A stretch of 53,267 nt of DNA from the IMG/VR virus record IMGVR_UViG_3300012665_000878, positions 1-53,267 of that record; one strand, written 5' to 3'. The notes under the pieces were generated by a model. That model saw only the letters and a list, made by a program, of their open reading frames with translations. It was not told the DNA's origin and did not search any database. How positions within the stretch are numbered: position 1 is the stretch's first letter; each line of letters starts with the position of its first letter. This stretch comes from a virus (Duplodnaviria; Caudoviricetes). The translations under genes and the position numbers were made by a program. This document shows, piece by piece, positions 1-53,267 of the stretch.

Positions 1-32
1 AAGATCTTTATCGTCGCAACGCTGGCCTTGTT

Positions 33-1805
33 GTGCTCAATGTGCTTATGGCTGATCGCGATCGTACTGGCGGGGATCGCGATCTGGCCGCAGCTCTTAA
101 ACAGTATCCTGTAATACTTCCAAGTGTTCCTAGTGATCGAACAAAGAATGCTCCTAGGGCGCCAGGCTCAGCAATACTAGGACCAGAGTGGTTGGATCAA
201 ATTGTTCAATATCCTGGATTGATTGCTAACATACCTAGTTTAGAAAATTCTGCTGCTGGCATAGGTATAGTTTCAACACTGCCAGAAGTCGATGGCGTGA
301 ATCGTAGAATACCTTTAGTGGTCAGTGTTAATGATAATCTTTATCCTAGTCTAAGTTTAGAAACCCTACGTGCGGCAGCAGGCGACTCGACCTTTCAAAT
401 TAAACTAAATGAATACGGTGTTGAGAAAATGCGTATTCCAAAGTTTGGCCCTGTCAGCACAGATCCGTTGGGTCGTATATGGATCGACTGGAGTCAACAA
501 AACAAATCAGTTAGTCTAACTAACTTGCCAAAAGACTTTGGAGGTGCTGTTGTTATAGTAGGTCCAACAGCCGCAGGTATTAGTAATCCTTTACCAACTA
601 GCAAAGGCGCTGTGTTTCCGCATGATGTTCAAGCCGGTGTAATTGCTACAATGGCCAACAATGTTGTTATTCAAAGACCAGACTATGCTGATGGTGTTGA
701 GATTATAGCACTATTAGTATTTGGTGTGTTACTAATTTTCTTATCGAGGTGGACTTATGTTGGTATTGGTGCTACTGTGGTTATTATTGGTGCCGTTGTT
801 CCTAGTACTATGTACGCTTTCACTAATTGGCTCATCTTATCAGACGCGACTGCAATCTCGTTTGGTCTTATTATCGTTGCTCTTCATACTTACGGCGTCA
901 AGTTTGTAAGTGAGTTCTTACAAAAGCAAGCCATTAAGAAACAGTTTGCGGGCTACTGCTCTAAAGAAGTTGTAGAGATGCTACAGAAAGATCCAGACTT
1001 AATTAAGCGTGGTGTGCGTAAAGACGTAAGTGTTATGTTCAGTGACCTGCGTGGCTTTACTCCCATAGGTGAACACTACGGTGATGACGTTGCTGGACTG
1101 GGCAAGTACATGAACGGTTACATGGATGCTATTAGTCAGCCTATCATGGACAACAAGGGCATGGTTATCAAGTATGTAGGTGATGCTAGTATGCACATAC
1201 ATGGTGCTCCTATTGAAGATCCAAACCATGCTCGTACTATTGTTGCTGTTGGTTTAGAAATGCTAGACGCTGTAGATGCTTACACTAAAGAGATGGAAGC
1301 ACAGGGCTTACCACCTGCTGCGATGGGTTGGGGTTGTAACAGTGGTATTGGCTTCATTGGTGAGATGGGCAGCACTGATCGACACAGCTATGACATCTTG
1401 GGTGACATGGTTTCGACAGCCGCACGTTTAGAAGCACGTTGTAAAGCATATGGCGTATTGGCTATTATTGGTGCTGAAACATATAACAGAACTAAAGATG
1501 ACTTCTTCTATTTGCTATTAGATAATTTACAGCCTAAAGGAAAGTCTGTAGCTGATTTAATTTATACTGTGATACGTACTAAGGGTGTGGATTACAGCAA
1601 GGATAAAGAACAGCACGATAAAATGCATGCTTTATACAAAGCCAAGAAGTTTGACGAAGCCGCTGCTATGTGTAAGAAGTTAAAAGGCACATTTGGTGGG
1701 CAAATGGACAAGTACTACAAGATCTGGATCGAACGTTGCGATTTCATGAAACAACAGGATCTAGGCGATAACTGGAATGGTGAGTTTGTAGCTCACGAAA
1801 AATAA
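33..1805 (+). CDS. CHASE2-domain class III adenylate/guanylate cyclase (likely 5'-truncated by the window edge)
   Basis: CHASE2-like segment (PEVDGVNRRIPL, YPSLSLE), three hydrophobic helices, then cyclase motifs VMFSDLRGFT, KYVGDA and GDMVSTAARLE. Confidence 0.9.
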   Translation: MLNVLMADRDRTGGDRDLAAALKQYPVILPSVPSDRTKNAPRAPGSAILGPEWLDQIVQYPGLIANIPSLENSAAGIGIVSTLPEVDGVNRRIPLVVSVNDNLYPSLSLETLRAAAGDSTFQIKLNEYGVEKMRIPKFGPVSTDPLGRIWIDWSQQNKSVSLTNLPKDFGGAVVIVGPTAAGISNPLPTSKGAVFPHDVQAGVIATMANNVVIQRPDYADGVEIIALLVFGVLLIFLSRWTYVGIGATVVIIGAVVPSTMYAFTNWLILSDATAISFGLIIVALHTYGVKFVSEFLQKQAIKKQFAGYCSKEVVEMLQKDPDLIKRGVRKDVSVMFSDLRGFTPIGEHYGDDVAGLGKYMNGYMDAISQPIMDNKGMVIKYVGDASMHIHGAPIEDPNHARTIVAVGLEMLDAVDAYTKEMEAQGLPPAAMGWGCNSGIGFIGEMGSTDRHSYDILGDMVSTAARLEARCKAYGVLAIIGAETYNRTKDDFFYLLLDNLQPKGKSVADLIYTVIRTKGVDYSKDKEQHDKMHALYKAKKFDEAAAMCKKLKGTFGGQMDKYYKIWIERCDFMKQQDLGDNWNGEFVAHEK

Positions 1806-1930
1806 TGTATACTCCAATAGATTGGTGGTTTGATTATTCAGTTTGGCTAATGTTACAATTTAAATTTATGACACCAGCAAAAATGATAGCTCACAATGAC
1901 GATATGGAAAAGTATCTTAAGACGTTTAGT

Positions 1931-2647
1931 TTAAACGGCGTTAGAGCTTCTAATCTTTGCAAGCCCTACAAAACTTAAAAGTTTAAACCACATCCAACCA
2001 ATATCAAATTCAAACCAACGACGACTTAGTTTAGGATTAGCAGGATCTAAATGATGATTGTTGTGTAGTTCTTCGCCACCAATCAATATGCCCCAAGGCA
2101 TTACATTGTGTGAATGATCCTTTGTCTCGCCGTTACGATAACCCCACCAGTGTCCAACACCGTTGATAAAACCAGCGGCCCAGAATGGTATCCATATCAT
2201 CTGAACACCCCACACTACGAATCCCCATGGCCCAAAAAACAATAGATCTATGATCAGCATTAAAAGAATGCCAAGGCGATGGTGGGGTGTATAAAGTTTG
2301 CGTTCAATCCAGTCTTTAGGAGTACCGGCTCCGTATTTCATAACCATAGCGGCATCGCTGCCTGCTCGGTTATAAAACTTAACACCGCCAAAGACTAGTT
2401 GCCAAATTCCGAATACGTGCGGGCTATGTGGATCACCTTCTACATCTGTGTTTTGATGATGCTTGCGATGTATGGCTACCCATTGCTTGGTAGTCATGCC
2501 AGTAGTCAGCCATAACCACAGTCGCATAAAATGACTTACTACTGGGTGAAACTCAATACCTCTGTGTGCTTGGTTTCTGTGTAGGTATAGTGTAACACAC
2601 ACTATTGTGATATGCGTCATCACCAACGTTGCTATAATTTTATCCAT
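1931..2647 (-). CDS. membrane fatty acid (acyl-CoA delta-9 type) desaturase
   Basis: His boxes HRNQAH, HRKHH and HNNHH; start placed at MDKII, 4 nt after a GATAAATA motif. Confidence 0.9.
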   Translation of the reverse strand: MDKIIATLVMTHITIVCVTLYLHRNQAHRGIEFHPVVSHFMRLWLWLTTGMTTKQWVAIHRKHHQNTDVEGDPHSPHVFGIWQLVFGGVKFYNRAGSDAAMVMKYGAGTPKDWIERKLYTPHHRLGILLMLIIDLLFFGPWGFVVWGVQMIWIPFWAAGFINGVGHWWGYRNGETKDHSHNVMPWGILIGGEELHNNHHLDPANPKLSRRWFEFDIGWMWFKLLSFVGLAKIRSSNAV

Positions 2648-2654
2648 ACAATAT

Positions 2655-3305
2655 TTATCGCCTGGATAAATCGTCAACAAAGTCTAATAATAGCTTATGA
2701 TGTTTTCCGCCATGATAATAAGGCTTCATCCAACTGTGATATTCTGTATACCAACTGATTTCGCTTTCTGGATGACATCCTATAGCACCAACAGTGCCCT
2801 GGATTATTGCCATAGGATCACCGTTTGGATAACGGCTGTAAATATCTGCTGAATCTAATCCATCGCCGTGAAACGCACAACCGTCATAGAAGTACATAAG
2901 TTCTTCTTGATCTTTCCACACTACTCGCTGTGCTTTGGCATGTGGTCTTTTTGTATCTGTACCAGGACGGGTAATGTATTGACTAGCACGTATATCTTTA
3001 AACAGATCAAAGTAATATTGGTCTGCCCAATATGCTCCCATACATATTCCTAGATACTTGCCGCCATCTTTTACAAAGTTACGTACACGTTCTCCGTTTG
3101 CTTTAAAGAGTGCTTCATGACTATCTGAATCTCCAATGCCTCCAGGTACTGCTATCATATCAACATCGTCAAAAAAATTGGCATCCAAATGCCAGCTTGT
3201 AAATATTTTAAATTTATAATACGGTTGAAGGGCTTCTAGGATTCCGTTACCACATTCAATTGAACACTTCGGGTGATGAATGAATAGTGCAATTTTGCCT
3301 TTCAT
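2655..3305 (-). CDS. class I glutamine amidotransferase-like (BPL-N type) protein
   Basis: VPGG, YLGICMGAY nucleophile elbow, HPE; AAAGGA SD before MKGKIALF. Confidence 0.7.
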   Translation of the reverse strand: MKGKIALFIHHPKCSIECGNGILEALQPYYKFKIFTSWHLDANFFDDVDMIAVPGGIGDSDSHEALFKANGERVRNFVKDGGKYLGICMGAYWADQYYFDLFKDIRASQYITRPGTDTKRPHAKAQRVVWKDQEELMYFYDGCAFHGDGLDSADIYSRYPNGDPMAIIQGTVGAIGCHPESEISWYTEYHSWMKPYYHGGKHHKLLLDFVDDLSRR

Positions 3306-3323
3306 TTCTAATCCTTTCATAAA

Positions 3324-3420
3324 GCTCACTTGAGGATGCCCTCGGGCACGACTCCTACTATCATCCTCGCCCAGCAGCCGGGCACACACACCGTAATTAA
3401 ACGGGTCCTAAGGTGTGTTC
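3324..3420 (-). ncRNA. GC-rich structured intergenic RNA, family unknown
   Basis: Minus-strand stems CACACC/GGUGUG, GCCC/GGGC and GAGGAUG/CAUCCUC between a stop codon and the next SD. Confidence 0.5.
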
Positions 3421-3421
3421 T

Positions 3422-3736
3422 TTACGAGCTTCCGCTCTTTGATTCTTTGTCGTCTGTGTTGTGTTCGTTAATTTTCTTTTCTGCTTCAACACGTTCCCAT
3501 TCAATAGTTTTACCACGTAGGTGTAAAACAGTATTTACTTTTTGATTTAGTCGAATCAAATCATTATCCAGCATACGGATACGATCAATAAGAGCAATAA
3601 GAACCGTGTTAGCATCTGAGATCACAGGCTTAACTTCTGTTGTTGCCCATGTCCATACCATCTTGATGATGAATCCCATGCCAACTGCCATAACAATCGG
3701 AAAGCCATACTTGTTTACTAATTCTACAACATCCAT
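3422..3736 (-). CDS. small membrane-anchored protein
   Basis: N-terminal TM helix (YGFPIVMAVGMG) then LIDRIRMLDNDLIRL; similar to 4240..4521. Confidence 0.7.
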   Translation of the reverse strand: MDVVELVNKYGFPIVMAVGMGFIIKMVWTWATTEVKPVISDANTVLIALIDRIRMLDNDLIRLNQKVNTVLHLRGKTIEWERVEAEKKINEHNTDDKESKSGSS

Positions 3737-3877
3737 TTACTTTACTCCTTTCCAGACACCCCAAGGGTCCCAGATTTTCTGTTCTTGTTTTTTTGGTTCG
3801 TAATAATACCAAAATGCCACAGCTACTAATACAAGGCATTCTAAAAGATAGAACACCATAAATGCTTCGAAAAGCAT
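3737..3877 (-). CDS. 46-aa hydrophobic protein (not in ORF track)
   Basis: Manual translation MLFEAFMVFYLLECLVLVAVAFWYYYEPKKQEQKIWDPWGVWKGVK; AGGAG SD; abuts the next start. Confidence 0.55.
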   Translation of the reverse strand: MLFEAFMVFYLLECLVLVAVAFWYYYEPKKQEQKIWDPWGVWKGVK

Positions 3878-3903
3878 AATTCGCTCCTAATTGTAATTAC
3901 AAC

Positions 3904-4059
3904 TTAAAACACTACCCCAACAACTAACCCTACAAAGAATCCTATAGCAAGTGCTTTATAGATGTCTCGGTCGTGCCATACTGGCTGATTCTTTATATAT
4001 TCTTTGGTATGGGCTGGTAGACTATCCCACCATGCTTGCCATTTATTTTGTCTGAACAT
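3904..4059 (-). CDS. 51-aa protein with C-terminal TM helix (not in ORF track)
   Basis: Manual translation MFRQNKWQAWWDSLPAHTKEYIKNQPVWHDRDIYKALAIGFFVGLVVGVVF; fills the operon gap. Confidence 0.55.
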   Translation of the reverse strand: MFRQNKWQAWWDSLPAHTKEYIKNQPVWHDRDIYKALAIGFFVGLVVGVVF

Positions 4060-4240
4060 GCTGTTCGCCATCTTTTATAAATTTTACAAGTGGGTCTACT
4101 TTAACTAGCATAGCACGACCATTAATATTTGTTACTTTAAAATAGTCGCCGCCCTTCCACCCTAACTTGTCAATATTAAGTTCTGGATCTAATAATATTC
4201 TATGTGGTTCTAAGTCCCAATCGTAGTCGTAATATTTCAT
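4043..4240 (-). CDS. hypothetical protein
   Basis: 65-aa ORF whose start overlaps the upstream stop. Confidence 0.6.
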   Translation of the reverse strand: MKYYDYDWDLEPHRILLDPELNIDKLGWKGGDYFKVTNINGRAMLVKVDPLVKFIKDGEQHVQTK

Positions 4241-4521
4241 TAATCTCTCCTAGCATCGTTTTTGCCGTCTGCTCGAGCAATACGGTCTGTATCCGGTTTT
4301 AAACCTAATGCGTTACTTACGATAGTGTCAATACGGACAACATCGTGATTCATTGTTTTTACACGGTTATCCAAGGCTGTAATAATACCTGCCATACCTT
4401 TGATACTGCCTAGAACTCCTTGTAAAAGTAGCTTAATAGTTAAGTATACAAAATATCCGCCAGCTAGTGCTGCTGCAACTGGAAACCCTAAATCACCTAT
4501 AATTTTAAAGATATCGCCCAT
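4240..4521 (-). CDS. small membrane-anchored protein, paralog of 3422..3736
   Basis: LGFPVAAALAGGYFV TM helix, LDNRVKTMNHDVVRI; GGAG SD before MGDIF. Confidence 0.7.
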   Translation of the reverse strand: MGDIFKIIGDLGFPVAAALAGGYFVYLTIKLLLQGVLGSIKGMAGIITALDNRVKTMNHDVVRIDTIVSNALGLKPDTDRIARADGKNDARRD

Positions 4522-4558
4522 TTTTCGCTCCAACATAATTATAGCTGTATTTAACCAC

Positions 4559-4587
4559 TTGACTTAATTATTATCTGGTGCTATAAT
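4559..4587 (+). promoter_or_regulatory. sigma70-type promoter
   Basis: TTGACT-17 nt-TATAAT with extended -10 TG. Confidence 0.8.
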
Positions 4588-4617
4588 GTTAGTATATAAT
4601 TCCTACCCGAGGTTACC

Positions 4618-5100
4618 ATGCGCATCGAACTAGACAAACTATTGTGTGAAAAATATCCAAAAATGATGGTCAATCGAAACAGACCTATGACAGAAACCTG
4701 TATGTGTTGGGGCTTTGAATGCGGCGATGGCTGGTTCAATATCCTTGATCGACTCATGGGTAATATCCAACATCACATTGATTGGAAAAATGAGCAAAAA
4801 GAAAAGTATAATCGCGGCGATGGTTGCCCTCAGGTTACACTAGATCAGGTTAAAGAGAAGTTTGGCACACTGCGTTTCTACTACACAGGCGGTGACGAAC
4901 ATATCTCAGGTATGGTACGTATGGCAGAATCTATGTCAGGTGTTACTTGTGAAGGCTGCGGTGCCCAAGCAGAAACGTATTGGCCAAAAGCTGAGAATGG
5001 CGGCATTGGTGGATGGGTTCGTACAGAATGTAAACCCTGTGAAATAAAACGTGAAGAGGCCAGAGCTGCCTACGCAAAACAAAACGGATTAGAAGAATGA
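4618..5100 (+). CDS. hypothetical phage protein with Cys pairs
   Basis: GAGG SD; QVKEKFGTLRFY motif; CxxC pairs. Confidence 0.7.
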   Translation: MRIELDKLLCEKYPKMMVNRNRPMTETCMCWGFECGDGWFNILDRLMGNIQHHIDWKNEQKEKYNRGDGCPQVTLDQVKEKFGTLRFYYTGGDEHISGMVRMAESMSGVTCEGCGAQAETYWPKAENGGIGGWVRTECKPCEIKREEARAAYAKQNGLEE

Positions 5101-5324
5101 TTGAAATCTTTATACCAGTGTTGTGGATTTGTATCAATGCCAAGTGCGAATTTATGCAGGGCACAACTCATTTCTTAAACGAAGAACAATGTTATAAATC
5201 GTTGGATCGGCAAAAAGAACACATGAGAGGGCTAGTTAAGCAAGCAGGGAAGGGCACCATTACAGTAATGGAAGGTACCTGTGCCGATGCTAAAATTCGT
5301 GCTCGTGCTGAACAGTTTACTTAG
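5097..5324 (+). CDS. hypothetical protein
   Basis: 75-aa ORF with ATGA overlap. Confidence 0.55.
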   Translation: MIEIFIPVLWICINAKCEFMQGTTHFLNEEQCYKSLDRQKEHMRGLVKQAGKGTITVMEGTCADAKIRARAEQFT

Positions 5325-5340
5325 ACCAAAAGAATTAAAA

Positions 5341-6195
5341 ATGAAAATTAAATTAGTATCAGACATACATCTAGAGTTTAGTGATTTCTTTATTAAGAAT
5401 GACAATAACTACGATGTGTTGATTCTTGGCGGAGACATTATGGTTGCGCAGGATCTACACGACCATCAACCACCAGTATCCGGAGCATGGAGCGCAAACG
5501 AAATCCCTGGACTAGGACGCAGGCAAGCTGCCGCACAACGGTTTCGTGATTTTTTAAGTCGATGTAGTTTTCAGTTTCCGCATGTGATCTATGTTGCTGG
5601 CAATCATGAATTCTATCATGGCAAGTTTTTTGCCGGTTTGGATTATCTAAGAGACGAGTGCTCAAAGTTTCCCAACGTCTATTTCTTAGAGCGTGAAGTC
5701 AAACGAATCGATGATGTGTTGTTCTTAGGTGCTACACTGTGGACTGACTGTAACAAGCATGATCCAATAACTATGCACGCATTAAGTGACATGATGAACG
5801 ACTTTCGAATCATTAGGAACGACTATGCCGGGTTTCGGGCAATGTCTACACAAGATATCTGCGAACGACATAGGAATACCTTACAGTATTTCAAAACAGT
5901 ACTAGCAGATAATAAAGATACCAAGTGTGTAGTTGTTGGGCATCATAGTCCAAGTCACAAGAGCATACACCCCCAGTATGCGCACGACCAAGTTATGAAT
6001 GGCGGATACCACAGCGACTTGAGCGAGTTCATCTTGGATCACCCGCAGATCAAACTATGGACACATGGACACACCCATCATCCGTTTGATTACATGATTG
6101 GCGAGACAAGGATTGTCTGTAACCCACGTGGTTATGAAAACGATGGTTACAGCGAGGACACTGGTTGGAATCCTAATATTGTGTTAGAGGTCTAA
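5341..6195 (+). CDS. calcineurin-like metallophosphoesterase
   Basis: SDIHLE, GGD, AGNHE, HHSP and HGHTH motifs. Confidence 0.9.
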   Translation: MKIKLVSDIHLEFSDFFIKNDNNYDVLILGGDIMVAQDLHDHQPPVSGAWSANEIPGLGRRQAAAQRFRDFLSRCSFQFPHVIYVAGNHEFYHGKFFAGLDYLRDECSKFPNVYFLEREVKRIDDVLFLGATLWTDCNKHDPITMHALSDMMNDFRIIRNDYAGFRAMSTQDICERHRNTLQYFKTVLADNKDTKCVVVGHHSPSHKSIHPQYAHDQVMNGGYHSDLSEFILDHPQIKLWTHGHTHHPFDYMIGETRIVCNPRGYENDGYSEDTGWNPNIVLEV

Positions 6196-6458
6196 TGCCT
6201 GTAGTGTACAAAAACACCTGGACCGGTAAGTGGCCGTATGCGCTGATACTTACCGCTCCGGAGGTATATGATGTTCTTTACTACGAAACCGGTTTTGAAC
6301 AGCTTCATCCGATACTGCCTATACACGAGTGGATGGAAGATCGTGGACACAAGTATCAACAAGACTGGAATTGCGTTACATTAGTACCTAAAACAGAATG
6401 GGCAATTATTTTCCAAGACGAAGTTACCTGTGAATTGTTTATGTTGCGATGGCTATAA
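6195..6458 (+). CDS. small protein, F...FxLxW family copy 1
   Basis: C-terminus IIFQDEVTCELFMLRWL. Confidence 0.65.
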   Translation: MPVVYKNTWTGKWPYALILTAPEVYDVLYYETGFEQLHPILPIHEWMEDRGHKYQQDWNCVTLVPKTEWAIIFQDEVTCELFMLRWL

Positions 6459-6700
6459 AAACACCTACACTAAATTCAATCTTAGCTACTAGAGCTCGTG
6501 CTACGTTTCCCTATAGAATTAATTTTAATACTGTAGGGTATGAAACACTGCCTAGAATGAAAGAATGGTGTGAATCAAATTGTAAAGGCTTGTGGAGAAA
6601 CGAACAAACACATGCTATATATTTTCAATTTGAAAATGACCACGATGCTACAATGTTTATGTTAAAGTGGGGCGGAGCAGAAGGGAATCAGTTAAAGTGA
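6449..6700 (+). CDS. small protein, F...FxLxW family copy 2
   Basis: EWCESNCKG and FQFENDHDATMFMLKW. Confidence 0.7.
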   Translation: MAIKTPTLNSILATRARATFPYRINFNTVGYETLPRMKEWCESNCKGLWRNEQTHAIYFQFENDHDATMFMLKWGGAEGNQLK

Positions 6701-7089
6701 TACACCCTTGGCAAATAGACTTACTAGATAAAATGACAAAATATAAGGGTAAAGGACCAATACAAATTACCAATCCAAAGGCAGGTATGCGCACTTTTTC
6801 TGCGCAGGCTCTTAAAAGACTGATGGACGATCTCTATAGTTACCCTATCAGTGATATAAAACTATCCGAGGGCACAGTCTACGGTGCTCGTTATTACACA
6901 GCAGAACCTATTGGTGGTAATTGGGTGGAAATGGAAACATGGTGCTATCAAGCGTTTGGCAACGATGATTACCCTATATGGGGAGAGAAAACAGCACCCG
7001 AACCTGCTCAACGTTGGTATAAAAATAATCGAAAGTTTTGGTTTAGAAGTGAGGCAGACAGAACTATGTTTGTATTAAAATGGCGATGA
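6667..7089 (+). CDS. small protein, F...FxLxW family copy 3
   Basis: METWC and FWFRSEADRTMFVLKWR. Confidence 0.7.
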   Translation: MGRSRRESVKVIHPWQIDLLDKMTKYKGKGPIQITNPKAGMRTFSAQALKRLMDDLYSYPISDIKLSEGTVYGARYYTAEPIGGNWVEMETWCYQAFGNDDYPIWGEKTAPEPAQRWYKNNRKFWFRSEADRTMFVLKWR

Positions 7090-7346
7090 ATCTAGAAGAA
7101 GAAATTACCAACGAACTCAGCCAACAAATGTGTTCATCAATAGATTTTCAAATCCTAGGCGATATGTTGGTCAAGGCCTGCGGTTGGCATAAGGTAGAAA
7201 TAATCAATCGGCTTGAGCTAGGTTCGTTGATAGATGTAAGCGAATGGGTCAAGACTCATTGTAAAGGCAAACACATGAAACGTGACAGAACATATGTGTT
7301 TGAAAATCAAAGCGATGCTGTACTGTTTACATTAAAATGGCTATGA
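7080..7346 (+). CDS. small protein, F...FxLxW family copy 4
   Basis: EWVKTHCKG and YVFENQSDAVLFTLKWL. Confidence 0.7.
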   Translation: MAMNLEEEITNELSQQMCSSIDFQILGDMLVKACGWHKVEIINRLELGSLIDVSEWVKTHCKGKHMKRDRTYVFENQSDAVLFTLKWL

Positions 7347-7603
7347 AAGTTAGTATTCACTATTGGAGATTTGAAGATGGTTCAACGGCTCCTAATCCAG
7401 GAAATCCTTTTCCCCTAGACCCTCCTCCTCGTGGGTGGTACTGTTGGGTATATCCTGATAATGATCAAGAATTTGTTGATTGGATGGAAAAGCATTGCCC
7501 CACAGCAGACTGCACACACAGATTTAACAGCGGCGACCCAATGCACACTGTTTATATCAAAGATGACGCAGAGGCAACTATATTTCAGTTGATGTGGACA
7601 TGA
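7337..7603 (+). CDS. small protein, F...FxLxW family copy 5
   Basis: DWMEKHC and YIKDDAEATIFQLMWT. Confidence 0.7.
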   Translation: MAMKVSIHYWRFEDGSTAPNPGNPFPLDPPPRGWYCWVYPDNDQEFVDWMEKHCPTADCTHRFNSGDPMHTVYIKDDAEATIFQLMWT

Positions 7604-7836
7604 TCAAAGACGAATCGATGCCGTTTCCGATTCATTGGACACAGATTTTTGTATCTTGGGATCGCATGTTAGAACAAGATCCTAACTGTTTAAAAGTAGT
7701 ACATTGGATAGAAAACGAATACAAAGGATTAGGTAGATATCAATTGCGTGGGCCGGATTGGTGTCCAACCGCAGGATTTTTATTTTACTTTGAAGACCCT
7801 AGAGACGCAGAAATTTTTGTATTAAAATGGCTATGA
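7594..7836 (+). CDS. small protein, F...FxLxW family copy 6
   Basis: HWIENEYKG and FYFEDPRDAEIFVLKWL. Confidence 0.7.
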   Translation: MDMIKDESMPFPIHWTQIFVSWDRMLEQDPNCLKVVHWIENEYKGLGRYQLRGPDWCPTAGFLFYFEDPRDAEIFVLKWL

Positions 7837-8261
7837 TAAAAAAACGTATGATGACAAATAAAGATAGTATTTGGCCTAATGCTCGAGACTATACTAAAGA
7901 AATTAATCAGCAACTTGCTGACTCGTATTTTCAGCATCATTCTCCATACACACATAAGCCACCAAGATATAAGTACAACGTAATTAGAGACGGAGAAGAA
8001 CAAAGAGTGGAAGAATGTAGAGAATGTGTAGTTCATCAATTTTCAATGGGCGATGTCGAAGATCCAGATTTATATGCTGCTGAACCATTATACCAATGGG
8101 AACACAGTGAAGCAGGGCAATGGATTATGAAGAATGCCGCAGACACACCTACTTGGTATAGGATAGCAGATCCTGGCAATTACGGATACCGATATCAGGT
8201 ACGTGCTAAACTAATGGGGCCTGCGTTAACAGAGTGGCTTTTAAGGTACGGTGATAAATGA
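7827..8261 (+). CDS. hypothetical protein, probable divergent member of the array
   Basis: GDVEDPDLYAAEPLYQW; ends LTEWLLRYG. Confidence 0.65.
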   Translation: MAMIKKRMMTNKDSIWPNARDYTKEINQQLADSYFQHHSPYTHKPPRYKYNVIRDGEEQRVEECRECVVHQFSMGDVEDPDLYAAEPLYQWEHSEAGQWIMKNAADTPTWYRIADPGNYGYRYQVRAKLMGPALTEWLLRYGDK

Positions 8262-8527
8262 GCAGTACTCCTTATAGCATGAGGACTAGTACTATATTCA
8301 AAGCTGTAAAGGCCGAGCATGATCTTAGAGCCGATGATCGATTAATGTCATTGTTAGAATCTTATCATGCTGTGGTTGTAGAAAATGACATTGAATTTCC
8401 TGAAAAACTTACTTGGTGTTTGGAACACTGTCAAAACAAGTTTCGAGATCTTGCTCATCCTGATGGCAGAGTATGGTATTTTGAAAACAAATATGATGCG
8501 ACAATGTTTGCTATGAAATGGGCATGA
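8258..8527 (+). CDS. small protein, F...FxLxW family last copy
   Basis: TWCLEHCQN and WYFENKYDATMFAMKWA. Confidence 0.7.
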   Translation: MSSTPYSMRTSTIFKAVKAEHDLRADDRLMSLLESYHAVVVENDIEFPEKLTWCLEHCQNKFRDLAHPDGRVWYFENKYDATMFAMKWA

Positions 8528-9561
8528 AATTAATATTACAGTTTCGAGATATTAATCAAACAGTAGAAAACTACGATTTGAAATTTAATATAAGAAACAC
8601 TCCTTTGGCCACTGCTTGGTGCGATCTTCTAATTAAAAATATATTTGATACTAGACATCCTATAGAAAAGCCTTATAGTTTACACGGTTGGCAAACCAGT
8701 TGGGAAACTGATACTCCACGCAATTTAAAATATATCTGTACAAAATTAAACTCTGCTATCGACTATGTTAATCTTCGAATGAAGGAGCATGGTTACCCGC
8801 ACATAGACTTAGAGTTTACTGTAGAAAAACTACGGTCTAGGAAATATCAACAGTTAATGAATGATATCCACCACCACTTTGAAATATTAATAGGACAAAG
8901 TTGGAACATGAGCGAGTGGTATAAAAAAGCAGACGAACCTACTCGCACAGCTATACGTATGTTGAATAACTACTGTCACGAGATTGAAGGAATAGTAGCA
9001 GCTATCCGTGAACAAAAAATACTAAACATAATTCCTTTTACAGATCTTCATCCTAGCATGTCTATCAATGTTGGAATGAACTGTCCGGACTTTGACGGCA
9101 AATATTTTTTAAACAAACAAAAAGATGAAATAACCTTAGAACAATACGAATGCTTTGCTGATCAATATAAATGGGGATCTGTATTCATTTATTATTCTCA
9201 ATTAGGCAAAACACATTTCGATGCGTTTAATGACAAAGACAAAAATATAGATAAAAATAATATCAGTAGCTGGCGGTTCCTTACTGGAGAGTTTGTTGTT
9301 CATTTGCCAATCCTGCCACTATCGACTATCAGTAAAAAATTTAAAAAATGGTTAGAGAAGAACGAGTTTGATATTAATAATAAAACACTGGGTATAGGTT
9401 TTCCTGTAGTGGCTGATATCGAAACAGATCAATCTCGTAAAAAAGTTGCCGCAGAGTTACGATTAAGAAATGACCTATACCAAATAAGACTAGAAGACGA
9501 GCTCGGCAATGTTGTCCATTCTAGAATCTTTGACTACTCGTGGCAAGATCAATCTACTTGA
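8518..9561 (+). CDS. hypothetical protein
   Basis: 347-aa ORF with IHHHFE and YCHEIE His/Glu motifs; function not recognised. Confidence 0.7.
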   Translation: MGMKLILQFRDINQTVENYDLKFNIRNTPLATAWCDLLIKNIFDTRHPIEKPYSLHGWQTSWETDTPRNLKYICTKLNSAIDYVNLRMKEHGYPHIDLEFTVEKLRSRKYQQLMNDIHHHFEILIGQSWNMSEWYKKADEPTRTAIRMLNNYCHEIEGIVAAIREQKILNIIPFTDLHPSMSINVGMNCPDFDGKYFLNKQKDEITLEQYECFADQYKWGSVFIYYSQLGKTHFDAFNDKDKNIDKNNISSWRFLTGEFVVHLPILPLSTISKKFKKWLEKNEFDINNKTLGIGFPVVADIETDQSRKKVAAELRLRNDLYQIRLEDELGNVVHSRIFDYSWQDQST

Positions 9562-9586
9562 CTTAATCTTGAAATGATGTTATACT
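9558..9586 (+). promoter_or_regulatory. sigma70-type promoter
   Basis: TTGACT-17 nt-TATACT. Confidence 0.75.
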
Positions 9587-9616
9587 ATTTGTATAATAAA
9601 ACATTTGAAAGCGTTT

Positions 9617-10018
9617 ATGAAAATTGGATTCAGCTTTGGTCGTTGTATTCGCGATATTGTTATGGGAAAGATATCTGAAGACGAGGTCGCTTTTATCATT
9701 GGCGCAACTAATATTCGAGAGCCCGAACAGTTAACACATGTAATTAACGATTACATGTTTCGAGACGAATATCTTTACGGACTTGACGAAGTAGAGTGCC
9801 AGCGTGTTGCCCGCAGTCTTTGGGATAACAGTAAACTAATTCAGCCACGTCGTGAAGGTATCCATCGACATAAACAACCAGAAAACTCTATATGGGTTGA
9901 TATTTTTCCTACTGAACTTTCAGAAAATGATGCCGTAAAGAAAGCATGGGACGCTTATCGGTTTATGTTACACATGACCGAAAACGTTGACAGTGATGCT
10001 CTAGAAACTTTTCGATAA
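9617..10018 (+). CDS. hypothetical phage protein
   Basis: ORF starting MKIGFSFGRCIRDI downstream of a promoter. Confidence 0.7.
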   Translation: MKIGFSFGRCIRDIVMGKISEDEVAFIIGATNIREPEQLTHVINDYMFRDEYLYGLDEVECQRVARSLWDNSKLIQPRREGIHRHKQPENSIWVDIFPTELSENDAVKKAWDAYRFMLHMTENVDSDALETFR

Positions 10019-10027
10019 AGTGCGACT

Positions 10028-10270
10028 ATGATGACAAAAATCCGCAAATGGGTTACTGATTACAACGATAAAATCATAATTACTGTTGCCCTATTAGGCT
10101 GTGTGGGGATTCTACTGTTTTCTAATTTTGGAAAACAAGAACGTGTAGTAGTTTACGATTGTAGAGATGCCCATTGGCATCCAGATATTCCTGTTCATGT
10201 CAAACAAGCCTGTCAAGAATTGTATCGTCAAGAATTTCAAAAAGAGCAGGACGCCAAAAATACCATTTGA
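10028..10270 (+). CDS. small membrane protein
   Basis: One TM helix followed by YDC...C. Confidence 0.6.
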   Translation: MMTKIRKWVTDYNDKIIITVALLGCVGILLFSNFGKQERVVVYDCRDAHWHPDIPVHVKQACQELYRQEFQKEQDAKNTI

Positions 10271-10295
10271 CTTTATCCTAGTGCTATGCTATAAT
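10267..10295 (+). promoter_or_regulatory. sigma70-type promoter
   Basis: TTGACT-17 nt-TATAAT with extended -10 TG. Confidence 0.8.
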
Positions 10296-10322
10296 ATATG
10301 TATATTATAGAAAGGATTCTCA

Positions 10323-10919
10323 ATGATCACCCTCAAAGATTTTATGGAAGTTTGTGATTACAAAATCACTGAAGGCAGTGCGTATTGCTGGCAGTGTTTT
10401 GGACCAGACGCTTATCGGTTAGATTCTTGGAATCAAGAGCAAGATGGACATACTGTTAGTATTGTATTTGACACTCGAACTCAAGTAGTTTATGAAGTTA
10501 CTGCTTACGACTATCGACGCAATCATGCGTATCGATTAATCAACCCTGAATTCAAATCAGCACACGACAACGAAGCAACAGAACGTGATATTGATATTAA
10601 TCAAGCATGGGATGATGTTAACTATATTGATCTCGATGTTGTCGACGACTTTATTCAAAAAGCTCTAGCCATTGTTAATGAAGAAGACTACGATACTCGA
10701 GTACAGGTTCCTGTAGATTTCACAGATGAAGAACTGTTACAATACATGAAACTAGCGCACGAGCGTGATATGACCTTTAACGAACTTGTTGAAGAAGCAT
10801 TGCGAGCCGCTATTGACGATTTTAAAATGCGTGACGAATATGATTTTTTTGATGCTGAACGCGGTCCGGTAGAACAGACTGTTAAAAAACTTAAGAAGAA
10901 AAAGAAAGATAAAAAGTAA
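10323..10919 (+). CDS. hypothetical protein, possible C-terminal ribbon-helix-helix
   Basis: AAAGGA SD; VQVPVDFTDEELLQYMKLAHERDMTFNELVEEAL. Confidence 0.65.
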   Translation: MITLKDFMEVCDYKITEGSAYCWQCFGPDAYRLDSWNQEQDGHTVSIVFDTRTQVVYEVTAYDYRRNHAYRLINPEFKSAHDNEATERDIDINQAWDDVNYIDLDVVDDFIQKALAIVNEEDYDTRVQVPVDFTDEELLQYMKLAHERDMTFNELVEEALRAAIDDFKMRDEYDFFDAERGPVEQTVKKLKKKKKDKK

Positions 10920-11395
10920 TGACTAAAAAGATCTACTATGAAAAACGTGGACGTAGGTATGTGCCTGTGCAAGAGTACGACGGCGACTTCATGGACAGTT
11001 ACTCCGAGGGCACACACCTTTTGATGGTGTATCCAGGCGGCCAAAGCCGCCGGTATAACATTGATCCTAATTACGCTGCTATGATTGCGGCCGGGCGTGT
11101 GGCTGAAGATGCTATCTGTCGAGCAATCAGCAAGGCCAGCGAAATGCGGCCGCAACGAACTCCGATTACTCCCGGACAGAAGAAGGCCTGGGAAAAGTTG
11201 GCAAAAGAGCTCGGTGATGAATTATGTCCGTTGACCTATGGTAGTGCTAGGGATCATGCGGAAGCCGGAATCCAAGCCATGCAGGAAGAAGCAGATAAGT
11301 TAATGAAACATGACAGTGTGAGAAAGGCCTACGAGCATTTTCAGTTGATGTGCGAACTTTCAAAGGTCAAAGATGAAAACAAAAACACTGTTTGA
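10919..11395 (+). CDS. hypothetical phage protein
   Basis: 158-aa ORF with TAATG stop-start coupling. Confidence 0.65.
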   Translation: MTKKIYYEKRGRRYVPVQEYDGDFMDSYSEGTHLLMVYPGGQSRRYNIDPNYAAMIAAGRVAEDAICRAISKASEMRPQRTPITPGQKKAWEKLAKELGDELCPLTYGSARDHAEAGIQAMQEEADKLMKHDSVRKAYEHFQLMCELSKVKDENKNTV

Positions 11396-12041
11396 TTTTT
11401 TAGATGATATACAAGACGTAACCAGTTGGAAGTCCGGTGGCGAAAACAAACCATCAACTGAATGGTACCCTTTGATTAATTCAGCAGATCAAGAACCCAT
11501 AAACATCATAGGTCCAGATTGGACCAAAGGTCCTTGGATTGCCGGCGGAGCAGTATTACGTTGGTATCAAAGCCAACCAGTAGGCGAAAGTGATATTGAT
11601 ATCTTTTGTTCTTCTGCTTTACAAGCAGATACTGTTATTTCTAAAATAAAAAGCTATGGTAGATATACCACAAAATTTGAAAGTGACAACGCTACTACTT
11701 TAAGTTATACTTCTCATGACGGTGAAAAGAATTGGACTTTACAAATCATTAAACGTAGATTCTTTACATCAGCCGAAGAAATCATTGATAATTTTGATAT
11801 TTCTGTTTGTAAACTAGCAACAGACGGTAAAAATTTATCATTAGGTATTGACACAGCCAAAGACGTTCGAGAAAAAAATCTACGATTTCAAATGCCCCTA
11901 CAACCAGACGCACTCAAAAGGTTAACCAAATATTGGACTTACGGGTATAGGCCTGTAGAAGGCACCATCGAGGCTATCCAAAATAACCCTGTAGCCAAAT
12001 GGCATTTTAATTCAGATGAGGATTATCACAATGCGTTCTGA
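11373..12041 (+). CDS. nucleotidyltransferase (CCA-adding/poly(A) polymerase head-like)
   Basis: IAGGAV...SDIDIF and NFDISVC motifs. Confidence 0.7.
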   Translation: MKTKTLFDFLDDIQDVTSWKSGGENKPSTEWYPLINSADQEPINIIGPDWTKGPWIAGGAVLRWYQSQPVGESDIDIFCSSALQADTVISKIKSYGRYTTKFESDNATTLSYTSHDGEKNWTLQIIKRRFFTSAEEIIDNFDISVCKLATDGKNLSLGIDTAKDVREKNLRFQMPLQPDALKRLTKYWTYGYRPVEGTIEAIQNNPVAKWHFNSDEDYHNAF

Positions 12042-12405
12042 ACAAAGCTGGAGTCTTATTGATCCTAAACCTGTATTATTATATCTCACACATCACGACG
12101 ACTACATAGTGTACTGGAACGGAGTAGTGATGCCTCACAACATGGCACTATGTATGGCTATGGAATATTTTGGAATCTACCCTACTCCCGAGATGAAAAC
12201 TGCTATGGAAAAAAATTATGAAATTTTATATTACGCAGGAGCATTCAATACAAGAGCTTGGGATTCTAGAGTTGGGTGTGGACCAGTGTATTCTTATCTT
12301 AAACGTATTATGAAACCACACGTTGAAAAGCTCACCGAAAATAATGACCCAAACGTGGTTATAGGTTGGTTTGATTATAAAAAATCTCGCAGGGAATTAG
12401 CATAA
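12016..12405 (+). CDS. hypothetical protein
   Basis: ORF in a tightly packed operon. Confidence 0.6.
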   Translation: MRIITMRSEQSWSLIDPKPVLLYLTHHDDYIVYWNGVVMPHNMALCMAMEYFGIYPTPEMKTAMEKNYEILYYAGAFNTRAWDSRVGCGPVYSYLKRIMKPHVEKLTENNDPNVVIGWFDYKKSRRELA

Positions 12406-12774
12406 ATGTTATTCAACGAACTGTTTATTATATTAGCACTGCTGTTTATTAAACACTTTCTTGTTGATTTTATTTTTCAAACTGACGAGCATATTAAGAA
12501 CAAAGGGTCGTATGGCCATTTAAAAGGCATCGAACATTCTTTACAACACGGTGTTGGCACAACATTTGTACTGTTTCCATTTATTGGTTGGGAATTATCG
12601 ATGATATTAGGAGTGATAGACAGTATTGTACATTATCATATTGATTGGGCTAAAATGAGCATTAATCAAAAATGGAAACACGAGTTTAATTCTTCTCAAT
12701 TTTGGACATGGTTTGGTGCTGATCAATTAGCCCATTCATTGACGTACATTTGGTTAGCGTGGTTATTATTTTGA
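12406..12774 (+). CDS. DUF3307-like membrane protein
   Basis: KHFLVDFIFQ, HSLQH, HYHIDW and DQLAH motifs. Confidence 0.75.
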   Translation: MLFNELFIILALLFIKHFLVDFIFQTDEHIKNKGSYGHLKGIEHSLQHGVGTTFVLFPFIGWELSMILGVIDSIVHYHIDWAKMSINQKWKHEFNSSQFWTWFGADQLAHSLTYIWLAWLLF

Positions 12775-12791
12775 TAAGTACAAAATAGATT

Positions 12792-13364
12792 ATGGAGCAA
12801 CGATTGAAACGCATCGACGAATTTAATGCCGAGGATCGAATTGACCTAAAATTACTGGAAAATTCGATACATTTTCTCTCCGGAGAAATCAACGAAGATA
12901 CCGTTGGGGCTTGTATAAAATGGATTACCTACGAAAATCTTGATCCAAAAGAAAAGGTCTTGACCTTATATGTCAATTCCACAGGTGGTGATCTTTATCA
13001 AGCATTTGCGTTAATTGACGTTATGCGCAGTAGTCGCCATACAATTAGAACAGTCGGTGTTGGAGCAGTAATGAGCGCAGCATTTTTAATTTTTGCCAGT
13101 GGCGATAAAGGTGAACGATACACTGCCAAAAATACCAGTTTTATGTGTCACCAATTTACTGAAAATATGGATAGTAAATATCACGATTTAAAAGCAACTA
13201 TGAAAGAAAATGATTTGTGTAACAGCAAAATGATTGAAATTCTTAGAGATGCTACAGGCTTGGCTCCATCAAAAATACGTGCCAAGCTATTGCCAGCTAG
13301 CGATGTTTATTTGTCTAGCAACGAGGTTATCGAATTTGGGATCGCAGATAATATTCTTGAATAA
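12792..13364 (+). CDS. clpP: ClpP-like protease subunit
   Basis: [16 protein letters not shown] (Ser), FMCHQ (His), EFGIADNI. Confidence 0.8.
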
Positions 13365-13579
13365 TGGCTAAAGAAGATATACTGGTAGTTGAAGGGCGAG
13401 TAGTAGAAGTTTTACCAGCTACTACTTTTAAAGTTGAGTTGGAAACTGGACAAAAAGTTCTAGCTCATCTAAGCGGCAAAATGCGTCAAAATAATATCAA
13501 GGTATTATTAGGCGATGGTGTTAAAATGGAGATGAGTGTTTATGACCTCTCTAAGGGAAGAATCGTTTTCAGAAAATGA
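13364..13579 (+). CDS. infA: translation initiation factor IF-1
   Basis: MAKED...[19 protein letters not shown]...[11 protein letters not shown] is canonical IF-1. Confidence 0.95.
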
Positions 13580-14201
13580 TATCATTGATCCTGATTGGGT
13601 CATTAGGTATCTGCTGAATCATCTTCCTAGAGAAAACATAAATGCCGAACTTACTATTAACACTATCAAAAAAATGTGTAAAAAAATCAAAGGCGTTCGC
13701 ATAGAATTTCAAAGAACTGGCGGCCTTAAAGATTGTTTTGCCATTCACGGGCTCTACGACAATACTAAAAAAAGAGCAATAATAATTACGATCTGTTGTA
13801 GTAGTTTTAAAAAACAATTTACACTATCTCCAAGTATCTACAACTATTTGATCTGCGAAGTAGCAGATACGCTTTGCCACGAAAGCATACATCGTTATCA
13901 AGATCTGGCTAGATACTATGATGGAAATGCTTCAAATAATCACGATGCCGATTATTATGCTGACCCGGACGAGATGTTTGCGTATGCTGTAAATATCGCA
14001 CACAATCTTTATCGAAAGCATGGGAATCAAGCGTTGTCAAATTTGAATAACATAGGATTAATAATCAACGACGACAGCTATCTTGCTGATTATTATTTCT
14101 TTATGTACAACACAACAAAATTTAATAAACTATTGAAAATGATTTATCAAAACTTAGAATCTTTTGAACAGGGCAAGATAGCACATCGGCCCTGCGTATG
14201 A
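13536..14201 (+). CDS. putative zinc metallopeptidase-like protein
   Basis: HESIH (HExxH) plus downstream EMFAYA. Confidence 0.55.
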
Positions 14202-15160
14202 CAATACCATTTGACGACATAACTTCTTTTGGGCAACAAACTATGTTAGACAGAAATGTGTTTAACATCAGTTGGATACTTGGTAGATTTTGTAACTATA
14301 ATTGTTCATACTGTTGGCCATATGCTCGCAGCGACAAATTAGATTATCAAGATCATTCAGTATATCTAAACGCAATTAATAATATTAAACAACAGGCTAG
14401 AGCAAATGGATTCAACGCATTCCATTGGAGCTTCAGTGGCGGCGAACCAACTGCCTATAAACAGTTGAACGACTTAATTAAACATCTAGACGAAACAGAA
14501 AGTACGTATCAAAGCATTCATATGACTACTAATCTAAGTCCAGGAAGCAAATGGTGGAATACTTGGTGTGCTAACACGGCCTTACTTCAACGAAGAAGTA
14601 TAACAGCCAGCTTTCATGATGAGTTTGCCAAGGAGCAAGAGTTTGGTGACAAGTGTTTACAGTTACAATACGAGCTGGTACATGTTACTATCAATCAAGT
14701 AATGGTTCCTGAAAAGTTTGATGAACTATATGAACGATGTCAGCGATTTAATGCTAAGGGCATTAATGTAACTCTTAAGCCACAGAGTAACGAAACAGCT
14801 TCCGAAATAGTAAAAGGTTACAGTGACAGCCAGATTGAACTTATGAAAACAGGTTTCCCTCAAAAAGTTAAAGATGAAGAAGTATACCAAATACGATTAA
14901 CTGATGGGTTACAGAATTATTTTTTAGATCAAGCAGAAAGATTTAATGCTTTTAATTTTAATAAATTTAACGGATGGCATTGTAACGCTGGACATCAAAG
15001 TTTAATCATTCGGGGCAATGAAGTTAAAAGAGGTTATAGCTGCCACGATACACCATTAGGTACATTATCCGATGGCTTTGAAATTTTTAAAACACCTACT
15101 AAATGCGTTACTCCTAGCTGTGTTAGTTCGGCAGATAGCAAGATACCAAAGAGAAAATAA
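14198..15160 (+). CDS. radical SAM protein
   Basis: CNYNCSYC, SGGEPT, C-terminal Cys cluster. Confidence 0.9.
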   Translation: MTIPFDDITSFGQQTMLDRNVFNISWILGRFCNYNCSYCWPYARSDKLDYQDHSVYLNAINNIKQQARANGFNAFHWSFSGGEPTAYKQLNDLIKHLDETESTYQSIHMTTNLSPGSKWWNTWCANTALLQRRSITASFHDEFAKEQEFGDKCLQLQYELVHVTINQVMVPEKFDELYERCQRFNAKGINVTLKPQSNETASEIVKGYSDSQIELMKTGFPQKVKDEEVYQIRLTDGLQNYFLDQAERFNAFNFNKFNGWHCNAGHQSLIIRGNEVKRGYSCHDTPLGTLSDGFEIFKTPTKCVTPSCVSSADSKIPKRK

Positions 15161-15975
15161 TGGAAACAGGAATAGTCAAATGGTATAATGATGCTAAAGG
15201 CTACGGCTTTGTTACTGCGGATCTCGATCGTGCTGAATTATTGATTCTTAAAGAACATATATTAAATGACCCTAAGGTTGTATTTGAATTACAGCCTGTT
15301 GAATTTGAAAGAGTGTTTTCTGTAGGTCGTCCGGTAGTTGCTGGAAAGATTCGTAGTACTATTACAGAAATAAAACATTATCAAAGACCTCGTATATCTG
15401 TTTTTGAAAATGTGTTGTCGCCAGACTTTTGTCGTGCTATAATTGAAAAACATACCGCAGCAGGTATGAACTCTAATTCTGGCGGACAATCTAGAACAGA
15501 GTCCTACGCACAAGTAACTGAACAAGTAGAAAATAGAGGCATAAGTCTAGGCGTCGATCCCTACGACTATGACATGATAGCAACAGCAATAACCAAGTAT
15601 GCTCGCGTACCATACAGTAACATAGAAGCCATAGATGTTTATAATTATGTAACCGGTCAGTTTTTAGATTTACATCACGACTATCCTTATGATCCAAAAC
15701 AAATACATTATTACAAGTACGGTGGTGATAGAGTAGGCACAGGAATCTTTTATTTCAATGACGACTTTGAAGGTGGCGAAACTTGGTTTCCTAAATTAGG
15801 TGTAGAGATAAAACCTAAAACAGGTTCCTTCTTGTATTTCGAGCAAGGCTACGACGAAGAAACAAATTGGAGTACGATCCATGAAAGTAAACTTATTACC
15901 AAAGGCACTAAATGGATAGCCAGTTGTTTTTTCAGTGATAAGCCAAGGGTGGGGTATGATCCTAGAAACTTCTAA
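15160..15975 (+). CDS. cold-shock domain fused to a prolyl-4-hydroxylase-like Fe(II)/2OG oxygenase
   Basis: GIVKWYNDAKGYGFV; HHD, YFNDDFEGGETWF, HES...GTKW. Confidence 0.8.
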   Translation: METGIVKWYNDAKGYGFVTADLDRAELLILKEHILNDPKVVFELQPVEFERVFSVGRPVVAGKIRSTITEIKHYQRPRISVFENVLSPDFCRAIIEKHTAAGMNSNSGGQSRTESYAQVTEQVENRGISLGVDPYDYDMIATAITKYARVPYSNIEAIDVYNYVTGQFLDLHHDYPYDPKQIHYYKYGGDRVGTGIFYFNDDFEGGETWFPKLGVEIKPKTGSFLYFEQGYDEETNWSTIHESKLITKGTKWIASCFFSDKPRVGYDPRNF

Positions 15976-16642
15976 TTGGACTCCCTATTACAAACTCAAT
16001 GAGCTAGGACAACGTGCTATGGCACAGCAGACCTACGAACCTCTTATTAGTCCAGATAAGAAAACATTCTGTGCTAACTATGCCTACAATAATGTTTATC
16101 AACATCGCAATGGTTATACCAAAGAAGTTGTAGATTGGTTTTTTGAAAACGAAATCAAACATTTTTTAAAATTTCAAAATCAACCTTGGTGCCCAGAAAT
16201 TGTTGATATTGATAGAACACGACTAAAAGTGTTTTTCAAATGGCAAGGCAATACCTGTAACGAAATCATCTACAGTGATCAGCAGTTAGAAAAATATTGC
16301 CCAAATTGGAAAAATCAGTTACAATATATAATGACTGACTGTTATGACCTAGGCACATATAAATTAACAATGTATCCGCATTGCCATTATATCCTTGATG
16401 GGCAACTCAAAACCTTTGACATGTATGGTTGCGTAGATACTGCTAGCCCATGGATACCTAAGTATGCTATGGATGGTATTGTACACGAGACAGCTAGATT
16501 TAGACTAGACGAAACTGACAGTAATGATACTCATTATAATTTAGAAAAGATGTTTAAACGTTCTATGAGTACACATGTCAAATGGGGCAACGAAGATCTT
16601 AATTGGCTTTACATTAAAATGTTTGGAACAGCAGATGCCTAA
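15956..16642 (+). CDS. hypothetical, kinase-like fold suspected
   Basis: FENEIKH, PEIVDID, YKLTMYPHCHYILDGQLKTFD; similar to 30853..31548. Confidence 0.5.
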   Translation: MILETSNWTPYYKLNELGQRAMAQQTYEPLISPDKKTFCANYAYNNVYQHRNGYTKEVVDWFFENEIKHFLKFQNQPWCPEIVDIDRTRLKVFFKWQGNTCNEIIYSDQQLEKYCPNWKNQLQYIMTDCYDLGTYKLTMYPHCHYILDGQLKTFDMYGCVDTASPWIPKYAMDGIVHETARFRLDETDSNDTHYNLEKMFKRSMSTHVKWGNEDLNWLYIKMFGTADA

Positions 16643-17207
16643 TCATATCGGAACAACTAAAGAAAAAATAGATTGGGATTTGGTGTTACAGTCTATTACT
16701 CCTAGAACAGGAGATCATAATACTGTAACTTCTGTGGTCAACAGATCCGAAGCAGAAGCAGTAGGCGATCAAGAATTATTAAGTTCTTACAGAGGCATTA
16801 TCAGCACTTGGGAAAAAGCAGGGTACGATCTTAGCAAAATTGAGTGGTGGGATTATTATCCCGGAGAACATTTTAGTATAGACATACAAACTAAATTTGC
16901 TAACATAGTTAACGCAGATCCTTTGCGTGTGTTTGTCAGCGAAGTTATGCCAGGCGCTTGTGTGCCGTATCATTGGGATGTTGAAGATAAAGAAGCAGAG
17001 TGGCTAGCACAAGGACCATTGGTTAGATATGTTTGTTTTATAGATAAGCCTAAGTTTGGTCACGTGCTAATGCTAGAGGATCAGTGCTTTTATAATATAC
17101 AACAACATGAACTCTATCAATGGGATAACTATCGTAGCCACCACGCAGGGACAAACTGTGGCAGCGAACCGTATTACCTTTTTCACTTTTTAGGAAGACC
17201 TAGATGA
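16635..17207 (+). CDS. Fe(II)/2OG oxygenase (AspH-like)
   Basis: PGACVPYHWD and HHAGTNCG. Confidence 0.7.
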   Translation: MPNHIGTTKEKIDWDLVLQSITPRTGDHNTVTSVVNRSEAEAVGDQELLSSYRGIISTWEKAGYDLSKIEWWDYYPGEHFSIDIQTKFANIVNADPLRVFVSEVMPGACVPYHWDVEDKEAEWLAQGPLVRYVCFIDKPKFGHVLMLEDQCFYNIQQHELYQWDNYRSHHAGTNCGSEPYYLFHFLGRPR

Positions 17208-17386
17208 ACGAAGAACCAGTTTTTACTGAGCCGTTTTATATAAAGAAGTTTATGGAGATACAACAACAGAATGTTATCTTATGGCGTAAGCTCTACAATA
17301 TACAACAAAACGCAGAATTGAAAGAACAAGTAGAAAACACATTTGGGGTAGACTTCTTTGATGAACTTGAAAGGGCCCCTAGATGA
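17204..17386 (+). CDS. 60-aa hypothetical protein
   Basis: ATGA overlaps at both ends. Confidence 0.6.
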   Translation: MNEEPVFTEPFYIKKFMEIQQQNVILWRKLYNIQQNAELKEQVENTFGVDFFDELERAPR

Positions 17387-18300
17387 AAATTTTATTAACT
17401 GGAAGCTCGGGGTTTATAGGTTCACACCTAACTCCGTTGTTAGAAAAAGAACACGAAGTACATCACTTAAAAAGCGACCTTACAGATCATAAAGCTGTAC
17501 AGTTAGAGGTAGTATCTGTATCTCCTGATATTATAGTTCACTTGGCAGCTAGAACCGAAGTAGAACAAAGTTTTTATGAACAGATAACTTTTAGTGAAAT
17601 TAACTATGTAGGCACAGTTAACTTAATAGAAGGTGCTGCTCGCGTAAAAAATTTAAAAAACTTTGTGTTTGCTAGTACTATGGAAGTATACGGCTGGCAA
17701 CCTATCAGTGACGATGTTAAAAATAATATTGTTCCTAAACAGTTTGTGGCGTTTGATGAAAACACACAACCAAATCCCAACGCACCCTACGCAGTGGCCA
17801 AGTACGGATGTGAAAAATATTTAGAGTACGCACATCGTTGTTTAAATCTTCCTTTTACTGCTATTCGACAGACTAATAGTTACGGACGCAAAGACAACAA
17901 GTTCTTTGTCACTGAGCAGATCATAAGCCAGATGTTAGAAAATCCCAAAGAAGTAGGATTTGGTTACGCAGAACCATACAGAAATTTTATCTACATCGAC
18001 GATCTATTAGATGCGTGGATGACAGTTATCAACAATCCCGATCTAGTCAATAACGGATATATCTTTACCATTGGACCAGATAATCCTATTAAGATTCGAG
18101 ATTACGCTCTAACCATAGCTAAAAAATTAAACTGGCAGGGCAATATAAATTGGGATACTAAGTTATTCAGACCGGGTGAAATATACTGGCTCAACAGTAA
18201 TCACAACTTAATTACTAAGGTAACAGGTTGGGCACCTAAAGTAACACTAGACGAGGGTCTAGATAAAACTATTGAAGTGTGGAAGAAAATTATAAAATGA
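17383..18300 (+). CDS. NAD-dependent nucleotide-sugar epimerase/dehydratase
   Basis: TGSSGFIG, HLAA and YAVAK (YxxxK). Confidence 0.9.
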   Translation: MKILLTGSSGFIGSHLTPLLEKEHEVHHLKSDLTDHKAVQLEVVSVSPDIIVHLAARTEVEQSFYEQITFSEINYVGTVNLIEGAARVKNLKNFVFASTMEVYGWQPISDDVKNNIVPKQFVAFDENTQPNPNAPYAVAKYGCEKYLEYAHRCLNLPFTAIRQTNSYGRKDNKFFVTEQIISQMLENPKEVGFGYAEPYRNFIYIDDLLDAWMTVINNPDLVNNGYIFTIGPDNPIKIRDYALTIAKKLNWQGNINWDTKLFRPGEIYWLNSNHNLITKVTGWAPKVTLDEGLDKTIEVWKKIIK

Positions 18301-18833
18301 TTAGGTACATTGGAAACTGTTCTTCTTTGATAAATTGGGATCTAGTAATTAAAGACCTAGAAGATCAGCAGCCCGCATATATTGGACCAAAACACAAACA
18401 GGGAGATCCAATACCAGAATTAACAGAAGTCACCGATCTGTGGAATCGTGCTGGGTATAAAACAGTTAAGGAAGGCGGTACTGTGGCTTGGGACATGTTC
18501 TTCCCAGGCGATAATTTTGATCCTAAACTGTTAGATAGATTTGCTGATTTTGTAGGAGCACCGGGATACACGACTGCTTGGATTAGTAGAATATGGCCAG
18601 GGCATTTTGCTCCACAACATTGGGATGTCAATGACAACGAATCAGCATTACCAGACATCCGTCGGTTTCATTGTCATATAGGTCATCCTGAGTTTGGTCA
18701 TGTTTTTATAGCAGACCAACAGTGTTTTTATAATCAAGCGCAAGGAGCTACTTACGAATGGTCAAGTAGAAAACTATGGCATGCTGGCACCAACTGCGGA
18801 CTAACTCCTAAGTATATTTTGAATTTTTGGTAA
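18297..18833 (+). CDS. Fe(II)/2OG oxygenase (AspH-like), paralog of 16635..17207
   Basis: PGHFAPQHWD and WHAGTNCG. Confidence 0.7.
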   Translation: MIRYIGNCSSLINWDLVIKDLEDQQPAYIGPKHKQGDPIPELTEVTDLWNRAGYKTVKEGGTVAWDMFFPGDNFDPKLLDRFADFVGAPGYTTAWISRIWPGHFAPQHWDVNDNESALPDIRRFHCHIGHPEFGHVFIADQQCFYNQAQGATYEWSSRKLWHAGTNCGLTPKYILNFW

Positions 18834-19828
18834 TGTATAAAATCACTGACCTACACATAGAACTAACAGACAAGTGTCAGGCTAGTTGTCCTATGTGTGC
18901 TAGAAACTATAACGGCGGAGCAGAGCGTGCCTTTGTGGGTCAACACGAAATTACGTTAGAACAATTTAAACAGTGGTTTGATACTTCGTGGCTTAAAGAA
19001 TTAAAAAACTTTTACGCCTGCGGTAATTATGGTGACCCTATTATTGCCAAAGACTGTTTAGAGATATTTGAATATGTGCGCAGAGTAAATCCTACAGCAC
19101 GGTTATCCATACACACCAACGGCAGTGCTAGGTCAGCAGATTGGTGGCAGTCACTGGCAAGATCAAAAGTAGAAGTTTCGTTTGGTATAGACGGGTTCGA
19201 AGATACTCATAAGCTATATCGTAGAAACACTAACTGGTCTAGAATCGTAGACAACATGGTAGACTTTATCCATGCTGGCGGTGTTGCTGTGGTTGATTGT
19301 TTGGTGTTTAAACACAATGAACATCAAGTAGCAGCTTTAGAAATATTCTTAAAGAAATTAGGCGTCAGTAAAATTAATTTTAAATATACAGGTCGTTTCT
19401 ATAACATGGAAAGTTTTCCTGTACAAGACACAGACGGAAATATAGAATACAGGTTAGAACCTAGCTCTATAAAAACAGTATCAAGAATTAATATCGACGA
19501 AATAATTAGGAGTCCCAAACAATGGACAAACAACGTAAGCATAGTCCCTAAGTGCGAACAGGGAAATGAAATTTATGTAGATGCTAGAGGAAATGTATTT
19601 CCTTGTTGTTGGGTAGGCAGCGATTGGATCGAAGAGTCTATTGAAGAAACTACAGAACTACGTAAATTAAGAAACACATTAGTCAGCGATACTAAAGAAA
19701 AATTTAAAGATGTCGGTATCGTTAATTTAGCAAATGTTAATATCAAAGACATAGAGTGGAGAAATTTGTCAGACCTGTGGGCTAGTCAAGATAAGCCGTG
19801 GGTATGCGCAAAGAACTGTAATGGATAA
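18827..19828 (+). CDS. radical SAM protein with C-terminal SPASM/twitch-like domain
   Basis: CQASCPMC, GNYGDP, GNVFPCC. Confidence 0.9.
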   Translation: MVMYKITDLHIELTDKCQASCPMCARNYNGGAERAFVGQHEITLEQFKQWFDTSWLKELKNFYACGNYGDPIIAKDCLEIFEYVRRVNPTARLSIHTNGSARSADWWQSLARSKVEVSFGIDGFEDTHKLYRRNTNWSRIVDNMVDFIHAGGVAVVDCLVFKHNEHQVAALEIFLKKLGVSKINFKYTGRFYNMESFPVQDTDGNIEYRLEPSSIKTVSRINIDEIIRSPKQWTNNVSIVPKCEQGNEIYVDARGNVFPCCWVGSDWIEESIEETTELRKLRNTLVSDTKEKFKDVGIVNLANVNIKDIEWRNLSDLWASQDKPWVCAKNCNG

Positions 19829-21224
19829 AATCAAATACTGGCAAGACAAGATTGAAAATTTAACTGGTAGTAAAACTTTCTGTGTGTTACCTTGGATACA
19901 TTTTGCCACAAGGCCTAATGGTGATATGCGACTTTGTTGTAACGCCAACAGCAGCGGAGCAGGTGTTGATCATGAAATAGGTCTAGTAAAAAACGAAACA
20001 GGCAGACCTGCTAATTTTGGTCGTGAAACTCCTATGAGTGCGTGGAACAACGACTATATGAAAGATGTGCGCTTAACTATGCTTGACGGCAAGATACCGG
20101 CCAGCTGTGTTAAATGTCATCAAGAAGAAAGTCGTGGAGTGGCCAGCAAACGTATATGGGAAACAGGTACATGGGTTGAAGAAGGCATAGACTTAGAAGA
20201 ACTAGTTAAACAAACTGAAGAAGATGGCATTGTCCCAGAACAGTTAGTTTACCTAGATCTTAGACTAGGGCATACCTGTAATCTAAAATGTATTATGTGT
20301 AGTCCACACGACAGCAGTCAATGGGTAGCAGATCACAAAAAAGTGTATCCCTTATTTCAAGCTAAAGAACTAAAAGAACAAATGGCATGGGGTCGTGAGG
20401 ACTTCAATAACTTTTGGCATGAAAATCCAGACTTCTGGAAAGAGATGTACGCACAGATTCCTAATCTAAAACAGGTCTACTTTGCCGGCGGCGAACCGTT
20501 AATGATCAAAGAACATAAATTGTTCTTAGAAGAAATTATACGTCAGGGATATGCTGATAAAATCTTAGTTAGATACAACACCAACGGTCTACTCATAGAC
20601 GACGAAATAATTGATCTTTGGTCTAAGTTTAGATTAGTTAAAGTTGGAGTAAGCATAGACGCAGTAGGTGAACGCAATCGTTATATACGTTTTCCTACAG
20701 AGTGGGACGTAGTGGTAAAAAATCTACACAAGCTCGACAAAGCACCACCCAACATACAGGCCAGTATTGCCACAGCCATACAGATTCTAAACATCAAACA
20801 CTTACCAGATCTTGCCAAGTGGAAAGTGCGTGAAGGTTTTAAGAAAATTAATTTTGAAAATGTCACAGGTGGCATACAAGCAGGCGGTGGGTTGTTTAAC
20901 ATGCACTTGCTGTACATACCTACATTCTTAAGCATCAAAGCGTTACCTGAAGAAGATAAAGCAGAAGTAAGAGAAAACTTTGCCATGCTGGCAAATTGGT
21001 TATATATTAACTACAGGCAAGACGAAGATTTTTGGAAAGACAATCCTTACGGGTGGCAGCGTTGGCAAGCAATTTTAAAATTCATGGACAGCGAAGATCA
21101 CACACATTTATTGCCAGCATTCCGCGAATACATAGAACGTATGGAAACTCTTAGAGGAACAGATTTTAAATCTACGTTTCCTGAACTGGAACATTTAATA
21201 AATGAAAAAAATAATTTATACTAA
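19821..21224 (+). CDS. radical SAM protein with N-terminal twitch-like domain
   Basis: FCVLPW...LCC...CVKC, CNLKCIMC, AGGEP. Confidence 0.9.
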   Translation: MDKIKYWQDKIENLTGSKTFCVLPWIHFATRPNGDMRLCCNANSSGAGVDHEIGLVKNETGRPANFGRETPMSAWNNDYMKDVRLTMLDGKIPASCVKCHQEESRGVASKRIWETGTWVEEGIDLEELVKQTEEDGIVPEQLVYLDLRLGHTCNLKCIMCSPHDSSQWVADHKKVYPLFQAKELKEQMAWGREDFNNFWHENPDFWKEMYAQIPNLKQVYFAGGEPLMIKEHKLFLEEIIRQGYADKILVRYNTNGLLIDDEIIDLWSKFRLVKVGVSIDAVGERNRYIRFPTEWDVVVKNLHKLDKAPPNIQASIATAIQILNIKHLPDLAKWKVREGFKKINFENVTGGIQAGGGLFNMHLLYIPTFLSIKALPEEDKAEVRENFAMLANWLYINYRQDEDFWKDNPYGWQRWQAILKFMDSEDHTHLLPAFREYIERMETLRGTDFKSTFPELEHLINEKNNLY

Positions 21225-21978
21225 CGGATGCAGTTTTACGTCTGGAGTAGATTTAGCAGATAGATATTTTTTAAAAAATTATCCAGGAACTGAAGAATCA
21301 CGTATAGAAGAAATAAAATTACTTTCTCAAAATTTAACAGAATTTAAAAAATTTTGTGAAAAAGAAAAAGAACTAGCATGGCCAAACTGTCTTGAGCAGA
21401 TTTTAAATATTAGAGTGTTTAATGAAGCAAAGGGAGGCAGCAGCCAAGAACAAATTGTTTTAGAATCTAAGAAGACGTTGCTTCGATTAAAAAAACGATA
21501 TACTGTAGTCACTGCTATAATACAGTTAACACTTCCTGGTAGATTTTTATATCCCGGCTCACATCGTCCTAACGGACATCTACCTTGGGATCGCGAAGGC
21601 AGCGATTGGACTTCTGTATTGATATCAGAAACCTATAAAGAAAAAGGAAAACAGTTAATGAAAGAAGTAATACCTCATTGGCCGTTTTATCACATAGATT
21701 CAAAATATGTCAATGACACTGACAATTTAATAAACTTCTGTAAAGTTAACGATATCAATTTAATTTTAGTCCCGTTAATAGACGGAGTATTTTACGATAA
21801 AATTATTGATGGTGAAATCTACGACAATAGCATTCGTGAACTTTTTTTTAAAGAAAATTATTTTTGGAGAGACCAAATTATAAATTCTGTAAAATCTAGT
21901 CCCAACGGCCATCCGTCAGAAGATGCTCACAGAAATTTAGCAGAGATGATATCTAAGTTACCTATCTTTCAAACGTAG
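21202..21978 (+). CDS. SGNH/GDSL-like hydrolase or acyltransferase
   Basis: NGCSFT block I and GHPSEDAH block V. Confidence 0.6.
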   Translation: MKKIIYTNGCSFTSGVDLADRYFLKNYPGTEESRIEEIKLLSQNLTEFKKFCEKEKELAWPNCLEQILNIRVFNEAKGGSSQEQIVLESKKTLLRLKKRYTVVTAIIQLTLPGRFLYPGSHRPNGHLPWDREGSDWTSVLISETYKEKGKQLMKEVIPHWPFYHIDSKYVNDTDNLINFCKVNDINLILVPLIDGVFYDKIIDGEIYDNSIRELFFKENYFWRDQIINSVKSSPNGHPSEDAHRNLAEMISKLPIFQT

Positions 21979-23092
21979 TAGCAATTCTTTCTAAACTGCC
22001 TAGTCTAACCTTAGGATGGGATAGAATTGGATCTTGAAGAATTTTTTTAAGATCAGAATGACAAGGATGAGTTGGCTTCCAAATAGCACGATGTTCGAAT
22101 TCTTCGTCAGACCATGTGCCCCAATTGTTTACTAGATAAAACGCAATGTAATCAAATTTATCAAACTTTGATAAAATCATTTTAGCAAAGTCTGGTATTT
22201 CTTTGTAATTTAAATCCTGAACAATAAAATCAGCAATGCCAAAACCAGTAGTTAGGTGCTGATTTATAAATTCGCAGTTAGCCATTAATTGATCCCAGTT
22301 GCCCCTTTTTCTAACTATTTCATAAGTTTCTTTGTTAGCAGCATCAAAGCATATCTTAACATATGCTATTCTATTATGCCATTGAGAGATTCTGCCCCAA
22401 TTAGACGGTGTTAATAATCCGCCATGCGTCTGTAATCCTATTTTTAAATTAGGCCAAGGAGAAGGATCAAAGTTAAACAGAAAATCTCTATATATTTTAG
22501 AAGCAAACGGATCGCCACTGCTTGTTATGTTTAATATTATTTCGTTATCGTGCGGCTTATCAAACAACGAATTAATAACATTATCGTGTAACATTTTTAT
22601 TTTATTATATTCTTCGCCCTCGGTGACATTTATAACTTCTTTTCGACAGCTTGGGCATTGTAAATTACAACTTCTATCATACGTTAAATTAACCTGACTA
22701 GGATATTTGTTTTTTATTTGACGTAATAAAAAATCATCTCCGTATGCGTTTCCATGTGAATTGTTTGGATCAAAATGAGTTATTTTTATGTCAGTGTCAG
22801 CCGGCAAATTTCTATCTAAAATTTGATTTTTTTGTTCATCTGTTGTTTCAGTGATAATTGGTAGCATGTTTGATGACAGCTCTGGACATTGAATGCTGTC
22901 ACAAAATTTAAAACTTTGATCTAACATCGATTCTCTTAAAACTCTAACTGGAGGCCCATTCCACACATCGTGTAAAGAATCTTGATAAAGGTTGCCTATC
23001 TTATACGGTAACCATTGTTCGCAGCATACTGAACAAGAACCGTCTTCTTTAATATCCAGCATAGTAAAAGGTGATGTACAGAATTTAGGCAT
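21962..23092 (-). CDS. radical SAM protein with N-terminal SPASM-like domain
   Basis: FCTSPF...VCC, CNLQCPSC, SGDPF. Confidence 0.9.
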   Translation of the reverse strand: MPKFCTSPFTMLDIKEDGSCSVCCEQWLPYKIGNLYQDSLHDVWNGPPVRVLRESMLDQSFKFCDSIQCPELSSNMLPIITETTDEQKNQILDRNLPADTDIKITHFDPNNSHGNAYGDDFLLRQIKNKYPSQVNLTYDRSCNLQCPSCRKEVINVTEGEEYNKIKMLHDNVINSLFDKPHDNEIILNITSSGDPFASKIYRDFLFNFDPSPWPNLKIGLQTHGGLLTPSNWGRISQWHNRIAYVKICFDAANKETYEIVRKRGNWDQLMANCEFINQHLTTGFGIADFIVQDLNYKEIPDFAKMILSKFDKFDYIAFYLVNNWGTWSDEEFEHRAIWKPTHPCHSDLKKILQDPILSHPKVRLGSLERIATTFER

Positions 23093-24188
23093 TTAATTTT
23101 CTTTTGGTAGTTTGATCCCAAATGACTTTAAAATCATTTAATTCTTTAGCTTTAGGCACACACATACCACAACCGCAACGTTGGTTAGGGCAAATAATAG
23201 GCGGAATAGAATCACCACTGATCAACGCAGTTACTGATTTTATAATTTCTCCCGTATCAGATAGATTGCCAATTGGTCCTCTACCTGTGTGCGTAGCCTT
23301 ACAAGTTTGGTGATGATGAACATTTCCTGTTTGTTGGTCAACATGTAAAAAATACCAATTAATCATACAGTGCCAATCTTTAAAAAATGTGTTGACTAAC
23401 TTAACGTCTTGCCACTCGTTGTTTACTAGCCCTTGAGTACAACGGCCTCCACAACAAGCACGACCTACGTTAGTGCCTTCTTGTACAACATCTATTTTTT
23501 TAGGTAGACCCTGAAATTCAAAAAACCAATTTTGCTGTTCTATTGTATATTCATGACTGGTCTTTCTATTAGTACCATCTGCGTCAACAAACCAACCCTT
23601 GCGTAATACATTGCCGTCACCTATAGGTGTAGGATGTACACGTATATCATACTCTCTTAATTGTTGGCAAAGTAATTTTGCTTCAGCAAAATAGTCAGTG
23701 TGTAACATAACATTAGCCTGTACAGAAATTCCCATGTTATGTAAATCGATGATATTGTTTACAGTACGTTGTTTAAGTTCATTTGAGGTTTCAGCATGCC
23801 AACTAACCGTAACATGTTTAAAATTATCTGCGATCTTTTGTGTGAAGTTTTTACCCCACGTTCCGTTGGTAGTTAAAGTCATTCCATACCCAGGAAACTG
23901 ATTAATGTAATCTATTAGTTCCCAGAAGGCAGGGTTGATAGTAGGCTCACCGCCGGTAAAGTCTATGAACACTCCTGTGTCTTGTACTTTGTTAGATTGA
24001 TAGACTTTTGTATACTCTCGTATAAAATCAAATGTCTTTTTTAACTCGTCAATTGTAGGCAAAGAACTGTGATTGTCATGCCGTGTGCTTTCACAATAGG
24101 TACAGTCTAAATTACACCTACGCAGTATTTCCCATGTAACTAAAAAGGGTTCTGGGTTTCGTAAACGAATAGCAGTAGTATCAATCAT
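23085..24188 (-). CDS. radical SAM protein
   Basis: CNLDCTYC, TGGEPT, C-terminal CPNQRCGCGMC. Confidence 0.9.
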   Translation of the reverse strand: MIDTTAIRLRNPEPFLVTWEILRRCNLDCTYCESTRHDNHSSLPTIDELKKTFDFIREYTKVYQSNKVQDTGVFIDFTGGEPTINPAFWELIDYINQFPGYGMTLTTNGTWGKNFTQKIADNFKHVTVSWHAETSNELKQRTVNNIIDLHNMGISVQANVMLHTDYFAEAKLLCQQLREYDIRVHPTPIGDGNVLRKGWFVDADGTNRKTSHEYTIEQQNWFFEFQGLPKKIDVVQEGTNVGRACCGGRCTQGLVNNEWQDVKLVNTFFKDWHCMINWYFLHVDQQTGNVHHHQTCKATHTGRGPIGNLSDTGEIIKSVTALISGDSIPPIICPNQRCGCGMCVPKAKELNDFKVIWDQTTKRKLNA

Positions 24189-25086
24189 TTTTTATTTTTG
24201 TTAAAGGTATGTCAGCAGCACAAGTACAGTAGTCTCTAGAGCACACGATAGCAGAAGTAGGTACAATAAATGTTCCGTTATAAATGTTACCTAGGCTACC
24301 ACCAACTCGACAGGTAGCACGATGTACTTCACCATCCCAGTTAATCATAAGACTTTCTAAGCCAGCGTTACATGACCAACCTTTAAATTGATTTTGATGT
24401 TTTTTTATAATATCGTTGGCGTGAACAATGTGTTCGTTGTCTACTCGAACATTAGGTTTAGCTGTGGCATCGTTATCTAAGATCCATTGTAAGTCTTTAC
24501 CGTCATAGCGCATATCATCAAATACATTATGATCACCTTCTGTCCATCGTATTCTTCGCACAGCAAATTTAACATTAATACGATTTAAAAAATCCACGGC
24601 TGCTCGCACATTGTCCATGTGTTCATGATGAGCCATTATGTTAACAAAGAAATCTACATGGGTAGCTGTAAAATACAATTCGTGAATTGTAGACAATACT
24701 CTTTGCCAGTCGTGTTCAAAATGTAAACTGAATACTAGGTGGTGAAAGAATTCTGAATTATCCGCATACCATTTATGATTGCGTGTTCCATTAGTAGTAA
24801 CGTTGACCCAAAATACACCTTTGCGTTTCATGTATTCAAATAAATCTTCTATGTCAGGATGAACACAGGGCTCTCCTCCTGTTAGACTGATGCGCAAGGG
24901 TCTATCTAATTCGCATAATCGATCAACAGTTTTTTCTAAAATATCAATAGGCGTGTGGGGACTGTAACTGTCATGGATACTGCTAGGGCAATATGAACAA
25001 TCATAGTTACAGCGTTTACCAATATTCCATTCGACCTTTATTTGGTCTTGATGAGGCCACGCACTGGTAATCTTTTTAAACGTCAT
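24181..25086 (-). CDS. radical SAM protein
   Basis: CNYDCSYC, TGGEP, CNAG...CTCAAD; related to 14198..15160. Confidence 0.9.
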   Translation of the reverse strand: MTFKKITSAWPHQDQIKVEWNIGKRCNYDCSYCPSSIHDSYSPHTPIDILEKTVDRLCELDRPLRISLTGGEPCVHPDIEDLFEYMKRKGVFWVNVTTNGTRNHKWYADNSEFFHHLVFSLHFEHDWQRVLSTIHELYFTATHVDFFVNIMAHHEHMDNVRAAVDFLNRINVKFAVRRIRWTEGDHNVFDDMRYDGKDLQWILDNDATAKPNVRVDNEHIVHANDIIKKHQNQFKGWSCNAGLESLMINWDGEVHRATCRVGGSLGNIYNGTFIVPTSAIVCSRDYCTCAADIPLTKIKND

Positions 25087-25681
25087 TCGTTAACCTTTGT
25101 ACAGCAGGACAACTACTCGTGATTCTCATACTTGCTACAATTCTTGGATTTGGTGTAGGGTTGTGTACTGCGTGTGGTACATCAACTTTTAATATCGCAG
25201 GTCGATCTAATGTAAATCTAGAAACTTCTTTTATATTTTTATAGTCCACACATCCTCCGCCCCAAGCATGATTACTACCGGGCAGTGTAGGATCTATAAG
25301 TTCATAATGTAATGTTTCGCTTTGATCACAATTTATCAAAGGTATGTTTAGTACGTATTCAGGAGCAAACGTTGTAGGGGCAACTCCTTTTTCAAGATGC
25401 TCATAATCGTCTTTGCTATCAATATGGATGTAGACAGAACCAGGATCATTTGGATCCATACTATCTAAATTAGTTTGCCTAAACGCAATAAAAATTATCT
25501 GTAATAATTCTATTCCCTGTTCTTTCAATTCTAAAATTAATTCAGGTAGATCGTTTTTAAATTGATCTAAATTTACACCAGTCCATGCTTCTTTGGCAAA
25601 GCCTTTTTCTTCTCGATAACTGATTAGCGTATCTCTATGAGCTTGCCAATTAGGATACTCAAAATAATGATAATATTTCAT
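25076..25681 (-). CDS. Fe(II)/2OG-type oxygenase-like protein
   Basis: IHID, LNIPL and PHAVHN...R. Confidence 0.6.
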   Translation of the reverse strand: MKYYHYFEYPNWQAHRDTLISYREEKGFAKEAWTGVNLDQFKNDLPELILELKEQGIELLQIIFIAFRQTNLDSMDPNDPGSVYIHIDSKDDYEHLEKGVAPTTFAPEYVLNIPLINCDQSETLHYELIDPTLPGSNHAWGGGCVDYKNIKEVSRFTLDRPAILKVDVPHAVHNPTPNPRIVASMRITSSCPAVQRLTNDV

Positions 25682-26973
25682 AGGTATAATTTAAACTCCG
25701 GAACCACTGTTTCGAGAGGACCTTGATTTCTAGAACGATCTAAATTTCTATTAAAACTTATAAAGTCATTCCATAGATTGTTTTGATCTTTGGCTTGTAG
25801 ATAATTGATATTGTCTTGTATTTGTTGATGTGTCACTTTACCAAGTAGTGGATTTTTCTTAACAGGTTCCCATTGGTCTACACGTAATGCTACGGTTTGT
25901 AATCTTTCAATTGCTAGTTTTTTTAGTTCTGTGGGCAGCACCTGCGCTGACAAGCAGTTAGGATAGCTAACACGATGACTGTAGAATACAATGCCCATAG
26001 TGTTAATAAAGTAATCAATACAATCTGCGGCTTGTAGTATATTACCGGCTTGCGCTGTGAACGCACCTACTACACGACTTACGTTAGGTATCTTTTTTAT
26101 CTCTTTAATGTTTTCTTCAACTTGATTAAAATCGCCGTTGCTGCGAATGTAATTGTAAACATTGTGAATGCCGTCAATGCTGACGTTAACGGCAATGCTT
26201 CTAAAATGTGGCCAATAGTCATGAATAGTTCTTCCTTTGCTAATTCCAAGTGTTGTGCCATTTGTGGCATATTTTAATTCTATGTTAGAGCCATAGGGCT
26301 TCAACATATCTAAAATTTTGTAATGCTGTGGATCCATTAGTGGTTCGCCACCAGCAAACTCCACACGTCTAAAGTGTGGTAATAGTTTTTCAAAACTTGT
26401 CCACCAATTATCAGTATCTTCGAACGGACATAGATACTTGCTGGTCTGTAATCCCAATCGATCAATTACCGGTACTAGATAGTTATTTTCTTTTTTATAA
26501 AATTTTTCTACTTGATCCCAATCATTCCAGCTAGTACTATCCATAGGATGACACATGCGGCATTTTAAGTTACACAAATTGTTGAGTTTAATCTCCATCG
26601 TGGGCAACTCGAATGGCATTATTTCTTGTAGTGGAGTGTTAGGGTATAAGTTAACTCTAGCTTCTGGAATGTCACCTTTGATATGACGCTGTCGTAGACT
26701 TTCAACTCCTTGATCTTCTAGAGCAAAGCAAGGTTCACATTCTGGCGGCCGCTCTCCAGACAATACCTGTCTACGGATTCGACGCATAACTTCATTGTTC
26801 CATATGTCTTCAAGACTAGAGTCTTGTATAAATCCAACAGGATGACTACGGCAACAGGCTTTAACAGCGCCGTCTTCCCTAGTTGCTAGTCCTGTAAATG
26901 GATGTAAGCAGAATGTTTTACTTTGATTGTTCAATGGCCCAAGCCCTTTCTTTACACCAGAAACACCGACCAC
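25678..26973 (-). CDS. radical SAM protein with N-terminal twitch-like domain (true start possibly TTG at 26934)
   Basis: FCLHPF...ACC...CEPC, CNLKCRMC, AGGEP. Confidence 0.9.
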   Translation of the reverse strand: MVGVSGVKKGLGPLNNQSKTFCLHPFTGLATREDGAVKACCRSHPVGFIQDSSLEDIWNNEVMRRIRRQVLSGERPPECEPCFALEDQGVESLRQRHIKGDIPEARVNLYPNTPLQEIMPFELPTMEIKLNNLCNLKCRMCHPMDSTSWNDWDQVEKFYKKENNYLVPVIDRLGLQTSKYLCPFEDTDNWWTSFEKLLPHFRRVEFAGGEPLMDPQHYKILDMLKPYGSNIELKYATNGTTLGISKGRTIHDYWPHFRSIAVNVSIDGIHNVYNYIRSNGDFNQVEENIKEIKKIPNVSRVVGAFTAQAGNILQAADCIDYFINTMGIVFYSHRVSYPNCLSAQVLPTELKKLAIERLQTVALRVDQWEPVKKNPLLGKVTHQQIQDNINYLQAKDQNNLWNDFISFNRNLDRSRNQGPLETVVPEFKLYL

Positions 26974-27679
26974 AAATAGGTACCGGTTGTCCTGGCTTAT
27001 ATGTTTTGTAATCTAGATCAAAAAACACTTCTGGACGAGTTGTGCTGTCACCTTCGCAACTACGAGTCATGTAAAATAAATCTTGTTTGTTTATTTTATT
27101 ATAGGTATCGACTACCCAACTTTTATCTACAAATCTAAATGGGTGGCATGCTAACACGCCCATGTGTTCCATAACTTTAAGATGTTGATTATCATCAGTT
27201 GGATCTATGTCTCTAGTTGGCATTCCTTTAAATGTGACATTTTTAGGATTCCTAGTGACTGCGTTATAATAGGCGTTTACTTTGTTGTGATGACAGACAT
27301 ACTCGCCAAATGCCCTAAGTTCAACATTGTCACCACTAACCAATTTACCATATTCGTCTACAATTGTCGGCCCTTTATCTCCCCATTCTAATTCGGGTGC
27401 TATAAAGTTAGTGTGTCTATGAAATGTGATATTTGTAAATTCATTTAACAACCATCTAAACACAGTCAAACTATCATGTTCTTGCCATGGTTTGGTTTTC
27501 CACATTCTAGTATGACTTATGATGTGTACGGTAAATGGTTCTATGTCATTTTTTTGAATATGGTCGCATAACAAGTATGCTAACAGCGCAGAGTCAGCGC
27601 CACCACTGAGGCTTATGGCTATACTGGACCAATTATAATCAAACGGTATTTCAACGTCATTTACTGTAAATGAATTCAT
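26918..27679 (-). CDS. PP-loop ATPase, QueC-like
   Basis: SLSGGADS PP-loop; TRSCEG and CGRCFWC zinc site. Confidence 0.7.
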   Translation of the reverse strand: MNSFTVNDVEIPFDYNWSSIAISLSGGADSALLAYLLCDHIQKNDIEPFTVHIISHTRMWKTKPWQEHDSLTVFRWLLNEFTNITFHRHTNFIAPELEWGDKGPTIVDEYGKLVSGDNVELRAFGEYVCHHNKVNAYYNAVTRNPKNVTFKGMPTRDIDPTDDNQHLKVMEHMGVLACHPFRFVDKSWVVDTYNKINKQDLFYMTRSCEGDSTTRPEVFFDLDYKTYKPGQPVPICGRCFWCKERAWAIEQSK

Positions 27680-27718
27680 GATATATTTAAGCTAGTTATA
27701 GTAGCACATAAATATTTC

Positions 27719-28387
27719 ATGATTACTAAACAGATATGGACCTGCCCAGAAGGTCTAATTGAACAAGCACTAAAAGAACAACCAATTACAGAAAGTGTTG
27801 TTCTTAATGAACCAACAGGTGATTTCTTTTACGATAGATGGCAAATTAAAGACTTGTACAAAAATACACTTTGGCAACAAGTATTAGACTCTATGCCAAT
27901 GTCTATTGGACAAGCACGTATTATTAAAATGGAACCTGGTGAGAGTTATATGGCCCATGCTGATATAGATAATCGTTGGCACTTAAACTTGACAGGTGAG
28001 CAAGCATACTTGATTGACCTAGACGAAAAAATCATGTACGCATGTGAGAGAGATAACCGCTGGGCATATATGGATGCTAGTCGTATACATGCGGCTACTA
28101 ATTATGGGTCTGTTCCACGTTTACAATTAGTAGTACGAGAGCCATTGCGTACTAGTCGTGTACCAGTAGACCTAGTTAGCATTAGTATAGAGCCAGCTTA
28201 CGAGCAACATGACTTTAGATATAAGTTTGATAAAATCTTTAGTCCGTTTTTAAATCGTGCTAACTGGGGACATAAATTGGCAAACTTCGCACACACAACA
28301 TCCGCAGTGTCATTTAAACTAGAACGCGAACTACTTGAAAAATTTGAAAAACTCGTAACGCCGGAGTTTAAAGTAACTTATGCTTAA
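27719..28387 (+). CDS. Fe(II)/2OG oxygenase (AspH-like)
   Basis: PGESYMAHAD and IHAATNYG...RLQLV. Confidence 0.7.
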   Translation: MITKQIWTCPEGLIEQALKEQPITESVVLNEPTGDFFYDRWQIKDLYKNTLWQQVLDSMPMSIGQARIIKMEPGESYMAHADIDNRWHLNLTGEQAYLIDLDEKIMYACERDNRWAYMDASRIHAATNYGSVPRLQLVVREPLRTSRVPVDLVSISIEPAYEQHDFRYKFDKIFSPFLNRANWGHKLANFAHTTSAVSFKLERELLEKFEKLVTPEFKVTYA

Positions 28388-28823
28388 AGTTGGAATCACT
28401 GGTACGACTCGCGGACTTGGCCAAGCACTACATGACCATTTTGTCGATAAAGGCTGTCATGTAACGGCTTTCAATAGGGGATCGGACATGAGTGCCGCAG
28501 CTGGTTGCGACTTGCTTATCAATAATGCCTACGGCATACAAATGGATATACTTAACCAACTGTATGCAAGTGTGGGCAAGATGGTTGTCATGGGCAGTAT
28601 AGTTACAAATTTTCCTGACGTAGAAATGCCAGACTATACTGTACAAAAAACAAAATTAGAAGAACGTGTGTTAGAGCTTAACCTTCCTAACATACTGTTA
28701 TTAAAACTATCCAGCACTGCCTACAACGATTCACAAGTTGTTATTGATGCGATCGAATACTGGCTAGCAAATCCATTAGTGAATGTTATATCGTTTAGAG
28801 CAACTGGAGCACCTAACAGATGA
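28380..28823 (+). CDS. short SDR/Rossmann-fold protein
   Basis: ITGTTRGLG, INNA and YTVQK. Confidence 0.7.
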   Translation: MLKVGITGTTRGLGQALHDHFVDKGCHVTAFNRGSDMSAAAGCDLLINNAYGIQMDILNQLYASVGKMVVMGSIVTNFPDVEMPDYTVQKTKLEERVLELNLPNILLLKLSSTAYNDSQVVIDAIEYWLANPLVNVISFRATGAPNR

Positions 28824-29407
28824 AAGTTGTAATTACAGGACACACATATGGTATAGGTAAAGCCTTGTACGACAGTTTTAAATCTGCCGAGTGGGAGGTT
28901 GTTGGCCTTAGTCGCAGCAACGGCTATGACATAGACTCAGATTTTGACAAGGTGGTAGACGCTGCCGCAGGCGCAGACTTGTTTATTAACAATGCTTACC
29001 GTGATAAGCAACAAACAAAATTAGTACACGCATTAAAAGATAAAGTTAAGAAGATGATTGTGATGGGTAGCGTAAGTAGACATTACCCAGAGCTTATACA
29101 TACAGACTATGTACATGACAAGCAAGAGTTAGCAGAAGCCTGTAGACTCGTTAGTATAGATCCTAACGGCATTGATATACTACACTTGGATTTAAGTTTT
29201 ATAGAACAGCCGATTCCCAATGACGACCCAACTGCGTTTTCTAGTGATTATGTTATTAAGTTCGATGAGATCCTAAGTGCTATTGATTTTTGGACAACTA
29301 ATCCTAAAATTAGACAAATGGAATTTGTATGGAAACTAACACCGTTTGTCTACAGTCAACTTAAACAAGCGTTTCCTAACCTAGACCCATCGCGGGTACA
29401 GTTCTAA
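28820..29407 (+). CDS. short SDR/Rossmann-fold protein
   Basis: ITGHTYGIG, INNA and YVHDK. Confidence 0.7.
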   Translation: MKVVITGHTYGIGKALYDSFKSAEWEVVGLSRSNGYDIDSDFDKVVDAAAGADLFINNAYRDKQQTKLVHALKDKVKKMIVMGSVSRHYPELIHTDYVHDKQELAEACRLVSIDPNGIDILHLDLSFIEQPIPNDDPTAFSSDYVIKFDEILSAIDFWTTNPKIRQMEFVWKLTPFVYSQLKQAFPNLDPSRVQF

Positions 29408-29932
29408 ATTAGCAAGGAACTTGTCTGGGTATATGCGCCAGACGGTTTGATCTGTGTTGCGATAATTCATTTCACATACACGCTCTACAATACCCAACTT
29501 AGCCAGTGTAGGAAAGTAATGTCTATGTACAAGACGTTGACTTGCTACTTGGCTTTCATTGCTGGTAGCATAAAGTTCACCTTTTGCCCAAGCAATACAC
29601 GTAGGTAGTAAAAACTGATCTGTCAAGTTCTGATGTTCAGCAATTAACTTTCTAGGTGTTATAAGTCCACTATTAAGTCTAGCAGTTCCAAATGTACAAG
29701 TACGTGCTAGTACACGATAAGCATTAGGACCCATTTCATTAAATGAATGGGCAGCAACACTACCGACAGCCTTGTCGTCTTGATATAGTATCCATGCCGC
29801 CCATTCTGGCTCATTACGAAAGCAATCAATCATTGCACGTTGACTAGCATTGTTAGCAAAGCCACGCTGTTCTGCTTCCGCATAGAACTCGGTTAAATTT
29901 AAATCTTCAGTCCAAGGTACAATTTTATACAT
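29381..29932 (-). CDS. hypothetical protein, GNAT-like fold suspected
   Basis: WILYQDDKAVGSVAAH...YRVLAR beta pattern; weak. Confidence 0.45.
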   Translation of the reverse strand: MYKIVPWTEDLNLTEFYAEAEQRGFANNASQRAMIDCFRNEPEWAAWILYQDDKAVGSVAAHSFNEMGPNAYRVLARTCTFGTARLNSGLITPRKLIAEHQNLTDQFLLPTCIAWAKGELYATSNESQVASQRLVHRHYFPTLAKLGIVERVCEMNYRNTDQTVWRIYPDKFLANLELYPRWV

Positions 29933-30866
29933 TTTTTAACTTAATAACTTTTTCTGGAGTTCTGTAAAAAACATGGTCACTGGTGTTAGGACACATGTCG
30001 CATTGTTCTATGCCTTTGTATTTGTTGTTTGAAAACTCTGTTACTTCGTCTGCCGAACAACACATAAGATCCAATGGTTGATAGCTTAGGTACTTTTGCC
30101 AATCTGGATCATCTTGACTATTATGATATTCGAGAAACTTTTTTAATGTGCCTAATGCTGCGCATTTATATAATTTTCTATCATACAAAAAAGTACAGAA
30201 TGCGCTACAACAACCTTTTTTATAAGACCCTTGCGGATCTCCGGTCATAAAAGGTTTTGGCTTATTGTGTATTAAAGAATAATTTGCTTGAAATTCATCT
30301 TGAGATTTAAAAAATACTGTTATTCGGCCTTGTTGATTTAAGTAGACCATTTCTTTCTCAAAATCACCTAGAGAGTCAACTGGCGCATCAACAAGTACTT
30401 GATCAAAAAAATCACTGCTAGACCCTTTGACTAGCCCTAGTTTAGAAACTAAATTATTAGTCGACTGTTTGAGTTCGGTACTTAATGATTGATCATCAAA
30501 CGCTGAAAAATGATCACATATAACTAATGTTAAATTATAGCTGGTTATTAATCTAACAATTTCGTTTATTTTTTTATCTATCATTCTTCCATTGGTCGGC
30601 ACTAGAATATTCGTATGCTGATCAAAACTTCTTATATGTCTAGCTATTGTTTCTAATTTGTCTAGATAAAATAATGCTTCGCCGCCCAGAATAGAGTAGT
30701 TGTCTATATGGAATTTGTTTCTAGTTAAATCAATCCCTTCTATTATAGATTCGATCAGCGGATCATGAGTTTTGCTTTTGATAACATCACTTCTAGTGTC
30801 GCAATACAAGCAAGATAGATTACACTTATTGCCAATGAAAATATCTAATATTTTAATGCTGTTCAT
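29925..30866 (-). CDS. radical SAM protein
   Basis: CNLSCLYC, LGGEA, LYKC...CDMCP. Confidence 0.85.
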   Translation of the reverse strand: MNSIKILDIFIGNKCNLSCLYCDTRSDVIKSKTHDPLIESIIEGIDLTRNKFHIDNYSILGGEALFYLDKLETIARHIRSFDQHTNILVPTNGRMIDKKINEIVRLITSYNLTLVICDHFSAFDDQSLSTELKQSTNNLVSKLGLVKGSSSDFFDQVLVDAPVDSLGDFEKEMVYLNQQGRITVFFKSQDEFQANYSLIHNKPKPFMTGDPQGSYKKGCCSAFCTFLYDRKLYKCAALGTLKKFLEYHNSQDDPDWQKYLSYQPLDLMCCSADEVTEFSNNKYKGIEQCDMCPNTSDHVFYRTPEKVIKLKNV

Positions 30867-31548
30867 ACAGTGTAATAGCAGTATCCATAAAGTCACTAGG
30901 AAAGTTTGTTTTAAAACTTTCAAATGCTAATCGTTGAATAGTTGAAAAAGAAGTCACAGCGTTTACATCAATTCCCATAGCAGCCATTTTAGGAAATAAA
31001 TCTGTTTGCCTATCTTCACTGATATGACTCATTACACTGCTTAAAGAAATCATAGGATCTGTATTTTCGTAACAGAAAAAATAATTGATACTTTTTAGTT
31101 TACCATCAACAACAAAATAACTGCTAGGGTGTAGGCTGTATTTGTAAATTCCTAGATCTTTATGTGCTTTAAAAATAGACAACATTTGATCTTGCCAATT
31201 AGGCAATACAGTATCATAATTGCTGGCAAAACTCTGTTGCCAAAAGTCGTCACCATCTATAGCATAGAATATTTTCTTGTGAGTTAAATCTATATCCAAA
31301 ATTACAGGTATATGTTCTGGATAGAAGTCATTCATTAGCGTGATGTATTTTAATTCACGCTGCCATTTTTCTTCCATCAGTGAAGGATCCACTACTTGAT
31401 TTTGGCCACGATGATAATCAGTGTCATTATGATACCATTGACAAAACACCGTTCGTTCTTTGTTAACCAAACTGGTATAGATTAGATTATTCCGACAAAG
31501 CCCTTTGCCTGGAACGTTGTTGTAGTAATATTCAAAGTCGTTGTTCAT
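30853..31548 (-). CDS. hypothetical, kinase-like fold suspected
   Basis: WQRELKY, PVILDID, YKYSLHPSSYFVVDGKLKSIN. Confidence 0.5.
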   Translation of the reverse strand: MNNDFEYYYNNVPGKGLCRNNLIYTSLVNKERTVFCQWYHNDTDYHRGQNQVVDPSLMEEKWQRELKYITLMNDFYPEHIPVILDIDLTHKKIFYAIDGDDFWQQSFASNYDTVLPNWQDQMLSIFKAHKDLGIYKYSLHPSSYFVVDGKLKSINYFFCYENTDPMISLSSVMSHISEDRQTDLFPKMAAMGIDVNAVTSFSTIQRLAFESFKTNFPSDFMDTAITLYEQH

Positions 31549-31574
31549 ATCGTATATAGCGAATAAGTAGTTGT

Positions 31575-32390
31575 ATGATTCGCGGTATTGGTGGAAAACC
31601 TTATATTAATTTAGACCCGTATTTGGACGTGCAAGGGTTCATAGATTTACATCCTGAAATATGTAAAGGACTTGCTTTGGCAAGAGATTATGCTAAAGAA
31701 GGAACTTGGATGTCTCCCGGCTTTGATCAAAGTCGTGGCAGCTACAAATGGGATTGGAAACCAATATACAAAGCACACGAAGAATACCTAGCACTAGCAG
31801 ATGATCACCCTATCAAAGTTCAAGGTAAAGAAATCTACCCCACAGATTTCAAAGACTACAAACAGCGAAATCTGTTTACTAGATATCTTAAATCAGCACT
31901 AGGTGCCAATGATCCTTACATCTATTATTTCCTTTGGAATGAAGGCAATTGGAACGAACGCAATGCTGAACGTCAAAAGACCGAAGAAAGTCAATACTTT
32001 CCTAACATTGTACAGTGGGTAGAAAATCTACAACAGCAAAACATCATAGACAGGATAGGTCGTGTGATATTCTTCTTATGCGATCACAATGGCAAAGCAT
32101 TTGAGCATAGAGATTTGGATGCTAAAAATGGTGTATTTGAAAATGACTATTATACTCCTCATAACAACGAATTCATACACATCAGATATCGTACAAAACG
32201 TGGTTTCTATATATGGGATCCAGACACACAAGACAAACACTATGTAAACAGTCACGCAGCTTTTTGGAATGATCAAGATTGGCACGGTGGCGAGCACAGC
32301 CTAGAGCAAGAATATGGACTAAGAATTGACTGTAAATTTACAGACGAATTTAGAAAAAAAATAAAAATAGACCACTTGGAGAATTATTAA
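31575..32390 (+). CDS. Fe(II)/2OG-type oxygenase-like protein
   Basis: EHRD and DWHGG...LRID. Confidence 0.55.
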   Translation: MIRGIGGKPYINLDPYLDVQGFIDLHPEICKGLALARDYAKEGTWMSPGFDQSRGSYKWDWKPIYKAHEEYLALADDHPIKVQGKEIYPTDFKDYKQRNLFTRYLKSALGANDPYIYYFLWNEGNWNERNAERQKTEESQYFPNIVQWVENLQQQNIIDRIGRVIFFLCDHNGKAFEHRDLDAKNGVFENDYYTPHNNEFIHIRYRTKRGFYIWDPDTQDKHYVNSHAAFWNDQDWHGGEHSLEQEYGLRIDCKFTDEFRKKIKIDHLENY

Positions 32391-33541
32391 TGAGTTCTCC
32401 AACATATTGCCCAATGGCATGGATTGGCTTGAACATATTGCCCAATACCACAGCACCTTGTTGTTTTTGGTCCGTAGACAATTCTAAAGATATCACTGTA
32501 GATTTTGACAAAGTAAGAGCCGACATGTTAGAAGGAAAACATATTTCTAACTGCTCGCAATGTTACAAAACAGAAGAATTGGGATTAGAAAGTCGACGAC
32601 AAAAATATATAAATCGTTTTGGAATTGTCAACGAAGTAAAGACTAAAATTTTAGATATTAGCATAGACAATTTATGTAATTTAAAATGTCGAGGCTGCGC
32701 AAGTACTAACTCTCATTTGTTGTATAACGACGAAATAGAATTATACGGCGAAGCAATAGCTGATAAAAAATATATAGAAAATAATTTTTATCAAGATAAA
32801 GATTTTTCTCAACTAGAAGAAATTAACATTTCCGGTGGCGAACCTTTTTTAAGTAAGCAAACAGAAAAGTTTATCAAATATTTAAAAGACACCGGAATTT
32901 TAAAAAAAGTAAAAATTGTTGGAATTGTAACTAATGGCACTGTAACACCTTCTTCAGTTTGGGTTGATGCTTTTAATGATATTCAAACATTGAGTGTTAC
33001 TATGAGCATAGATGGTATTGGTCACTTAAATGAGTATTTTCGAAGTGGAGCAAATTTTGAAGTATGTAAACAACAAATGGATTTTTTTAATAATTTAATA
33101 GATCAACGATTGAATTCAAAATTAAATCAAACTACTCAAATTAATATCAACACAACTGTAAGCATTTACAATGTAAATTTATTAGACAACATTAAAAAAT
33201 TCTTTACCAAATACTATCCTAGATTTGTACTTGAAAGAAGGTTATTAGTGTGGCCAGCGCAGCTTTCAATTAAAAATGCTCCCAACGATTTAAAAACAGA
33301 AATAAAAAAGACCTTAGATTCTAGTCATACAGATATTTTAAGTTATCTAGATGAAGAGGGTCAAAACCTGTTTGATCATTTTTTAAACTATCATCAATCA
33401 CTAGACGCTATAAGGTCTGAAGATTTAAAAGACAGCAATCTATTATTGTCAAATTATATTCAAGATTATATTAAAAAAAATCCAACCAGAGGTAATAGCA
33501 AAGATTATTTTATAACTCAGATCAAAGGAATAATAGGTTGA
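32390..33541 (+). CDS. radical SAM protein with N-terminal twitch-like domain
   Basis: YCPMAW...PCC...CSQC, CNLKCRGC, SGGEPF. Confidence 0.9.
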   Translation: MSSPTYCPMAWIGLNILPNTTAPCCFWSVDNSKDITVDFDKVRADMLEGKHISNCSQCYKTEELGLESRRQKYINRFGIVNEVKTKILDISIDNLCNLKCRGCASTNSHLLYNDEIELYGEAIADKKYIENNFYQDKDFSQLEEINISGGEPFLSKQTEKFIKYLKDTGILKKVKIVGIVTNGTVTPSSVWVDAFNDIQTLSVTMSIDGIGHLNEYFRSGANFEVCKQQMDFFNNLIDQRLNSKLNQTTQININTTVSIYNVNLLDNIKKFFTKYYPRFVLERRLLVWPAQLSIKNAPNDLKTEIKKTLDSSHTDILSYLDEEGQNLFDHFLNYHQSLDAIRSEDLKDSNLLLSNYIQDYIKKNPTRGNSKDYFITQIKGIIG

Positions 33542-34032
33542 AATTTATAGGTAACTTTTTTCAGTGGATTGATCCGTTGTGGGAACACAAAATTCTAACA
33601 ACAGAAGGGCAAGCTCGGCCACGTGATTGGCCACCTTCTACTGCTGTAGAGTCTGCGGAGTACAGTAGATACGAAATGGCAGGTTATGATTTAAATGCTG
33701 TTAACTGGTGGGTATACGAAGAACAAGATTTAAACTTGTCTATTACTCCTACATGGACAACAGGCAACGTACACTGGTGGTTTACTAAAATGATACCTGG
33801 ACAATATATGCCTATGCACACAGATCCACACGCACACGACAAACCCTGTAAACGCTATTGGATGCCTTTACAAGATTACTGTGCTGGGCATGTATTTGTT
33901 TACAAAGACAAAATGATCACAGATTACAAGACCGGAGATGTGTTTCAGTTTGATAATGAAACTGATGTACATGGTGCCGCTAACATTGGGCATACTCCAC
34001 GCATTATGTTGCTGATCACGGAATATGAGTAA
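33538..34032 (+). CDS. Fe(II)/2OG oxygenase (AspH-like)
   Basis: PGQYMPMHTD and VHGAANIG...R. Confidence 0.7.
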   Translation: MKFIGNFFQWIDPLWEHKILTTEGQARPRDWPPSTAVESAEYSRYEMAGYDLNAVNWWVYEEQDLNLSITPTWTTGNVHWWFTKMIPGQYMPMHTDPHAHDKPCKRYWMPLQDYCAGHVFVYKDKMITDYKTGDVFQFDNETDVHGAANIGHTPRIMLLITEYE

Positions 34033-35197
34033 AACATACTGCCCTTATCCTTTTAATGGCATTAGCCTACAACCAAATAACATGGTGCTGCCCTGCGGGC
34101 AGTACATGGACTCTGCGCCTTTTCAAAAAATAATTCCTATCAACGAAGTACGAAACAGCGAATATATGAAAGACATGCGGAATCGTATGGCCAATAATCA
34201 GCACGGTATTGGCTGTCAGTGCCCAGCTGAAGAAGAAGCCGGCATAGTGTCAATGCGGCAAAAATCTATAGAAAAGTTTGGCATTGATTATTCAGATAAT
34301 TTAAAAATTGTAGAAATATTTTTTGACAATGTGTGTAATTTAAAATGCCGTAGCTGTGGTAGTAATAATAGTCACTTATGGTTTGAAGAAGAAAAAGAAT
34401 TGTACGGTGTTACGCTGTCACCGACCAAGTATCAAAAAAATACGTTGTACGAAAATTTAGATCTTAGTAAATTAGAAATGGTAGACCTGTATGGCGGCGA
34501 ACCTATGTTAAGCGTTGACGTTGAAAATTTTTTAACAAATTTATGCGACAATAATGTAATTAAAAATATAGAATTATCAATGAGCACAAACTGTACAGTG
34601 ATTCCAAAAGACAATGTTTTAAAAGCTCTACTGTCAGCACGTACTTTAAAACTTGCTCTTAGTATAGATGCGTATGGCGATCTAAACAATATTATTCGAT
34701 CTGGCTCAGACTTTGATGAAATAGTCAATGTCATGAAATTTTTTAAAAATTTGTTTTGGCAAAGACCTACAGGAACTACTACTATTTTAGTTCACAGCGC
34801 AGTCAGTGTGTATAATGTTAATCTGTTGCCCGATTTAGATGATTTTGTTATCAGCAATTTTCCAGAATTTTCTAGCAGCACACAGGTAGTTCAATTCCCG
34901 CTATTTCTAAGTATAAAAAATACCCCGGTCGAATTTAAAAACAATGTCAAACAATTATTAACACACGATAGATATTCTAGCATTGTAAAATACATGGAAC
35001 AAGATGGGGAAGATCTATTTGGTCACTTTATAAATTTTCATACTAAATTAAATGAAATACGACAAGAAGATCTAGGTAATAAAAATCAGTTATTGTCTAC
35101 GGCTATTACTGATTATAAACAAACACCAAGCGTCAAAGAAAGTAAGATATTTTTTAAAAAAATTATCAACGACATGAAAACCAATATGTTGGCTTAG
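34025..35197 (+). CDS. radical SAM protein, paralog of 32390..33541
   Basis: YCPYPF, CNLKCRSC, YGGEP. Confidence 0.9.
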   Translation: MSKTYCPYPFNGISLQPNNMVLPCGQYMDSAPFQKIIPINEVRNSEYMKDMRNRMANNQHGIGCQCPAEEEAGIVSMRQKSIEKFGIDYSDNLKIVEIFFDNVCNLKCRSCGSNNSHLWFEEEKELYGVTLSPTKYQKNTLYENLDLSKLEMVDLYGGEPMLSVDVENFLTNLCDNNVIKNIELSMSTNCTVIPKDNVLKALLSARTLKLALSIDAYGDLNNIIRSGSDFDEIVNVMKFFKNLFWQRPTGTTTILVHSAVSVYNVNLLPDLDDFVISNFPEFSSSTQVVQFPLFLSIKNTPVEFKNNVKQLLTHDRYSSIVKYMEQDGEDLFGHFINFHTKLNEIRQEDLGNKNQLLSTAITDYKQTPSVKESKIFFKKIINDMKTNMLA

Positions 35198-36368
35198 TTA
35201 ACGTCTTAACATCAGTTAACTGAAAATCTTTCGCATATCCCCACAACTTAAGATCGCCAGCAAACCCCATAGCTGCTCTGTTTGTAAAATTAACAAACAC
35301 ATTTGGGCATTGTTCTTGTAATTTTTTCAACAGTTGATTTTCTTTAAACACTCTGTATTCTAAATCTGTAAATGCGCAGGTGCCCTCATAACAGAATATG
35401 TTTGATAAATTTAAAAAAGTCTTTTTATTAATGTCAAATAGTTCACTAAGATCAAATTCACTGCCTAGCAAATCTATTTTTTTAAATTCGCAATTAGGAA
35501 ATTTATCTGCCCAATAATTTAAGGCTGTTTGATTGTAATCATAAACTACAACGTCAACAGTGTCATTAACGTAGTTAAGGCCGCTGGCTGGAATTACCAC
35601 CTGAGTTATATCTAAATCTCCAACAGGGTGAACTGTGTCTGTATTTGCTGTGTGTACAAAATCATTAGAACAATAGTTGTATCTAAAATACAGCCATTGA
35701 AGACTTTTATTAAACGCATCTACTGAATCTGGATAGTGATGTATTTTATTTTGACGTAATTTTTCATCAAATACTAACACAGGTAGATCATTATCGAACG
35801 CTATTTTTAAAATATTCCATCCGTGACATTTATGACTATAACTTACTCTAGTATCGCCGCCACTGACCCACAGAGGTGTGTAGTCGTCGTGCCAATTATC
35901 AGGACTACGCCACGGACATTCTTGCTGGTGAGATGCTCCTAGTTCTTGTAATCCAACAGCTGGCTTACCTAATGTTTGATACACATTAAGATTGACTAGA
36001 TAACATTGATGGTGAAGCTCGTAATAGGCGTCCTTTCGATCAAGTACATGCCCTGCTAAGAAGTAATCACTGGCAGTTATTCTTTCTATTTCTTTAAAAA
36101 AATTAGAACCGTTAATAAATTCAGTCCCAATATTAAAAACCACAGCGTGATCATACTTTAATTCACAGGCATAATTTAATAGTGAATCTTCATCTTCTCC
36201 TTGTAATAGATCTATACCTTTGATATAAAGATTAGAAATAGTAAAGTCGGCGATATTTTTTATTATTTGTTTTGTTCGGCCCGGAAGTGTGTGAGAATTA
36301 TCTACCATACAGTAGACTATCGATTTACTATTATTTCTTTTATATTGAATTATGTTGTTGTTTGACAT
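35166..36368 (-). CDS. hypothetical protein
   Basis: 400-aa ORF; no confident family assignment. Confidence 0.7.
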   Translation of the reverse strand: MSNNNIIQYKRNNSKSIVYCMVDNSHTLPGRTKQIIKNIADFTISNLYIKGIDLLQGEDEDSLLNYACELKYDHAVVFNIGTEFINGSNFFKEIERITASDYFLAGHVLDRKDAYYELHHQCYLVNLNVYQTLGKPAVGLQELGASHQQECPWRSPDNWHDDYTPLWVSGGDTRVSYSHKCHGWNILKIAFDNDLPVLVFDEKLRQNKIHHYPDSVDAFNKSLQWLYFRYNYCSNDFVHTANTDTVHPVGDLDITQVVIPASGLNYVNDTVDVVVYDYNQTALNYWADKFPNCEFKKIDLLGSEFDLSELFDINKKTFLNLSNIFCYEGTCAFTDLEYRVFKENQLLKKLQEQCPNVFVNFTNRAAMGFAGDLKLWGYAKDFQLTDVKTLTKPTYWFSCR

Positions 36369-37095
36369 AACTTCTCACCACTAGCTCACAGAAATCTTCT
36401 AGTTTTTTTCCGTACCCTTTGCTATGGCCTATAACATGTATTCGTGTATGCTTTGACAAGTTAACAACAGAATGATAATGTCGTATATTAATGATAAATG
36501 CCTTGCCTTCTTGGAAGGGAATTTTACCAAACCCTTCTAAAGTCATAGCACATTCTTTAGGGTGTATAACAGCAATATTAATAGGTACACCAAATTCTAA
36601 TGCGTCAAAATTTTCTTCACCAGGTAACCGACCAGGTCGATCACTGTGAGGATTAATGCTGCCTCCGCCTATTACTTCCATAAAGCGTATTCTTCTAAAA
36701 TCATCTGCTGGGAATTCGTGTTTCCAAAACCTAGTTACTCTCGGTGCTCTAAATTCTAGCGATGTCCATTTGTAAGGAACTTCTGATTCGTTAGTATACC
36801 CGTAGTTAGTCCATGCTCCAGTTTTCTTTATATCAATGCCGTGTATACAACAACTGCGCCAACCATGAGAATCATTTTCTCGATGCTCAACAAGAAACGG
36901 TTTACACTGTTCAGCTTCTAATTGCCAGCCGCCAAGATCGATTTCTAAATCCAATTCGATCCAACCAAAATTAGACTTGTTTAATATCCACGATGCTTGC
37001 TCTACAGTAGTAGTGAGATCCGAAGGGATATCTTCCATCTTCCATTTAAGGTCTTTGTTTTTTTTATAAAAATCTAACGCTTCTTGTGATATCAT
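36340..37095 (-). CDS. Fe(II)/2OG oxygenase (AspH-like)
   Basis: GGSINPHSD and YHSVVN...RIHVI; start placed at MISQE. Confidence 0.75.
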   Translation of the reverse strand: MISQEALDFYKKNKDLKWKMEDIPSDLTTTVEQASWILNKSNFGWIELDLEIDLGGWQLEAEQCKPFLVEHRENDSHGWRSCCIHGIDIKKTGAWTNYGYTNESEVPYKWTSLEFRAPRVTRFWKHEFPADDFRRIRFMEVIGGGSINPHSDRPGRLPGEENFDALEFGVPINIAVIHPKECAMTLEGFGKIPFQEGKAFIINIRHYHSVVNLSKHTRIHVIGHSKGYGKKLEDFCELVVRSYVKQQHNSI

Positions 37096-37134
37096 ACTTG
37101 TAGTTATATTAAAACAGCGCAGATAACTATAAGT

Positions 37135-38019
37135 ATGAATCGAACTCACGTTGACTTAATTTCTTTTTATATTACAAATGTATGCGGGCTAGCTTGCCCA
37201 GGCTGTGCCAGCTATAATAATTACGTTCTAAAAGGTCATTATAATTGGAACGATGCTAAAGATCGCACATACAAATGGGGCGAATTAATCGATGTAGGCC
37301 AGATTACCATAATTGGCGGCGAACCACTGTTACATCCAGATATCAATAATTGGGTGCTAGGAGTTAGGGATAGTTTTAAGCATGTTTCAGACCTAAGAAT
37401 ACTCACAGGGTTGACTGGATCTAAATTAACAAGATTTAAAAAAGAAATATTAACATGGTTAGAACATCGTGTTATAATACAAATTAGTGTACATGATGCT
37501 CGTTGGTGGGACGATGCTAAGGATGCTGCTAGAGATATTCTCAAAGACACAGACTTTACAGAAGTCGAAGTTGTAGACGGAGGCAACTTTCCATTTAAGC
37601 GCATAGACTATAAATCTGCCGATGGAACAATGTTGATGTGTATCCTAGAACAATGGGAATTTTTTCCTATTGCTCAAAAAGAAATCAAAGACGGAATTAT
37701 ACATTTTCATAACAATGATCCGGAAGAAGCACATAAAGCATGTAACTGTAAAGACTGCCATTATATTATAGATGGTATTATGTACAAGTGTGTTCTTACA
37801 GGGATATCAAAAATGTTAATAGATCAAGTGCCGTTAGATCAAAGATCCATAGAGGTGTTGAAAGAATCAACCGGGCTAGATCCATTCGTCGATGGATACA
37901 AATTAACTATACAAAACTCAGTAGCACAGTGTTCTTTATGTCCAACAAAGGGCATGGATAAATTAATACCCATATGGCCAGTGCCTATTAAAAAACCAAG
38001 GTTCGATAATGTCAACTGA
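37135..38019 (+). CDS. radical SAM protein
   Basis: CGLACPGC, IGGEPLLHP, MYKC...CSLCP. Confidence 0.9.
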   Translation: MNRTHVDLISFYITNVCGLACPGCASYNNYVLKGHYNWNDAKDRTYKWGELIDVGQITIIGGEPLLHPDINNWVLGVRDSFKHVSDLRILTGLTGSKLTRFKKEILTWLEHRVIIQISVHDARWWDDAKDAARDILKDTDFTEVEVVDGGNFPFKRIDYKSADGTMLMCILEQWEFFPIAQKEIKDGIIHFHNNDPEEAHKACNCKDCHYIIDGIMYKCVLTGISKMLIDQVPLDQRSIEVLKESTGLDPFVDGYKLTIQNSVAQCSLCPTKGMDKLIPIWPVPIKKPRFDNVN

Positions 38020-38923
38020 TAAACGTCATTTAAAATTTGGAAATTCATTTGCTATCCGCGATTCTGATACACTGGCTGTATTAAATGAATCATTACATAA
38101 TACACATGATATTTTAGATAACACAAACATAGTCGATCAATTCTGTAATGAGTACCTCGCATGGATCAACAGCGGAACGAAAAATACTTTTATTGGTCTT
38201 GATACATTCGAGTACAAGTGTTATTCTAACGGTACTACAGAATCCTTTGACAAATTCTACATGAAAAATCATGCTAGAAGATTTAGATGCTTTAAAGGCG
38301 AATATATGTATCATCAACTTGCCTGGAGGAATCATTGGCCCAATTGGAAGTTTATTGAAGATGAAAAACTCGCAGCTAATGATGCTGTTGTAATTTCTAT
38401 ACCATTTGCCGATACTGGCAATCAACACAAAGATTATAAGACAATTTTAAAACAGTGCGATAAATTAGGAATACCCGTGTTAGTCGACTGTGCTTATTAT
38501 GGAATATGCCAAGGAATAGAATTTGATCTTTCTCATAAATCAATCACAGATGTTGTATTCAGTCTATCAAAAACGTTTCCGGTAGCACACGCTAGAATTG
38601 GCATGCGATTAACAAGAACCGACGACGATGATCCACTGTTTGTAGTAAACAAAAACGGCTACGTTAATCGTATCGGAGCACACATTGGCTCTAAGTTTTT
38701 GTCATTGTTCAGTCCTGATTTCCTTCCAGAGAGATACAGAAGCAAACAAGAAACATTTTGCGAACACTTAGGTGTTGAAATTAGTTCAACTATCTTGTTT
38801 GGCATTGGCGGAGAAAGTTGGCAAGAATATAATCGAGGTAGTGAAACAAATCGGTTAAGTTTTCACAAATATATACATCAAGACATTGATATTTTTATTA
38901 AAGATAATCCTAAAAATGTATAA
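38009..38923 (+). CDS. PLP-dependent transferase (aminotransferase/decarboxylase-like)
   Basis: VLVDCAY and FSLSKTF...RIG fold-type I motifs. Confidence 0.75.
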   Translation: MSTDKRHLKFGNSFAIRDSDTLAVLNESLHNTHDILDNTNIVDQFCNEYLAWINSGTKNTFIGLDTFEYKCYSNGTTESFDKFYMKNHARRFRCFKGEYMYHQLAWRNHWPNWKFIEDEKLAANDAVVISIPFADTGNQHKDYKTILKQCDKLGIPVLVDCAYYGICQGIEFDLSHKSITDVVFSLSKTFPVAHARIGMRLTRTDDDDPLFVVNKNGYVNRIGAHIGSKFLSLFSPDFLPERYRSKQETFCEHLGVEISSTILFGIGGESWQEYNRGSETNRLSFHKYIHQDIDIFIKDNPKNV

Positions 38924-40106
38924 AGGTAAAATAGTAAACTTTGAACTACTATATGTAGACGGCGAATTCATTGACGACGAGAGTCTAGCCAATGTTACAT
39001 ACAACATGGTCATGGCAGACATTGTTCGTGCCGCAGATCAAGGGTTTGATGTTATTGTTGGTCTACTGTTAATGGACGGATTTTTATACAAAGACAACGA
39101 AATATTTTATAGAAATTTAAAACGCATTCAAAAACAAGCATTCAAGTTTGGTATTAAAAAGATAATGTTAGTCACTGGTATGTGTGAAGACTTTCAACAT
39201 CATCTTGCCAGCAAAGGCCTTAATTATGAAATTGTGTTTTTTGATTTTACACATCATATGGTTTATCAAAGCTATTTGGGCAAAGAAGATCTATTGCCCG
39301 ATTGGAATTATAAGTCTAAAAAGTTTTTGTTTCTTGGCGGAGTTCCAAGTCGAGGTAATAGAATCAATCTCTTAAGCAAATTCTATGACAAGAAATTACT
39401 AGACCACGCAGAGTGGAGTTTTTTTAGACCCTGGACTACCGAAGATCAATGGTGGTGTCGTGCTGCGTTAGATCGGTATACCGACGAACAATATGAACAA
39501 TTTTTAAATGACTGTGATCGTGCTGTTGATAATCGATATCAAGAAGCAAAAAATTACTCTAGACTACCAGGCAAAGATCTAAAAGAAACCAATATACATG
39601 ATACAGACTGGTGTAAAGATCCAAGTTGGATCGATCCGGCAGTATTTGATAACACACTGTTTAGTGTTATTTCCGAAGGCAACGCATATCCACCTGCCAC
39701 TGATTTTAGATTTTTAACTGAAAAGACATGGCGAACAGTTATTATGAAACACCCATTTGTATTTGCTGGAGAACCCGAACAGTTTCATTACGCTAAAAGT
39801 AAAGGGCTAAAAACATTTGAAAATTATATGCTGATCGATGACTATGCGGATATAACCTATGAAGATCATAGGCTCGATGCTGTGGTTAAAAACACTGAAA
39901 AATTTTTAATCGATGCTGAAAATAACATAGATCAAATACAGCAAGACATTGAACATAATTTTCAAATATTCCTAGACGTTGCCAAATATAATCAATCATT
40001 GTTAGATCATTTACAGAATGACTACAATGTAGACCTCGACGAGATTGAAAGATGGTTTAACCATAAAAGTTTTGTTCACTTGATAAGGATCGCCAATGGA
40101 AACTAA
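38916..40106 (+). CDS. hypothetical protein, glycosyltransferase-like C-terminus
   Basis: SVISE...FLTEKTWR...HPF; weak. Confidence 0.45.
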   Translation: MYKGKIVNFELLYVDGEFIDDESLANVTYNMVMADIVRAADQGFDVIVGLLLMDGFLYKDNEIFYRNLKRIQKQAFKFGIKKIMLVTGMCEDFQHHLASKGLNYEIVFFDFTHHMVYQSYLGKEDLLPDWNYKSKKFLFLGGVPSRGNRINLLSKFYDKKLLDHAEWSFFRPWTTEDQWWCRAALDRYTDEQYEQFLNDCDRAVDNRYQEAKNYSRLPGKDLKETNIHDTDWCKDPSWIDPAVFDNTLFSVISEGNAYPPATDFRFLTEKTWRTVIMKHPFVFAGEPEQFHYAKSKGLKTFENYMLIDDYADITYEDHRLDAVVKNTEKFLIDAENNIDQIQQDIEHNFQIFLDVAKYNQSLLDHLQNDYNVDLDEIERWFNHKSFVHLIRIANGN

Positions 40107-41028
40107 GTGCGCAGCATTTTGGCATCACACCAATATCAGAAGTGATAACCGTGTATTTCCCTGCTGCCGATTTAAAGATCCTGTAGACACTTTCAATGGC
40201 GATACCCGCACTATTTTGTTTTCTGATTCTTACGAAAATTTAAGAGAACAAAGCAATAACAATGTACCAATTGTTGGCTGCGAAAAATGTTATCACGAAG
40301 AACAACTAGGAAAAGAAAGTCTAAGACAAAAATTCAACAAAGATTACGATACAGAAACTGTAAGTTTAGAATTTTTAGAAATTGGTTTTGATAACATCTG
40401 TAATTTAACCTGTGATGGGTGTTGGGCAGAGTTTAGTTCTGCTTGGAGCATTAAGTTAAATCCAAATGCTCCTAAAAATTCTCACGTTAGAAGCATCGAA
40501 GATATCACCAGTCTCCCGTCAACAATTAATAAAATTTTGTTTTTAGGTGGCGAACCGTTAATGACCAATAGACACTACAGATTGTTAAAGCTAGTCGTCA
40601 ACCCAAGTGTCACTGACGTTGTTTATAATACCAACGGAACGTTTATGTTAGACATTAAAACCATTGAACTACTAAAAACATTTAGATCTGTAGAATTTAT
40701 AGTAAGCATAGACGGGTTTGGTGAGTTGAACGAGAAGGTACGAAGCGGCTCGATATGGTCAGATATCATTGAGTTTTTAACTCAATTACAATTACACAAT
40801 TTTAAAATCACAATACATACTGTGATACACAAAAACAATTGGCATGGGTTAGGCGATCTAGACAAGTTTGTAAAACAACTTAATGTAAACTGGACTACTA
40901 ATGTTCTTACCTATCCTAAACAGCTTGATATTGTCAATATTGACGACAAGGAATCTTGTATAGCATTTATGAAAACTATAGAATTTCCAAACAAGGATTA
41001 TACAATAAATCATGTCCTACATAGTTGA
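40096..41028 (+). CDS. radical SAM protein with N-terminal twitch-like domain
   Basis: PCC...CEKC, CNLTCDGC, LGGEP. Confidence 0.9.
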   Translation: METKCAAFWHHTNIRSDNRVFPCCRFKDPVDTFNGDTRTILFSDSYENLREQSNNNVPIVGCEKCYHEEQLGKESLRQKFNKDYDTETVSLEFLEIGFDNICNLTCDGCWAEFSSAWSIKLNPNAPKNSHVRSIEDITSLPSTINKILFLGGEPLMTNRHYRLLKLVVNPSVTDVVYNTNGTFMLDIKTIELLKTFRSVEFIVSIDGFGELNEKVRSGSIWSDIIEFLTQLQLHNFKITIHTVIHKNNWHGLGDLDKFVKQLNVNWTTNVLTYPKQLDIVNIDDKESCIAFMKTIEFPNKDYTINHVLHS

Positions 41029-41608
41029 TCCAAGCACATATGTTAACCCTCAACTGTTTGACGATCTAACAGAAATCTTGTCACCTATTATAGTTGCTGA
41101 ACGTAGTAATTTAGAACCTTACTTGTTTAATATTGCGGAAACTGATTCAGTAGGTGACCTTACCGGAGTTCATCCTAGATATAGAGATAATGTAGCAGCG
41201 TTTGCCGGACTGATGTATGACGGTACTCCGGAAAATATTAACAGTTATTTCAAAGAAAAATTTAAACCAGCAATTGAAAAAATTGAATCAATGCCAGGTA
41301 TTGTTCTTTCAGTGTTATTTTTTATTGCTCCAAACTCAATAGTTCCAACACATATCCACGACATGGACCGTCCAGCATACGATAATACTGACTATTATAA
41401 TATATTTTTAGGACTATATGTTCCATCGACAGATGTTGAAATACTAGGAGCAAAAATAGATAACGAAATACATAGTCATGCCAAGGGCAAAGCCTTTGTG
41501 TTTGATTCTCAAGTTCCTCATTCGGCTTGGAATAATACCAACGAATGGTGGCTATCAATTTTAATGTACATAAAAAAGGATTGTTTTAATGAAAATATCA
41601 AGTCATAA
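41012..41608 (+). CDS. Fe(II)/2OG oxygenase (AspH-like)
   Basis: PNSIVPTHIHD and FDSQVPHSAWN. Confidence 0.75.
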   Translation: MSYIVDPSTYVNPQLFDDLTEILSPIIVAERSNLEPYLFNIAETDSVGDLTGVHPRYRDNVAAFAGLMYDGTPENINSYFKEKFKPAIEKIESMPGIVLSVLFFIAPNSIVPTHIHDMDRPAYDNTDYYNIFLGLYVPSTDVEILGAKIDNEIHSHAKGKAFVFDSQVPHSAWNNTNEWWLSILMYIKKDCFNENIKS

Positions 41609-42644
41609 CCATTGGGATCCATTGGAAGAAATCGTAGTTGGTATCGCAGATCATGCTAGGGTGCCAACTGTAGATCGCAGTACAATGAGCATGAGCTATA
41701 CCAATCATCCTATGGAGTTGATTAAACCTTTAGAAGGTGCGTATCCTCAATGGTTAATCGATGAAGCCAACGAAGATATGAACGAACTAGCAGATATGTT
41801 AAAGAAACTAGGTGTAAAAGTTCATAGACCTAAGCCTGTAAATCACAGCGTTGAATTTAGTACCCCTGAATGGAAAACCTCGGGATGGTACACTTGGTGT
41901 CCTAGAGATCTTTTACTGCCATTAGACAATTTAATGATAGAAACACCCAGTGCTTGCCGTGCTAGATATTTTGAAACTAGAGCCTATAGAGACATAATGA
42001 TGTCTGCTATCAATGATGGCACAGAATGGATCGCTGCTCCTAAGCCTATATTGCCAGATGAGAGTTATCAGTTTGAAGACATTGACGGTAAACCTAGTCT
42101 AACTAATTTAGAACCAGTGTTTGATGCGCCTAACTGTGTTAGAATGGGCAAGGACATATTGTTTCAAATCAGCAATACTGGTAATCATTGGGGACTACAG
42201 TGGCTTAAAAATGTATTAGAGCCTAGAGGTTATAGAATACATCCAGCAGAACACATTTACAGTTACGGTCATTTTGACAGTACAATCATTCCTTTACGTG
42301 CTGGACTAGTTTTGTTAAACAGCAGCAGAGTCACTCCTGAGAATTGTCCTAAGATTTTTGAGAAGTGGGACAAGATTTGGTTTGATGACTGTGTGGTACA
42401 AGGAAGTAAAGTCCCAGGCGGTGTTGCTCCTTGTAGTCCATACATAGGAATGAACATCCTAAGTGTCAATCCTAATACTATTGTCTGCGATAGCACACAA
42501 GAACCTCTGATGAAAGAATTAAACAAGCATGGCATTGACAGCATACCCGTTCGCTTTAGACATGCTATGACATTGAGTGGCGGCATCCATTGCGCTACAT
42601 TAGATCTTAGACGCAAAGGAACATTAGAAGATTATTTTTCATGA
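41589..42644 (+). CDS. amidinotransferase (glycine or inosamine-phosphate amidinotransferase family)
   Basis: WDPLEEIVVG, CPRD, FDAPN, HFDST and GGIHCATLD. Confidence 0.9.
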   Translation: MKISSHNHWDPLEEIVVGIADHARVPTVDRSTMSMSYTNHPMELIKPLEGAYPQWLIDEANEDMNELADMLKKLGVKVHRPKPVNHSVEFSTPEWKTSGWYTWCPRDLLLPLDNLMIETPSACRARYFETRAYRDIMMSAINDGTEWIAAPKPILPDESYQFEDIDGKPSLTNLEPVFDAPNCVRMGKDILFQISNTGNHWGLQWLKNVLEPRGYRIHPAEHIYSYGHFDSTIIPLRAGLVLLNSSRVTPENCPKIFEKWDKIWFDDCVVQGSKVPGGVAPCSPYIGMNILSVNPNTIVCDSTQEPLMKELNKHGIDSIPVRFRHAMTLSGGIHCATLDLRRKGTLEDYFS

Positions 42645-43126
42645 TTAGATATCACGGTAACCTAAAAGATTTTTGGTCAGAGGAATTGATTTCGTATCAA
42701 TTTCCTCACAGATCTCCTACAGGCCAACGTGATTATTTTCATGACAACTACAGTAGACACACTAATGACCTACTACAAGGGTTCGATCAAGAACTTCCTA
42801 GCTGTAGGCAACAGTTTTTTAAAGAATTAAATGTATCTGTAGGAGCAATATCTTGGACCTGTGTTGAACCAGGACAAACGATTCCAGTTCATACAGATGG
42901 ATTTTATAAACTTAGAACGCAGCACAACGTAGATGTTGCCGACTGTGTACGATATCTTATTTTCTTACAAGATTGGACACTAGGTCATTTGGTAGAATTT
43001 CAAGAACAAGTAATAACAAAATGGCAAAAGGGCGATGTGTGGGTTTTTGATCACGAATCAGCACACTGCGCAGCCAACGCAAGTAATCTAAATTTTGTCA
43101 CTTGCCAAGTAAACACAATTAAATAA
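42641..43126 (+). CDS. Fe(II)/2OG oxygenase (AspH-like)
   Basis: PGQTIPVHTD and AHCAANA. Confidence 0.7.
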   Translation: MIRYHGNLKDFWSEELISYQFPHRSPTGQRDYFHDNYSRHTNDLLQGFDQELPSCRQQFFKELNVSVGAISWTCVEPGQTIPVHTDGFYKLRTQHNVDVADCVRYLIFLQDWTLGHLVEFQEQVITKWQKGDVWVFDHESAHCAANASNLNFVTCQVNTIK

Positions 43127-43141
43127 CAAAAAGGAACAACA

Positions 43142-44269
43142 ATGACAACACTAACACCAATACAAGAACACTGGGATAACAAAACCCTAAATTATGACCT
43201 AGAAAAATACAACTGGCCTGCCTGGGCACTGTCTGTAGTACAGGAAGTAGCACCTCAAGTAAAGGAATTAGAAACACTACACGAAGTGTTAACCCCTGCT
43301 GAGATTGTTCGAGTAAGTCAGCATGTTCAAAATGCCTGTTCACGCAGAGACTTTATGGAACTATTTGACGAATTTGCTCAGAGCATTGTTCCACAAAGAA
43401 TAGATAACAAGCGATATATGATCCAAAGACAGGGCACCTTGCGTGTAGTAATCCCGCAACAGGCTAAAGTAGGGCGCAGACTAGCGTTTCATCAAGGAAT
43501 CTTTGTTGGCAACGGCCGCGGATGCCGTACAATTTGGACTCCGTTTACTGAAGCTAAAGGCACAAACACTATGTGGATGATGGATTTAGAAATATCTAGA
43601 GAAATTACCAAACGTGTTCTAGAAGAAAAATGGAGTTTAGATCGTTTCGAAGATGAATGTTTGAAACACGCTTGGCCTGTAACACTGAAACCTGGACAGA
43701 GTCATTTGTTCTTCCAAGAACATATCCACGGCAATGTCAACAACGAAGAAGGGTATACTCGTGTTAGCATGGACATGCGCATTCTTATCGAAGGCGAGGA
43801 GTGGGGACGTAGATTGCCAGGCGGATTTATGCGCTTGCCAGGCGACTATGAAGTAACACAAACTGGCGATTACACTGGTAAGAGCTTTATCACATACGCT
43901 GGTTGGAACTCTAAGTTCTCTAAAGACATTCCTTTACCAATGCAACGTGCTATCATAGAACCATATTGCGCAAAAAACAAAATCAGTTACAATAGTTATG
44001 AGTTTGAAAACGAACATATGGATTGGCAACCCGGGTTAGAACATTATATCAAAGAACGTCCAGACGGAATCGTGTTGTGTAGTATGTACTGTCTGACCGA
44101 TGATGTACAACGTCGAAGCGAACTGTTACAATTAGCATTGGATCTCGGTGTTGAATTACACTTTGCTAACGAATTGTGTTCTTTGAAATCAAAAAACGAT
44201 TTAGAAAAAATTGAAACCTATCTAAACTTTGCTGTTTCTAAAAAAGGCGCATACGTTTGGGAAGAATAA
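43142..44269 (+). CDS. StrG-like oxygenase fused to a carbohydrate-cluster-associated domain
   Basis: TIWTPFT, HGNVNN...TRVSMDMR; C-terminal PMQRAIIEPYC...GIVLCSMYCL...LHFANE recalled as LIC12192/TIGR04323-like (unverified). Confidence 0.55.
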   Translation: MTTLTPIQEHWDNKTLNYDLEKYNWPAWALSVVQEVAPQVKELETLHEVLTPAEIVRVSQHVQNACSRRDFMELFDEFAQSIVPQRIDNKRYMIQRQGTLRVVIPQQAKVGRRLAFHQGIFVGNGRGCRTIWTPFTEAKGTNTMWMMDLEISREITKRVLEEKWSLDRFEDECLKHAWPVTLKPGQSHLFFQEHIHGNVNNEEGYTRVSMDMRILIEGEEWGRRLPGGFMRLPGDYEVTQTGDYTGKSFITYAGWNSKFSKDIPLPMQRAIIEPYCAKNKISYNSYEFENEHMDWQPGLEHYIKERPDGIVLCSMYCLTDDVQRRSELLQLALDLGVELHFANELCSLKSKNDLEKIETYLNFAVSKKGAYVWEE

Positions 44270-44291
44270 TGTGGCAAAAAAGCCACATTAT
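44266..44291. terminator. hairpin at the end of the enzyme cluster
   Basis: ATAATGTGGC-AAAAAA-GCCACATTAT perfect 10-bp inverted repeat; no immediate U-tract. Confidence 0.4.
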
Positions 44292-44306
44292 ATGGGTATA
44301 TTTTTC

Positions 44307-44335
44307 TTGACACATAAATAAAAAGACATTATACT
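44307..44335 (+). promoter_or_regulatory. sigma70-type promoter P1 of the tRNA region
   Basis: TTGACA-17 nt-TATACT; spacer contains CATAAATA. Confidence 0.8.
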
Positions 44336-44400
44336 AGATGTAGTTGTTTAGAAGAGCGGTCGCAAAGACCCTACAATTTGCTCAGAATAGCAGATAGGGG

Positions 44401-44429
44401 TTGACAGCCTGACTAAATAAACGTATACT
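44401..44429 (+). promoter_or_regulatory. sigma70-type promoter P2 of the tRNA region
   Basis: TTGACA-17 nt-TATACT; spacer contains CTAAATA. Confidence 0.8.
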
Positions 44430-44479
44430 AAGGACATGCGTTAGAGATAGCGCACAATTTTAAGGAAACATTGAAGCAA

Positions 44480-44620
44480 ATGAAAACGACATCATTTTAC
44501 AGACAACATTGTGAAGCCAAACAAGGCGGCGTTATGCCCTCTTATTGGTCAGCGATTAGTCTCTTTAATAATGATCGTACACCAGAGCTACAACCGGGGT
44601 CCGTGGAGATGTTAGTGTAA
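44480..44620 (+). CDS. putative attenuator leader peptide containing all 20 amino acids (not in ORF track)
   Basis: MKTTSFYRQHCEAKQGGVMPSYWSAISLFNNDRTPELQPGSVEMLV; TAAGGA SD at 44461; in-frame TTG alternative start at 44471. Confidence 0.7.
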   Translation: MKTTSFYRQHCEAKQGGVMPSYWSAISLFNNDRTPELQPGSVEMLV

Positions 44621-44652
44621 ACATAAAATACACTTAAACTTCAAAGGACCCC
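44596..44652 (+). promoter_or_regulatory. antiterminator hairpin
   Basis: Nested pairings GGGGUCC/GGACCCC, UGGAG/CUUCA and AGUGUA/UACACU; mutually exclusive with the terminator. Confidence 0.7.
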
Positions 44653-44681
44653 AGGATTAAAAACCCTGGGGTTTTTGTTTT
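44646..44681 (+). terminator. intrinsic terminator (attenuator)
   Basis: ACCCCAGG-loop-CCTGGGGT followed by a T-rich tract. Confidence 0.85.
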
Positions 44682-44693
44682 ATAAAGGTACAA

Positions 44694-44858
44694 ATGGAAA
44701 AGATAGATTACAAAAAATTAAACGAACGAATTGTTGAACAGGCTTATGAAAATGTTCTAACTAAAGAGCAGTTTCAAAAACTTATTCAAGATAAGTTTGA
44801 ACGTGCTAAAGTATACCAAGAGTCGATGCGTAAAAGTCCGACTTACAGTGTAAATTAG
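44694..44858 (+). CDS. 54-aa hypothetical protein (not in ORF track)
   Basis: AAAGGT SD; MEKIDYKKLNERIVEQAYENVLTKEQFQKLIQDKFERAKVYQESMRKSPTYSVN. Confidence 0.6.
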   Translation: MEKIDYKKLNERIVEQAYENVLTKEQFQKLIQDKFERAKVYQESMRKSPTYSVN

Positions 44859-44861
44859 TAC

Positions 44862-45031
44862 AAAGTGTTATAGGAAACGAGGTCCTAGTCCGCACTTAAA
44901 ACATGGACAAACGGGCGGCCTACCGGATGAAACTGTGGCGAAAACGCAGGAGTATAAATGGTAGCGTATTAAAGTGTTCTATCCTGACCCTTGGAACGGG
45001 CATGGCAGCGTAGCATAGAGCATTTTAATAC
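44862..45031 (+). ncRNA. structured RNA(s), family unknown
   Basis: AAGUG/CACUU, UAGGA/UCCUA, GUCC/GGAC, CUACC/GGUAG and a 17-bp stem spanning 44966-45031. Confidence 0.5.
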
Positions 45032-45061
45032 ACACTCTCCTAGAGAGTGTTACAAATTAAC

Positions 45062-45150
45062 GGAAGTGTGCGCTGAATTGGTTGAAGGCAACGGACTGTA
45101 AATCCGCCACATAAGAAACATTGTAGGTTCGAATCCTACCGCTTCCACCA
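45062..45150 (+). tRNA. tRNA-Tyr(GTA)
   Basis: Cloverleaf, loop CT-GTA-AA, long variable arm, CCA. Confidence 0.9.
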
Positions 45151-45177
45151 AGATAAATAGCTAAAAGGATACCAATC

Positions 45178-45531
45178 ATGATAGCTACCCAAATACAACA
45201 AATTTTTTATGGATGTGAATTTAAAGAGCAAACCGATATCAATTTTCGAGATGATATTGCTTTAGAATTTCAAACATTTGTAAAAGAGTGTGTAGATCAA
45301 GGGCTCATTGAAAATAAATCATCATCTAGTTGGGATCCTACAACTCAAATAGAAACCTCTTATCTATTTTCAAACGATATTACTAAAGCTAGAGAATTTC
45401 AAAAAAAACTTTTAGATTCAAATCTTTATCAAAGAGCGTATGACGCAATGCGCGAACAAGGGTATCACTTATCAGTAGGAATGGTAAATTTTATCGAAAC
45501 TGATGATACACAGTATACCACAATAAAATAA
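45178..45531 (+). CDS. hypothetical protein
   Basis: AAGGA SD; 117-aa ORF between tRNAs. Confidence 0.65.
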   Translation: MIATQIQQIFYGCEFKEQTDINFRDDIALEFQTFVKECVDQGLIENKSSSSWDPTTQIETSYLFSNDITKAREFQKKLLDSNLYQRAYDAMREQGYHLSVGMVNFIETDDTQYTTIK

Positions 45532-45532
45532 T

Positions 45533-45606
45533 TACTCAGTAGTGTAACGGCAGCATACCGGTCTCCAAAACCGTTGGTGGGGGTTCAAATCCCTCCTGGG
45601 TAGCCA
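45533..45606 (+). tRNA. tRNA-Trp(CCA)
   Basis: Loop CT-CCA-AA, T arm, CCA. Confidence 0.9.
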
Positions 45607-45612
45607 CAATGA

Positions 45613-45686
45613 TCCCGGATAGTGTAGTGGTAACACAACAGACTTTGACTCTGCTATTGTAAGTTCGATTCTTACTCCGGGTGCCA
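45613..45686 (+). tRNA. tRNA-Gln(TTG)
   Basis: Loop CT-TTG-AC, T arm, CCA. Confidence 0.9.
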
Positions 45687-45691
45687 GTTAT

Positions 45692-45768
45692 CGGTCCTTA
45701 ACTCAATGGATTAGAGTGCTAGTCTTCGAAACTAGAGGTTGGGAGTTCGAGTCTCTCAGGGCCGGCCA
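45692..45768 (+). tRNA. tRNA-Arg(TCG)
   Basis: Loop CT-TCG-AA, T arm, CCA. Confidence 0.9.
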
Positions 45769-45774
45769 ATCAAT

Positions 45775-45848
45775 GTTGTTCCTAGTGTAGTGGCCGCACA
45801 ACTGTCTGTGAAACAGTTAGAGAGGGTTCGATTCCCCGGTTCAACCCA
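45775..45848 (+). tRNA. tRNA-His(GTG)
   Basis: G-1:C73, loop CT-GTG-AA; two U-U mismatches in the acceptor stem. Confidence 0.8.
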
Positions 45849-45864
45849 ACGAAGTAGAAATATT

Positions 45865-46272
45865 ATGGAAAAAATAAAAACACTAAACACATTAAAGGGT
45901 TCTGTTCGAGAGTTCGATGAACTACTAGGGCGAACATTATACAAGGCAGAAGCAAATGGAGAAACACTAACTCTGTATCTGTCAAAGACAAACTATGTAG
46001 TATTCCGCCATCACCAAAGCTGTTGCGAAAGTGTTTACATAGAAGACATCTGTGGAGATCTTGAAGACCTAGTAGGAGCACCGTTAGTAGAAGCTGAGGA
46101 AGTATCTAACTATGAAGCAGGACCACTAAGTGAATACGAAGAATCTTACACATGGACATTCTATCGTTTTCGTACACGAAAAGGCAGTGTAACAGTTCGA
46201 TGGTATGGTTCCAGCAATGGATACTATTCCGAGGATGTTAGTGTAGAAGTAGTTGACACTACTGTAGATTAA
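45865..46272 (+). CDS. hypothetical phage protein
   Basis: HHQSCCESVYIEDI...WYGSSNGYYSE; start moved to the ATG downstream of tRNA-His. Confidence 0.75.
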   Translation: MEKIKTLNTLKGSVREFDELLGRTLYKAEANGETLTLYLSKTNYVVFRHHQSCCESVYIEDICGDLEDLVGAPLVEAEEVSNYEAGPLSEYEESYTWTFYRFRTRKGSVTVRWYGSSNGYYSEDVSVEVVDTTVD

Positions 46273-46348
46273 GCTACTTTAGCTGATGTGGTCATAGCGG
46301 CGGTCTGAAGAACCGTTGAACTAGGTTCGATTCCTAGAGGTAGCACCA
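46273..46348 (+). tRNA. tRNA-Phe(GAA)
   Basis: Loop CT-GAA-GA, T arm, CCA. Confidence 0.9.
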
Positions 46349-46355
46349 AAGCATT

Positions 46356-46433
46356 GCCCCTGTGGACAAATTGGTAAAGTCGGCTCTCTCAAAAGGAGCA
46401 GTTTTCTCCGTTCGAATCGGAGCAGGGGTACCA
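46356..46433 (+). tRNA. tRNA-Leu(CAA), short variable region
   Basis: Loop CT-CAA-AA, T arm, ACCA. Confidence 0.85.
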
Positions 46434-46440
46434 AAAAAGG

Positions 46441-46469
46441 TTGACAAGAGTTTTTGTTTAACATATAAT
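46441..46469 (+). promoter_or_regulatory. sigma70 promoter, perfect consensus
   Basis: TTGACA-17 nt-TATAAT. Confidence 0.85.
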
Positions 46470-46483
46470 TGATAACCATTAAC

Positions 46484-46560
46484 GCACAGATACCAGAGAG
46501 GCTAATGGCGCAGTCTGCAAAACTGTTGATTCGTGGGTTCGAGTCCCACTCTGTGCTCCA
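46484..46560 (+). tRNA. tRNA-Cys(GCA)
   Basis: Loop CT-GCA-AA, U73, CCA. Confidence 0.9.
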
Positions 46561-46587
46561 CGTTCTTTAATAAGTTAATTTTTTTAC

Positions 46588-46663
46588 GCACGGTTCGTCT
46601 ATCGGTTGAGGACGCTGCCCTTTCAAGGCGGAAAGACGGGTTCGATTCCCGTACCGTGTACCA
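46588..46663 (+). tRNA. tRNA-Glu(TTC)
   Basis: Loop CT-TTC-AA, T arm, CCA. Confidence 0.9.
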
Positions 46664-46714
46664 ATTTTTATAAAGGAGATCTGTCATGACAAGTGACAAG
46701 AGTGATAAGATGTC

Positions 46715-46789
46715 GGGGGTATAACTTAACGGCTAAAGTAGTAGGCTTTTAACCTATTAATCAGAGTTCGATTCTCTGTGCCCCTACCA
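46715..46789 (+). tRNA. tRNA-Lys(TTT)
   Basis: Loop CT-TTT-AA, T arm, CCA. Confidence 0.9.
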
Positions 46790-46876
46790 TATGAAAACAT
46801 ACTCAAAAAATTAAACATAGTTTAAGTAACGGTTAGCTCACCGGACATCGAAGAGCACGAGTGTGTTTCTATATGG
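46787..46876 (+). ncRNA. stem-closed structured element
   Basis: CCATATGAAAACATACTC pairs with GAGTGTGTTTCTATATGG; internal hairpins. Confidence 0.5.
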
Positions 46877-46880
46877 TAAT

Positions 46881-46956
46881 AGCAGTATAGCATAGCGGCT
46901 AATGCGGCACCTTCATACGGTGTTTATCGTTGGTTCGAGTCCAACTACTGCTACCA
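46881..46956 (+). tRNA. tRNA-Met(CAT), elongator type
   Basis: Loop TT-CAT-AC, paired 1:72, CCA. Confidence 0.85.
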
Positions 46957-46967
46957 AAAAAAGTTTT

Positions 46968-47043
46968 GCCTCGTTCATATAACGGTCTATTATGCCCGCC
47001 TGTCTAGCGGAACACAGGGGTTCGACTCCCCTACGAGGCGCCA
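46968..47043 (+). tRNA. tRNA-Asp(GTC)
   Basis: Loop CT-GTC-TA, G73, CCA. Confidence 0.9.
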
Positions 47044-47047
47044 ATTT

Positions 47048-47123
47048 GGGGGATTAGCTCAGCTGGGAGAGCGGTAGCTTTGCAAGCTATAGGTCAACGG
47101 TTCGATCCCGTTATCCTCCACCA
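47048..47123 (+). tRNA. tRNA-Ala(TGC)
   Basis: G3-U70, loop TT-TGC-AA, CCA. Confidence 0.95.
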
Positions 47124-47128
47124 AGTAT

Positions 47129-47202
47129 GCGGGATTAGTTTAATGGTCAAACGAAACCTTGCCAAGGTTTAGTCAGGAGTTCGATTCTCCTATCCCGCTC
47201 CA
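47129..47202 (+). tRNA. tRNA-Gly(GCC)
   Basis: Loop TT-GCC-AA, U73, CCA. Confidence 0.9.
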
Positions 47203-47209
47203 AGTTTAT

Positions 47210-47284
47210 TCCAGAGTAGCACAGCGGTAGTGCAGTTGACTGTTAATCAATTGGTCGTAGGTTCGATCCCTGCCTCTGGAGCCA
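47210..47284 (+). tRNA. tRNA-Asn(GTT)
   Basis: Loop CT-GTT-AA, CCA. Confidence 0.95.
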
Positions 47285-47287
47285 AGT

Positions 47288-47503
47288 TTTGTTAAAGTGT
47301 CAGCAAGAGAATGTCACGCTATCTAGGTAAGTTCGAACTACCGAAATAGTAAAAGGGGACGGGTTCAACTCCCGGGGGATCGGAAGATCCTCGCAGATTG
47401 GTTGCTAACTGGATGAGTATCCCAAGTGACTTACCGAGTCCTGCCCGGGCTAGTTAATCCAGGTGAATGGTGCCGATAACGATGGCGGCACTACTTTAAC
47501 AAA
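47288..47503 (+). ncRNA. structured RNA with a permuted tRNA-like module
   Basis: Closing stem TTTGTTAAAGT/ACTTTAACAAA; T arm, capped 7-bp stem and D-arm-like hairpin at 47360-47405. Confidence 0.55.
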
Positions 47504-47511
47504 TTCAATAT

Positions 47512-47585
47512 GCCCGGATAGTTAAATGGTATAACGGTCGCTTGATAAGCGATTATTACAAGTTCAATTCTTGTTCTGGGCACCA
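47512..47585 (+). tRNA. tRNA-Ile(GAT)
   Basis: Loop TT-GAT-AA, CCA. Confidence 0.9.
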
Positions 47586-47594
47586 AAATAGTTG

Positions 47595-47623
47595 TTGACA
47601 CAGTGGTGTATAGATCATATACT
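47595..47623 (+). promoter_or_regulatory. sigma70-type promoter
   Basis: TTGACA-17 nt-TATACT. Confidence 0.8.
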
Positions 47624-47658
47624 ATGTATTGTTCATTAAAAATTTAAAGCAGTATTTT

Positions 47659-47742
47659 GCCCCGGTGGTGGAATGGTAGACACGCTGGTCTTAGAAGCCA
47701 GTGTCGCAAGGCGTGGGAGTTCGAGTCTCCCCTGGGGCACCA
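47659..47742 (+). tRNA. tRNA-Leu(TAG)
   Basis: Loop CT-TAG-AA, long variable arm, CCA. Confidence 0.95.
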
Positions 47743-47905
47743 TTAAAAAATAGCATTAGCGGGAATCGTCTAAGGACGCTTAGACTCATGAGGAATAGGG
47801 CCATCTTACTCCTCTGACAAAACCGTGAGCAATGGCTTAGGAGGGGAAGCACCCGAGTCCGAAATCCGCTTGGTCCCATAGGGTCTAATGTTATTTTTTA
47901 ATGGT
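47739..47905 (+). ncRNA. stem-closed structured RNA, family unknown
   Basis: 21-bp stem ACCATTAAAAAATAGCATTAG/CTAATGTTATTTTTTAATGGT; inner GCGG/CCGC, GACTC/GAGTC and GAGGA/TCCTC. Confidence 0.55.
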
Positions 47906-47909
47906 AATT

Positions 47910-47985
47910 GGGTCGTTAGCTCAGTTGGTAGAGCGTCGCCTTTACACGGCGAATGTCGGCAGTTCGAGACTGTCACGACCTACCA
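47910..47985 (+). tRNA. tRNA-Val(TAC)
   Basis: Loop TT-TAC-AC, CCA. Confidence 0.95.
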
Positions 47986-47990
47986 TGTAT

Positions 47991-48080
47991 GGAAGTGTGG
48001 CAGAGTCCGGTTTATTGCACCTGTCTTGAAAACAGACGAGTCGAAAGGCTCCGTGAGTTCGAATCTCACCGCTTCCGCCA
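47991..48080 (+). tRNA. tRNA-Ser(TGA)
   Basis: Loop CT-TGA-AA, long variable arm, GCCA. Confidence 0.95.
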
Positions 48081-48089
48081 AACAATATT

Positions 48090-48179
48090 GGAGAGGTCCT
48101 ATAATGGTATTAGAGCGGATTGCTAATCCGTCGCTCGACGAAAGTCGGGTTCTGGGTTCGAGTCCCAGTCTCTCCGCCA
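48090..48179 (+). tRNA. tRNA-Ser(GCT)
   Basis: Loop TT-GCT-AA, long variable arm, GCCA. Confidence 0.9.
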
Positions 48180-48202
48180 GAATGTTTGATATATAATTTT
48201 AC

Positions 48203-48277
48203 GCCCTTATAGCTCAGTGGTAGAGCAACCGCCTTGTAAGCGGTAGGTCCCGTGTTCAAATCATGGTGGGGGCACCA
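48203..48277 (+). tRNA. tRNA-Thr(TGT)
   Basis: Loop CT-TGT-AA, CCA. Confidence 0.95.
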
Positions 48278-48303
48278 AGTTTTGTTGTGTAGCAATACAC
48301 AAC

Positions 48304-48556
48304 CGGTGAGGTAGAAGGTAGATGAGGATAGACGCTGTTATCGCTTCATGCGATGACAAACTTAATTCTGGCAATCAGTCTTGAAAACTGATCGTGCCCG
48401 AGTGTACCGATCCCAAATATCTTTAATTAGACTGTCAATTGCTGATCGGAAATATTCAGGCCTCTGTAGCCTGTACATTGCAAATTGTCAAAGGGTGGAC
48501 CTATGAAGCCCTGTTTGTCATTTGTCCGGTCTATTACTTGACCTTTTACCAAACCG
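48304..48556 (+). ncRNA. about 250-nt structured RNA with an anticodon-like stem-loop
   Basis: Nested stems GGTAGAAGGT/ACCTTTTACC, ATAGAC/GTCTAT and ATGACAAAC/GTTTGTCAT; ATCAGT-CTTGAAA-ACTGAT. Confidence 0.6.
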
Positions 48557-48567
48557 TCATTTTTCTG

Positions 48568-48596
48568 TTGACAATCAATCGTTAAGGCACTATAAT
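48568..48596 (+). promoter_or_regulatory. sigma70 promoter, perfect consensus
   Basis: TTGACA-17 nt-TATAAT. Confidence 0.85.
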
Positions 48597-48619
48597 TAAA
48601 AATCAAAGGAATAAAACAA

Positions 48620-49192
48620 ATGAACATTTCACTAAGAAAATCCAACGCAGTTCAAAATCAAATCACTGATGCTCTGCGTCACATCGAGATTAAGACCGAT
48701 GTTAGCATCAACGAGTTCCAAGATCCAGAAGTTGAAATCGCTAATGGCCAAAAATCTCTCTTGGAGAATGATCGTCGACGTGGTCTGCTGTTAGCAGCAC
48801 AATACAACATTCGCGGCCTAGTTGGCGCAGCCAATGCTCAGAGTGGCATCGACCTGTTGTTGACTCGAGCAGCGTTTACTGACAAACGCATTAGTCAACT
48901 AGAGTCTTTGGTTAAGTCTAAGACTGTGACTGACCTAGCAGTGATCAAAGGCAAGTTAGATAAGATTAAAAACGACAAAGGTGAAACTCGTCGTAGCATG
49001 TATGGCTACAGCGACTCTGTCGAAACATCAGTTCTTAACAACAGCGACATCGATGCGTTCAAGAAAGAACTCAGCAATCTTCGTAAACAAAAACAAAAAC
49101 TCAATGATGAGATCCTTGAGTTAAATATCAAAACGGAAATTCCGTTGAGTGACGAAGCAGTAGCAACACTCACTGCCGAAGGCATTCTTTAA
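48620..49192 (+). CDS. coiled-coil hypothetical protein
   Basis: AAAGGA SD, own promoter, helical C-terminus. Confidence 0.75.
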   Translation: MNISLRKSNAVQNQITDALRHIEIKTDVSINEFQDPEVEIANGQKSLLENDRRRGLLLAAQYNIRGLVGAANAQSGIDLLLTRAAFTDKRISQLESLVKSKTVTDLAVIKGKLDKIKNDKGETRRSMYGYSDSVETSVLNNSDIDAFKKELSNLRKQKQKLNDEILELNIKTEIPLSDEAVATLTAEGIL

Positions 49193-49402
49193 AACCCCGG
49201 TTTACACTTTTTACGTTATAAAAGTGCGTCCCTGTAACGAGAGACCAGGGGGTACACTAGAACTTGACCTTACGGTTCCTCTTTAGGGAATCCCGAAAAC
49301 AGTCTAGGGTGTGGTATAACGCCATCCCAGAAGAAGAAATGTTATGGACAGAGTAACCGCTCAGTTTAGGGCTCTTGTGGTGAGAGTAGCTAGACACTTT
49401 AT
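49192..49402 (+). ncRNA. structured RNA family, copy 1
   Basis: 3' 58 nt match 51476-51533 at 52/58 positions with compensatory changes. Confidence 0.7.
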
Positions 49403-49531
49403 AAAAGCTCTTTGAAGTTTAACTACACTGGAACAAGCGAGTAACTGCGAAGTCGACTACACAGTGAAAGTCTCCAGGAAGATAAGGAGTTAAACAGTTT
49501 CGTTCGATTCGAACAGAGAGCCTCTATAAAG
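49397..49531 (+). ncRNA. stem-closed tRNA-like element with a T arm
   Basis: CTTTATAAAAGCTCT/AGAGCCTCTATAAAG, GTTTAACT/AGTTAAAC and TTCG-TTCGATT-CGAA. Confidence 0.5.
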
Positions 49532-49535
49532 TTAT

Positions 49536-49611
49536 CGCGGGATGGAGAAGGTGGTATCTCGGGAGTCTCATAAGCTCCAGATCGTCGGTTCGAGTCCGAC
49601 TCCCGCAACCA
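49536..49611 (+). tRNA. tRNA-fMet(CAT), atypical anticodon stem
   Basis: C1:A72 mismatch, loop CT-CAT-AA, CCA. Confidence 0.85.
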
Positions 49612-49629
49612 GTTTTTACAAAGGCAAAA

Positions 49630-49857
49630 ATGAAACTAACTGACAGCCGGGGACCCGGCATAGATACAGAAAAGTGTGTAGAGCAAGTAGGCGGTAGTAG
49701 ATTTGATCTTGTGTTGATTGCCACAGTTCGAGCTAGAGAACTTAGTCGCAGACATAAGGCTTCAGAACTTACTACACAAGTTAATGCTCCTGTAAGTGCT
49801 CTATTAGAAATTCAAGAAGGCAAGATAGGTAAAGAATACCTTAAAAAAGTAGATTAA
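49630..49857 (+). CDS. rpoZ: RNA polymerase omega subunit-like protein
   Basis: EKCVEQVGGSRFDLVLIATVRAREL...PVSALLEIQEGKI. Confidence 0.8.
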   Translation: MKLTDSRGPGIDTEKCVEQVGGSRFDLVLIATVRARELSRRHKASELTTQVNAPVSALLEIQEGKIGKEYLKKVD

Positions 49858-49859
49858 TT

Positions 49860-49937
49860 CGGAGTGTGGCGCAGTCTGGCTAGCGCACCTGGTTTGGGAC
49901 CAGGGGGTCCTAGGTTCGAATCCTAGTACTCCGACCA
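49860..49937 (+). tRNA. tRNA-Pro(TGG)
   Basis: Loop TT-TGG-GA, CCA. Confidence 0.95.
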
Positions 49938-49953
49938 AGTTGAGGATACGTAA

Positions 49954-50160
49954 ATGGCAGAACATTGGAATGGCGGTAACGGCGGAAAAGGATCTAAACC
50001 TAGACCGTTTAGTGTTAGTCAACAAGAATATGACAATAGGTTTGAACAAATTTTTGGTAAGAAGAAAAAAACAGAAGCAGAAAAGTTTGACGAACAAGTT
50101 ATAATGAAACCCGAATATTACGACGAGGAAGATGATAATGCAGGTAAGAGCAAACCCTGA
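49954..50160 (+). CDS. small hypothetical protein
   Basis: GAGGA SD; shares KKKTxAEKFDEQVxMK with 50973..51161. Confidence 0.65.
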   Translation: MAEHWNGGNGGKGSKPRPFSVSQQEYDNRFEQIFGKKKKTEAEKFDEQVIMKPEYYDEEDDNAGKSKP

Positions 50161-50356
50161 AGGTAAAATTGGCACATGTGGTTGTGGCCGAAGTCCTACT
50201 GGTGATTGTATCGGCTGGCACGGTCTTAATGAACAGCAATTAAACGATGCTAGAGCAAAGTGGCAGGCTGATCAAGATCAAAAAGAGCTAGACGAATATC
50301 AATCACAGGCACAAGAGATGTGGAACGATAGTTGTACCAGTAACAGATCAGTATAA
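50132..50356 (+). CDS. CDGSH-type iron-sulfur motif protein
   Basis: CGCGRSPTGDCIGWH resembles the CxC...CDGSH motif. Confidence 0.55.
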   Translation: MIMQVRANPEGKIGTCGCGRSPTGDCIGWHGLNEQQLNDARAKWQADQDQKELDEYQSQAQEMWNDSCTSNRSV

Positions 50357-50363
50357 AGTATAT

Positions 50364-50439
50364 GCGGGAGTAGCTCAGTTGGTAGAGCACTTGCCTTCCA
50401 AGCAAGATGTCGCGAGTTCGAGACTCGTCTCCCGCTCCA
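50364..50439 (+). tRNA. tRNA-Gly(TCC)
   Basis: Loop CT-TCC-AA, CCA. Confidence 0.95.
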
Positions 50440-50444
50440 GATTT

Positions 50445-50521
50445 CTGACTGTAGCTCAACTGGATAGAGCAACAGCCTTCTAAGCTGTAGGTCGGGGGTT
50501 CGAGTCCCTCCAGTCAGGCCA
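50445..50521 (+). tRNA. tRNA-Arg(TCT)
   Basis: Loop CT-TCT-AA, CCA. Confidence 0.95.
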
Positions 50522-50525
50522 GTTA

Positions 50526-50594
50526 GCTGCTGCTGTTAGTGTGAATGCTGCTGTTACGTAATGTATACAGACCCCCGCAGCATACAGCAGCAGC
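50526..50594 (+). ncRNA. long GCT-repeat hairpin
   Basis: GCTGCTGCTGT/ACAGCAGCAGC and ATGCTGC/GCAGCAT. Confidence 0.45.
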
Positions 50595-50604
50595 ACCCTT
50601 TAAG

Positions 50605-50682
<78 letters not shown>

Positions 50683-50686
50683 GATC

Positions 50687-50772
50687 GCGACTGTGGTGAA
50701 ATAGGTAGACACAAGAGACTTAAAATCTCTCGCTGTAATGGCGTGCCGGTTCGATTCCGGCCAGTCGCACCA
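50687..50772 (+). tRNA. tRNA-Leu(TAA)
   Basis: Loop CT-TAA-AA, long variable arm, CCA. Confidence 0.95.
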
Positions 50773-50778
50773 AAATAT

Positions 50779-50871
50779 AGTGAGTTGGATGAGAGGTTGA
50801 AATCAACACCCTGCTAAGGTGTCAGTCGTCTTAAAAACGGCTCGAGGGTTCGAATCCCTCACTCACTGCCA
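50779..50871 (+). tRNA. tRNA-Ser(GCT), second copy
   Basis: Loop CT-GCT-AA, long variable arm, GCCA. Confidence 0.9.
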
Positions 50872-50877
50872 TATTAT

Positions 50878-50953
50878 TCCTCGATAGCTCAGTTGGTAGA
50901 GTGCCGGACTGTTAATCCGTTGGTCCCTGGTTCGAGCCCAGGTCGAGGAGCCA
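50878..50953 (+). tRNA. tRNA-Asn(GTT), second copy
   Basis: Loop CT-GTT-AA, CCA. Confidence 0.95.
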
Positions 50954-50972
50954 TTATTTAGGAGAGTTGTAA

Positions 50973-51161
50973 ATGGTAGCAAGAAATGATGTAACTGGAG
51001 ATGCTATCCAGACTAAAGGTGTTACAAACGAGTATCGTGATAATTATGATAACATCTTTAGAAACAAGAAAAAGACAGACGCAGAGAAGTTTGACGAACA
51101 AGTTGTAATGAAGAACGAGTTTTACGATGTAGATATTGATCCGGAGAATCCGGACAAGTAA
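50973..51161 (+). CDS. small hypothetical protein
   Basis: AGGAG SD; paralog of 49954..50160. Confidence 0.65.
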   Translation: MVARNDVTGDAIQTKGVTNEYRDNYDNIFRNKKKTDAEKFDEQVVMKNEFYDVDIDPENPDK

Positions 51162-51167
51162 CTAGTT

Positions 51168-51243
51168 GGGGGTGTAGCTCATTTGGGAGAGCGCCTGCTT
51201 TGCAAGCAGGATGTAGCAAGTTCGATCCTTGTCACCTCCACCA
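51168..51243 (+). tRNA. tRNA-Ala(TGC), second copy
   Basis: G3-U70, loop TT-TGC-AA, CCA. Confidence 0.95.
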
Positions 51244-51249
51244 AGTTAT

Positions 51250-51323
51250 GCGGGTATGATGTAATGGTAACCTGAAACCTTGCCAAGGTTTATTCGCGAG
51301 TTCGATTCTCGCTACCCGCTCCA
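51250..51323 (+). tRNA. tRNA-Gly(GCC), second copy
   Basis: Loop TT-GCC-AA, CCA. Confidence 0.9.
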
Positions 51324-51325
51324 AG

Positions 51326-51533
51326 AAACCCGGGCTCCCTTGCCCGTTATACACAGGGGGGAATATTGGCAAACCCATAGACGCCACGGTGCATTGGATC
51401 TACCGCAAGGCTTGTTTAAAGCGACTTGAGAAATCACAAAGGCGGACCTCAGCACCGTCTAGATGGAAAGGCTAGTGGACGGGGTAACCACCCAGTTTAG
51501 GGCTCATGTGGTGTGAGTAGCTAGACACTTTAT
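51326..51533 (+). ncRNA. structured RNA family, copy 2
   Basis: Same AAACCC...CGTTATA 5' hairpin and 58-nt 3' core as 49192..49402. Confidence 0.7.
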
Positions 51534-51628
51534 TAAAACAAATTTAAATCCGTAAAAAGATCAGGTTTGGTATCCCAGGAGCTCTTTGACATAGTCATAA
51601 CTCTTAATAAACCAAAGTGTGTTTAAAT

Positions 51629-51848
51629 GGGCCTGCCATGGTTTCGACAGGGTGAGATAATAGAGACGGCAACACAGTAGGCGATGACTGTAAATCAAGC
51701 AAAACTCGTAAATGCAAACGCAAATACAACTGAAACAGCATACACACGCACTTGGGACGTAAAAGTCGCAAGCAATGCAGGTGCTTTTGCTCTAGTGGCC
51801 TAATAGCCAGTTTCCGGGGTAGGACTTACCTTGTAAAATAAACAACCA
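51629..51848 (+). ncRNA. ssrA: tmRNA-like RNA lacking the T arm and 3' acceptor strand
   Basis: 5' GGGCCTG...GGTTTCGAC; tag ORF 51714-51803 ANANTTETAYTRTWDVKVASNAGAFALVA*; helix ACAGGGTGAG/CTTACCTTGT. Confidence 0.7.
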
Positions 51849-51873
51849 TAGGACCTTCGGGTCCTATTTTTTT
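51848..51873 (+). terminator. intrinsic terminator
   Basis: ATAGGACC-TTCG-GGTCCTAT followed by a T-run. Confidence 0.85.
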
Positions 51874-51968
51874 GACTAAAATAATTCTTGTAGTTTAGAT
51901 AAAAAGAGCATATAATAATTAACTAAACTCCGTGGATGGGGTTTACTATAAAACAAAAGGAAAATTAA

Positions 51969-52535
51969 ATGAAGAAGTTATTTTTGGCAGTGTTAATGAC
52001 TGCATCGGTCACAATGGTCCAAGCCGCTGAACCATATTTTCAAGTCGCAAACAGCTGGCAAGAGAATCGTGCAACAGGTGCTAACAGCGTCTCTCCAGAT
52101 GTTGTTATTGGAATTAAAGAAGGCAACTGGCAATACTCAGGTTTGGTTTCAACAAGCCAAACAGAATTGGGTAATGGCGCTATCACTAATTCAGTAGAAG
52201 GTCGTGCTCGATACAATTTTAATACAGTGACCAATTTTAAATTAAAGCCATGGACACAAGTACGTCTAGGTGAACGAATTCAAAGTGATAATAACTTTTC
52301 TTACTATGCTATGGATCTTGGCGTAACTGCACCAGTGACCAATGTATTTGATTTGGATTTTACCTATAGATATCGTAATGCGTTTAGCAGTGGTAAGGAT
52401 TTCCAAACTGATCGTTATGGTGTAGAAGGTAAGCTGAAATTAACAGCTAAAGATGCAGTGGGTGTTCGTTATACTCAAAGCTATGGCGATGTTGAAACCA
52501 ACGCTTGGCGCTTACAGTATACTAGAGCATTTTAA
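51969..52535 (+). CDS. outer-membrane beta-barrel protein
   Basis: Signal peptide ending VQA, alternating beta pattern, C-terminal YTRAF. Confidence 0.7.
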   Translation: MKKLFLAVLMTASVTMVQAAEPYFQVANSWQENRATGANSVSPDVVIGIKEGNWQYSGLVSTSQTELGNGAITNSVEGRARYNFNTVTNFKLKPWTQVRLGERIQSDNNFSYYAMDLGVTAPVTNVFDLDFTYRYRNAFSSGKDFQTDRYGVEGKLKLTAKDAVGVRYTQSYGDVETNAWRLQYTRAF

Positions 52536-52538
52536 TCT

Positions 52539-52562
52539 AGGGGGTCTTCGGACCCTTTATTA
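52539..52562 (+). terminator. intrinsic terminator
   Basis: GGGGTC-TTCG-GACCCT followed by a T-rich tract. Confidence 0.7.
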
Positions 52563-52615
52563 GTTTTTTCAATAATCGTTATAGAAATAATTATTTGAAA
52601 AATCTATTAAAACAC

Positions 52616-52644
52616 TTGATTTCATTATTAAATACTATTACAAT
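52616..52644 (+). promoter_or_regulatory. sigma70-type promoter for ahpC
   Basis: TTGATT-17 nt-TACAAT. Confidence 0.55.
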
Positions 52645-52699
52645 AGTATATCAGTATAAACACTGAAATACAGTTTTTATCACACACAAGGAGAATGAT

Positions 52700-53257
52700 A
52701 TGAAAACAGTTGGACATAAATTAGAAAAATTCGCAGTCACTGGTGTTAAGCCAGGACAACCAGAAGACGCTTTCTTCACAATTACAGAAGAATCATTTCC
52801 AGGTAAATGGAAAGTAATCGTTTACTACCCAAAGGACTTTACATTTGTTTGTCCTACAGAAATTGTAGCCTATGACAAACTAGCAAGTGACTTCGCTGAC
52901 CGTGACGCAGTATTGCTCACAGGTAGCACAGACAATGAGTTCTGTAAAGTTAGCTGGCAAAATGCCCACGCAGATTTGAAGAAAATCACTCATACACAAT
53001 TTGCTGACACACAACGTTGGAATGATGAGACTATGGAAAATCTAAGTCTAATCGAACAGCTTGGTGTATTCTATGCTCCAGCAGGTGCCGCACTTCGCGC
53101 AACATTCATCGTTGACCCAGACAACGTTATCCAACACGTGACTGTAAACAACTTAAACGTTGGCCGCTCACCAGAAGAAACACTTCGTGTATTGGATGCG
53201 CTGCAAACTGGCGAGCTTTGCGCTTGTAACCGTACAGTAGGCGGAGAGACACTATAA
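52700..53257 (+). CDS. ahpC: peroxiredoxin AhpC
   Basis: YYPKDFTFVCPTE, LRATFIVDP and GRSPEETLRVLDALQTGELC. Confidence 0.95.
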   Translation: MKTVGHKLEKFAVTGVKPGQPEDAFFTITEESFPGKWKVIVYYPKDFTFVCPTEIVAYDKLASDFADRDAVLLTGSTDNEFCKVSWQNAHADLKKITHTQFADTQRWNDETMENLSLIEQLGVFYAPAGAALRATFIVDPDNVIQHVTVNNLNVGRSPEETLRVLDALQTGELCACNRTVGGETL

Positions 53258-53267
53258 TGGCATTCAT

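Follow-up and report, generated by a model that had tools for sequence, protein, structure and literature searches.

Introduction

Part of the account of Iyer et al. 2010 (PMC2938197) concerns tandem dioxygenase arrays in cyanophage Syn9, and one portion of Zaragoza-Solas et al. 2020 (PMC7029224) describes radical SAM cassettes in the host-recognition clusters of pelagimyophages. Published accounts mention such cassettes without assigning a function to them. Sixteen deposited phage records contain homologues of one gene of the island studied here, amidinotransferase gene g34. The homologue in Synechococcus phage S-SCSM2R is surrounded by 2OG oxygenases, a single radical SAM gene and five glycosyltransferases; its counterpart in Campylobacter phage CP220 shares its neighbourhood with a PAP2 phosphatase, two NDP-sugar transferase-like genes and five radical SAM genes.

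The window analysed here, the whole stretch of 53,267 nucleotides, comes from an uncultured giant T4-like phage and carries a 30 kb island of 35 back-to-back ORFs at 14198-44269 (the Pfam scan covered 36 ORFs, 13536-44269). The cluster reported in the first-pass annotation is real, its limits being exact gene boundaries, the start of g02 and the stop of g36. It comprises twelve radical SAM genes (about one third of its enzymes), ten supported Fe/2OG-type oxygenases and one possible further one, together with an NDP-sugar-type SDR, two short SDRs, a PP-loop enzyme, a PLP enzyme, a StrB1-type amidinotransferase (g34) and a GT-B glycosyltransferase-fold protein (g31).

Results and Discussion

The count of twelve radical SAM genes is borne out by Pfam Radical_SAM matches in 12 of the 36 ORFs, nine above the gathering score and three (g11, g24, g29) below it. 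CxxxCxxC occurs exactly once in each, and GGE in ten. Four to six Cys precede CxxxCxxC in g09, g11, g15, g24, g26 and g32, and seven to ten follow it in the remaining six. The N-terminal auxiliary Cys domain that had been noticed in several genes is present in these first six, five of which exceed the 170-bit cutoff of NF033640 (N_Twi_rSAM); it is not novel, as it defines this curated NCBIfam family. To our knowledge, no reaction is known for any member.

g02, 14198..15160, + strand: radical SAM with Cys-rich C-terminal part, member of the g02-g08-g09 trio (Pfam Radical_SAM 39.9 bits; CNYNCSYC at residue 32, GGE at 81, seven C-terminal Cys)
g08, 18827..19828, + strand: radical SAM, trio member (Pfam 45.1 bits; CQASCPMC at residue 17; eight C-terminal Cys; exact GGE absent)
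g09, 19821..21224, + strand: N_Twi radical SAM with N-terminal twitch-type domain, trio member (NF033640 406 bits, cutoff 170)
g11, 21962..23092, - strand: divergent radical SAM with N-terminal SPASM/twitch-like domain (Pfam SPASM 38.3 bits at residues 5-69; Radical_SAM 17.2 bits, below cutoff; NF033640 57.6 bits, under 170; CNLQCPSC at residue 142)
g12, 23085..24188, - strand: radical SAM of the g02/g12/g13 group (Pfam 45.3 bits; BLAST to g13 E 6e-22)
g13, 24181..25086, - strand: radical SAM of the same group (Pfam 48.2 bits; 58-80% to orthologues in relatives G001, G002 and G003)
g15, 25678..26973, - strand: N_Twi radical SAM (NF033640 317.4 bits; orthologues 68-81%)
g21, 29925..30923, - strand: radical SAM with Cys-rich C-terminal part (Pfam 35.4 bits; CNLSCLYC at residue 34; nine C-terminal Cys)
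g24, 32390..33541, + strand: N_Twi radical SAM (NF033640 198.5 bits; 38% identity to g26)
g26, 34025..35197, + strand: N_Twi radical SAM (NF033640 220 bits)
g29, 37135..38019, + strand: divergent radical SAM (Pfam 23.0 bits, below cutoff; CGLACPGC at residue 17, GGE at 61; 53% to G003 orthologue)
g32, 40096..41028, + strand: N_Twi radical SAM (NF033640 194.2 bits)

About eleven Fe(II)/2OG oxygenases had been proposed, of which ten are supported (g03, g05, g07, g17, g23, g25, g28, g33, g35 and g36) and g14 is possible. The commonest type, with seven representatives, is Asp/Asn hydroxylase-like.

g03, 15160..15975, + strand: cold-shock domain fused to P4H-type Fe/2OG oxygenase (Pfam CSD 27.9 bits; 2OG-FeII_Oxy_3 37.8 bits, above cutoff; H172-H-D)
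g05, 16575..17207, + strand: cupin-type oxygenase, Asp/Asn hydroxylase-like group (BLAST to g07 E 6e-31, to g25 E 4e-9; HWD and HxxxN retained)
g07, 18279..18833, + strand: cupin-type oxygenase, paralogous to g05 and g25 by BLAST (HWD and HxxxN retained)
g14, 25076..25681, - strand: no assigned class, possible cupin on motif alone (H86-I-D and H170-xxx-N174 shared with the G001 homologue; hhalign to the cupin profile not significant)
g17, 27719..28387, + strand: cupin-type oxygenase (Asp_Arg_Hydrox 22.1 bits, just under cutoff 22.6; HAD and HxxxN retained)
g23, 31575..32390, + strand: predicted Fe/2OG oxygenase fold, without Pfam family
g25, 33538..34032, + strand: cupin-type oxygenase (Asp_Arg_Hydrox 20.9 bits, just below cutoff; HTD and HxxxN retained)
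g28, 36340..37149, - strand: cupin-type oxygenase (Asp_Arg_Hydrox 31.6 bits, above cutoff)
g33, 41012..41608, + strand: cupin-type oxygenase, HxHD replacing HxD (Asp_Arg_Hydrox 33.1 bits, above cutoff; THIHD)
g35, 42641..43126, + strand: cupin-type oxygenase (Asp_Arg_Hydrox 19.9 bits, just below cutoff; BLAST to g25 E 5e-12)
g36, 43142..44269, + strand: PhyH-like Fe/2OG enzyme with HxG for HxD and a fused LIC12192-type domain

Among the most conserved island genes is g23 (94% to G001, 77% to G002, 70% to G003). It has 973 homologue clusters, with a Pfam domain in none of the 120 proteins listed, and its AF2 model (pLDDT 85.7) matches PHD2 and proline hydroxylases in Foldseek (E 2e-5, TM 0.35-0.42), with H178, D180, H237 and R250 invariant. 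Haft's 'sporadic carbohydrate cluster' families are relatives of g36, which scores below the cutoffs of both TIGR04324 (68.1 bits, cutoff 150) and TIGR04323 (46.6 bits, cutoff 55). Across an alignment of 38 members, H117, H196 and R207 never vary; at position 119, 22 carry D and 16 carry G. Protein g36 has G there, and its FHQGIFVGNG is identical in G001 and G003. HxG in place of the iron-binding HxD is the signature of Fe/2OG halogenases, and on its sequence g36 is a candidate halogenase.

The alternation of the two enzyme types, which had been considered conspicuous, does not exceed chance: seven radical SAM/oxygenase adjacencies were observed against 6.85 expected if genes were ordered at random (P = 0.57). 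In aerobic cells radical SAM enzymes and oxygenases routinely work side by side, and with gene order at chance level the oxygen paradox raised earlier is therefore weak.

The accompanying enzymes were correctly recognised as an epimerase (g06), two short SDRs (g18, g19), a PP-loop enzyme (g16), a PLP enzyme (g30) and an amidinotransferase (g34). For the proposed SGNH enzyme (g10) the terminal motifs are present, but an HMM match is not.

g06, 17383..18300, + strand: extended SDR of NDP-sugar epimerase/4,6-dehydratase type (Pfam Epimerase 130.8, GDP_Man_Dehyd 132.9 bits; GSSGFIG and YAVAK; LegB 121.6 and RmlB 105.5 bits, each under its equivalog cutoff)
g10, 21202..21978, + strand: possible SGNH-type hydrolase, motifs only (N-terminal NGCSFTSG, C-terminal SEDAH; no Pfam match; no best-hit orthologue in G001, G002 or G003)
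g16, 26918..27679, - strand: PP-loop ATP pyrophosphatase-like (Pfam ATP_bind_3 19.3 bits, below cutoff; SGGADS at residue 25; orthologues 51-92%; best weak match TilS)
g18 and g19, 28380-28823 and 28820-29407, + strand: short SDR-like paralogue pair (adh_short 22.2 bits, below cutoff; mutual BLAST E 6e-21; Gly motif and YxxxK)
g30, 38009..38923, + strand: PLP-dependent enzyme of aminotransferase class I/II type (Aminotran_1_2 24.1 bits, cutoff 19.7; SLSK at residue 185; PDB sequence search without informative match)
g31, 38886..40106, + strand: GT-B glycosyltransferase-fold protein, without Pfam family
g34, 41589..42644, + strand: StrB1-type amidinotransferase

Over its full length g34 resembles the inosamine-phosphate amidinotransferase StrB1 (PDB 1bwd, E 1.4e-96, 326.8 bits, residues 3-349), its GGIHCATLD aligning with GGFHCATLD of 1bwd, so that the catalytic Cys motif is conserved. 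For g31 (234 homologue clusters; AF2 pLDDT 92.3) our analysis newly indicates a GT-B glycosyltransferase fold, by a match of moderate strength: the best Foldseek matches to the model are GT-B proteins (E from 1.5e-3, TM up to 0.44), as are nearly all of the best 50 in VIA-align (Z 8.4-11.6). Among these are the two DNA-modifying glucosyltransferases of T4, alpha (Z 11.2) and beta (Z 10.8), together with a glycosyltransferase of phage HY126 (Z 10.2), the T4 enzymes being tied with many other GT-B folds.

Four further genes have no assigned class.

g04, 15935..16642, + strand: paralogue of g22 (BLAST E 9e-14) with weak kinase-fold signal (kinase or Bud32 folds in 24 of 25 matches in a PDB profile search, best E 0.014)
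g20, 29381..29932, - strand: present in all three relatives (54-81% identity; faint GNAT match only, E 0.12; PDB profile search empty)
g22, 30853..31548, - strand: paralogue of g04 with the same weak kinase-fold signal (orthologues 59-74%)
g27, 35166..36368, - strand: 400 aa, 11 Cys (749 homologue clusters, Pfam domain in none of the 120 proteins listed; Atlas lead HtrL_YibB with a score of only 0.81; PDB profile search empty; hhalign to g31 negative)

Comparison with related T4-like phage genomes of about 360 kb, as suggested in the first-pass annotation, showed the island to be operon-like and conserved, with synteny in G001 and G003 and a retained core in G002. Its occurrence is beyond chance, with 10-13 Radical_SAM matches in each of the five relatives searched, as against a g09-like protein in only 4 of 50,697 deposited phage records. 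Homologues of g09 lie on 23 viral contigs (69-96% identity). Gene content differs among the relatives, yet divergence in the island does not exceed that of its flanks; the term 'combinatorial' that had been applied to it is not supported. Of the five relatives, G002, G003 and G004 alone have a fibre-type gene close to the island; in G001 and G005 the distance is 38 kb or more, and this window yielded none.

The closest cellular homologues of g09 are from Bdellovibrionota (44-49% identity). Half of the bacterial loci (39 of 78, mostly Bdellovibrionota) contain the whole g02-g08-g09 trio, the g02 homologues in these 39 showing 44-55% identity. In a cultured Bdellovibrio the trio is interspersed with six GT2 genes and a GNAT. 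GT2 glycosyltransferase genes accompany 24 of the 78 loci, the examined flanks of the other 54 giving no GT2 match; in a Pfam scan of four loci, two (L069, L060) had no glycosyltransferase, and the GT2 profile matched nothing in the window or in 34 viral loci.

What the island modifies can be read in several ways. Direct modification of the side chains of a phage structural protein such as a fibre, with sugars minor or absent, appears rather unlikely. The radical SAM enzymes would introduce cross-links or epimerisations as in RiPP maturation and the oxygenases would hydroxylate residues. Many sub-threshold NCBIfam matches of the radical SAMs are indeed to SPASM/twitch peptide maturases, but no maturase equivalog cutoff was approached (best HxsC, 32.3 against 267.9 bits). 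The seven Asp/Asn hydroxylase-like oxygenases and P4H-like g03 would fit such a role, and a section of PMC2938197 predicts tail-collar and collagen-like proteins as hydroxylation substrates in some bacterial operons. Fibre-type genes adjoin the island in G002 and G003, and three of the 78 bacterial loci have an S74 fibre-like protein next to the trio (two more matches are weak); however, the window holds no Cys-His-x-Ser repeat or RGRR-tail protein, an unannotated precursor gene cannot fit into an island with a single intergenic gap above 40 bp, and the StrB1-type amidinotransferase, NDP-sugar SDR and GT-B-fold protein are left unexplained. Streptomycin-type pathways employ the same enzyme classes as the island, and a free aminoglycoside- or aminocyclitol-type small molecule, formed in the infected cell, released by lysis and directed at competitors or grazers or serving as a signal, would account for the amidinotransferase, NDP-hexose dehydratase-type SDR, PLP enzyme and GT-B fold, the faint kinase-fold pair (g04, g22), the twitch-type radical SAMs and the soluble appearance of all products; secondary-metabolite roles are also suggested for phage dioxygenase arrays in part of PMC2938197. 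Nevertheless, Pfam and NCBIfam profiles revealed no gene for a cyclitol synthase, an exporter or self-resistance, and bacterial homologues placed among GT2, PMT_2 and fibre-like genes point to macromolecule decoration. We know of no lytic phage that makes a free metabolite, and consider this product distinctly improbable.

Hypermodification of nucleic acid, either the bases of phage DNA or the tRNAs that the phage encodes, is suggested by the T4 and HY126 enzymes among the structural neighbours of g31, the nucleic-acid-binding cold-shock domain of g03, the PP-loop and weak best match to TilS of g16 and an array of 31 tRNAs immediately 3' of the island here and in G001; known thymidine hypermodification pathways, moreover, include kinase, PLP and radical SAM enzymes. 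Yet island and array do not stay together in G003, where about 9 kb separates them, or in G002, where the 60 kb surrounding the island contain no tRNAs; the counterpart of g03 in G003 (200 aa; 43% over 189 residues) aligns to the oxygenase part only, the T4 similarity is shared with other GT-B folds, and the bacterial contexts are of glycan type. No DNA or tRNA modification pathway needing so many enzymes is known to us, and we judge this highly unlikely. That the envelope of the infected host (lipid A, or sugars of LPS or capsule) is remodelled so as to prevent superinfection seems scarcely probable at all. Such a role, by O-chain modification, is proposed for glycosyltransferases of the pelagimyophage host-recognition clusters in a portion of PMC7029224, g25 and g33 have weak LpxO and OlsC matches, and the PAP2 phosphatase adjoins the CP220 cluster, but these scores are far under their cutoffs (LpxO 18.7 against 500, OlsC 29.3 against 450) and the island encodes no membrane protein, be it a flippase, a polymerase or a polyprenyl-phosphate transferase.

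Conclusions

The earlier reading of the island as a modification system, its substrate left unnamed, holds: no island gene maps above a curated NCBIfam cutoff to a characterised cofactor pathway, and catalytic motifs are intact across the enzyme classes. The options are now narrowed toward glycan or sugar-type chemistry by StrB1-type g34, the GT-B fold of g31, NDP-sugar SDR g06, the 'sporadic carbohydrate cluster' relative g36 and the glycosyltransferase-rich neighbourhoods of homologues in cultured phages and Bdellovibrionota. Against a sugar reading, Asp/Asn beta-hydroxylase-like and P4H-like oxygenases are best known to act on proteins and lipids, and SPASM/twitch enzymes as peptide maturases; the island yielded no recognisable nucleotidyltransferase or enzyme for activating sugar 1-phosphates, 54 of the 78 bacterial loci are without a GT2 match in the examined flanks, a fibre-type gene is close by in three relatives only, and the glycosyltransferase evidence in this phage clade is the single, moderately strong fold match of g31.

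On balance we give an even chance to a pathway in the cytoplasm by which an unusual unit of sugar type, either an amino/guanidino deoxy-sugar or aminocyclitol-like, is built, edited and passed to an acceptor. In such a pathway g06, with g18 and g19, would produce keto or deoxy intermediates, g30 would add an amine and g34 would convert this amine to a guanidine. Each of the twelve radical SAM enzymes would act on one specific unactivated carbon, removing a hydrogen atom and bringing about epimerisation, oxidation, dehydration or C-C bond formation, with electron handling by the twitch domain's single auxiliary cluster, while the ten or eleven Fe/2OG enzymes would hydroxylate further positions. 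Here g36, whose membership of the HxG subgroup is new in this analysis, may halogenate. Finally, g31 would transfer the unit to its acceptor inside the infected cell. TM-like segments are absent from 34 of 36 proteins (two show marginal hydropathy peaks), and with no membrane protein in the island the acceptor, the least certain step, is probably a macromolecule of the cytoplasm, for instance a virion fibre protein.

Results and discussion

The window spans an entire IMG/VR record (53,267 bases) that is classed as linear, with a CheckV completeness estimate of 14%. A search with g09, a radical SAM gene of the island, recovered relatives on 25 viral contigs, 23 of them at 69-96% identity to g09. 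The relatives include the genomes G001 (363,943 bases) and G002 (357,559 bases), which are both 100% complete (CheckV) and both carry a T4-type Gp23 capsid gene. Because these g09 relatives are complete at about 360 kb and encode Gp23, we read the window as a piece of a T4-like jumbo phage of that size. Features outside the island include:

3-1805: phage-encoded CHASE2 sensor fused to an adenylate/guanylate cyclase domain, first ORF of the window
45062-51323, + strand: tRNA array, 31 tRNA genes for all 20 amino acids

The CHASE2-cyclase ORF shares 46% identity with a gene of Methylophilales phage Melnitz and 34% with a gene of Pelagibacter phage HTVC008M. The tRNA array contains three tRNA-Met genes and duplicates for Ala, Gly, Asn, Arg, Leu and Ser, and G001 has a matching array of 28 tRNAs. 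A conserved link between island and array was rejected, since the adjacency is not kept across relatives. A permuted tmRNA match at 51182-51803 (Rfam RF04321) is marginal (47.5 bits, gathering score 47) and overlaps tRNA-Ala and tRNA-Gly. Further flanking genes include a fatty acid desaturase-like gene (1931-2680, - strand) adjoining a BPL_N-like gene (2655-3389, - strand), eight small mutually overlapping ORFs of 80-144 aa at 6195-8527 (+ strand), none with a Pfam match, and a ClpP-type protease gene (12792-13364) just upstream of the island. An AhpC/TSA peroxiredoxin gene (52700-53257) sits close to the window end; that it protects Fe-S enzymes would be speculation.

The island (g02-g36, 35 ORFs) extends from 14198, the start of g02, to 44269, the stop of g36, exactly where the first-pass annotation had placed it. 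Only one intergenic gap within it exceeds 40 bp (17207-17383), most neighbouring genes overlap by a few bases, and the ORFs fall into seven strand blocks. The numbers g01 to g36 were given to the 36 ORFs of 13536-44269. Directly upstream of g02, and overlapping it, lies g01 (13536-14201); its 221-aa product contains HESIH, an HExxH-like motif, and has a faint SprT-like match (E 0.02).

Similar islands are carried by five related phage genomes (G001-G005), each with 10-13 Radical_SAM matches, mostly inside 20-45 kb. In BLASTP comparisons G001 and G003 show the island in colinear order apart from some gene gains and losses, and best-hit orthologues of g10, g11, g21, g29, g32, g33 and g35 are absent from G001. 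The core retained in G002 consists of g02, g04, g07, g08, g09, g13, g15, g16, g17, g20, g22, g23 and g28, to which G002 adds seven further, distant paralogues that are N_Twi-like (N_Twi: radical SAM proteins with an N-terminal twitch-type auxiliary Cys domain). The G002 island also holds three tandem 276-aa paralogues without a counterpart in the window (locus L027 7717-10197, G002 177717-180197), two of them with faint GDSL-lipase matches (E 0.02 and 0.09). The idea of the island as a special divergence hotspot was rejected because identity to G001 is comparable inside it (49-96%) and across the flanks (56-93%). Deposited phages gave no megablast match to 20 kb of island sequence, tblastn of g23 against phages found none either, and PHROGs returned nothing for 13 island proteins. 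A cultured phage carrying the island was not found among the fetched regions of RsoM2USA, Vibrio K566, CP220 and S-SCSM2R, which share 3, 6, 3 and 4 of the 36 proteins, respectively.

Radical SAM genes

At first reading 12 radical SAM genes had been counted, and this number holds: Pfam Radical_SAM (PF04055, gathering cutoff 29.5 bits) matches 12 of the 36 ORFs, nine above the gathering score and three below it (g11, 17.2 bits; g24, 28.0 bits; g29, 23.0 bits). Exactly one CxxxCxxC motif is present in all 12, and GGE in ten. The N-terminal auxiliary Cys region, also noticed earlier, was recovered in six genes (g09, g11, g15, g24, g26, g32), with four to six Cys before the core motif and, in g09, g11, g15 and g32, SPASM-like Pfam matches at the N-terminus; the remaining six carry 7-10 Cys C-terminal to the core motif. 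Judged by profile scores, this domain is not new, as it already defines the curated family NF033640, "twitch domain-containing radical SAM protein". Scored over the full model, g09 (406 bits), g15 (317.4), g26 (220), g24 (198.5, here passing in spite of its Pfam score) and g32 (194.2) exceed the curated 170-bit cutoff. It is missed by g08 (53.9 bits) and by g11, which has the same layout, yet scores only 57.6 bits. Here five to six such paralogues lie inside one phage island. To our knowledge, the curated name N_Twi_rSAM has no reaction attached to it. In an alignment of 12 N_Twi paralogues from the window and G002, C21, C39, C96, C99, CX3CX2C and GGEP are invariant; because four Cys are conserved in the N-terminal domain, they would fit a single auxiliary cluster, of the twitch type rather than SPASM.

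A test for RiPP precursors in the window saw neither a Cys-His-x-Ser repeat nor an RGRR tail, the island has only one gap above 40 bp, and the maturase equivalog scores of the island radical SAMs are all far below cutoffs. For the HXS system (HxsB/HxsC, TIGR03978/TIGR03977) the best scores were 32.3 for g21 against 267.9 and 18.4 for g08 against 370, and no His-Xaa-Ser repeat peptide was seen. A defence or anti-defence role via viperin-like chemistry was rejected because the matches are core-level only: those of PADLOC to pVip cover the N-terminal core, and the best viperin/pVip score is 47.5 bits (g13) against a curated cutoff of 180 over the full length.

Oxygenase genes and a candidate halogenase

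The earlier estimate of about 11 Fe(II)/2OG oxygenases agrees with the ten supported genes and one possible gene (g14) recognised here. g03 matches 2OG-FeII_Oxy_3 above the Pfam cutoff (37.8 bits), Asp_Arg_Hydrox is matched above cutoff by g28 and g33 and slightly below it by g17, g25 and g35, and g05 and g07 are paralogues of g25. H94, D96, H145 and N149 are invariant in 11 aligned sequences of the cupin group, and the metal motif of g33 reads HxHD. Only the local motifs are shared by g14, and its hhalign comparison with the cupin profile was not significant. The g03 protein (15160-15975) is a cold-shock domain fused to a P4H-type oxygenase; its orthologue in G001 has the same length (271 aa, 86% identity), and that in G003 (200 aa) aligns to the oxygenase part only.

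With 94% identity to G001, 77% to G002 and 70% to G003, g23 is among the most conserved island genes; identity to G001 is also high for g36 (94%) and g09 (96%). The g23 family comprises 973 homologue clusters, with no Pfam domain or informative name among the 120 proteins listed, and sequence/profile searches of the PDB gave nothing usable. Its AlphaFold model (pLDDT 85.7) is matched by Foldseek to PHD2 and proline hydroxylases (E 2e-5, probability 1.0) at a TM of only 0.35-0.42, and H178, D180, H237 and R250 are invariant in 25 sequences. On the strength of the model, g23 represents a predicted and so far undescribed Fe/2OG oxygenase family.

The oxygenase half of g36 is devoid of HxD and reads H117-Q-G119 ... 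H196 ... R207-x-S209. When g36 was aligned with 37 full-length representatives from an exhaustive search (341 proteins, E up to 0.001), H117, H196 and R207 were invariant and S209 nearly so in the 38 sequences, and position 119 was D in 22 and G in 16 (g36 included). The stretch FHQGIFVGNG is identical in the G001 and G003 orthologues. A two-His site with Gly or Ala replacing the carboxylate ligand is the signature of Fe/2OG halogenases, and the PhyH-like group contains the Fe(II)/2OG halogenases SyrB2, WelO5, BesD and AdeV; some sources label g36-family members PhyH-like as well. Because g36 has Gly in place of the carboxylate ligand, we regard it as a candidate Fe/2OG halogenase at the motif level. 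It resembles the four enzymes named in its 2-His site, with Gly at the carboxylate position; its sister sequences have H-x-D. Unlike the SyrB2-type halogenases it is fused to a LIC12192-type domain. Against TIGR04324 and TIGR04323, the sporadic carbohydrate cluster proteins, g36 scores 68.1 and 46.6 bits (cutoffs 150 and 55), and of 26 homologues scanned none reaches 150 in the former and two reach 55 in the latter. By these scores g36 belongs to a sister group of the two families and is not a member.

The two enzyme kinds had been described as repeatedly alternating, which our data do not support. Seven radical SAM/oxygenase adjacencies were counted against 6.85 expected by random order (100,000 shuffles of gene order, P = 0.57), so that non-random alternation is rejected; the genes are mixed, not paired. 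Nor is the oxygen paradox seen in their proximity a strong argument, because radical SAM enzymes and oxygenases operate together in the cytoplasm of aerobic bacteria.

Putative sugar-type and remaining genes

Apart from these two groups, the island contains the other enzymes named in the first-pass annotation: an epimerase-type SDR (g06), two short SDRs (g18, g19), a PP-loop enzyme (g16, SGGADS), a PLP enzyme (g30, SLSK) and an amidinotransferase (g34). The SGNH enzyme is a possible assignment, made from the end motifs of g10. g34 matches StrB1 (PDB 1bwd) over residues 3-349 with E 1.4e-96 and 326.8 bits and keeps the catalytic Cys motif (GGIHCATLD aligned to GGFHCATLD; GGxHCxT), and scores lower, at 197-218 bits, against SxtG, HsvA and glycine amidinotransferase. 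By homology, g34 is a predicted StrB1-type (inosamine-phosphate) amidinotransferase. The likeness to the streptomycin pathway lies in g34; other streptomycin-specific genes were not recognised in the island.

g31 gave no Pfam match and no PDB sequence match, and its family (234 homologue clusters) has no Pfam domain among the 120 members listed. The g31 model (pLDDT 92.3) is matched by Foldseek almost exclusively, but weakly, to GT-B glycosyltransferases (E from 1.5e-3, TM up to 0.44), and an independent VIA-align search of 48,161 chains gave a top 50 made up almost entirely of GT-B enzymes (Z 8.4-11.6, 229-286 residues aligned). From the model we read g31 as a GT-B-fold protein, at fold level only; an Atlas lead to GT10, below 0.9, agrees loosely with the predicted fold. 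For the g04/g22 family, 24 of 25 PDB profile matches are protein-kinase or Bud32 folds (best E 0.014), a lead only towards a possible kinase fold. For g27 (749 sequence clusters) the Atlas lead, HtrL_YibB at below 0.9, found no confirmation, and an hhalign comparison with g31 came out negative. PDB sequence/profile searches gave nothing usable for g27, g20, g30 and g16, and a loose Pfam search (E up to 0.5) of the unknowns and their orthologues gave faint matches only.

Gene neighbourhoods in other phages and in Bdellovibrionota

Genes of the g34 type were found in 16 deposited phage records. The homologue of Synechococcus phage S-SCSM2R belongs to a run in which five glycosyltransferases are joined by 2OG oxygenases, one radical SAM gene and a putative aminotransferase-type gene. 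That of Campylobacter phage CP220 is surrounded by five radical SAM genes, a PAP2 phosphatase and two genes resembling NDP-sugar transferases.

A scan of species-representative genomes for g09 orthologues gave 78 loci, mostly of Bdellovibrionota, at 44-49% identity and in several cases on megabase contigs; the best two matches (65%), from contigs 3.5 and 4.9 kb long, may represent phage DNA that was binned with cells. The radical SAM trio g02-g08-g09 occurs together in 39 of the 78 loci at 34-55% identity, accompanied by extra N_Twi paralogues. Among the four loci annotated with Pfam, six GT2 genes and a GNAT gene are interleaved with the trio in a cultured Bdellovibrio (L064), 10 radical SAM genes lie beside GT2 and PMT_2 genes on one Bacteriovoracaceae chromosome, and two of the four lack glycosyltransferases. 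A GT2 profile built here matched in 24 of the 78 bacterial loci, whereas it matched in none of 34 viral loci of the phage clade and not in the window. Adjoining the radical SAM/GT2 block of L064, a 1,355-aa protein (17248-21315) carries a C-terminal Peptidase_S74 (endosialidase chaperone) domain, which is typical of phage tail fibres and spikes. An S74-like query gave strong matches in three of the 78 loci and weak ones in two. No match to g36, g23, g22, g20, g27 or g31 was found in these loci, and cupin-type genes are rare there (g28-like in five, g17- and g05-like in one).

A proposed sugar-type tailoring pathway and its alternatives

We propose that the island encodes a pathway in which an amino/guanidino sugar-type unit is made, edited and finally transferred, a reading we hold to be about evenly poised between right and wrong. 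It is based on the NDP-sugar SDR, the short SDRs, the PLP enzyme, the StrB1-type enzyme, the GT-B fold, the carbohydrate-cluster relative and the glycosyltransferase-rich contexts of homologues. The NDP-sugar SDR, short SDRs, PLP enzyme and amidinotransferase would build the unit; the radical SAMs would abstract H from unactivated carbons and so epimerise, oxidise or dehydrate the unit or form C-C bonds; hydroxylation would fall to the oxygenases and halogenation perhaps to g36; and the edited unit would then be transferred to an acceptor. The H abstraction, hydroxylation and halogenation steps are all ones that we infer. Because 34 of the 36 proteins have no TM-like segment, we consider an undecaprenyl-linked envelope pathway unlikely and a cytoplasmic acceptor probable. 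Remodelling of the host envelope would have to do without any membrane step, and we regard it as highly improbable.

Direct side-chain chemistry on a virion protein would account for the peptide-maturase flavour of the sub-threshold radical SAM matches and for the protein-hydroxylase likeness of the oxygenases, and it fits predictions in the available text of Iyer et al. 2010 (PMC2938197). However, it leaves g34, g06 and g31 unexplained, and the window has no precursor-like gene or Cys-His-x-Ser tail; we consider it rather unlikely. The enzyme classes would also suit a free aminoglycoside-like metabolite, but the bacterial contexts do not, which makes such a product improbable in our view. Modification of nucleic acids, suggested by T4 DNA glucosyltransferases among the structural neighbours of g31, by the cold-shock domain of g03 and by the 31-tRNA array adjoining the island, is in our view slightly more doubtful still; the tRNA adjacency is not conserved.

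The amino/guanidino sugar reading can be carried further, to a conjecture that is itself improbable. The N_Twi paralogues might be site-selective C-H editors of sugars, each resetting or oxidising one carbon of a phage-made glycan. Together with the StrB1-type enzyme and a first carbohydrate-directed Fe/2OG halogenase (g36 type), they might produce a guanidinylated, halogenated and multiply epimerised sugar coat on the host- or prey-recognition fibres of T4-like jumbo phages and predatory Bdellovibrionota. A general link between island and fibre genes was rejected: the distance from the island to an Mtd_N gene is about 9 kb or less in G002, G003 and G004 and at least 38 kb in G001 and G005. 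The separation is at least 41 kb for the Mtd_N genes of G001 and about 146 kb for its gp23.

Comparison with published phage clusters

Multi-radical-SAM phage modules have been noted by Timms et al. 2010 (PMC2853527) and Zaragoza-Solas et al. 2020 (PMC7029224). The accessible text of the former counts 11-12 radical SAM genes in each of the Campylobacter phages CP220 and CPt10 and a putative amidinotransferase in every cluster; the proposal made there was a metabolic benefit at low oxygen, not a tailoring pathway. Aligned over 97% of its length, the CP220 amidinotransferase shares 31% identity with g34, and it adjoins radical SAM and NDP-sugar transferase-like genes; the 25 kb region of CP220 differs from the island in that only 3 of the 36 proteins are matched and no oxygenase array is present. 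The host recognition cluster of pelagimyophages and cyanomyophages, described in the accessible text as lying between VrlC and gp14 (PMC7029224), has tail fibres, whereas the window has no fibre gene. The cyanophage tandem dioxygenase arrays, in which many unrelated Fe/2OG and PhyH-type enzymes stand side by side in a marine T4-like phage (10 in Syn9), share with the island the run of dioxygenases and the lack of a known product (Iyer et al. 2010, PMC2938197; Sullivan et al. 2010, PMC3037559). Unlike the island, these arrays are not reported to contain radical SAM enzymes in the available text of both papers, and the discussion of halogenases there concerns the flavin (tryptophan halogenase) type, unlike the Fe/2OG motif of g36. 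None of the four papers assigns a product in its accessible text, and no functional study of such an island was found in the literature searched, supplements aside.

Conclusions

Our analysis describes a putative sugar-type tailoring gene cluster of unprecedented radical SAM density, with predicted chemistry. New here are the fold calls for g23 and g31, the number of bacterial loci with the trio, the subgroup of the g36 family that has HxG, and the tests that came out negative for alternation, for linkage to tRNAs or fibre genes and for precursor peptides. In giant aquatic phages of a widespread group, about 10% of the coding capacity is devoted to enzymes with a product nobody has seen. The N_Twi family, which has no known reaction, gains a usable context in the predicted StrB1-type amidinotransferase, the putative GT-B-fold transferase and the candidate Fe/2OG halogenase; the first of these predicts a guanidino group, a suitable target for mass spectrometry. 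In a cultured Bdellovibrio the core of three radical SAM genes adjoins glycosyltransferase genes and a gene for a fibre-like protein. Should the product decorate recognition fibres, it would bear on target recognition and evasion by giant phages and predatory bacteria, and should the radical SAM paralogues edit sugars in a position-specific way, they would constitute a new enzyme toolbox.

What the first reader, a model, noticed from the sequence alone, without database searches (positions are those of the whole stretch)
44461..44681. All-20-amino-acid leader peptide attenuator gating the phage tRNA array (candidate tRNA-pool sensor)
Seen: two consensus sigma70 promoters, a TAAGGA SD, then a 46-codon ORF (44480-44620) missed by the ORF track. 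All 20 amino acids appear by codon 32, and 34 different codons are used. Its last codons and stop form the 5' strand of a long hairpin: GGGGUCC 44596-44602 pairs with GGACCCC 44646-44652, plus UGGAG/CUUCA and AGUGUA/UACACU. This hairpin is mutually exclusive with a strong intrinsic terminator (ACCCCAGG/CCUGGGGU plus U-tract). Downstream are 31 tRNA genes covering all 20 amino acids. Established: trp/his-type attenuators use this logic but sense one or a few amino acids through repeated codons. Inference: a ribosome reaching the end of the leader masks the antiterminator and transcription terminates, whereas shortage or cleavage of almost any tRNA (starvation, anticodon-nuclease defence) stalls it upstream and allows read-through into the phage tRNAs. 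I do not know of a described equivalent, but I could not search. Caveat: internal promoters at 46441, 47595 and 48568 may bypass control for later tRNAs.
Basis: partly seen in the sequence, partly recalled or inferred. Interest (0 to 1): 0.92.

Follow-up and report, generated by a model that had tools for sequence, protein, structure and literature searches.

The report
All-amino-acid leader gating phage tRNAs
Giant freshwater phages place a tiny translated reading frame in front of their tRNA genes; it contains nearly always all 20 amino acids and ends inside an RNA switch, which looks like a device that turns the phage tRNA genes on whenever translation in the cell falters.

Summary
Window 44480-44620 is a 46-codon ORF behind two near-consensus promoters. 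Its last 8 codons and UAA stop form the 5' strand of a hairpin (-26 kcal/mol) that shares 5-7 nt with a strong intrinsic terminator.

It belongs to a large family. I found 71 unique DNA versions in IMG/VR jumbo-phage contigs, and a profile search found 189 protein clusters.
- 166 of 208 unique peptides (41-60 aa) hold all 20 amino acids. The figure is 2.4% for same-length windows of these phages' proteins and about 20-24% when alignment columns are shuffled.
- Single Cys, His, Tyr and Phe residues move between many alignment columns.
- The nucleotide shared by both helices covaries with both partners, and all three tiers of the hairpin covary.
- 63 of 64 members with enough flank have a same-strand tRNA within 1.5 kb.
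- Masked folding puts the switch at codons 36-38.

Best reading (about 0.7): a ribosome-mediated attenuator that samples the whole aminoacyl-tRNA pool. Fast translation terminates transcription, and a stalled or absent ribosome lets it run into the tRNA operon.

Nothing has been tested experimentally. Glu and Val often lie at or past the switch point, and internal promoters bypass the control. Nine literature searches, Rfam, Pfam and PHROGs gave no earlier description.

The parts
44270..44305 (+). Hairpin plus T-rich tail that ends the upstream 375-aa gene, so the leader is its own transcription unit
   Evidence: Read from the sequence. The upstream ORF ends at 44269.
44307..44335 (+). Promoter P1, TTGACA-17-TATACT
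   Evidence: 11 of 12 consensus matches. Conserved in L068.
44401..44429 (+). Promoter P2, TTGACA-17-TATACT, directly in front of the leader
   Evidence: 11 of 12. 67 of 69 unique upstream regions in the family have a promoter scoring at least 11 of 12.
44437..44454 (+). Hairpin at the predicted 5' end of the P2 transcript
   Evidence: -8.0 kcal/mol. Members with a 5'UTR carry a hairpin of different sequence at the same place (listing, by inspection).
44461..44466 (+). Shine-Dalgarno-like TAAGGA, 13 nt before the ATG
   Evidence: AAGGA recurs in members with a 5'UTR, while 27 unique members have no 5'UTR at all and are leaderless.
44480..44620 (+). Leader ORF: 46 codons plus UAA, all 20 amino acids, 34 distinct codons
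   Evidence: Family conservation.
44570..44587 (+). NDRTPE box, the most conserved block, just 5' of the switch
   Evidence: At least 90% conserved as residues. No synonymous change at the D, T, P and E codons in the set ascertained through the terminator. Function unexplained.
44594..44655 (+). Three-tier antiterminator hairpin. Its 5' strand is codons 39-47 and the stop sits at the apical loop.
   Evidence: -26.0 kcal/mol, z -4.78. All 71 unique versions fold alike, -21 to -38 kcal/mol. Covariation in all three helices.
44648..44681 (+). Intrinsic terminator: stem 44648-55/44665-72, 9-nt loop, U tract 44673-81
   Evidence: 99.8% of cells paired, and 5 of 8 pairs show changes on both sides.
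44694..44858 (+). First gene behind the switch: a conserved 54-aa protein of unknown function
   Evidence: 57 unique homologues start 18-46 nt after the terminator. No Pfam or PHROG family.
44860..44990 (+). Conserved structured RNA candidate between the small gene and the first tRNA
   Evidence: Motif present in 64 of 87 members. 12 of 15 predicted pairs have compensatory changes. No Rfam match.
45062..46433 (+). The seven tRNA genes (Tyr, Trp, Gln, Arg, His, Phe, Leu-CAA) that lie before the first internal promoter, so they depend on read-through only

Best explanation
This is a ribosome-mediated transcription attenuator at the head of a jumbo-phage tRNA operon.

Host RNA polymerase starts at a strong sigma-70-type promoter and transcribes a leader ORF of about 47 codons. 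Left alone, the transcript folds into a long antiterminator hairpin that sequesters the 5' arm of an intrinsic terminator, so transcription runs on into a small protein gene, a structured RNA and the tRNA genes.

If the first ribosome keeps pace with the polymerase, it enters the hairpin's 5' strand (codons about 38-47, with the stop at the apical loop). That frees the shared segment, the terminator forms, and transcription stops.

The ORF is built as a near-minimal sample of the whole code: nearly always every amino acid, both codon boxes of Ser, Arg and Leu, and about 36 different codons, many of them rare. Shortage, cleavage or poor charging of almost any tRNA, or loss of translation altogether, would therefore delay the ribosome upstream of the switch and raise expression of the phage tRNAs.

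Shown here: the parts, their conservation, covariation of both folds, the excess in composition, and the link to tRNA arrays.
Inferred: that the ORF is translated, the direction of control, and that the tRNA pool is the signal.
For: FAMILY. A terminator pattern found 36 IMG/VR contigs and an ORF pattern found 87 stretches. After filtering there were 87 member loci, 71 unique DNA versions and 68 unique peptides. A profile search of 1.84 billion cluster representatives gave 189 hits at E<=0.001.

TRANSLATION. All 71 unique versions are open in the leader frame and carry stops in both other frames, although peptide identity is a median 42%. GGGGUCC is kept even where it is read in another frame. 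The stop is UAA in 69 of 71 and sits at the end of the apical 5' strand.

COMPOSITION.
- 63 of 68 peptides have all 20 residues.
- Nulls: 2.4% for proteome windows, 3.6% for small ORFs, 3.3% for i.i.d. draws with the family's own composition, 11.7% for uniform composition.
- Column shuffling gives a mean of 16.0 of 68, maximum 28 in 5000 shuffles.
- Cys occurs exactly once in 56 of 68 peptides but in 19 different columns. His occurs once in 56 (13 columns) and Tyr once in 53 (17 columns).
- Out of sample: of 140 new cluster representatives, 103 have 20 residues, 33 have 19, 3 have 18 and 1 has 17. Column shuffling there gives a mean of 28.1, maximum 44.

CODONS. The median is 36 distinct codons, against a null of 28.6 (sd 2.7). 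All 20 residues plus all six Ser/Arg/Leu boxes occur in 50 of 71 leaders, against 0.18% in the null. The window's leader engages 23 of 25 phage anticodon species (null mean 17.9, p 0.003), and 16 other loci behave similarly. Codon adaptation is 0.595 against 0.736.

SWITCH.
- Antiterminator base helix: 96.8% of cells paired. The shared column pairs as GC 44, AU 17, GU 2.
- Terminator: 99.8% paired. The same column pairs as CG 49, UA 13, UG 6.
- Alignment fitted to the covariance model: 82.6% paired against at most 50.3% with slid partners, and 15 of 20 pairs changed on both sides, in all three helices.
- Masked folding: terminator probability is 0.04-0.08 with no ribosome or with a ribosome at codon 11, 23 or 32. 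It is 0.60 at codon 36, 0.997 at codons 38-43 and 0.87 at the stop.

CONTEXT. 67 of 69 upstream regions have a promoter scoring at least 11 of 12. 63 of 64 members with at least 1.5 kb held downstream have a tRNA within 1.5 kb (median 454 nt), and all 1056 downstream tRNAs are on the same strand. There is one copy per locus and one in a complete 364-kb genome.
Against: - There is no experiment. Translation, termination and the response to tRNA supply are all inferred.
- Under a strict stall-upstream rule (A-site codon at least 4 codons before the helix), only 15 of 67 members have all 20 residues in the sensing zone. 28 have 19, 22 have 18 and 2 have 17. Glu (41) and Val (18) are the usual absentees.
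- 42 of 208 unique peptides lack one to three residues, Cys most often.
- Leaders that lack a residue do not sit in front of arrays that lack the matching tRNA, though only five cases could be checked.
- No anti-antiterminator or pause hairpin was found in the ORF body (z -1.0). Untranslated transcripts should therefore read through, unlike trp.
- Three internal promoters give 24 of the 31 tRNAs an unregulated route.
- The invariant Trp and the NDRTPE box, the latter fixed even at synonymous sites, are not required by the model and point to a further constraint.
- Rare-codon use and codon diversity may partly reflect RNA-structure constraints in the last 9 codons.
- The Shine-Dalgarno spacing in the window is long at 13 nt.
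Confidence: 0.7

Rival explanations
1. The switch is translation-dependent but only reports whether a ribosome follows the polymerase at all (ribosome availability or initiation capacity). The all-20 composition has no sensing role.
For: With no ribosome the antiterminator wins. No anti-antiterminator was found. Glu and Val are often outside the sensing zone. 27 unique members are leaderless mRNAs, whose initiation differs from mRNAs with a Shine-Dalgarno site.
Against: It gives no reason for 166 of 208 peptides holding all 20 residues against 2.4% in proteome windows and about 20-24% in column-shuffled alignments. Nor does it explain single Cys, His and Tyr residues relocating among 13-36 columns, or the excess of codon boxes and of engaged anticodons.
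Confidence: 0.12
2. The conserved nascent peptide (invariant Trp, then NDRTPE about 12 residues later) is an arrest peptide. It holds the ribosome at the edge of the switch in response to a specific ligand or factor, in the manner of tryptophanase-type leaders. Amino-acid coverage is secondary.
For: Trp is invariant and N, D, R, T, P and E are each at least 90% conserved. The W-to-P distance is 11-13 residues in 138 of 173 peptides, with a mode of 12. The box ends 2-4 codons before the helix, where masked folding gives an intermediate state.
Against: The W-to-P distance ranges from 9 to 17, and 35 of 208 peptides lack DRxP. The D, T, P and E codons are fixed at synonymous sites, which suggests a nucleotide- or codon-level constraint rather than a purely peptide-level one. 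This reading does not explain the coverage statistics.
Confidence: 0.08
3. It is an ordinary small protein gene with its own terminator. The hairpin only stabilises or processes the 3' end, and nothing is regulated.
For: The ORF is conserved and has its own promoter. Short phage early genes followed by terminators are common (general knowledge, not from a call).
Against: Two mutually exclusive helices both covary through a shared column. The stop codon keeps its place in the hairpin. GGGGUCC is kept regardless of reading frame. The peptide has no family, no repeated Cys and no hydrophobic stretch. Selection acts on composition rather than on position.
Confidence: 0.05
4. The alternative folds are set by a trans-acting factor (a protein, a small RNA or a tRNA binding the RNA directly) rather than by the ribosome.
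For: The terminator loop and flanks are unusually conserved in part of the family: a 34-nt pattern is identical in 36 contigs.
Against: That conservation is partly a result of how the set was found. Members found through the ORF pattern have other loops. No T-box or other Rfam family matched at E<=1. This reading does not explain why the ORF is kept open or why its stop is fixed in the hairpin.
Confidence: 0.03

Closest known systems
Leader-peptide attenuators of amino-acid biosynthetic operons (trp, his, leu, thr, ilv, phe of enterobacteria; recalled textbook knowledge)
   Same: A short translated ORF behind the promoter, an intrinsic terminator, and an antiterminator that shares a strand with it. 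The end of the ORF overlaps the antiterminator's 5' strand, so a ribosome that reaches the end favours termination and one stalled upstream favours read-through.
   Different: There is no run of codons for one amino acid. Instead each of the 20 appears, the rare ones once. No 1:2-type protector or pause hairpin was found, so the default without translation is read-through. The regulated genes are tRNA genes of a phage rather than biosynthetic genes. None of Rfam's leader families matched.
T-box riboswitches (recalled)
   Same: They couple the state of the tRNA pool to a choice between antiterminator and terminator, upstream of genes that serve translation.
   Different: A T-box binds one uncharged tRNA directly and needs no translation. 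Here there is a conserved ORF, no Rfam T-box match, and a design that would report on all tRNAs at once through ribosome speed.
Leader ORFs that sense translation stress by ribosome stalling, such as macrolide-inducible attenuation of erm and mef/msr genes (PMC4335068, search listing only) and multi-antibiotic-sensing leaders (recalled)
   Same: A stalled ribosome on a short leader ORF re-folds the RNA and lets transcription or translation proceed into downstream genes. They act as general sensors of slowed translation.
   Different: Those depend on particular arrest peptides and drugs. Here the distinctive feature is selected full coverage of amino acids and codons, and the output is tRNA supply.
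pyrBI-type coupling attenuator (recalled)
   Same: The distance between the leading ribosome and the polymerase decides whether a terminator forms.
   Different: The sign is opposite. There a closely following ribosome prevents termination. Here it is predicted to cause termination.
mgtCBR tandem attenuators with proline-codon leader ORFs (PMC3641672, search listing only)
   Same: Leader ORFs whose translation speed, set by the supply of charged tRNA, selects between stem-loops.
   Different: They respond to a single amino acid, act on bacterial virulence and transport genes, and have no full-code composition.

Membership tests
Ribosome-mediated leader-peptide attenuators (trp/his type) | Short translated ORF at the 5' end of the operon transcript, behind its own promoter | tested here: met
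   67 of 69 upstream regions have a promoter scoring at least 11 of 12. All 71 unique versions are open in one frame only. Translation itself is not shown.
Ribosome-mediated leader-peptide attenuators (trp/his type) | Intrinsic terminator between the leader and the regulated genes | tested here: met
   -18.6 kcal/mol stem plus U tract. 99.8% of cells paired, with 5 covarying pairs.
Ribosome-mediated leader-peptide attenuators (trp/his type) | Antiterminator mutually exclusive with the terminator | tested here: met
   4-9 nt of the terminator's 5' arm are sequestered. The shared column covaries with both partners. All three helices covary.
Ribosome-mediated leader-peptide attenuators (trp/his type) | The end of the ORF overlaps the antiterminator, so ribosome position selects the fold | tested here: met
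   The stop lies at the apical loop, and the helix begins 15-43 nt (median 25) before it. Masked folding flips at codons 36-38. Tested in silico only.
Ribosome-mediated leader-peptide attenuators (trp/his type) | Run or enrichment of codons for the regulating amino acid(s) | tested here: not met
   No runs. Rare residues occur once, and all 20 are present in 63 of 68 peptides.
Ribosome-mediated leader-peptide attenuators (trp/his type) | Upstream protector/pause hairpin (1:2) that gives termination without translation | tested here: inconclusive
   The ORF body at 44500-44595 folds no better than shuffles (z -1.0), and the full-length MFE keeps the antiterminator. Only the window's copy was folded.
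Ribosome-mediated leader-peptide attenuators (trp/his type) | Read-through responds to the supply of charged tRNA | not testable with these tools
   Needs reporter or in vitro assays.
Rfam leader and riboswitch families, including T-box | Match to a curated covariance model | tested here: not met
   cmscan of 44250-45100 at E<=1 gave only two chance-level hits (E 0.62 and 0.98) to unrelated families.
pyrBI-type coupling attenuator | A closely coupled ribosome prevents terminator formation | tested here: not met
   A ribosome at codons 38-47 raises terminator probability to 0.87-0.997.
Known protein families for the peptide | Pfam or PHROGs profile match | tested here: not met
   0 families at E<=0.01. 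No tblastn match in 50,697 phage records at E<=1.

The most novel reading that the evidence does not exclude
A 'pangram' leader peptide. The phage carries a near-minimal ORF that spells out the whole genetic code, so that ribosome speed over it measures the complete charged-tRNA pool of the infected cell. The output is the phage's own tRNA operon. That gives homeostatic, on-demand tRNA supply and an automatic answer to host tRNA depletion, codon mismatch, or defence nucleases that cut anticodons. It would be the first attenuator tuned to all amino acids rather than one, and the first known regulator of viral tRNA genes.
Probability: 0.6. Interest if true: 0.92.

Novelty: new variant of a known kind. 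Interest (0 to 1): 0.88.

Why it matters
Why phages carry tRNA genes, and when they use them, is an open question, and no regulator of phage tRNA arrays has been described as far as my searches reach. A leader that samples all 20 amino acids would extend the 50-year-old attenuation principle from sensing one amino acid to sensing the whole translation supply. It would show that a virus monitors the host tRNA pool and compensates on demand. It would also link tRNA arrays to host tRNA-targeting defences in a directly testable way.

The element is short (about 250 nt), uses sigma-70-type promoters and can be moved into reporter constructs. It is also a ready-made design for a synthetic sensor of translation capacity.

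The family further flags two unknown conserved partners under the same control: a small protein and a structured RNA.

Tried and rejected
- Cultured relatives of the window. blastn (near and distant) and tblastn of the region, the neighbouring 375-aa protein and the peptide against 50,697 phage records gave no match.
- The 80 loci that share the 375-aa neighbour. Only one (L068) has the leader or any downstream tRNA, so the neighbour was a poor guide.
- A 5'UTR pattern found only that same contig.
- Cultured jumbo phages with the nearest terminase (about 45-53% identity: Phosso, PA5oct, Atu_ph07, CBB). The peptide profile found no member; the single hit, E 0.003, lies inside a 793-aa frame. 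A look at 2.3 kb upstream of each phage's main tRNA array found no small ORF with all 20 residues that ends in a terminator. The nearest case is an 18-residue-type, 42-aa ORF before a terminator in Atu_ph07, which is not significant.
None is a family member.
- RNA libraries. Contigs from four freshwater metatranscriptomes cover parts of 44376-45199, including one piece across the terminator (44643-44816). Contigs cannot show 3' ends, strand or level, and DNA carry-over is possible, so this decides nothing.
- Leaders that lack a residue were compared with the tRNA content of their arrays. No relation was seen among five cases, three of them with little flanking sequence.
- A pairing between the NDRTPE box and the apical 5' strand was considered by eye and dropped. 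The box stays the same where the apical helix changes.
- A MAFFT alignment could not align the apical helix, so a covariance model was built instead. Its alignment is fitted to the structure and includes five antisense echoes.
- Papers were seen as search listings only. None was opened, and no supplementary files were consulted.

Full report
WHAT IS THERE

The window is a 53-kb fragment of a virus record with 14% estimated completeness. A close relative is a 363,943-bp contig rated complete. Its large terminase is about 52% identical to those of the jumbo myoviruses Phosso and PA5oct and 48% identical to that of Atu_ph07.

The upstream 375-aa gene ends at 44269 with its own hairpin and T-rich tail. 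After it come two promoters, TTGACA-17-TATACT, at 44307 and 44401, each 11 of 12. Next are a 5'-terminal hairpin, TAAGGA at 44461, and an ORF from ATG 44480 to UAA 44618-20. The ORF has 46 codons, 34 of them distinct, and contains all 20 amino acids by codon 32.

Codons 39-47 are the 5' strand of a three-tier hairpin at 44594-44655. It folds at -26.0 kcal/mol, z -4.78, with 0 of 200 shuffles as good. Its 3' strand, GGACCCC, overlaps the 5' arm of an intrinsic terminator: ACCCCAGG / 9-nt loop / CCUGGGGU / U tract, -18.6 kcal/mol. The whole leader folds with the antiterminator, not the terminator.

Thirty-one tRNA genes for all 20 amino acids follow on the same strand from 45062.

IT IS A FAMILY

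The GenBank phage collection holds nothing similar. Among 80 IMG/VR loci that share the neighbouring gene, only one has the leader. Two DNA patterns then opened up the family:
- the terminator region, 36 contigs;
- the most conserved codons of the ORF, 87 stretches, of which 80 were listed and some are chance hits in long ORFs.

Of 105 loci, 87 passed a filter requiring an ORF of 36-62 aa plus a perfect-stem terminator. Eight were rejected: five chance hits, two truncated, and one natural deletion of the switch. Ten had no parsable start. That leaves 68 unique peptides and 71 unique DNA versions, with a median pairwise peptide identity of 42% and a range of 19-98%.

A profile of the 68 peptides, searched against 1.84 billion cluster representatives, gave 189 hits at E<=0.001 and 69 at E<=1e-10. 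Rfam, Pfam and PHROGs have no family for the RNA or the peptide.

THE ORF IS KEPT AS AN ORF

All 71 unique versions are open in the leader frame, and all 71 have stops in both other frames. Lengths differ only by whole codons, 42-60. The stop is UAA in 69 of 71, and in 35 of 67 it starts at the last paired base of the apical 5' strand or one base before it.

Promoters scoring at least 11 of 12 precede 67 of 69 unique upstream regions. In 27 of them the -10 box ends 6-10 nt before the ATG, which implies a leaderless mRNA. In 40 there is a 5'UTR of 20-101 nt, mostly 40-60 nt, which in most of them begins with a hairpin of variable sequence.

THE COMPOSITION IS SELECTED

63 of 68 peptides contain all 20 amino acids. 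The expected rates are much lower:

| Null model | Rate of all 20 |
|---|---|
| 47-aa windows of 495 long ORFs from the same loci | 2.4% (2,624 of 110,559) |
| Six-frame small ORFs | 3.6% (34 of 938) |
| Random draws with the family's own composition | 3.3% |
| Random draws with perfectly even composition | 11.7% |

Relatives share ancestry, so I also shuffled residues within alignment columns. This keeps every conserved position. It gave a mean of 16.0 full peptides of 68 (sd 3.1, maximum 28 in 5000 shuffles), against 63 observed.

The reason is visible in the alignment. Cys occurs exactly once in 56 of 68 peptides but at 19 different columns. His occurs once in 56 (13 columns), Tyr once in 53 (17 columns) and Phe once in 43 (14 columns). 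When such a residue is lost at one place it reappears at another.

The prediction held out of sample. Of the 150 listed profile hits, 144 were usable and 140 were new, each from a different 50%-identity cluster. Of those 140, 103 have 20 residues, 33 have 19, 3 have 18 and 1 has 17. Column shuffling there gives a mean of 28.1, maximum 44. In all, 166 of 208 unique peptides are complete. Cys is the residue most often missing.

The codons show the same pattern:
- The median is 36 distinct codons, against 28.6 (sd 2.7) in the null.
- All 71 leaders use both Ser boxes.
- 50 of 71 have 20 residues plus both boxes of Ser, Arg and Leu, against 0.18% in the null.
- The window's leader offers a codon to 23 of the 25 anticodon species of its own tRNA array (null mean 17.9, p 0.003). 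Sixteen other loci behave similarly.
- Codon adaptation to the phages' own genes is low, 0.595 against 0.736. Only 1.5% of null windows fall below the leaders' mean.

THE SWITCH IS SELECTED

Each of the 71 unique sequences, folded on its own, gives the same three-tier hairpin, at -21 to -38 kcal/mol against -11 to -14 for the terminator. In every case it sequesters 4-9 nt of the terminator's 5' arm.

On a plain MAFFT alignment:
- The base helix is 96.8% paired and the terminator 99.8% paired.
- The one column that belongs to both helices pairs as GC 44 / AU 17 / GU 2 in the antiterminator, and as CG 49 / UA 13 / UG 6 in the terminator.
- A second shared column changes in one member on all three strands.

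GGGGUCC is retained even in a subfamily that reads it in a different frame, so that constraint acts on the RNA.

A covariance model realigned the variable interior. It gave 82.6% of cells paired, against 25.6-50.3% with slid partners, and 15 of 20 pairs changed on both sides, across all three helices. That alignment is fitted to the structure and contains five antisense echoes.

HOW IT SHOULD WORK

I folded the P2 transcript with a 27-nt ribosome mask.

| Ribosome A site | Terminator pair probability |
|---|---|
| No ribosome, or codon 11, 23 or 32 | 0.04-0.08 (antiterminator base 0.92-0.96) |
| Codon 36 | 0.60 |
| Codons 38-43 | 0.997 |
| Stop codon | 0.87 |

A ribosome that keeps up with the polymerase therefore causes termination. 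A ribosome that is delayed anywhere in the first 35 or so codons, or is absent, allows read-through. This is inference from geometry and equilibrium folding, not a measurement.

No upstream protector hairpin was seen, so unlike trp the untranslated state is 'on'. That suits a phage. If host translation collapses or a tRNA is removed, the tRNA operon opens.

WHAT IT CONTROLS

63 of 64 members with at least 1.5 kb of downstream sequence have a tRNA gene within 1.5 kb (median 454 nt). All 1056 downstream tRNAs lie on the leader's strand. Arrays with at least 6 kb of sequence held carry 16-34 tRNAs.

Between the switch and the first tRNA, most members carry two further conserved elements:
- a 49-65-aa protein;
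- a structured RNA of about 130 nt in which 12 of 15 predicted pairs show compensatory changes.

There is one leader per locus and one in the complete 364-kb genome.

In the window, internal promoters at 46441, 47595 and 48568 mean that only the first seven tRNAs depend solely on read-through.

WHAT DOES NOT FIT

- With a strict rule (A-site codon at least four codons before the helix), only 15 of 67 members have all 20 residues in the sensing zone. 28 have 19 and 22 have 18. This is still far above the null for 35-aa windows, where 0.18% have 20, 1.9% have at least 19 and 9.8% have at least 18.
- Glu first appears in the NDRTPE box at the edge of the switch. Val often occurs only in the hairpin strand.
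- The invariant Trp and the NDRTPE box are not explained. The box is fixed even at synonymous sites in the set that was not selected on it. They may mark a programmed pause.
- Metatranscriptome contigs contain the region, including a piece across the terminator, but cannot show ends or levels.

NOVELTY

Nine full-text searches found no description of a leader ORF with full amino-acid coverage or of an attenuator in front of phage tRNA genes. I saw listings only, opened no paper and consulted no supplementary files.

The mechanism class, ribosome-mediated attenuation, is textbook. The full-code leader, the missing protector hairpin, the tRNA-gene output and the viral setting are new. I therefore rate it a new variant of a known kind, of high interest and directly testable.

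Noticed in passing
window 44860-44990 (and e.g. L084:3226-3366): A conserved structured RNA candidate sits between the switch and the first tRNA. Its motif is present once in 64 of 87 member loci. RNAalifold on 29 copies gives 15 pairs, 12 of them with compensatory changes. There is no Rfam match, and RNA-library contigs pile up at 44865-44932.
   Followed up: partly
window 44694-44858: A conserved small protein (54 aa here, 49-65 aa in most of the 57 unique versions) starts about 20 nt after the terminator, behind its own Shine-Dalgarno site. It has no Pfam or PHROG family. In 19 members no such ORF was found within 70 nt, and in most of these the structured RNA follows the terminator directly.
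   Followed up: partly
window 44570-44587: The NDRTPE box is at least 90% conserved as residues. Its D, T, P and E codons never change synonymously in the set found through the terminator pattern. Trp is invariant about 12 residues upstream. The cause is unknown: a nascent-chain pause, a polymerase pause, or codon-specific reading.
   Followed up: partly
L162 (also truncated L159; protein P0053): A natural variant has lost the antiterminator and the terminator's 5' arm, and its leader ORF runs on to 52-54 aa. It is a ready-made 'switch deletion' allele.
   Followed up: no
family upstream regions, e.g. L085, L118, L128: 27 of 67 unique promoter-bearing versions have the -10 box only 6-10 nt before the ATG, which implies a leaderless mRNA. 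The rest have a 5'UTR, mostly 40-60 nt, which in most of them begins with a hairpin whose sequence differs between members.
   Followed up: partly
window 33-1805 and 19821-36368: The same phage fragment encodes a CHASE2-adenylate/guanylate cyclase protein and at least five radical-SAM/SPASM enzymes in one region, next to hydroxylase-like genes.
   Followed up: no
L068 11496-11567: ARAGORN calls a tRNA-Asn with anticodon ATT inside the relative's array, which is an unusual anticodon.
   Followed up: no
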